This document shows positions 1-28,567 of a stretch of DNA of 28,567 nucleotides, one piece after another. The translations under genes and the position numbers were made by a program. Within the stretch, counting starts at the first letter, position 1. Each line of letters opens with the position of its first letter. This DNA comes from Candidatus Micrarchaeia archaeon (lineage in GTDB: Archaea; Micrarchaeota; Micrarchaeia; Norongarragalinales; CAINOH01): the NCBI GenBank assembly GCA_041652355.1, contig JBAZHM010000001.1:1-28567 (forward strand), given 5' to 3'. A model generated the notes under the pieces. It was not told where the DNA came from, did no database searches, and saw nothing but the letters and a program-made list of their open reading frames with translations.

Positions 1-3000
1 GCGATGCCGGAGAGTAGGATAGCCAGTCGGTGCTTGAGTCCAGCTGGTAGTTTACAAGCAGGTTGGTTGAAAGGTCGTTGTACACGTGGATGCTTGTAGA
101 GGTTTCCGTCTGCGCGCCAAGTGAAAGCGTAAGCTCAGCCGAGTCTTCCTGCACACCCCAAAACTCATCCAGGGGCGATTGCAAGAAAGCGGATTTGACA
201 GTAAACGGAATCGTGATTTTTTGCTTTGAGCTTCCCACGCGGCCCTCTATGATGAGCTTTCCTGTGAAATTTTCAGAAAGCGTGCGGGTTGATTTTGCAA
301 CATCAAGCACTGATTCTGAAATCCATGTATCAAATGTCACTTCCTTTGAAGCCAACGGGTCGAGGCTAAACTCGGATGTTGAAAGCAGCGTGCTGGTGAT
401 TTTTGGCGACTTGTCAAGCACAATTGCAGCAGCAACTTTAACAGCATTGCCAAGCTTGTTTTGGACAGTAAATGAATCAGTGTTGCCTTCCTTTGATTCC
501 ACAAGTATGCTTATGCCAGTCGACGGGTCGACTTCAAGAATTGTTTTTGCATTTGCAGCCAGCGAACCATAGTAGGTTGCGTATCCGGTAGCGGTAATTG
601 CATATTCTACTCTGCCTACCTTTCCGGGGTTGACATTCTCAAGCAGGTATTTTCCTGCTTTTCCTGCGTTTTCCTCCCCGGTGCCATCTAAAGAGTATGT
701 AGCGTCCCCGAACAAGTCGTTCTTTGTGCCTACGATTATGTGCGCATTTGACAGGGGAGTGTCATATGCGTCAGTCACCAAAAACATGAGCTTGTTGTCA
801 ACAAGGGCGGAAAGAACCGAAGGCAACGTGCCCACCTTTAGCTCGTTGTTGGAACTTGCAATGACTCTTCCGGAAACTTCAAGCTCGCTGACCTGTTCAC
901 CCTGGTAATCAACTGCAATTTTGAACGCGAGCACATCAGTTACGCGCAGCGCCTTGACTTTGAACTCTGAGTCGACGTTGCCAGAAGGGATTTCCACAAC
1001 TGCCAGCTGGCCGTCCTTGTCTTCAGTTACTGACGCACTGCCAGATGGAGACGTGCCGGAAAGAATTTTTGCAGCAGTCAGCGATTCTGAAGACAGGCGC
1101 AGCTCATACGGCCCGCCTGTTGAAATGGACTTGACGAATATTGTGAACTCCTCCGGGACTGCAACCTCGAAATTCCTGGCATACTCACCACGCGAAGAAA
1201 CTACGTGCGCCTCAAGGCACAGTTCTTCCGAGCAAATTCCGCCAAAAGAAATTGAGTACTTGGTCTTGTTTACTGCAGCAAGGTTGTCTTGGCCTGCGCG
1301 GACAGAATCATCAGCCGGGTCGCGCAGCGTGCCGTTTGAAGTTGAGTATGCAGTGCGGAACCCAAAAAGCGCAGTCCCGTTCTTTACCTGCCGGGTTGTC
1401 ACTTGCACAGTTGCCTCGCGGGTCCCTGCAAATGACGGCAATGAAAATGACACCCACTTATATTCTATTGAATTTGCAATCGTGTCAAATTCGCCTTCTG
1501 CTGAATCGAAAGTGGAATTTGCGCCAGAATCGGAACCGTATGCAGAACCGCCCGAAGTTGATGCGTCCGAACCTGCGTCAAACCCGGAAATGAACGCGTC
1601 AAGCCCCGACACGTCGCCGGTTTCTCCTCCAAGCCGCACATGAAGCAATGCCTGTGAAAACTTCAAATCCGGAGCATTGAGCAGGAATTTTGCATTGTAA
1701 GCAGTTGAAGGCTCAAGCGAAGACACCCTGTTGCCTTCCAAATCATACATCCCAAGGTAAACTGCGCGCACGTTTTCTGCAACCGAATTGGACAGAAGCT
1801 CGACTAAAACTTCTTTTTCATAATTTGGAACGACCTGCACTTGGGAGGACGAATAGCTTGAGTACCCTTGTGCGTAAACTTTGTAGCGTCCCCAGCCTTC
1901 CAAAAGCTCAACAGTGCAAACGCCAGAGGAAGTTGAGCACGATGCTGAATCAGAAGTGGATGCATCAATCTCTGCGCCATCTATCAGCCTTCGTGAAAAC
2001 CGGTCAATAACCCGGAACTTGAGCGTGCCTTTGGCCGGGACGAGCGTGACGCTTAAAGTAGTGTAATTAACGCCAGCCTCACCGTTTGCAGCCACGTCTT
2101 TCGTGTCAGAAAATCCAGAGCGGCTTTTATATGAAGCCGTTGCGTGGGTCAAACCAAGCGGCACGTCCGAAAACTCAACAAGCCCGTCTGAGCCGGTTGT
2201 GCTTTCAGAAAGGCCAAGAGGGCCGTCTGAGCCAAAAAGGGAAACCGCAGAACCTGAAAGCAGGCCGCCAATCTCATCAACAACCTTGACTTTTACTACT
2301 GCGGAATTGTCCTTGAGCGACCGTTTAAGGACCATGGAACAGTCGGTGCCTTTTTGCACAAACATGCCTGCTGGAATGTAAGAGGGCTTGTATGCAGTAA
2401 CCCAAAGCGACTCGTCTTCGGTTATTGAAAATGACACGTTGCCGTCCGAACCGGTTTTTTGCGGCGTGACATACTTTTTGTTGTCTTTGTATATGTTGAA
2501 CGTAGCCTGTGTAATCTTGTTCCCAGCTTCGTCGATTATACGGCAGGACATCTTTGACTTGCCATCCGCGCCTATTTTTGCAAGCGTGATTTTTGGAGTG
2601 GGAGAAGATGAACTGACAACATAGTCAAGCACGCCATCCTCATAGCCAGAAAGACTGGCTATAAAACGCAACTTTGCGCCTTTGTCAAGCAGGAGCTTTA
2701 CTACGCCTTCGGAAGTGCACATGAATTTACGGACAAGCGTGTTTGCAGGCATTGCATACATTTGGATTTGCGCATCAGCAAGCGACACGTTCCCGGAAGC
2801 TGAAAGCAAAACCTGCAAATTTACTTCAACGCTATTTTCTGCAGCATTGGGAAAAAGAGTCAGAGTAATTGGCTCGGGATTTGCAGCGCCAATGCGTATT
2901 GTGGTCTCATTTGGAGTGTACCCGTCAAGATAAGCAAGAATAGTGTAATTTCTGGACATTGGAAGGGAGAAGGTAACCGAAGTGCCGGTCTTCATGCCAT

Positions 3001-3550
3001 AAGAGTTCTTCGAAGGGTCAGTAATTGAAATCGACGGGTTTCCTGAACCGCTTGCCAGCGCCACTTTGACAATAACCGACGCATTCACATCAACGGGCTT
3101 TGCCTCGAGCTTGATTTCTTGCAAAACCGGAGCCTGACCAACCGTGATGGCTAAAGAGTTGGGCTTGTAATTTGCAGATGATACCGACACGTTGTATTTC
3201 CCAAGCGGGACGTTATAAAACCGGGCAAGCCCCCTCTCATTGGTCGAGTTAAATTTCGAGTTCGCCTCAATCGAGCTGGAGAGTTGCACATTTGCATTGT
3301 CAACCGCAAGGCCATCCGAACCGGTGACAGTGATAGTAACCGTCGCAGTCTGTGCAGGAAGGTTCGTAAAAACAAGAAAGCCGATGCCGCAAAGCACAAC
3401 AATCAAAAGGCCAAGAAAGAACGGCGCTGGCGGGATTCCCTTCTCCTCAAGCGCATCGGACGTGCCGCGGATGGGCAGGCCTTTCTCATCACTCCAGTCC
3501 AGAAACTCCTGCCACTTGGAAGAAAGACCCTCAAGGAAGTCGTCGAACAT
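1..3550 (-). CDS. Giant membrane-anchored surface protein, paralog C (partial, >1183 aa; 3' end outside window); Ig-like/carboxypeptidase-regulatory-like repeats
   Basis: My translation from ATG at 3550 stays open to position 2: MFDDFLEGLSSKWQEFLDWSDEKGLPIRGTSDALEEKGIPPAPFFLGLLIVVLCGIGFLVF (TM) then beta-rich repeats. Its central block (YLGMYD..AYNAKFLLNAP..VRLG..YKWVSF..GTREATV..CSEELCL) aligns by eye with giants A and B. 13 N-x-S/T sequons. Absent from the ORF track, probably because it has no stop in the window. Confidence 0.9.
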   Translation of the reverse strand, partial: MFDDFLEGLSSKWQEFLDWSDEKGLPIRGTSDALEEKGIPPAPFFLGLLIVVLCGIGFLVFTNLPAQTATVTITVTGSDGLAVDNANVQLSSSIEANSKFNSTNERGLARFYNVPLGKYNVSVSSANYKPNSLAITVGQAPVLQEIKLEAKPVDVNASVIVKVALASGSGNPSISITDPSKNSYGMKTGTSVTFSLPMSRNYTILAYLDGYTPNETTIRIGAANPEPITLTLFPNAAENSVEVNLQVLLSASGNVSLADAQIQMYAMPANTLVRKFMCTSEGVVKLLLDKGAKLRFIASLSGYEDGVLDYVVSSSSPTPKITLAKIGADGKSKMSCRIIDEAGNKITQATFNIYKDNKKYVTPQKTGSDGNVSFSITEDESLWVTAYKPSYIPAGMFVQKGTDCSMVLKRSLKDNSAVVKVKVVDEIGGLLSGSAVSLFGSDGPLGLSESTTGSDGLVEFSDVPLGLTHATASYKSRSGFSDTKDVAANGEAGVNYTTLSVTLVPAKGTLKFRVIDRFSRRLIDGAEIDASTSDSASCSTSSGVCTVELLEGWGRYKVYAQGYSSYSSSQVQVVPNYEKEVLVELLSNSVAENVRAVYLGMYDLEGNRVSSLEPSTAYNAKFLLNAPDLKFSQALLHVRLGGETGDVSGLDAFISGFDAGSDASTSGGSAYGSDSGANSTFDSAEGEFDTIANSIEYKWVSFSLPSFAGTREATVQVTTRQVKNGTALFGFRTAYSTSNGTLRDPADDSVRAGQDNLAAVNKTKYSISFGGICSEELCLEAHVVSSRGEYARNFEVAVPEEFTIFVKSISTGGPYELRLSSESLTAAKILSGTSPSGSASVTEDKDGQLAVVEIPSGNVDSEFKVKALRVTDVLAFKIAVDYQGEQVSELEVSGRVIASSNNELKVGTLPSVLSALVDNKLMFLVTDAYDTPLSNAHIIVGTKNDLFGDATYSLDGTGEENAGKAGKYLLENVNPGKVGRVEYAITATGYATYYGSLAANAKTILEVDPSTGISILVESKEGNTDSFTVQNKLGNAVKVAAAIVLDKSPKITSTLLSTSEFSLDPLASKEVTFDTWISESVLDVAKSTRTLSENFTGKLIIEGRVGSSKQKITIPFTVKSAFLQSPLDEFWGVQEDSAELTLSLGAQTETSTSIHVYNDLSTNLLVNYQLDSSTDWLSYSPAS

Positions 3551-3597
3551 AAATATACGAATTAAATAAGAGCGGAGAGGGTATAAAAAGAATTAGA
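3528..3597. repeat. Diverged direct repeat, copy 1 (start codon and promoter of paralog C)
   Basis: 59 of 71 aligned columns are identical to 4969..5039 (offset 1441; 11 mismatches, 1 gap). Confidence 0.9.
3582..3589 (-). promoter_or_regulatory. Putative TATA box (TTTTTATA) of paralog C
   Basis: About 31 nt upstream of the ATG at 3550. Similar spacing is seen for giants A and B. Confidence 0.55.
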
Positions 3598-4810
3598 GTG
3601 GACCGAAGCCGCCGCCAGGCATAATCTTGTTCTTCTTCAGATATGAATCAAGATTATAGTATGCTATTGCACCGTTGCCTTCGCTCTTTGCCACCAGGAC
3701 CGCCTTTGCTTTCGGGTAGGCTTGGCGGAACTGCTTGATGCCGCGAAAATCATCAGCCGAAGGCGTAACCTTGTACTTTACCTCAAACGCAAAAAATGGC
3801 TCGTCAACGATGAAGTCAACTTCCGCCCGGTTCTTGTAGTTCCAGAAAAACCTTGGCTTCAAAGCCTGTGCTACGGCATTCTCGATTATCTTGGACGTTT
3901 CCGACTTTGCAAAACATGCAAGCGAAGGGTAAACTTTCTTGAGCTTTTTTTCACTTGAAAGCCTATTCGTCGAATAATTATACAGCCGCGCAACAAGAAA
4001 ACCGTACACCAAAAAGTCGGAGTACGCTGAAAGCGTCTTCCTGTCGCGGCCGAGGTCGGACGCAAGAGAAGAGTAGTCCAGGACCATGCCGGGGTTCGCG
4101 CAGATTATGGAAAAAAGCCGGTATAGCAAGGCCGGCTCGTCTATTGGGAACACCTGCGGCAAGTCCTCGAAAATCACCTTGCGCGCGATGGTATCGGCAT
4201 AAGCCTTCGCGTCGATGGTATCGTTGAGCGCAGTCTCAGGAAAGGGCTTTCTTATGTATTCAAGGTATAACCTCTCCCTGCCTGAACTTGCAAGGGGCGA
4301 AACTTTTTTACTTTGGAAGTCCAAGAATTCCGAAAAGCTCAATTCGGGGAGAAAGAACTCGTTTATGCGGCCCGCCAAGCCTTCGCCGGACTTTCGCAAG
4401 AGAGCAGAATTTGAACCCGAGAGAACTATGCGTGCCTTGGAAGTATCGTAAAGTTTTTTGACCTTCGCCTGCCAGTCCGGCACGTTCTGAATTTCGTCAA
4501 GGTAAATGCTACTGCCTTTACCAATCGGCTTCTGCGAAACCTTCTCATACTCGGCGATGATCTGCCAGAAATCGTCGACCTGCTCGTCAAACGAGTAGAG
4601 GAAAATGGACTCACGCTTTACGCCCTTTGCTAACTGGCTGTTTATGAGCTGGCGAAGAAGCGTTGATTTTCCCACCCTGCGCAGGCCGTAAACCGCAGTG
4701 ATCAGTCCCGACTTGGCCGATCGCTCAAGCTCCGGAAAGATACTGCGCTGCTTTTCATACGGGTAGGCAAAACCATCCTCCCAATGCCTGTTCTCCCGCT
4801 CAAGCTCCAT
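3593..4810 (-). CDS. ATP-binding protein, AAA_14 ATPase + winged HTH + DUF4143 (COG1373-like), 405 aa
   Basis: Walker A GLRRVGKST, Walker B IYLDEIQ, SGS..LAGR, LSFSEF, HTH-like DYSSLASDLGRDRKTLSAY, C-terminal EVDF..FEVK (PD-(D/E)xK-like). ATG at 4810 is preferred to TTG at 4825 because a TATA box lies 21 nt upstream of it. Confidence 0.9.
   Translation of the reverse strand: MELERENRHWEDGFAYPYEKQRSIFPELERSAKSGLITAVYGLRRVGKSTLLRQLINSQLAKGVKRESIFLYSFDEQVDDFWQIIAEYEKVSQKPIGKGSSIYLDEIQNVPDWQAKVKKLYDTSKARIVLSGSNSALLRKSGEGLAGRINEFFLPELSFSEFLDFQSKKVSPLASSGRERLYLEYIRKPFPETALNDTIDAKAYADTIARKVIFEDLPQVFPIDEPALLYRLFSIICANPGMVLDYSSLASDLGRDRKTLSAYSDFLVYGFLVARLYNYSTNRLSSEKKLKKVYPSLACFAKSETSKIIENAVAQALKPRFFWNYKNRAEVDFIVDEPFFAFEVKYKVTPSADDFRGIKQFRQAYPKAKAVLVAKSEGNGAIAYYNLDSYLKKNKIMPGGGFGPL
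3597..3621 (+). other. Possible degenerate tRNA 3'-end remnant (T-arm, acceptor strand, discriminator)
   Basis: AGTGG-ACCGAAG-CCGCC-GCCAGGC-A has the 5/7/5/7/1 geometry of a tRNA 3' end, but the loop matches TTCGAAT at only 4/7. Confidence 0.2.
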
Positions 4811-4831
4811 AAGGGATTCTTGCAACCGAAC

Positions 4832-4839
4832 TTAATAAA
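4832..4839 (-). promoter_or_regulatory. Putative TATA box (TTTATTAA) of the ATPase gene
   Basis: 21 nt upstream of the ATG at 4810 and preceded by CCAAAG (BRE-like). Spacing fits a leaderless archaeal transcript. Confidence 0.55.
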
Positions 4840-4851
4840 GCTTTGGAAAAT

Positions 4852-4912
4852 ATGGGTATCAACATGGTCATGTTTTCCACTTTCATGGGTATTTGGATGA
4901 CCATGTTTTCCA
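4852..4912. repeat. Imperfect tandem repeat, two 28-bp units at 33-bp period, upstream of the ATPase promoter
   Basis: atgggtatcaacatggtcatgttttcca (4852-4879) vs atgggtatttggatgaccatgttttcca (4885-4912), 22/28 identical. tggaaaatatg (4844-4854) forms a 10/11 inverted repeat with catgttttcca (4869-4879). Confidence 0.75.
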
Positions 4913-4936
4913 GAGCGCGTCTGAGCGCCGCAAACG

Positions 4937-4991
4937 GTCAAAGACACGCAGCCTACCTTGCGGTTAGCCCCTCAAAGAAGTCATCGAGCAT
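4937..4991 (-). pseudogene. Relic 5' end of a paralog-C-like gene
   Basis: ATG at 4991 reads MLDDFFEGLTAR* versus MFDDFLEGLSSKW of paralog C. The Trp codon TGG is replaced by TAG (4953-4955). Weak similarity continues about 5 more codons. Confidence 0.8.
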
Positions 4992-5039
4992 AAAAATACG
5001 AATGAAGCAAGCGCGGAGAAGGAAAGAAAAAGAATTAGA
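4969..5039. repeat. Diverged direct repeat, copy 2 (relic start and decayed promoter)
   Basis: Matches 3528..3597 at 59/71. The TTTTTATA box of copy 1 reads TTTTTCTTT here. Confidence 0.9.
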
Positions 5040-5053
5040 ATTAGACTGCGGAA

Positions 5054-5090
5054 GAAAACAAGGAAAAAAGAGGGAAAAAGAAAGGGAATT
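5054..5090 (-). terminator. Putative U-rich archaeal terminator of the 856-aa gene
   Basis: Polypyrimidine run with T5-T6 tracts on the minus strand just after the TAA at 5109. Closely similar to 7943..7975. Confidence 0.5.
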
Positions 5091-5108
5091 GACCAAAAAT
5101 CTTAACGG

Positions 5109-7679
5109 CTATTTTCCGGCCAAGACTTCGCTGGTTGCATCGGTCTGTAACAATTCAATGTTATTTTCGTTATTGACCATATAGACAAGTTTATGCACCT
5201 TTACTTCTTTTCCTCCTCTGGTCGTAATGTACATATCAGGCAACGTGTCGCCCGAACCCAAGCCCATGAGCATTAGAAGATTGCTCATTTTTACGTTGGT
5301 TAAGACGTTCTTTGAATCTGACTCAATCTTGAGGGCATTCTTAAGGTTCTTCAATTCTGAAAGAGCCGCGTTGATGTCCGAAGAAATTTCGTCGTCCGTT
5401 GCGGCTATGGCAAAACTTGAAGGCGTTCCGGACTTAAGGACGTTCGAACAAGCGGTAGTATCACATAACTTAAAGTTCACGCTGTACGACTCAAGTAAAC
5501 TGAAATCAGTTTGCGCTTCAAGATCCATGAAAGCAAATCGCTTTGGAGAGTCAATTGACGTTTCATCAGTATCTAATTTTACGTTCACTTTTGTTGAGTC
5601 CTGATAAAGAATATTGTTGAAAACATACAGACCATACGTTCCGCCTGATTCTGGGGTATACTTTTCAGAAGTATCATCCTCAAACGCCAGCAATTTCTTG
5701 GAATTATCAGCAGACGCATACGCTAGTGCCGCTCCAAAAGTATACTTCTTGGTGTCTACTACATTCGGAACTACCATTATATTGACGCCCTTAAAGCTCA
5801 GACCGGTTGTAATTGACCCGGTTGGCAATCGAGAGTCTAATGAGTTTTCAACAGCAATGACACTATTTATCCCTGACGCAGGATAAGTCACAAAAAAGTA
5901 CCGCACCTCGTTATGCGCAATTTCTGAAAAAGGATTATCGATTTGAACTTTTTCAAATTCGGAGGTCTGCACATTCAAACGATAAAGGCTGACTCCAGTT
6001 AAAATGGGTTTCAAAAGACTATTCGGGCTTGAAGCTTGGTTCTCGATACTAAGCAAAAAGCCCGACACGGGAATAATGGAGGATACAGCTAGGTTGACGG
6101 GGATGATTTGGAAATTTGATTTATCATCAATATTACTTATTGATTTTACTTCCTGCTCAACTTTGTTCTTGGAATCCCAATAATACAAGCCAGAATTTTT
6201 GACTATAAGACGGACAGTCTTGTCTGAAAAAACCGGGTCGGTATTCTTGCATGAAGTCTTGTCATTGCAGATTCCTGTTGACCAGCAGTATTGCGCAACG
6301 CACTTGCCTTCAGCGTTGCAGACCTTGCCACCTATGCAATAATCATCATTCTCTATGCAAGAAGTAGCTGATGACAACACGTCAGACCGCGACTTGCTTG
6401 AACAGAAAGGCAGCCTGTTGGCATTGTCATTGCGCACATCAGAGCCAGTAGTTATGCTGACGCAATACGGGGCGCTTTCGGGGCATCCGTTGTTGCTTGT
6501 TTTTGAAGAGTCGCAGACACAAGTGCTCTCAATGCTGCACACCTGCCCTACAATCGCACAACTTGCATCCGTCTTGCACGGGGTGTTCGCAAAACCGCTC
6601 TCGCCCTCCGGATTGACACACTGCGGCTTAACTATCCCACCGATTTGAGGCTTCAGCGCGCTTACAGGAACGCAAACTTCCTTCCCTTGGCAATAATCGT
6701 TTGCAAGGGCAACCTCGGAAACCTCACAGATTCCGCTGATGCAGTTTCCACTTACACAGGGATTGCCAGTAGCCTCGCTTCGATCAGGGTTAGCCACGCC
6801 ATCAGAACAAGTTTCATAGTTTCTTGGCATACACGTTCCTGACACGAACATATCAGCTTGGTCACACGAAGGCTGGGCATCTTCATTGTCCGAGCATATA
6901 CCCACCATGGTCTTAAAATTGATGACACAATATTTGGCGCCTTTCGGGCAACCGTTTTCGTTTATCTCACCGTCGATGTTACAGGAGCAAACTTTGTAAT
7001 TCAAGTTGCCCAACAATGGTCGGCAAACTTGCCCGCGTCCTACATCCCTAACGCACATTTGGTCCATGGAAAGACCTCCTTCCGAGTAGCATTGCGTTAA
7101 TGCAGTCGCCGATACGGCTTTAGTCCTGCAAACTCCAGCCTCGTCACAAACACCATCTCCACACACTCCGTTTATTGCAAAATCACGTACACAAAATTTC
7201 TGAGTAATGGAAACGCATTCTCCGCTTCCTGACAAAGATGAATATACTTCATTGCCTTTACAATACTTGGAGGGCACCTTGTCGTCCGAACACATGCCAA
7301 CATAAGTTTCTGGATTATACACACAATACTGGTTTTCTGAAGGACAGCCATTGTTAGGGTATTTTGTTCCACCCACATCTATGGAACACTCGCACTTCTT
7401 TTGCTTGGAACACACCCGACCTGCGGGGCAATCGCTGTTAAAAATACATTCTTTATTAGCTGCAAACGGTAAAGGCGCCAAGTCAGTTACCAATTCGGTG
7501 GAAATAGGTGGTTTAACGTCGCCATTCTCAGATGTTAGTGACGTTTGATCATTCGTTTGTTGGGCACCCAAGCTCGGCAACGATTGCGTCTGGCCCCCGT
7601 AATTCGTGGCAAGGAAAGTAGCCACACCTACGATACCAAGAACTGCTAGGACAAGTATTGTTGTAATGCCGCGTGACAC
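5109..7679 (-). CDS. Cys-rich surface/secreted protein (~856 aa), stalk-less relative of giants A/B, with class III (pilin-like) signal-peptide-like N-terminus
   Basis: ORF track 5109..7688. GTG at 7679 is preferred because AGGAG (7689-7693) abuts the TTG but sits 9 nt from the GTG. N-terminus MSRG-ITTILVLAVLGIVGVATFLA; ~400 aa Cys-rich region with three CxC..NGCP modules; C-terminal ~370-aa domain shared with A and B. Confidence 0.85.
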   Translation of the reverse strand: MSRGITTILVLAVLGIVGVATFLATNYGGQTQSLPSLGAQQTNDQTSLTSENGDVKPPISTELVTDLAPLPFAANKECIFNSDCPAGRVCSKQKKCECSIDVGGTKYPNNGCPSENQYCVYNPETYVGMCSDDKVPSKYCKGNEVYSSLSGSGECVSITQKFCVRDFAINGVCGDGVCDEAGVCRTKAVSATALTQCYSEGGLSMDQMCVRDVGRGQVCRPLLGNLNYKVCSCNIDGEINENGCPKGAKYCVINFKTMVGICSDNEDAQPSCDQADMFVSGTCMPRNYETCSDGVANPDRSEATGNPCVSGNCISGICEVSEVALANDYCQGKEVCVPVSALKPQIGGIVKPQCVNPEGESGFANTPCKTDASCAIVGQVCSIESTCVCDSSKTSNNGCPESAPYCVSITTGSDVRNDNANRLPFCSSKSRSDVLSSATSCIENDDYCIGGKVCNAEGKCVAQYCWSTGICNDKTSCKNTDPVFSDKTVRLIVKNSGLYYWDSKNKVEQEVKSISNIDDKSNFQIIPVNLAVSSIIPVSGFLLSIENQASSPNSLLKPILTGVSLYRLNVQTSEFEKVQIDNPFSEIAHNEVRYFFVTYPASGINSVIAVENSLDSRLPTGSITTGLSFKGVNIMVVPNVVDTKKYTFGAALAYASADNSKKLLAFEDDTSEKYTPESGGTYGLYVFNNILYQDSTKVNVKLDTDETSIDSPKRFAFMDLEAQTDFSLLESYSVNFKLCDTTACSNVLKSGTPSSFAIAATDDEISSDINAALSELKNLKNALKIESDSKNVLTNVKMSNLLMLMGLGSGDTLPDMYITTRGGKEVKVHKLVYMVNNENNIELLQTDATSEVLAGK

Positions 7680-7688
7680 GAGAACCAA

Positions 7689-7741
7689 CTCCTACAAGAC
7701 TTTTTGAAGTATTAAGGAGTAATGGAGGAAATGTTTAAAAA
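7689..7741 (-). promoter_or_regulatory. Putative TATA box (TTTTTAAA, 7734-7741) and ribosome-binding site (AGGAG, 7689-7693) of the 856-aa gene
   Basis: TATA about 54 nt and SD 9 nt upstream of GTG 7679, consistent with a leadered transcript. Confidence 0.5.
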
Positions 7742-7942
7742 ACAGAGAAAAAGTGAATGCAACTATTCTGCGCGGATAATTCACCCCAACCGCAAGGATT
7801 TTGCCCGAATAATAGAATGCCCTTCAAGGAAAAGACAAACAGGCACAGTAAAGTCAAAAGAAAAAGCCGAAGGGAATGGATATTCGGATGGGACGATGCA
7901 CGGGAAAAGGGGAGAAAAATAACGGGAGTGAACCCGCTGGGA

Positions 7943-7975
7943 GAAACAGGAAAAAAGGGGAAAAAGAAAGGAAAA
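7943..7975 (-). terminator. Putative U-rich terminator of giant B
   Basis: T5-T6 tracts begin immediately after the TGA at 7977. Confidence 0.55.
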
Positions 7976-7976
7976 A

Positions 7977-10900
7977 TCAACTCAACGATGAACACGATGT
8001 TATAGGACTATCGTTATTCTTGATTAAGGCCTGATTAAACACTCCGTCAATATCGCAACAGCCAGTACGCTCTGTACAACTGGATGATTTGGAAATATAA
8101 TGACAAGCATTGGTAAAATAGAGACCGGTGCAACTACTGCGTATCTCTGCTTGATAACACTCGGTGTACTGCGTGCCGGACTTATAGCAAACCTTGTACC
8201 CGCTAGTGGTGGTCGACGGAGATGAACTCGAAGAAGTCGATGCTGAGCTAGACGCCGCGGCGGATGTTACTGGTTTAAGTTTTTTGCAGATATTGGAGTC
8301 GGGAGTAGTTAACTTACAACCGGCAGCACTACATGGCGTGCACTGTGCAGAGTGAACATACGACGTAGAAAACTTTTCGGGCTCATCGCAGTTTTCAACG
8401 CCACACGTGTTACCTATTGAACAAAGTGCACAAGTTCCTTTGTTATCGCCATCCCAGTTCGCTTCAGAGAAGAAACACTTTAATTCGGGATTTATCAAAG
8501 TGAATGGCGAATAAAAAAAATCCGAAGGAATTGGATTATTTCCTTTCACACATTCTTTTAGCTTGAGATCTGCATCAGCTGATTTATCTCCATCGATTTC
8601 ATTAGGCGTACTATAGGGGCATTCAACTCCAAAGAAGCAACGCTTGCATCCAGGATCTTTGCTACAGTCATCGATTGCTTTTGTTGCAGCATCGCCAGGG
8701 GTGGTCAACGGAACCAATATTCCTTTGTATTCATCATAGACAGAAGCTCCAGCCTTCTGCGAACATTTCGCAGCGTTCCTTATGTCCGCAACCTTTGCTA
8801 TGATGGGAACTTCCCCGTTTTGGTAACGCACAAAACCGGAGGCACGAAGGGAGCAGGTGGAGCTAATAGGCGTCGTATACTTACCGCTATAAATCCAATA
8901 ATTGTTGTTGGAAGGTGAATATAACGAAAGTGACATCTTGATATCTGTATCACCATATGAATCCTGGCGTTTCTTTCCTGGCGCAGTAACAAGGAACTTT
9001 TTATTTTCTTCCGTACCCGGAATTAATCCAGCAGAACTGGTTTCAAGCGAATATTCAAAAGTACCAGTTATGTCTACAAGCGTGTCTTCAAGATATTGAA
9101 TTGCGAATATCTTCAAAGCGTTGTCCGAAGGATCAACCCCGCTTATACGAACCTCGCCAAAAGGCCTTGTCGTTCGTAATCCAAGCTGTTTATCAATCGC
9201 AGATTTAAACTTATCGTCCACGTTCAAATTAGCTTTGAGGTTAGTAACCGGTGTTAAAGCAGTATTAATCATATCCCTAACCTTAACGAGGTCAATATCG
9301 TGTGCAACAAAAGTAGACGGCAAGATGCCAGTAGTACAGGGTCCAGTAGTACAACTGTCTGCAAAGGAAAGCTTAATCGGAGTATAGAATTCACTTGTCG
9401 TTCTTGAAATTGACTTGAAACCATAATCGAAACCAGCTATGGCACCTTCAGGAGATAATTTCGTTAACTCAACCAGAAAATTATTATCAACCTTGAAAGG
9501 ATAATTTGTCTTGTCAAATTCAAGCTGAATATTACTATAGAGATATTGCGAATAAGTCTCCTTCAGCTTTGCCTGCAACGCAGGTGTTGCATCGTACGGG
9601 TCGTAGTTTTCAGGATTGTCCTTGTCGAACGGCACGAACATCTTTTCATAGTTGTTGAACAAGCCTGCTGCGAAAGTATACTTGTCAGTGTCAATGGTCA
9701 CTATTTTTACAGGCTGAACAGCAACTCCATTAAACCCTCCAGTGAAACTGAAAGTAACAGACGGAGTGCATGATTTGCAAGTAGGGTCATAGGATAGGCG
9801 TTGCAAGCAGTTGACCGGAGTAGTCGAATAGGTGTATTTTTCAGATATTGACTCTGCATCAGCACCAGGGTAAGTGATAAGCAAATATACCTCTTTGACT
9901 GCTTTGAAATTAACGTCACCCGCAGGTGAAAAAGCACCGTTTGAATACAGATATGCGGACACAACCGATGTGGTTGACGAAACAAGTTTCATTGATTCAT
10001 CCATAACATCTGCGTCAACCGTAAAGTGCATCAAGAACGCGCCGATTGGCACGATTGATGAAACGCCAATATATGCCGGAGACAATGAGGCAGCAGTACA
10101 TAAAACGTTGTCACAATACAAGCCATCTTTTTTAACCGTAATTTCAACAATGGGTTTTGCGATAAATGCGTCATACGCGTTTTTGGCGATGTTATCCTTG
10201 ACTAACGTTTCATACTTGAGGAAACCACCTGCAGTACTGCCCGTAGTTGTGCCGCCTGTTCCGCTACTATCAGTATCTGTACCGGAGCTGCTTGCAAAGT
10301 TTCCTTTCGACTCTGAAGAGAGAAGTTCCATTGGTTTGCACATTAAACTATCTGTCGCGCTTGCTACGTACTTCTCGCCATACACGGCATTACATTCCCG
10401 CCGTGGCATGATGGACAAGATGAATGGATCGTCTAAATTTCCTGAAACAGTGGAACACACCGGACCGTTACGTGTTATGGAACCAGTTACGCAGAACGGG
10501 GCGTCAACGGGACAGCCATTTGCATCGTGAGGTAGAACGGTCTTGGTATATTTTCCAGTATTCGTATCATACTCATAGCTCACTTTTATATTCGGATTAC
10601 AAGTGCAGGCGGAACTAAAGCCTAAAAGACCAGTTATAACCGTGCATACCTGCCCATCACGATTTCCTCCCGAGACACTGCACAAAGTAGAACCTGCTTG
10701 TTGTACGCAAGGCTTGTTGACTGGACTGCTGCAAACACCATTAGTAAATCCGAGCTTGTTGCATACAAGCTTGATTGACTGCGTAACTGGTTTTTCGTCA
10801 ATTACTGCATCATCAATAGTCATCGTTTCACACTGCGAATCATCCGTACAAGGCGCGCCTAGCTTCTTTGCATCACCTGCAAACGAAACGCTTGACTTTC

Positions 10901-13900
10901 CGCTAAATGAAAGGCTTCCGGTTGCAAGACCGGTTGAGGGCGATGCTGGTGCGACGGAGCCAGATTTCTTCTTCAGGCAAAGTCCAAAGCTGTTGAATGA
11001 AAGACTGTGTAAGGGTTTTCCATTCCATTCACAAAGGTAGTTTTCAAAACAATCTTGGTCTTTTATGCAATATGCGGCACACGCAGCCAGTTTTTCTCCT
11101 TCGTAAAGGCATAGGGGATCGTCAGGAATCGCATTGATATTACAACTGCTCACGATACAGGCTGAACGAGACGGGTTGCATTCAGAACATACGCGTGCAC
11201 CGGTTTTCGAAGAACAGATACCCGTAGTTGAACCATAAGTACCCGATGTTGGAACAACACACGAGAAAGATGAACCAAGAGGCGTGTCTGGAAGATCATA
11301 GTTAGATAAGTCAATTCCAGTCATAGCTATCAAGCATGAACCTCCTGCAGTACTGCAAACGTTCTTGCCGTTTTCTACGTACAAAACACCAATCCCACCA
11401 TCAACTCTACTTCCTGATACTTGAGATTTGGAAGTGGTAGCTGATGAAAGGCATAATGCATCATCTTTGTTCCTCGTGCAAGTCGGGCCGTAAATTCCGG
11501 CTTGATTGCAGTGGTATCCTGCGCCGCAAGTCTGTCCATCGCAAATTTCAAGTGCGGCTGGACTTCCACCTTTAGAACATACGCCATTACTGCAGGTCTT
11601 GCCATTGAGGCATGAAGATGGAACAGTAGTGCATTCGCATTGACTTTTTTGGATATTACAAACCGGTGTTTCTCCAACGCAAACTTCTTTTTCATTACTC
11701 TTTGTGCAAGACACGGGTTTTTGATTTTCTACAGGAGTGACAGGAGCAGTCCATTTTTCACACTTTTCGTCAGCAGTACAGATATCAGGCTGCTTGCAAT
11801 CTATGCAAGGAGAAGTATCAGAAATTGATTTCTTTTCCGAACAAAGACCGTTTCCATCCATCGCATCATCTCCGATGTCAACGCAGTATCGTGCTTCTTC
11901 TGGACAACCATTGGCACCTTCCGGGACTTTAGTGTTGCAAACGCAAGTGCCAGCCAAGTCAGGATTGTTTGTTATGCGAACATTCGCACACTTCAGGGGG
12001 AATTTGCAAGTCTGAGTAGAATACTTAGAGTCACTACTGCAAAGCTCGCCATAACCTACTTCCGTGGAAGCGACGCACTTGGAATTTTTGCATACGCCAG
12101 TCTTGCAGCAGGGCGTGCTTCCTGTTTTGCAGTCATCTCCGATATAACTCGTGCACGATGATTTGTCGCCAGTGTCGTCCGTATCGTCATCATCAGTATC
12201 GTCCGTATCGTCATCATCAGTATCATCTAGTGGCTCGCAGTCAGAATTGCATTTTTTGCCATCAGAACCACACAAGGACACATCACAATTTGTCGGGGTT
12301 GTTGTCGGAACCGCTGTTGGAGTTGCCTTGAGCGCGAACTTGAAACTGATTAGTTTGGTTTCGGTGCTGCACTTTCCTCCATTTTCGGTCAGGCCGCAGC
12401 AGGAGGCATAGAACATATTATAGCCTTCCACAAGAGGGGGAGTGTCGGTGCCCCCATTCAGGGACATGCCCATCTGGTGTACCATCGGGTTCAACCCGAT
12501 TGGGAAGGTGTATACCGAGTTGAGGGTGCATATTGCAGCCTTATCTGTTGTAAGGAGTATGTTGAACGGCTGGTAGTCTATTGGAGCGTCTGTGGCGGGG
12601 TAGTACGAGAGTATCTTTGGTGCAACGGTTTCTATTGTGCCAAAGCAGTTCTTCACCTCAACGGAGACTGTTTTTGTCCGCGGTCCTGCAACTGCGGACA
12701 CTTGAAGCGCCAAGGTCTTGTTTTTTACAGTGGGCACTATTGCAAAATCATTGGAGGCGCTTCGTGCAATCGTGGTTTTGTAGCCCGTTTCAAGGCTGGT
12801 TGTGCCTTCAGTTGTTTTTATGGCAAGCCCCGGCCCGGTCAGAGTCAGGCTGACTTCGCCTTGCACATCAGTTGGGAGGGTGTTTGCAACGGTTATCGTG
12901 CTTTCGCTGTCGCAGTTGCCCTCGCTTGAAGTGTAGATTATCTTTGAGGGGGAGACTGAAAGGAAGTCATTGATTGTTTTTATGTCGCAGCTGGAGTATG
13001 ATATGGACTGTATTGCCCTGCTCTTGTCAAGAGCCTCGGCATTGAACACTATTGAACACTCCTTGTCGTTTGCAGCCGGCTTGACTGTGAACATCCCAAG
13101 CCTACGGTTTGGAAGCACGAACTTGTAGTTGTTTGTAAGGAACGAGTCGTAAACAACTGTTGACGTTGCCTGCTGGAAGGAGCCTGTTCCGGAAACGCCA
13201 TCCCACGGCTCAAGCGAGTATGAGTAATTGACCATCAATGCGCACGAGGAAGTCGCGTACACCGTGAGGTTCAAGTCAAGTGAGTTGCGTATGCGGATTG
13301 TCCTGTAGTCTTCCAGGCCGCAAGCTTCAATGTAATTTGGTGACACTGAAAGGAAGTCCTTTCCAAGGACGGGTACAATCTGTTTTTGAGACGCATAATT
13401 TGAACTTTCCACGAGCACGTCAAAAGTGCCTGCCTCTGTCGGGAGAATTTCATCGAAATTGTAAACCCCGTTGTAGCCTTGATTATCCTCAAACAACGCT
13501 CCCCCGGAAACCGGCTCCGGCGGGTTTTCCGAAAACGGGGTGCCGGTGTTTTCAAGTATTGAAATCGTAGCATCGGTGATTGCCTTGCCAGTCACCGCGT
13601 CTGCAACCTTGATTGACAGGTCGGTAGTCTCGGTTGAGTTGACCTTGTCGGGCTTTACGTAGACTATCTTCATCGTGCCATCGCCTTCTATGGTGACGTA
13701 GCCTTTTGCGGATACAAGCTCAGTGGCGCCGTTGTAGAAAGTTATTGAGAATATGCCTGAGCTGACGGGCATTACTGGAAGGAGATAAAATGAGAGCGCT
13801 GCAGGCTCGCTGAATGGCAAAAGCTGTATGGTTGTGTTTGATAATGACTTGTCAGCAGAGCTGGACACTTTCTTTTCTGCGTCGGTTACTATTGAATAGT

Positions 13901-16595
13901 TGATTATCTGCATTGCGCCGCCATCCGACTTGACAAACAACCTCGGGGAGGTCACTTGCTTAAGTAGGCGAATCTCGGCTTTTGCAATCAGTGGCTTGGC
14001 GATTGTTGCCAGGTAGGATGCGCCGTAATTTGCATTGCCATCTGAAAAGTCAAGGGAAATGCATGCGGAAGAAGTGCATGTCGAGCGCCCGATTGCAATG
14101 GAGTACTCGTTTTTGCTTGAACCCGCATAGCACCAGTCGCGGCTTGAGGTGCGGAGCAGTGAGTTAAACACGGTGTCAACGGGGGACCGGATGTAAGAGT
14201 CGTTCGCGCCAGACGGGGAATACCACCCGTTGTAGAACACTTGGAGCTTGTCTGTTGTTGTGGCATCCGGTTTTGTCAACAGGCGCACTGAAATTTCCTT
14301 AGAGCCGCTTGTATCCGAAAAGTCATAGGAAACCCACTTGAAGTAGCCCAGCTCGTTGTTTGCCTTCAAGTCGTTTGAACAGCTTGTTGAAGGGAGGTAG
14401 GCTGATGCAAATATGGGCGCAGGAGAATTGTCTGACGTGCCGTCCTTTATTATGACGAACTTTTCCTTGGAATCTGATGCCGAAAGCCCTTCCTTTCCTG
14501 ACGTGCCAACGCGAACCATCATGCCGGATTTTGAGGAAGCCCCCATTGACGGGATGTTGATTATGAACTTTGCGTAATAGTTCCTCCCGTTGTCAATAAG
14601 AGTCAGGTTCTTGTCAGCATCGTCGTAGATTCCAATCAGCTTGACAAAGAACTGGTCCTTGAGCTTTGATGAAAGCAGGAACACAGTGTAGTCTTTGGAT
14701 GAGCCTGTTGAGAGCACGAATGCGTTTGATGTGCGCGTCTCATATCCTGATGAGGAGACTTCGATGTACACCTTTGAATCTGCCCGCACTTTGCACGAGT
14801 AGGAATTACTGGAATCCGCAGTGCACGTAATGTTTTTAGGCATGTCGTCGCCAAACGCAATGACGTTACCTACAAGGTTTGAGCTGTTGATTACATCCTT
14901 TACTGAAACGGCTATTATTGCGGTTGTGGGTTCGAACTTCACTACTACACTGGAAGCGTTGATGTCAGACGCTCGGACGGTGTAGGTGCTCTGGCCTTTT
15001 TTGGATAGCTTTTGTGCAACTACATAATAGTCCATTTTTAGTGCGATGTTTGTCAGGGTCACTTTGCCGTCTGCGTTTGTGCTGGCATCAGGATAGCCTG
15101 CACGGTTGCTGTTGTTGTTCAAAAGCCAGACTGAAGCTGAAGCTGCATTTGTCGTCCCGTCAGACTCCAAGACCTGAACGTCAATGGTGCCAACCGAACC
15201 GGGAAGTATTTTTTTCAGCGTGAATACGCCTAATGTGCCGGGCTTCAAGTTTGACAGAGTATCAGGAAGGTAACTTTTAAGGTAGGCGCTAGCGTATGCG
15301 GTGATGTTTACAATCGTGATATTGCAAACTCCGAAACTTGAAACGCACCTATCCAAAAACGCGCCGGAATCCTTGTTGTAAACGCGTATTTCCGCCCCGG
15401 AAAGAAGTTTATTGGAGTCGTCGCGGACCTCAAAAAACACAGGTTCCAATGCGGATGAGGAAGTGGCAGTAGTAAGCTCAATTGAACGGATGGCATCTTC
15501 TGAAGGCACGATGTATTCTGAAGGGGAAGTGTACGCCTCATACTTCCGCAAGTCAGCGTCTGTTGCCTTTACATAGAAATATACTGCTGAGCCGGTGGAG
15601 ACGTTTTCAAAAGCCACTTGCCCAGCGGAAGTTTTGCGGGTTCCTAAAAGGCTGCCGCCCGAGTTGGACATTGTTACCTGCGCAATAACGGGTTCCCCGA
15701 GGGCGTTTGACACTTTTACTATCAATGTGACTTTTGCCTGAACTTTTTTGTCGCATTCTGAGCCGCTGCACTTGCTCGGGGTCTTGAGGCGGATTGTAGC
15801 TGAAAGCGAATCCGACGGGTCGATATAATAGTCGTCGTAGCTGGAGTAATCAGTCTTTGACACGCTGATTACGAACGGGTCCCTGTTCTTAAGCTCGAAG
15901 CGCACTACCCCGATTGAGTTTGTTGTCTTCTTCTGGAAATTGACTCCAAGGGAGGATGCGACAACCAACGCGCCGGAAAGCTGCTTGCCTGTCGCGTCGT
16001 CAAGGACAGTGACCGTGAAAACTTCACCTGGCAAAACCACCTCAACAAGCCGGATGGATACAGGGTTGGCATTTTCTTTTGATATAGTGCCAAGCGAGCC
16101 GGTGTAAGTTGAATAATTTTTTGCAGTGACTTTAATTGAAAGCTCCGTTCCAATGGGAACCGAGCTGAAAACCACCCTGCCGTTCTTAGAAAGCGCGGTT
16201 TTTAGCACATTCCCTTCGACTTCCGGACCCAAGTAAAGCGTTACCGTTGCGTCATTTACTGCTACACCTGACTGTGAGGAAAGATTTATGGTCACCTCGC
16301 CAGTTTGGCCGGTGCCAGTAAGCAGGAAAACCCCGCCGCCAAAAAGCAAAAGGATAAGCAGGGTCGCAATGGGAAAGCTTGGCACGCCTTTTCGTTCAAT
16401 TGGCTCGACAAAAGCCTTGTACACTGGAAGGTGGACCTTGTCCTCAAGGTAGTCCATCAGCTCGTAGTACTTGTCCTCTATTGAAAAGTAAGCGTCCTTT
16501 AATGAGTCCATCGGGCTTGATGGCAAAGCCCCGGCCTTTGCGGGACCCTTAGAATCTGTTTTTTTTGTCGCAGGAGGCTTTTCGGAGGACGGCAT
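7977..16595 (-). CDS. Giant membrane-anchored surface protein, paralog B (~2872 aa)
   Basis: Uninterrupted 8.6-kb ORF. ATG at 16595 is preferred to TTG at 16601. Features: AYFSIEDKYY..DYLED motif, one TM (IATLLILLLFGGGVFLL), Ig-like/carboxypeptidase-regulatory-like repeats, PT linker, Asp/Thr repeat, Cys-rich modules, shared domain, Cys-rich tail. Confidence 0.92.
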   Translation of the reverse strand: MPSSEKPPATKKTDSKGPAKAGALPSSPMDSLKDAYFSIEDKYYELMDYLEDKVHLPVYKAFVEPIERKGVPSFPIATLLILLLFGGGVFLLTGTGQTGEVTINLSSQSGVAVNDATVTLYLGPEVEGNVLKTALSKNGRVVFSSVPIGTELSIKVTAKNYSTYTGSLGTISKENANPVSIRLVEVVLPGEVFTVTVLDDATGKQLSGALVVASSLGVNFQKKTTNSIGVVRFELKNRDPFVISVSKTDYSSYDDYYIDPSDSLSATIRLKTPSKCSGSECDKKVQAKVTLIVKVSNALGEPVIAQVTMSNSGGSLLGTRKTSAGQVAFENVSTGSAVYFYVKATDADLRKYEAYTSPSEYIVPSEDAIRSIELTTATSSSALEPVFFEVRDDSNKLLSGAEIRVYNKDSGAFLDRCVSSFGVCNITIVNITAYASAYLKSYLPDTLSNLKPGTLGVFTLKKILPGSVGTIDVQVLESDGTTNAASASVWLLNNNSNRAGYPDASTNADGKVTLTNIALKMDYYVVAQKLSKKGQSTYTVRASDINASSVVVKFEPTTAIIAVSVKDVINSSNLVGNVIAFGDDMPKNITCTADSSNSYSCKVRADSKVYIEVSSSGYETRTSNAFVLSTGSSKDYTVFLLSSKLKDQFFVKLIGIYDDADKNLTLIDNGRNYYAKFIINIPSMGASSKSGMMVRVGTSGKEGLSASDSKEKFVIIKDGTSDNSPAPIFASAYLPSTSCSNDLKANNELGYFKWVSYDFSDTSGSKEISVRLLTKPDATTTDKLQVFYNGWYSPSGANDSYIRSPVDTVFNSLLRTSSRDWCYAGSSKNEYSIAIGRSTCTSSACISLDFSDGNANYGASYLATIAKPLIAKAEIRLLKQVTSPRLFVKSDGGAMQIINYSIVTDAEKKVSSSADKSLSNTTIQLLPFSEPAALSFYLLPVMPVSSGIFSITFYNGATELVSAKGYVTIEGDGTMKIVYVKPDKVNSTETTDLSIKVADAVTGKAITDATISILENTGTPFSENPPEPVSGGALFEDNQGYNGVYNFDEILPTEAGTFDVLVESSNYASQKQIVPVLGKDFLSVSPNYIEACGLEDYRTIRIRNSLDLNLTVYATSSCALMVNYSYSLEPWDGVSGTGSFQQATSTVVYDSFLTNNYKFVLPNRRLGMFTVKPAANDKECSIVFNAEALDKSRAIQSISYSSCDIKTINDFLSVSPSKIIYTSSEGNCDSESTITVANTLPTDVQGEVSLTLTGPGLAIKTTEGTTSLETGYKTTIARSASNDFAIVPTVKNKTLALQVSAVAGPRTKTVSVEVKNCFGTIETVAPKILSYYPATDAPIDYQPFNILLTTDKAAICTLNSVYTFPIGLNPMVHQMGMSLNGGTDTPPLVEGYNMFYASCCGLTENGGKCSTETKLISFKFALKATPTAVPTTTPTNCDVSLCGSDGKKCNSDCEPLDDTDDDDTDDTDDDDTDDTGDKSSCTSYIGDDCKTGSTPCCKTGVCKNSKCVASTEVGYGELCSSDSKYSTQTCKFPLKCANVRITNNPDLAGTCVCNTKVPEGANGCPEEARYCVDIGDDAMDGNGLCSEKKSISDTSPCIDCKQPDICTADEKCEKWTAPVTPVENQKPVSCTKSNEKEVCVGETPVCNIQKSQCECTTVPSSCLNGKTCSNGVCSKGGSPAALEICDGQTCGAGYHCNQAGIYGPTCTRNKDDALCLSSATTSKSQVSGSRVDGGIGVLYVENGKNVCSTAGGSCLIAMTGIDLSNYDLPDTPLGSSFSCVVPTSGTYGSTTGICSSKTGARVCSECNPSRSACIVSSCNINAIPDDPLCLYEGEKLAACAAYCIKDQDCFENYLCEWNGKPLHSLSFNSFGLCLKKKSGSVAPASPSTGLATGSLSFSGKSSVSFAGDAKKLGAPCTDDSQCETMTIDDAVIDEKPVTQSIKLVCNKLGFTNGVCSSPVNKPCVQQAGSTLCSVSGGNRDGQVCTVITGLLGFSSACTCNPNIKVSYEYDTNTGKYTKTVLPHDANGCPVDAPFCVTGSITRNGPVCSTVSGNLDDPFILSIMPRRECNAVYGEKYVASATDSLMCKPMELLSSESKGNFASSSGTDTDSSGTGGTTTGSTAGGFLKYETLVKDNIAKNAYDAFIAKPIVEITVKKDGLYCDNVLCTAASLSPAYIGVSSIVPIGAFLMHFTVDADVMDESMKLVSSTTSVVSAYLYSNGAFSPAGDVNFKAVKEVYLLITYPGADAESISEKYTYSTTPVNCLQRLSYDPTCKSCTPSVTFSFTGGFNGVAVQPVKIVTIDTDKYTFAAGLFNNYEKMFVPFDKDNPENYDPYDATPALQAKLKETYSQYLYSNIQLEFDKTNYPFKVDNNFLVELTKLSPEGAIAGFDYGFKSISRTTSEFYTPIKLSFADSCTTGPCTTGILPSTFVAHDIDLVKVRDMINTALTPVTNLKANLNVDDKFKSAIDKQLGLRTTRPFGEVRISGVDPSDNALKIFAIQYLEDTLVDITGTFEYSLETSSAGLIPGTEENKKFLVTAPGKKRQDSYGDTDIKMSLSLYSPSNNNYWIYSGKYTTPISSTCSLRASGFVRYQNGEVPIIAKVADIRNAAKCSQKAGASVYDEYKGILVPLTTPGDAATKAIDDCSKDPGCKRCFFGVECPYSTPNEIDGDKSADADLKLKECVKGNNPIPSDFFYSPFTLINPELKCFFSEANWDGDNKGTCALCSIGNTCGVENCDEPEKFSTSYVHSAQCTPCSAAGCKLTTPDSNICKKLKPVTSAAASSSASTSSSSSPSTTTSGYKVCYKSGTQYTECYQAEIRSSCTGLYFTNACHYISKSSSCTERTGCCDIDGVFNQALIKNNDSPITSCSSLS
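12177..12224. repeat. Perfect 24-bp tandem duplication encoding the Asp/Thr tract DDTDDDDTDDTDDDDTDDT
   Basis: gtccgtatcgtcatcatcagtatc occurs twice (12177-12200, 12201-12224). Confidence 0.95.
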
Positions 16596-16630
16596 AGGCA
16601 AACACTTAAATTAAAACGGGCAATTGGGAA

Positions 16631-16638
16631 CTTAAATA
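16631..16638 (-). promoter_or_regulatory. Putative TATA box (TATTTAAG) of giant B
   Basis: 35 nt upstream of ATG 16595, within the 92-bp gap between A and B. Confidence 0.4.
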
Positions 16639-16687
16639 GGTTGTCTTAAAGGCGAAATAAAAACGCGAGTGGAAAAGGGGTTACTTG

Positions 16688-19600
16688 CTAGTCGTCCGGC
16701 TGCTTGCACTCCTCGCATTTGACGCCGTTCGCGGAGTTTGCCAGCATATTATCAATGGAGGTTTTTGCCTCAAGGGTGCTCTGCCTCTCGCATTGGTCTG
16801 GATAACTTATGCTCATAGTTCTTTCGGAAAATTTTTTGCCATTGCATGGAAGTGGAGACCCTAGGCAGCAACCATTACATTCGGGGCATAATTCGCCTTG
16901 AAAGGAGTAACCGTCAGCTTTATTGCTGCAACTGATGCATTTTGTGTTTGAAATGTATCTAATTTTTTTTGGTTGACATGGAGATACTTGACAGACTTCA
17001 CCTTCCTCGTAAACAAAACCATAGCGGTATTGACTTTCATAACAACGCGATTCGGGGTACAGCAAAGCATAGGGGGTATAGCCATTTGAAACGGACTTGC
17101 CATTGTAGTTCAGCGCATTGCATCCCTCGGGCTTCAATGAATACAGGGTTTGGGGATACAACCATTTGAATTCTGTGGTTTTACAACCAGCGTCATCGCT
17201 GCAGGTTGTACATTCGCAGTCATACGAATATGTTTCGGGTTTAGACGTTGTGAAATCGTTTTCGCAATTGTTCCCGTTAAAGCAGGCATAGCAGTTCGAA
17301 CCAAGCGTCCCGATAGTTTTTGAACAGGAATATGTTGCTCCAGCTGGATTCTTCGGTGCTCCAAACCAACCCACGCCGCGCTTGCCGTCGGAATAGGTGT
17401 AAATTATCTCTCCGGACTGGGTCAAAAAGCACGCGTCATTGGAGCTACTTCCTGCACACACACCATTGCGGGACATTTTTGTCGGGCAGCAACGCTGTGG
17501 GTTGTCTTCTTGGAGCCCCGATGCGGGGTTTGTGTATATGCTGCCTGAACACGACCCCGCAGCGCCTGAGCCTGAACCGGGTTTGAGCGTGATGAGTTTT
17601 ACCTCTGTTGATGACGGGCCATACACAAGTTTTTTGTCCCTTTCATAAATCGGAACGGGAGTGGGGCATACTGCATCGTCTGCAGCACAGAAGTACGCGG
17701 TGTTGCGCTTTTGACCGGGATAGGCAGATAACTCCTTGGGGCTGGGCACCACATTGGATAAAGCAGTATTGGGGATTATTTTGATATTCGCGCCATTCGG
17801 GTACTCATATGTGCCGGTGATGTCTACAGGCTTGGCATAACTCATCAAAGCAGTTGCCGACCCGGGCTGGTACTGGAACCATAGGATGCGCATTGTCGCG
17901 CCTTCGATTGCGGAGACGAATATGTCGTCAAGTCTGCCTTTTTTTCCGTCCGTGCTGAACAAATTGCCGTCGCCAAGGTGCAATATGCCGAGTGCGTTGA
18001 CGTTTTCGCCGAGTATTGGTTCAACAACATACCTTTTTTCATCCCCATTATCTACAAGTTTCACATTGTTCAAAGTCTTGCCCGCAAGGGAGCCTTTCAG
18101 GTTGACGAGCTCCTGGAGACAGCGGTTGATTTTCTTTTGCATCCAATCATGGGTGATTATCGGGCTGGATTTACCGGCTTCTGTCTGGGTCATCAGGTTG
18201 AAACGGTCAATTTCAACCCACCGCGAAGAGCGGACAGATGAGCCTAGGGAATATACGGGAAAAACACGCATTTTTTTGTATAATACGTCGGGTAATTCTT
18301 TGGAGTTGATTGCCAACGGCTGTGTCTGATATCCGGATGAAACTAAGTGCTCGGGCACTGCAGTAGGATTGCTGCGGGCGTATTCCGCATCGCTGAAACC
18401 GAACTTGGAACCTGAATTCGGGTCGCTGGAAGCCTCACTCATCAAAAGGTTATTGTTGAACACATACAATTCGTATTTTTCATCTGCAATCGGGTTCTCA
18501 TAATACGCATCGTATTTTTTTTCCTTGTTCCACTCCATCGGCAAGAATTGCTTGTAGGTACTGTCAAAAACAGCCATGCCGGCGAAATAACTGTCGGTGT
18601 CTATCACATTGGGCTTAATCTTGAACGGCAAACGCACGTCTCCTTTAGAAAACGAACCCATTATCGCCAGTTCGGTGCTGGATGCGGAAAAATGAATGTT
18701 TCCTTTTACATCCTTCGAAAAGCCCGCTTTCCCACCCCAGGAGTTTTCGTTAAAAAATTGCGGTTGCACGTTCGGATAGGTTATAATCACATCAACACGC
18801 GCGCTTGGAGGGACTAAAACCTTGCCAGCCACGGCAGTGCCATTTATATAAAAAACACCAGGAGTTTTTTCTCCATTAAGCCCAAATAACGCATGGTTAT
18901 CTGCAATTGAACCGGAATTATCAAGAGTCAGGACAAACCCTGCTACAGGCATTATTGAGGAAACATCAAGCACAATGCCTTCAATGATTTGACCAGCAAT
19001 GACGTTACCACTCGCATCTAATGCATACTTGTGGTATTGCTGGTCTGAAAAATCAAAACGCACGCGCTTGTCTTCCGCGGGCTTAAGATCAAAGGAATAA
19101 GGAACGCACACCTGTAAGTCAAGATCGCAGGTCTCACCGGGTTTAGTGCACCCGGCATTGGAGGTGCAAACAGTTGCCTTCATGCATAAGCCATCCGGAT
19201 CGAATATCAAGCCGGAACAGCAGGGCGAACCTGGCGAATACGCTTCGCCTTCAGCCTTGCACGCTGCGGCGACGCATTTTTTCTGGTTCTGGTCGCACGT
19301 ATAAGAACTTTCGCAATACGAATTGTCACGGCAACCCTCAGCACACTTGCCCCCAACACAAATCTTGTTCAAACTCCCACACACAGACTTCTCATTATCC
19401 TGAGTGCAAGTTGCAGGCACACACTTCAAATTAGTTTTGTCACAAACAAAAGAACTCCCGCAATAAGAATCATCACGGCAACCCTCAGCACACTTGCCCC
19501 CAACACAAATCTTGTTCAAACTCCCACACACAGACTTCTCATTATCCTGAGTGCAGGAAATCGGAGTGACTATTGCAGTTGGCTTTACCGTTACAGTCGG

Positions 19601-22600
19601 AATGACCGTGGCAGTTGGCTTTGGAGTTGGAGTGGGCGTTGCGGTTGGCGCAGTGTATGTATAGTCAAAAGTAACTTGCACGTTTGAAGCAGTGCACTCT
19701 CCGCCCTTGGAGGAGGGATTGCAACAGCCAACATACACTGCATTGCGGCCTTTTTGGAATGCAAATGGTATTCCGGAGCCCTTGTTGTATGAAAGGTCCA
19801 GGGTATAAGCGTATTCCAAAGTCGAACCGGACTTGTAGTTCATTGCAAAGGGCAGCTTTTTGGCAGCCAAGTCAGTTGGTCCGATTCTGCAGGGCGCGTA
19901 CACGTTGGTGGAAACAGCCACATTTACTTTTTCAGTTGATATCGGGGCATAGCCGGTGGGAGATGATGCGGTGATTATAGGCGCAGGGTCGTGTGTTGCC
20001 TCAGGGCAGTTGTCAATGGGAATGGATACGGTTGCGGTGCGAGAATTGTCAGTTGAAGTGAAGGTAAGCTGGGTGGTGAAGTTCTTTTTTGTGGGTGTTA
20101 TCGTAAGGGATGCGGTGCCTGCGCGCGGAACCGAAATGGTAGTGGCAGTATCAAGCAAATAGGTAATCCCTGAATAGGTCATGTTCAGGCCTTGACCGGC
20201 CACTTGCACTGCCACGTTTCCTCCTACTGACAGGGTGTTTGAAAGAGTGACAGACGAGGGCTTGCCACAGGTTCCCGTACTAGCACGGTTGATAATTTTA
20301 GAAGGCGATACGGAAAGGAAATCGTCAAAGGCGGACTGCTTGCAATTTGAATAAGAAACGGAACGCGTAGAAGAGCTGCCGTCGCGTGCTGATGCCAAAA
20401 TAGTAACCGTACACGCAGTATCCCACGCTGCTGGAGCGACCATTATTTTTCCTGCGTTGCCTTTTGGAAGCGCCACGTAATACGAACCGCTGGAATACAC
20501 CATCTGCGAAGTCGCATCCACCCAGGTAAAGTCGGTTGCGTTTTGTGAAATTGCATACGCTGCTGCGGTGATGCACCCTTCCTTTGACGCGCTGACTGCA
20601 AGCTCCGCATCAAGCGAATGGTTATTCGCCAAAATAATTGGAAGCGTTTCACCGCACGAGTCAATGTCAAGCGTCCGCAAGTCCAAAAAGTCAGCGCCAA
20701 AAATGGTGATGGACTTGTTAATCGAAATGTAGTCAGGGTGGCTTGCCACAACGTCAAACTTTCCTGTGTGAATTGGCTTTACCTGGGAAATACTATAGCG
20801 GCCACCCGCGCCCTGCATTGCATCTTCAACCGAGCCCCCAAGGGCGGAATACTGCTTGCCGCCAAGAGTAGTGCCTAACTCGTCCGACAGCCAAAGCGTG
20901 CCATCAGCAATCGCACTGCCTGAGCTATAATCAGTCACAAGGGCCTGCACATCAAAAGTGCTTCCTGCATACTCCTGCTCGGGCGCATACTCCATTTTCA
21001 ACCTGCCAAAGCCGGTTGCAGACACGTAACCGGTTGCACTTGCAGCTTTGCTTGTGCCGTTGTAAAAATCAACAAAAAATTTCGCATAATCGGCCTTGTC
21101 TGAAAAAGTTACGTTAAAACGCAGCGTCGCCCTTGCAAGAAACTGCGACAGGTTGACCTCAACGAAGTTCTTTGCGCCTGCGCTTGCATTAATCACTTGC
21201 CTGTCAGTTACTGCAGAATAATTATGAAGATGGGCAAGGCTTGTTGAAAAGCCTGCGATTACGCGGGGAGACTGGATGTTGCGCAGCTGGTCTATCGTAA
21301 CATCCGCATAGAACGGCCGGCCCATTATTCCTGAAAACTTGCTCGCATAAGTTCCATTCGCGTCTGAAAATGACAGCAAAACACAAGCAGTGCTGGAACA
21401 CGACGAAGCCCCTGCAGAAACATAAAAGTCGCGGTAATCTGCAGACGGATAGCACCAATCCAATGCGGCAGAGCGGTTTGCAGAGCCAAATTCCAAATCC
21501 TGCGGCCGCCGAATAAACTCGCCATCTTTTGTTGCAGCATACCATCCGGAGAAAAACAATCGCATCTTTTCATCAGTGTATGCGCTTGGCTTTGCGAATA
21601 TCCGCACGGTTACTTCCTTGGTGCCGGTTGCGTTGTCAAAGGAATAATACGCCCACTTGTAGATGCTTGCGGGATTTTCCGAATTTCTTAAATCCGCACT
21701 GCACGAACCCGACGGGGCATAGGTGTATGAAAACATCGGGCTTGGAGACTGCACGGAATCAGGAGGCACTATTGCAAAATGCTCGTAATCGTCAAGTACG
21801 CTGCGGTTTTCATTGCCAACGGTGCCAATACGCACTATGAACCCGGACTTGTAAGTCGGCGCGTTCGCAGGGAAATTGACCACAAACCTTGCATTGTAAT
21901 ACCCGCCGCGCTCAACCCCGAAAACAGGATTGCCCGAGCTGTCGGACAAGCCGGAATACTGCACGCGATACTCGTTGCGTAGCCTTGACGGCAATAGGCC
22001 GGGAGTGTAAGTTACATTGTCAGACGCAGAAAGAAGGAAAGGCGTTGATGCCAGGCTTTCATACCCGGTTGCGGTTACTTCAACAGTGACTTTTGCCTGG
22101 GCGAACACCGAAAGCTCGCAGGAAGTGGAATTGGATACTACTACTTTGCATGACTTTGCAGGCATGTTGACTGCTTTTGCAACAACGTACGCGTCAATGG
22201 GTTTTCCTGTGATAATGTCAGTTGGAAAGACAACAAGCACTGCCTTGGAATACGCAAACACTATGCGGGCTTTTGCAACAGACTGGCCGGCTGCACTGAA
22301 CGCAGAGCTGTTTGCCGATTTTGGCGGCTTTTCAGCATATGCGTAATAGCGCATGCCAGCCTCGATATTTGAAATCGTGGCAACCCCGTCTGCGCTTGTT
22401 GATTGCACTGGATAGCCGGAAAAAATCCCGTCAAGCGTAAGGAGCGTGACTGCTGCTGCAGCTGAAGGCACAATGCCATCCGGCTCAAAGACGCTTACCT
22501 CAACTGATGCGGTATTTTGCGAATTGATTTTTCGCAGCATTATCTGCTGGGGCTCGCCAGGCTTTACGTTCCGCGCTGTTGCGGGAAAATACCCTGAAAG

Positions 22601-23965
22601 GAACGCGATTGCATAAAGCGGCGAGCTTGAACACAAATCAAACGCGGCAACCCCGCTGCTTGTTTGCGCAAGCTTTCTTGCCTTGAACGCATTCTTGCTT
22701 TCGTCATAAAGCGACACGGATGCAGGTATCGGATTTGACTCTTCATCAGCCACTCGCACGCTGTAAGTGCCGCATCCTGAGAGGTTTGCAATAGACTTGT
22801 TTGGGTTTGACTTGTTTTCTGATTTTGATATAAACTCAATATCTACGAGGTTTATCTCATCAAATGCAGACAGTACGTCTGAAGAATAATCATAATACTT
22901 TGCACTATCCACACCAGTTGCCTTTGCGGATACGACGTATTGCGCACCTTGGGCAACGTCAAACGACGCCTGGCCATCTATTGAATTCTTGCGGCCTAGC
23001 TCGGCTCCTGCAACAGATGAAAGCGTGATTTCACTTACGACGCTATCCAATGACGAGTTCTTTGCAGATACAATGACTTTGGACCTTTTCACAATGTTTT
23101 CCCTTGCGTTTGCAGAAAGGGTTATTGACGATGTAAGTGAGCGCGCAGGATCGATTATGCGGCCAGACACCGGGGCATAACCGGTTTTTTCCACGTCAAC
23201 TGCGAAAAAGTCGCGTTTTGAAAGGGGAAGCTGCGCCGAACCTGTTGCGCCAGTTGTAAACACGCCAGTGCCAATGGCTTCGCCTGTAACGTGCCTTGCA
23301 GATATTTTTGCATTGGATAACGGCGCGTTATTTTCATCGTGCACAAAAAGTGTAAAACGAAAACCTTGCGATTCAGCAATTGACGAAAGCCGAACCTCCT
23401 GCACGGTGACGTCGTTTGAAAACGCCATGAGCGAATTGGAATAATTGTCATAGTCCGGGGCCACTATAGTTACCCATAATTCTGTTCCCAGCGGAATTTT
23501 CTCAAACGTGGCTATGCCATCATAGTTTGAAGTCCTGCTTGCCAGGATTTTTCCTTTAGCCGAGCTTTCCAAATGCAGCGTAACGTTCGCTTCGCTTACA
23601 GGACCGCCGGAATCTGAAAGTAGGCGTATGGTCACGGTTGCTGTGTTTGGAGCCAAAAGAAGCGACACGAGCCCAAAAAGCACAAGGGCTGCAACAACGC
23701 AGATAAGGAAAGCAAAAGGCATGCTTGGCACGCCACGCATCTCAATCGGCTCAACAAAATTTTCGTAAACCAAAAGCTTGCGTTCGTCTTCCAAGTAATC
23801 AAGGAACGAGTAATACTTGTCCTCAATTGAAAAATATGCAGACTTGATGCCGGAGGTTAATGATGCAATCGGGAATTGCTGCGGCTGCAATGCAACCGAA
23901 CCTGCCCGTTTTCCCCCTTCCTGCTTGGCTGCTGGTTTTTCCTCAGCTGCCTGCCTTGATGCCAT
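16688..23965 (-). CDS. Giant membrane-anchored surface protein, paralog A (2425 aa)
   Basis: Uninterrupted 7.3-kb ORF, colinear with B over about the first 1430 aa (e.g. DWCY, DFLSVSPSKI, CC..GG.C). Then PT linker, Cys-rich repeats, shared domain, Cys-rich tail. Confidence 0.92.
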   Translation of the reverse strand: MASRQAAEEKPAAKQEGGKRAGSVALQPQQFPIASLTSGIKSAYFSIEDKYYSFLDYLEDERKLLVYENFVEPIEMRGVPSMPFAFLICVVAALVLFGLVSLLLAPNTATVTIRLLSDSGGPVSEANVTLHLESSAKGKILASRTSNYDGIATFEKIPLGTELWVTIVAPDYDNYSNSLMAFSNDVTVQEVRLSSIAESQGFRFTLFVHDENNAPLSNAKISARHVTGEAIGTGVFTTGATGSAQLPLSKRDFFAVDVEKTGYAPVSGRIIDPARSLTSSITLSANARENIVKRSKVIVSAKNSSLDSVVSEITLSSVAGAELGRKNSIDGQASFDVAQGAQYVVSAKATGVDSAKYYDYSSDVLSAFDEINLVDIEFISKSENKSNPNKSIANLSGCGTYSVRVADEESNPIPASVSLYDESKNAFKARKLAQTSSGVAAFDLCSSSPLYAIAFLSGYFPATARNVKPGEPQQIMLRKINSQNTASVEVSVFEPDGIVPSAAAAVTLLTLDGIFSGYPVQSTSADGVATISNIEAGMRYYAYAEKPPKSANSSAFSAAGQSVAKARIVFAYSKAVLVVFPTDIITGKPIDAYVVAKAVNMPAKSCKVVVSNSTSCELSVFAQAKVTVEVTATGYESLASTPFLLSASDNVTYTPGLLPSRLRNEYRVQYSGLSDSSGNPVFGVERGGYYNARFVVNFPANAPTYKSGFIVRIGTVGNENRSVLDDYEHFAIVPPDSVQSPSPMFSYTYAPSGSCSADLRNSENPASIYKWAYYSFDNATGTKEVTVRIFAKPSAYTDEKMRLFFSGWYAATKDGEFIRRPQDLEFGSANRSAALDWCYPSADYRDFYVSAGASSCSSTACVLLSFSDANGTYASKFSGIMGRPFYADVTIDQLRNIQSPRVIAGFSTSLAHLHNYSAVTDRQVINASAGAKNFVEVNLSQFLARATLRFNVTFSDKADYAKFFVDFYNGTSKAASATGYVSATGFGRLKMEYAPEQEYAGSTFDVQALVTDYSSGSAIADGTLWLSDELGTTLGGKQYSALGGSVEDAMQGAGGRYSISQVKPIHTGKFDVVASHPDYISINKSITIFGADFLDLRTLDIDSCGETLPIILANNHSLDAELAVSASKEGCITAAAYAISQNATDFTWVDATSQMVYSSGSYYVALPKGNAGKIMVAPAAWDTACTVTILASARDGSSSTRSVSYSNCKQSAFDDFLSVSPSKIINRASTGTCGKPSSVTLSNTLSVGGNVAVQVAGQGLNMTYSGITYLLDTATTISVPRAGTASLTITPTKKNFTTQLTFTSTDNSRTATVSIPIDNCPEATHDPAPIITASSPTGYAPISTEKVNVAVSTNVYAPCRIGPTDLAAKKLPFAMNYKSGSTLEYAYTLDLSYNKGSGIPFAFQKGRNAVYVGCCNPSSKGGECTASNVQVTFDYTYTAPTATPTPTPKPTATVIPTVTVKPTAIVTPISCTQDNEKSVCGSLNKICVGGKCAEGCRDDSYCGSSFVCDKTNLKCVPATCTQDNEKSVCGSLNKICVGGKCAEGCRDNSYCESSYTCDQNQKKCVAAACKAEGEAYSPGSPCCSGLIFDPDGLCMKATVCTSNAGCTKPGETCDLDLQVCVPYSFDLKPAEDKRVRFDFSDQQYHKYALDASGNVIAGQIIEGIVLDVSSIMPVAGFVLTLDNSGSIADNHALFGLNGEKTPGVFYINGTAVAGKVLVPPSARVDVIITYPNVQPQFFNENSWGGKAGFSKDVKGNIHFSASSTELAIMGSFSKGDVRLPFKIKPNVIDTDSYFAGMAVFDSTYKQFLPMEWNKEKKYDAYYENPIADEKYELYVFNNNLLMSEASSDPNSGSKFGFSDAEYARSNPTAVPEHLVSSGYQTQPLAINSKELPDVLYKKMRVFPVYSLGSSVRSSRWVEIDRFNLMTQTEAGKSSPIITHDWMQKKINRCLQELVNLKGSLAGKTLNNVKLVDNGDEKRYVVEPILGENVNALGILHLGDGNLFSTDGKKGRLDDIFVSAIEGATMRILWFQYQPGSATALMSYAKPVDITGTYEYPNGANIKIIPNTALSNVVPSPKELSAYPGQKRNTAYFCAADDAVCPTPVPIYERDKKLVYGPSSTEVKLITLKPGSGSGAAGSCSGSIYTNPASGLQEDNPQRCCPTKMSRNGVCAGSSSNDACFLTQSGEIIYTYSDGKRGVGWFGAPKNPAGATYSCSKTIGTLGSNCYACFNGNNCENDFTTSKPETYSYDCECTTCSDDAGCKTTEFKWLYPQTLYSLKPEGCNALNYNGKSVSNGYTPYALLYPESRCYESQYRYGFVYEEGEVCQVSPCQPKKIRYISNTKCISCSNKADGYSFQGELCPECNGCCLGSPLPCNGKKFSERTMSISYPDQCERQSTLEAKTSIDNMLANSANGVKCEECKQPDD
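19326..19555. repeat. Internal duplication in giant A: 83-bp identical segments at 147-bp (49-aa) period
   Basis: 19326-19408 is identical to 19473-19555 and encodes CTQDNEKSVCGSLNKICVGGKCAEGCRD. Confidence 0.95.
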
Positions 23966-23996
23966 GAAAAATTCTAAGACTCATAACGGCGTTGGC

Positions 23997-24007
23997 TAAT
24001 TAAAAAA
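23997..24007 (-). promoter_or_regulatory. Putative TATA box (TTTTTTAATTA) of giant A
   Basis: About 31 nt upstream of ATG 23965, in the 89-bp divergent gap. Confidence 0.45.
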
Positions 24008-24054
24008 CACGCTTTTGCAAATAACTTCACACAAAATAAGGTGCCAAAACCCAC

Positions 24055-24492
24055 ATGCCAAGTTTCCGGATACATGCAGCTGCGGGTGCCGCAGTTTTCC
24101 TTGCTGCAAACGCATTCCTTTACGGCCAAACGCTAGGAAGCCAATCTGCGGCATTGTTTGCTGCAGCATTTCTTGGCGCAGTTTTTCCTGATGTAGACGA
24201 GCGGCACACGCGGCAATTCAAGCTAATCCTCATCATTGCATCCGCATCGGCTTTCGCAATCGGCTTCCAAGCAAAGCAGGATTTTTTGGAGCCATTTGCA
24301 GCCGGCCTTGCTGCAGCAATTGCAGTAGCGATTTTAGTATTTGCATTGAAGCCAAGGCACCGGGGGATAGTGCATACGTTAACAGCAGCAGCGGCGTTTA
24401 CCGCAGCGATTTATCTTTTGCGCGGAACGGAATGCGCAGCTGCGGGGCTATTGGGCTATTTATCCCATCTTGCACTTGACAAGATCGGGTAA
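24055..24492 (+). CDS. YdjM-family (LexA-binding inner-membrane-associated) putative metal-dependent hydrolase, 145 aa
   Basis: Family motifs H(7), GAVFPDVD, HRGIVHT and GYLSHLALD separated by hydrophobic helices. Confidence 0.88.
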   Translation: MPSFRIHAAAGAAVFLAANAFLYGQTLGSQSAALFAAAFLGAVFPDVDERHTRQFKLILIIASASAFAIGFQAKQDFLEPFAAGLAAAIAVAILVFALKPRHRGIVHTLTAAAAFTAAIYLLRGTECAAAGLLGYLSHLALDKIG

Positions 24493-24529
24493 AGGGCACA
24501 GAATAGTATATGCACAAAGCATCCAAAAA

Positions 24530-25756
24530 CTAGCTGCTTTCGGACCCGTCTTTTAACTTGAAGGCTATGACATAGGTATTTGGCGTGTTTTTGTTAACTC
24601 GAAAGCGCGCGTCATTGTCTATGATGCTAAAATCAAATATCCTAGAAACAGGCGGTTGTCCTTCACGAAGATCTTCAAAATCCTCAATAGCCTTGATTGC
24701 GGCTGTTACGCCGTTGTTGATTATGTTCCCTTTAGTGCAGTGAAGCACAATATCACTTACAGTAAATTTAACCTCAAAGTCAAGGTCAGAAAAATTTTTA
24801 TCTGAAGCCAAATAGGCGCATGCGTCCCTGAATGAATAAACCAGGGTTTTCGGGTCAAACTCGGGCACTGAAACTCTTGAAGAAGGTGCAGTGGATGCTT
24901 TTGCGGCATTCGAATTTCCATACTGCACTATTGAAAACACCCTAAAGGCCGCGTCATTATATCGAAATATTGGATAGCGGATGGGCACTGGGAAAGACGT
25001 TGTGCCAAGCACGCTAGTGCGCACAGAATTCCCATAAGTATCAGTCACTTGAATGCGGGGAAGCGCCTTGAACACATCAGCATCATCAACGTTGACTCCA
25101 AGGTAGAAATTGCCCTCTTCGCATCCTGAAATAAGATTGCCCCCAATCTTGCACTGATAGGGATTTTTTAGTTCCGAACCATAGTTTGCGCAGTCAAAAT
25201 ATGGCATTGGAAGCAGCCGCTTGCACAATGTCCGGCCCGGCTCATCACCGCAGTGAAAATTGTAAACTACATCGCCTCCACCGAATGAGGAAGAAAAAGT
25301 ATCGAACTTTACCGGTGAAAACGTAAGAGTTTCAAAAGTGTTTTCGCTGCGAACTTCACGCAACAGGTCAGAAAGACCGTTTAGAAAAGTTCCTTCCGAA
25401 CTGTAAGCGGAACTTGTTAGCTCTTCGTGAAAAGTATCTGAAATTGAGGTGCATTTGGCGCTTCTTTCCGCACTTGTGAACTCGGAGATATCGTTCAGGT
25501 CCGCCCATGCATAGTTTGCCATGAAGTCTTCGCTGTTTTGCCGCAAGCCATCTGCAAAGAAAGCCAGCAGGTCTGAACGGTAAAGGTCAAGCATGGACAC
25601 AAGACGATTGTGGTACGCATCATCGCCTATTTGGCTTATTGCGCTGGCCTCGTCCTTTGAAAGGTTGACTGCATAAATTATTGCAATCAAAAAAATAAGC
25701 GTGCCAAGAAGCGGCGCGGCTATGAACGCCCTACTATGTTGCTTTTTTTGCGCCAT
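24530..25756 (-). CDS. Hypothetical exported protein (408 aa; 412 aa if started at 25768) with class III signal-peptide-like N-terminus
   Basis: MAQKKQHSRA-FIAAPLLGTLIFLIAIIYAV: basic leader, R-A/F junction, then a hydrophobic helix. The remainder is hydrophilic with several Cys. The start overlaps the end of the archaeosortase gene. Confidence 0.75.
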   Translation of the reverse strand: MAQKKQHSRAFIAAPLLGTLIFLIAIIYAVNLSKDEASAISQIGDDAYHNRLVSMLDLYRSDLLAFFADGLRQNSEDFMANYAWADLNDISEFTSAERSAKCTSISDTFHEELTSSAYSSEGTFLNGLSDLLREVRSENTFETLTFSPVKFDTFSSSFGGGDVVYNFHCGDEPGRTLCKRLLPMPYFDCANYGSELKNPYQCKIGGNLISGCEEGNFYLGVNVDDADVFKALPRIQVTDTYGNSVRTSVLGTTSFPVPIRYPIFRYNDAAFRVFSIVQYGNSNAAKASTAPSSRVSVPEFDPKTLVYSFRDACAYLASDKNFSDLDFEVKFTVSDIVLHCTKGNIINNGVTAAIKAIEDFEDLREGQPPVSRIFDFSIIDNDARFRVNKNTPNTYVIAFKLKDGSESS

Positions 25757-26357
25757 CGGACCGCTCATCCCAATAATACCAAACTGCGTAATACGTTGCC
25801 AAAAACACTACGATACTTGCCCTAAATAAGACATCGTGAAGGATATAGGAAGCAAGAGGGAAGGAATAGGAAAAAAAGTACAATACGATGAAAATGCGGA
25901 TTGCATTGAAAAGCAGGATGAACAACGTGCCAAAAAGCACGCCGTAAACCCTGTTGCGGACAGAGCGGTCCTCGGACGCAATCACAAAACCTGCCAGCAG
26001 TGCAATCTCAATTCCCGCAGCGCAGTACTCGCCAACAGTTGCGCTAAAACCGGAAAGAAAAATCACAGGGTCAGGGAAAGTATATTCCACTACTGCGCTT
26101 TTTCCTGCGGCGTTGAGAATCAATGCAGAGGAGCCAGCTGCAAAGGACTTGAGAAAATACGCGTTGGCAAAAAGCAAGTGCCCTGCCAGTGCCACGAGGC
26201 AGAATAAACCGAGGAATTTTAAAGCTTTGAACCCAGAAGATGACTTACCAATATTTCGGTGGAACAGATGCACGGGCGTTTTTTGGTTCTTAGTGGCAAC
26301 GCAAGGCGTACTTGCGTTTTGCCTGTGCTTTGAAGTGCTCCGGTTCTTTGAGGCCAA
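25734..26357 (-). CDS. Archaeosortase/exosortase family protein (207 aa)
   Basis: Multi-pass membrane protein with Cys in TVGEYCAAG, Arg in FNAIRIF and His in ILHDVLF, in the order and membrane spacing of the family's catalytic residues. The TTG start, with AGGTAA upstream, is uncertain. Confidence 0.8.
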   Translation of the reverse strand: MASKNRSTSKHRQNASTPCVATKNQKTPVHLFHRNIGKSSSGFKALKFLGLFCLVALAGHLLFANAYFLKSFAAGSSALILNAAGKSAVVEYTFPDPVIFLSGFSATVGEYCAAGIEIALLAGFVIASEDRSVRNRVYGVLFGTLFILLFNAIRIFIVLYFFSYSFPLASYILHDVLFRASIVVFLATYYAVWYYWDERSDGAKKAT

Positions 26358-26434
26358 AATAATTACCTAGATTGGCTTTAGGGAATCAGGACTGATAAAT
26401 ACTTAGTTAAGAGCAGAGGAGTTGGAGAAAAACC

Positions 26435-28567
26435 ATGGACAACGACAAGGAAGGCAATTCGGCTGCAAAAGTTCAAAACAGCGACGCTACCTCAGGCATC
26501 CTTGAGGAAAAAAAACTCATTGACTTTGCGGCGATTGACTCCAAATGGCAAGCAGAATGGGAAAAAGCAAAGCTTTACGAGTCCAACCCGGACGAGAAAA
26601 AGCAGAAATTCTTCATCACGTTCCCATATCCTTACGTCAACGGCGCTCCGCATGTGGGGCACACGTACTCATTCCTTCGCACTGATTCGGAGGCGCGCTA
26701 CAAAAGGCACAAAGGCTACAACGTGCTCTTCCCCCAGGGGTTCCACGCAACTGGAGAGCCCATCTTTGGCACTCTTGAAAGATTGCAAAAAGGCGACCAG
26801 AACCAGATTGACACTTTCAAAAAATACGGGCTAACTGACGAGCAGATCAAAGATTTTCTCAAGGGCCCGGAGTTTGTCGCCAAGTTTTGGATGGGAAAAT
26901 GGACCGAGCACCTCAAAAAAGCCGGAGCGTCCATTGACTGGCGCCGCTCTTTCATCACAACGCAGATGACTCCCACATATTCGCGCTTTATCGAATGGCA
27001 ATTCAACACGCTGCGCCGCAAGGGTTATGTGGTGCAGGGAACCCACCCGGTGGTTTGGTGCAGCCACGACCAGTCGCCAACAGGAGACCACGACAGGTAC
27101 AAAGGCGAAGGCGAAAGCACGCAGGAATTCTACGTAATAAAATTCACACTAGAGGACGGACGCATAATCGCGCCAGCAACGCTTAGGCCTGAAACGATTT
27201 TCGGAGTCACCTGCATGTTCCTTAATCCCGATTCGACATACTACAACGTCCGAATCGGGGCTGAAACTTGGATTCTTTCTGCGGATGCCGCAAAGAAAAT
27301 CGCAGACCAAAAGCGCGATGTGAAGATTCCAAAGGAAGGGTTTTCGCCAAAGGAATTGTTCGGAAAGAAATGCAAGAACCCTGTCACAGGCACTGAAGTG
27401 GTGATTCTTCCAGCGACTTTTGTCAAGACCGACCACGGAACGGGAATTGTGATGAGCGTGCCGGCACACGCGCCAGCAGACTGGGCAACAGAAGCTGAGC
27501 TGAAGGCAAATCCAAAGATGGTGACAGAATACGGCGTTGATGCTTCTGCTCTTGAAACCCTCAAGCCGGTTGCGGTAATCAAAGTTCCAGGGTACGGCGA
27601 GTTTCCTGCAAAGGACGCGTGCGACAAGTTTGGAATCAAAAGCCAAAATGACGAGAAAAAACTTGAAGATGCAAAGCACGAAATTTACAAAAAGGAGCAC
27701 TACGAGGGCACTATGCTTGCAATTTCAGGAAAGTACGAAAACATGAATGTTGACAACTGCAAGGACCAGCTTGTAAAGGACCTGCGGGCAGAGAAAAAGC
27801 TTGACTCGTTCTGGGAAATTACCGGCGAAGTAATCTGCAGGTGCATGAACAAGTGCCACGTCAAGATTCTGGAAAACCAGTGGTTCCTCAAGTTCTCGGA
27901 CTTGGAATGGAAAGCGGATGTAAAGGAATGCATTGGCGAAATGCGCATGATTCCCGAAGAGGTGCGGCAGCAGTTCCTAAACTGCGTAGACTGGCTTGAG
28001 AACAAAGCGTGCGCCCGCAGGAGCGGCATGGGAACGCCTTTGCCGTGGGACCCAGAATGGAAAGTCGAGACGCTCTCGGACTCGGTCATTTACATGGCAT
28101 ACTACACTATTGCGCGCATCATCAACGAAAAGCACGTTGAAGCCCGCCAGCTTCCTGACGCGGTATTTGACTACATCTTCCTGGGAATTGGAGATCCGAA
28201 AGAGCTCAAGAGCATCACGTCGCTTTCAGACAAGACGATAATGGAAATGCGGCGCGAGTTCCTCTATTACTACCCGCTTGACTTGCGCAACTCCGGGGTG
28301 GACCTGGTGCAGAACCACCTGACGTACATGCTGTTCCACCACACTGCGATTTTTGGAAAGGAACACTGGCCACGTGCAATCAGCGTCAACGGCTACGTAA
28401 ACGTCGAAGGAGAAAAGATGAGCAAGAGCCGCGGAAACATCATCCCCATGTCCGACCTCGTGCAAAAATACGGCGCGGACTTGGTGCGCATCAACATAGT
28501 AGCATCAAGCGAGGGGCTTTCGGATGCCGACTGGAAGACTGACGCAATCAAGTCCTACAGAAGGGCA
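26435..28567 (+). CDS. leuS: Leucine--tRNA ligase, archaeal/eukaryal type (partial; 3' end outside window)
   Basis: Open from ATG 26435 for 711 codons to the window end. FPYPYVNGAPHVGH (HIGH; 26651-26662), DWRRSFITT, GDHDR, CP1 editing motifs ATLRPET and GTGIVMSVPAHAPAD, NHL, and KMSKS (near 28415-28429). Absent from the ORF track. Confidence 0.97.
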   Translation, partial: MDNDKEGNSAAKVQNSDATSGILEEKKLIDFAAIDSKWQAEWEKAKLYESNPDEKKQKFFITFPYPYVNGAPHVGHTYSFLRTDSEARYKRHKGYNVLFPQGFHATGEPIFGTLERLQKGDQNQIDTFKKYGLTDEQIKDFLKGPEFVAKFWMGKWTEHLKKAGASIDWRRSFITTQMTPTYSRFIEWQFNTLRRKGYVVQGTHPVVWCSHDQSPTGDHDRYKGEGESTQEFYVIKFTLEDGRIIAPATLRPETIFGVTCMFLNPDSTYYNVRIGAETWILSADAAKKIADQKRDVKIPKEGFSPKELFGKKCKNPVTGTEVVILPATFVKTDHGTGIVMSVPAHAPADWATEAELKANPKMVTEYGVDASALETLKPVAVIKVPGYGEFPAKDACDKFGIKSQNDEKKLEDAKHEIYKKEHYEGTMLAISGKYENMNVDNCKDQLVKDLRAEKKLDSFWEITGEVICRCMNKCHVKILENQWFLKFSDLEWKADVKECIGEMRMIPEEVRQQFLNCVDWLENKACARRSGMGTPLPWDPEWKVETLSDSVIYMAYYTIARIINEKHVEARQLPDAVFDYIFLGIGDPKELKSITSLSDKTIMEMRREFLYYYPLDLRNSGVDLVQNHLTYMLFHHTAIFGKEHWPRAISVNGYVNVEGEKMSKSRGNIIPMSDLVQKYGADLVRINIVASSEGLSDADWKTDAIKSYRRA

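Follow-up and report, generated by a model that had tools for sequence, protein, structure and literature searches.

A conserved cell-surface neighbourhood of giant modular proteins, a pilin-like protein and a small sortase-family enzyme in Norongarragalinales

Introduction

Why do several giant surface proteins share a locus with a sortase-family enzyme and a pilin-like protein, and does the enzyme display them? We analysed a 28,567-nt window, an entire contig from the 1.2-Mb genome of a small groundwater archaeon of the order Norongarragalinales (Micrarchaeota). A preliminary description had read it as a candidate surface-display system, a variable adhesin or host-recognition locus. We favour, at slightly better than even confidence, a conserved Norongarragalinales cell-surface neighbourhood that combines self-anchored giants, the pilin-like protein P6 and a sortase whose likely substrate lies elsewhere in the genome.

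Results and discussion

Gene map

Four related surface-protein genes, totalling 22.0 kb by ORF calling, all lie on the minus strand, in agreement with the about 22 kb first described. The features are as follows.

2-3550, minus: giant C (P0001), first 1183 aa, cut at the contig end; CarboxypepD_reg and similarity to A and B
3593-4825, minus: AAA_14/DUF4143 ATPase (P0002); PF13173 E 3e-28, PF13635 E 5e-15
4940-5060, minus: decayed second copy of the C promoter and start region; 83% column identity to 3500-3620
5109-7688, minus: 859-aa stalk-less paralogue (P0003); short hydrophobic N-terminal helix after S-R-G, then Cys-rich modules, then head
7977-16601, minus: giant A (P0004), 2874 aa; CarboxypepD_reg, similarity to B
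16377-16511, minus: A, cytoplasmic N-terminal tag, aa 31-75, ending E-R-K-G-V-P-S-F-P
12327-16310, minus: A, beta-sandwich stalk, about aa 98-1425, sequon-rich
10332-12326, minus: A, Pro/Thr and poly-Asp linker and Cys-rich modules, about aa 1426-2090
8922-10199, minus: A, shared head, about aa 2135-2560
7980-8921, minus: A, Cys-rich tail, lacking a C-terminal transmembrane (TM) helix
16688-23965, minus: giant B (P0005), 2425 aa; similarity to A, CarboxypepD_reg; approximate layout: tag aa 36-83, TM 84-106, stalk 107-1430, PT linker 1431-1470, Cys modules 1471-1624, head 1625-2100 (window 17666-19093), Cys tail 2101-2425
24055-24492, plus: YdjM-family membrane protein (P0009); PF04307 E 2e-13
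24530-25768, minus: P6 (P0006), pilin-like, 412 aa; class-III-like N-terminus
25734-26357, minus: small exosortase/archaeosortase-family enzyme (P0007), <=207 aa, start codon uncertain
26435-28567, plus: leuS, 5' part; divergent conserved neighbour that anchors synteny

Giant C is truncated because the window is a whole contig; its same-genus orthologues are open frames of ~2900 aa. The P0002 ATPase is an unrelated inserted gene outside the surface module, and the decayed C copy reaches a stop after 12 codons of its reading frame. The sortase gene overlaps the P6 start.

Architecture and divergence of the giants

The paralogy of the surface-protein genes far exceeds chance. A and B align over 1522 columns at 32% identity (E = 0), while C matches B (E 3e-21) and, in A, both the stalk (E 8e-8) and the tag plus TM helix (E 3e-10). 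The 859-aa protein matches the heads of A (E 5e-10) and B (E 4e-6), and the proposal that C shares the stalk and the stalk-less protein the distal part thus holds. Another contig (C22) encodes a fifth paralogue, 1757 aa long. Domain matches, Cys density and the alignment of A with B also bear out the layout proposed for these two proteins: cytoplasmic tag, TM helix, ~1330-aa beta-sandwich stalk, PT linker, Cys-rich modules, head and Cys tail. CarboxypepD_reg is found in C (E 2e-21), A (E 1e-12) and B (E 2e-10), accompanied among the giants by the beta-sandwich families Big_1, bMG3, MG4, SdrD_B, Invasin_D3 and SpaA, and the families matched are typical of adhesins and macroglobulins. Per 100 aa, the stalks contain <=3 Cys and the modules and tails 6-16. 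The N-x-S/T sequons follow the opposite distribution (16 in the stalk of A and 23 in that of B, one in each distal half); the genome encodes an STT3/AglB homologue, and the stalks are probably N-glycosylated. Beyond the stalk, at the distal end, come disulfide-rich modules, the head with its several Ig-like domains, and the Cys tail. The predicted head structure (pLDDT 74) is mainly beta and matches generic Ig-like, CARDB and cadherin-like folds only.

Identity to same-genus orthologues falls from 90% for leuS to 57% for YdjM, 53% for the sortase and 50% for P6, and within the giants to 45% in the stalk, 30% in the head and 28% in the tail. Across the order, anchor and stalk are conserved and distal parts replaced; the head has only 19 matches among 1.84 billion representatives, all of them in close relatives. 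The idea of a common head on interchangeable stalks describes the source genus, where the same head sits on a stalk of about 1330 residues, on one of about 650 or on none, but not the order, where the stalk is the constant part. From their architecture, the giants are most likely long adhesive fibrils with fast-diverging tips, the paralogues varying in length and tip. The host-recognition role first proposed for them was an assumption, and it is unproven because a weaker dependence on hosts, or even a free-living life, has been suggested for Norongarragalinales (PMC12892359).

Could the giants instead form an outer canopy or S-layer-like coat, with an anchored stalk and a lattice-forming distal head? 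Stalked envelope proteins, such as tetrabrachion and SlaB, are found in Archaea. Giants occur in 66/68 genomes of the order, several in each, and the source genome yielded no PF05123 S-layer gene. That absence says little, because the model is insensitive across the class (8/151 genomes). The several to about ten matches per genome vary in length and are unrelated in their distal regions, a pattern closer to diversified adhesins than to a single lattice protein; the restricted head and a better envelope candidate, the single-copy LPSWPE-tailed protein described below, further argue against a coat, which we regard as rather improbable. Domain-profile searches detected no S-layer, protease or nuclease domain in the giants, whose public names are 'hypothetical' or 'carboxypeptidase-like regulatory domain-containing'. 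They fit no characterised family.

Membrane anchor and the pilin-like protein P6

The giants would be type-II membrane proteins, self-anchored by their own N-terminal TM helix. Before this helix, a short, conserved acidic/aromatic tag ends in the consensus [IL]-E-x-[KR]-G-[VI]-P. Among 28 giants, E occupies position -4 in 27, K/R position -2 in 21, and G/A/S at -1, V/I/L/F at +1 and P at +2 are present in all 28. Giant C carries the type 1 tag (...A-L-E-E-K-G-I-P-x-x-P, then TM), similar to the tags found in other families on the giants that immediately follow P6.

P6 has the pilin-like N-terminus attributed to it, its alignment showing a class-III-like [KR][AG]-F-[IV]-A-A-P-L-[IL]-G-T helix. 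The predicted structure (pLDDT 78) consists of a 68-residue N-terminal helix (18-85) and a disulfide-rich globular domain. A structure search matched residues 19-407 to an AFDB cluster named 'Type II secretion system protein K' (E 3e-9, TM 0.52/0.58), so that one automatically named predicted structure points to a putative GspK-like fold. No specific match was obtained among solved structures, and no pilin or GspK match in Pfam or NCBIfam. P6 would be co-transcribed with the sortase and probably matured by a genome-encoded prepilin peptidase; our best guess is a pilin-type adaptor or cap.

These features raise the prospect that the giants are themselves modular pilins. The juxtamembrane [KR]-G | [VI]-P would then be a class III signal, an unusually long leader of 70-80 aa would be removed by prepilin peptidase, and GspK-like P6 would assemble, prime or cap the giants on one of the type IV filament machines of the genome. 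Residues -2, -1 and +1 are compatible with such a signal, the site is cytoplasmic, where prepilin peptidases cut, and both P6 and the 859-aa protein bear ordinary short class-III-like leaders. The genome also encodes 2-3 Peptidase_A24 genes, about 7 T2SSE matches and several T2SSF genes. However, the invariant Pro at +2 and the basic residue at +5 of type-1 giants are atypical of class III, the helix has no amphipathic continuation and a beta-sandwich domain directly follows it. Neither a pilus ATPase nor a platform gene adjoins any inspected locus, and to our knowledge all described class III leaders are well short of 70-80 aa. We thus consider pilin-type giants unlikely.

The sortase and its candidate substrate

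The gene upstream of P6 on the same strand belongs to the archaeosortase family, as suggested: it scores 32.7 bits against the exosortase/archaeosortase signature model TIGR04178 (cut-off 23). It encodes the core only (about 160-200 aa) and falls below the named-subfamily cut-offs (XrtX, 34 of 170 bits; ArtD, 25 of 125; pacearchaeosortase, 18 of 80). C112, R154, H174 and R179 are invariant in 17 orthologues, and by the positive-inside rule the conserved Cys, Arg and His would face outside. The enzyme is therefore small and predicted to be catalytically intact.

A canonical-looking candidate substrate is encoded outside the window, on contig C88. Its C terminus reads S-V-P-S-V-P, a TM helix and R-Y-C-R-D, and it belongs to a family of ~1400-aa secreted, single-copy proteins with orthologues in 63/68 genomes of the order. 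The C-terminal signal of the family comprises LP[SA][WFV]PE followed by a TM helix and then a basic tail; motif, helix and Arg-rich tail are present in 27/27 complete C termini, and Sec-type signal peptides in all three full-length orthologues checked. The signal is uncatalogued, with no NCBIfam signal model matching it. Genus g16, represented by 4 genomes of which two are 91-92% complete, has the LPSWPE-tailed protein, while its single TIGR04178 match is the cassette sortase; because no other sortase-family gene was found there, the C88-family protein is the likely substrate, a pairing that draws on analogy and on this one genus without a second sortase paralogue. This protein, possibly the main envelope protein, would be cleaved and re-anchored by the sortase, as PGF-CTERM proteins are by ArtA. 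The two genes are never adjacent, lying 15 kb to >200 kb apart.

Dedicated sortases of exosortase systems usually neighbour their targets, which would favour an enzyme acting, with P6, on the adjacent giants, or on P6 itself, through a non-canonical signal such as the juxtamembrane G-[VI]-P or the outer helix end, to release, cross-link or re-anchor them. Consistent with this, the juxtamembrane motif is near-invariant, sortase, P6 and giants all evolve fast, their families are limited to the same order, and their genes are packed operon-like in five families. No protein inspected across 20 loci, giant or P6, ends in a motif-TM-basic sorting signal, however, and the claim that the sortase displays the giants is unsupported for this reason. 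With an N-in anchor, G-[VI]-P is cytoplasmic, whereas the catalytic residues are predicted to face outward; at its outer end, the helix of the giants offers just a loosely placed Pro. Given also the canonical tripartite substrate encoded elsewhere and the gene dispersal in one family (below), we judge a non-canonical signal to be improbable; giants that lack a sorting signal, with a likely substrate elsewhere, do not amount to sortase-mediated display.

Synteny and distribution

In related genomes the sortase, P6, YdjM hydrolase and giant genes are syntenic, and the association seen in the window stands. The order leuS/sortase/P6/giant was found at 20/20 inspected loci in families f1, f2, f8, f10 and f11, with gaps mostly <120 nt or overlapping; YdjM was syntenic at 7 of the 20. 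Sortase and P6 share a contig, <=3.5 kb apart, in about 40 of the 61 genomes that have both. The cassette families occur in nearly all genomes of the order and in ~0/116 genomes from other orders of the class.

Such a pattern might be mere inheritance, sortase and P6 sitting by leuS through ancestral gene order and the giants marking a hotspot of paralogue expansion, with no common function. Housekeeping genes border the cassette, leuS at one end and IMPDH with aIF5B at the opposite end, and kin are not independent, so the common phyletic pattern may reflect a single origin. In family f9, sortase, P6 and giant are dispersed with no component lost, which weakens an obligatory link and shows that the cassette as a unit is not indispensable. 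On the other hand, the same-strand arrangement with minimal or overlapping gaps is kept across five families despite 25-50% protein identity, and in one genome (G031) P6 still adjoins a giant although the sortase has relocated. We hold purely inherited neighbourhood to be quite unlikely. The tight operon-like packing suggests a functional link more direct than our preferred reading, with its distant substrate, provides, and the three parts may be physically connected.

Comparison with known systems

The enzyme shares its superfamily (TIGR04178; invariant Cys, Arg and His) with ArtA/PGF-CTERM, which acts on the Haloferax volcanii S-layer glycoprotein, and with exosortase/PEP-CTERM, and the genome likewise encodes a large Sec-secreted protein with a Pro-containing motif, TM helix and basic tail. 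Unlike those enzymes, it is core-only and under all named-subfamily cut-offs; the motif here is LP[SA][WFV]PE, and the conserved neighbours are P6 and giants lacking the signal. Small exosortase-family enzymes with no known target, such as XrtF, next to a membrane-protein gene, and ArtE, also pair a short core with a conserved, unrelated membrane-anchored neighbour, whereas here the partner is a 400-700-aa pilin-like protein followed by giants, and scores are far under those cut-offs. P6 resembles GspK-type minor (pseudo)pilins of T2SS and type IV systems, and modular pilins, in its class-III-like leader, very long helix and predicted disulfide-bonded globular domain, and differs in its lack of pilin or GspK matches in Pfam and NCBIfam, of specific matches among solved structures and of an adjacent pilus motor or platform gene.

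Like the SPEARE proteins of Nanohaloarchaeota (PMC6642349), the giants are very long, mostly extracellular, membrane-anchored DPANN proteins with adhesion-type domains and several paralogues per genome. SPEARE proteins contain serine-protease and restriction-endonuclease domains and are mostly anchored near the C terminus (PMC6642349); the giants have neither domain, and their anchor is N-terminal with a cytoplasmic tag of just 70-80 aa. SLP_Mh of Ca. Micrarchaeum harzensis, also a Micrarchaeota surface protein with a hydrophobic N-terminal segment, and glycosylated as the giants probably are, is a 101-kDa PF05123 protein almost devoid of sulfur-containing residues (doi 10.1101/2021.04.28.441871). 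In contrast, the giants do not match PF05123, are Cys-rich distally and are 2-3 times larger.

Gene order and conservation

The window, one entire contig (C1) of a 1.2-Mb genome that is 78.7% complete, encodes a sortase-like membrane protein, a pilin-like protein (P6) and giant surface proteins (A, B and C) beside leuS, and further genes discussed below lie on other contigs.

Features of the window and of other contigs of the same genome
2-3550, minus: giant C, cut by the contig end
3593-4825, minus: AAA_14/DUF4143 ATPase
5109-7688, minus: 859-aa protein, stalk-less paralogue of the giants
7977-16601, minus: giant A, 2874 aa
16688-23965, minus: giant B, 2425 aa
24055-24492, plus: YdjM-family gene
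24530-25768, minus: P6, 412 aa
25734-26357, minus: cassette sortase, 207-aa membrane protein
26435-28567, plus: leuS
Contig C22 (L083), 2843-8116: giant E, short stalk
Contig C88 (L163), 1530-5342, minus: C88 protein, at least 1270 aa, ending S-V-P-S-V-P, TM helix, R-Y-C-R-D
Contig C102 (L081), 793-1296, plus: second exosortase-family gene, PF09721 47 bits

Placement by leuS, as proposed in the preliminary description, puts the genome in Micrarchaeota. Synteny of the sortase, the pilin-like gene and the giants in related genomes had been set beforehand as a test, and it holds: the order leuS, sortase, P6, giant recurs in all 20 loci compared, which were chosen for showing sortase-P6 adjacency. 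Gaps in these loci are mostly below 120 nt or are replaced by overlaps. The YdjM gene is present in seven of the 20, and several have a second giant farther on. Sortase and P6 lie on one contig no more than 3.5 kb apart in about 40 of the 61 genomes having both. In family f9 the cassette genes are scattered, yet all are kept.

Across the order Norongarragalinales, the cassette sortase subfamily occurs in 65 of the 67 other genomes, P6 in 61, and giants with this anchor and stalk in 65, several per genome. When 34 sampled genomes of the order were compared with 116 from the class's other orders using profiles or the same queries, each component was found in 33-34 of the former and 0-1 of the latter, a shared phyletic pattern that amounts to about one event because the relatives are not independent. 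The locus is real and conserved, and is undescribed in the literature searched. Metagenome runs from groundwater and landfill contain near-identical DNA, and one such run may be the source sample; no RNA run was among those listed.

The ATPase gene is flanked by two copies of the promoter and start region of giant C (3500-3620 and 4940-5060), which share 83% column identity in direct alignment. The upstream copy opens a frame of 12 codons that then meets a stop, so insertion of the ATPase gene seems to have duplicated its target.

Giants with a conserved anchor and diverging tips

The array of related giant paralogs reported in the preliminary description is real, with A/B, C and the 859-aa protein all matching in parts. 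Over about 1500 residues A and B share 32% identity; C has the N-terminal tag, TM helix and stalk in common with them, and the 859-aa protein only the distal part. In E, the fifth paralogue (1757 aa), the stalk is shorter, at about 650 residues. The Cys tail of E is followed by three C-terminal repeats, each Cys-rich and about 60 aa long (Y-G-F-G-G ... N-P-F-T ... C-S-C-P), that A and B do not have.

The stalks match CarboxypepD_reg, and those of orthologues also match Big_1, bMG3, MG4, SdrD_B, Invasin_D3 and SpaA, all of which are beta-sandwich families. The stalks are poor in cysteine, whereas the modules and tails are rich in it; N-glycosylation sequons are distributed the other way round, and the genome encodes an STT3/AglB homologue. 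Unlike SPEARE proteins, which combine adhesion regions with serine protease and restriction-endonuclease domains, the window giants have neither of these two domains and yield only beta-sandwich families. The S-layer type described by PF05123 (S_layer_N) in Micrarchaeota gave no match in the giants or elsewhere in the genome; this model reaches 8 of 151 genomes across the class and is too insensitive there to tell whether the order is without that S-layer type.

Giants of the order fall into two kinds, separable by their cytoplasmic tag. The first tag, ...L-E-E-K-G-[VI]-P-x-P-[RKH], is found on C and, in other families, on the giant directly after P6. The second, A-Y-F-x-V-E-D-K-Y-Y...P-V-Y...P-I-E-x-x-G-[VI]-P-S-F-P, is carried by A, B and E. 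The window's family has the order sortase, P6, YdjM, giants of the second type and then the C type. The N-terminal tag was found only in Micrarchaeota proteins, named hypothetical or carboxypeptidase-regulatory-like. The precomputed Pfam matches of one tag-bearing database relative (P0048) include a dockerin domain (PF00404).

For the shared head (alignments A1 and A4), a search of 1.84 billion representative proteins yielded only 19 relatives, most of them within giants of similar size. The model of this head, at pLDDT 74, is a predicted string of beta-sandwich sub-domains, and searches against the PDB and AFDB returned only generic Ig-like, CARDB and cadherin-like sub-domain matches, with TM scores of 0.21 or less. 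An Atlas feature search with the distal stalk of B gave no usable match. Identity to same-genus orthologues falls from leuS (90%) through YdjM (57%), sortase (53%), P6 (50%) and stalk (45%) to head (30%) and tail (28%), and the distal halves of the giants are unrelated by BLAST across families. Judged by these sequence comparisons, the anchor and stalk are the conserved element and the tip is the variable one. The proposal of a common head displayed on interchangeable stalks describes the window's genus but does not extend beyond it.

A pilin-like protein beside the sortase

The pilin-like N-terminus noted for P6 is borne out by a class-III-like leader and a predicted long helix. Thirteen orthologues conserve [KR][AG]-F-[IV]-[AS]-A-P-L-[IL]-G-T, where a short basic leader ending in [KR][GA] runs into a hydrophobic helix, and the AF2 model (pLDDT 78) predicts a 68-residue N-terminal helix (18-85) on a globular domain. 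P6 matches no Pfam or NCBIfam model at E ≤ 0.1, curated pilin and GspK families included; its profile found nothing among PDB sequences. The best non-self fold match is one AFDB cluster auto-named T2SS protein K (E 3e-9, TM 0.52/0.58), while Foldseek against the PDB, VIA-align and Atlas gave long-helix or weak generic matches only. The genome carries Peptidase_A24, T2SSE and T2SSF genes, none of them beside the cassette. Leader, helix model and filament genes support the description of P6 as pilin-like; the single auto-named fold match makes GspK-like a tentative label. A predicted complex of sortase and P6 (alignments A3 and A2) scored 0.01, which carries no weight either way. The type IV filament inventory is large for 1.2 Mb, with about seven T2SSE ATPase, eight T2SSF domain and two to three prepilin peptidase matches.

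The cassette sortase and its candidate substrate

The gene called archaeosortase-family in the preliminary description deserves that name. The cassette sortase scores 32.7 bits against TIGR04178 (cut-off 23), the exosortase/archaeosortase family signature. C112, R154, H174 and R179, which supply the conserved catalytic Cys, Arg and His of the membrane core, do not vary among 17 orthologues (alignment A3). Against PF09721 it reaches 16.9, below the cut-off of 25.7, yet that domain is precomputed on all 15 homologues. No named subfamily (ArtA-F, XrtA-X, pacearchaeosortase) was reached, the best scores in bits against cut-off being XrtX 34.3/170, XrtF 31.5/90, ArtD 25.5/125 and pacearchaeosortase 18.3/80. 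By the positive-inside rule, the conserved Cys, Arg and His residues are expected to face outward. Literature searches combining archaeosortase with DPANN, or for pacearchaeosortase, returned reviews only or nothing.

It had been suggested that this enzyme displays the giants. None of the giants or P6 proteins inspected carries a tripartite C-terminal sorting signal. A TM helix is missing from the C-terminus of A, B, E, P6 and the 859-aa protein, as it is from that of every giant and P6 orthologue in the 20 loci, which makes the canonical sorting mechanism inapplicable to these proteins. The G-[VI]-P motif of the tags was considered as an alternative signal and rejected on topology: relative to the anchor it is cytoplasmic, whereas the conserved residues of the sortase are probably on the outer face.

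A candidate substrate with motif, TM helix and basic tail is encoded in the genome, outside the window. Orthologues of the C88 protein, which span about 1300-1500 aa and match no Pfam domain, were found in 63 of the order's 68 genomes but not in the 116 from other orders, and the three full-length orthologues checked all have Sec signal peptides. In all 27 complete C-termini the pattern [LF]-x-[LIV]-P-[SA]-[WFV]-P-E-x-x precedes a TM helix, which leads into an Arg-rich tail, and these LPSWPE tails matched no NCBIfam signal model. These features make the C88 protein a candidate envelope protein and sortase substrate.

The second exosortase-family gene, on contig C102, sits immediately 3' of a gene for CDP-archaeol synthase (PF01864, 123 bits); paralogues of this type are confined to the order and present in most of it, and were not found in genus g16. 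There, four genomes (two being 91-92% complete) yielded no family member besides the cassette sortase, and the LPSWPE-tailed protein is present with its tail intact. As g16 has this protein and no second family member was detected in it, the cassette sortase is the likely enzyme for the LPSWPE signal, on the evidence of one lineage.

The neighbourhood would then comprise three parts. The giants would be self-anchored fibrils that evolve fast, P6 a pilin-like protein, and the small archaeosortase an enzyme serving not the giants but a different, LPSWPE-tailed protein. We consider it rather doubtful that these form one surface-assembly pathway, in which the mini-archaeosortase would anchor the LPSWPE-CTERM envelope protein while a co-transcribed, GspK-like P6 and the tagged giants would be inserted or assembled through the envelope as attachment fibrils. 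If this were so, the sorting signal would be new, as would the cytoplasmic targeting tag at the N-terminus of the giants (...[IL]-E-x-[KR]-G-[VI]-P), and the partnership of sortase and pilin would be one undescribed in the literature searched.

Little is understood of surface construction and of attachment to other cells in DPANN archaea, very few of which have been cultivated. The locus offers testable parts in order-wide, self-anchored, tagged giants, a pilin-like partner, and a small archaeosortase with a candidate substrate whose C-terminal signal is uncatalogued. It also illustrates that a sortase beside giant surface proteins need not display them. A 2025 study argued that Norongarragalinales are less host-dependent and possibly free-living (PMC12892359); given this proposed drift toward host independence, the locus could show what role such surface proteins play outside obligate symbiosis.

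A 159-aa secreted protein (L083, 9443-9922) has a PEF-CTERM-like tail made up of A-P-D-F-H, a TM helix and K-K-N-R-R-T. Several other proteins of this genome likewise combine a TM helix at the C-terminus with a basic tail, and the only motif they share is a loose P-x-[F/L/A] before the helix. Such proteins may be substrates of the second sortase paralogue.
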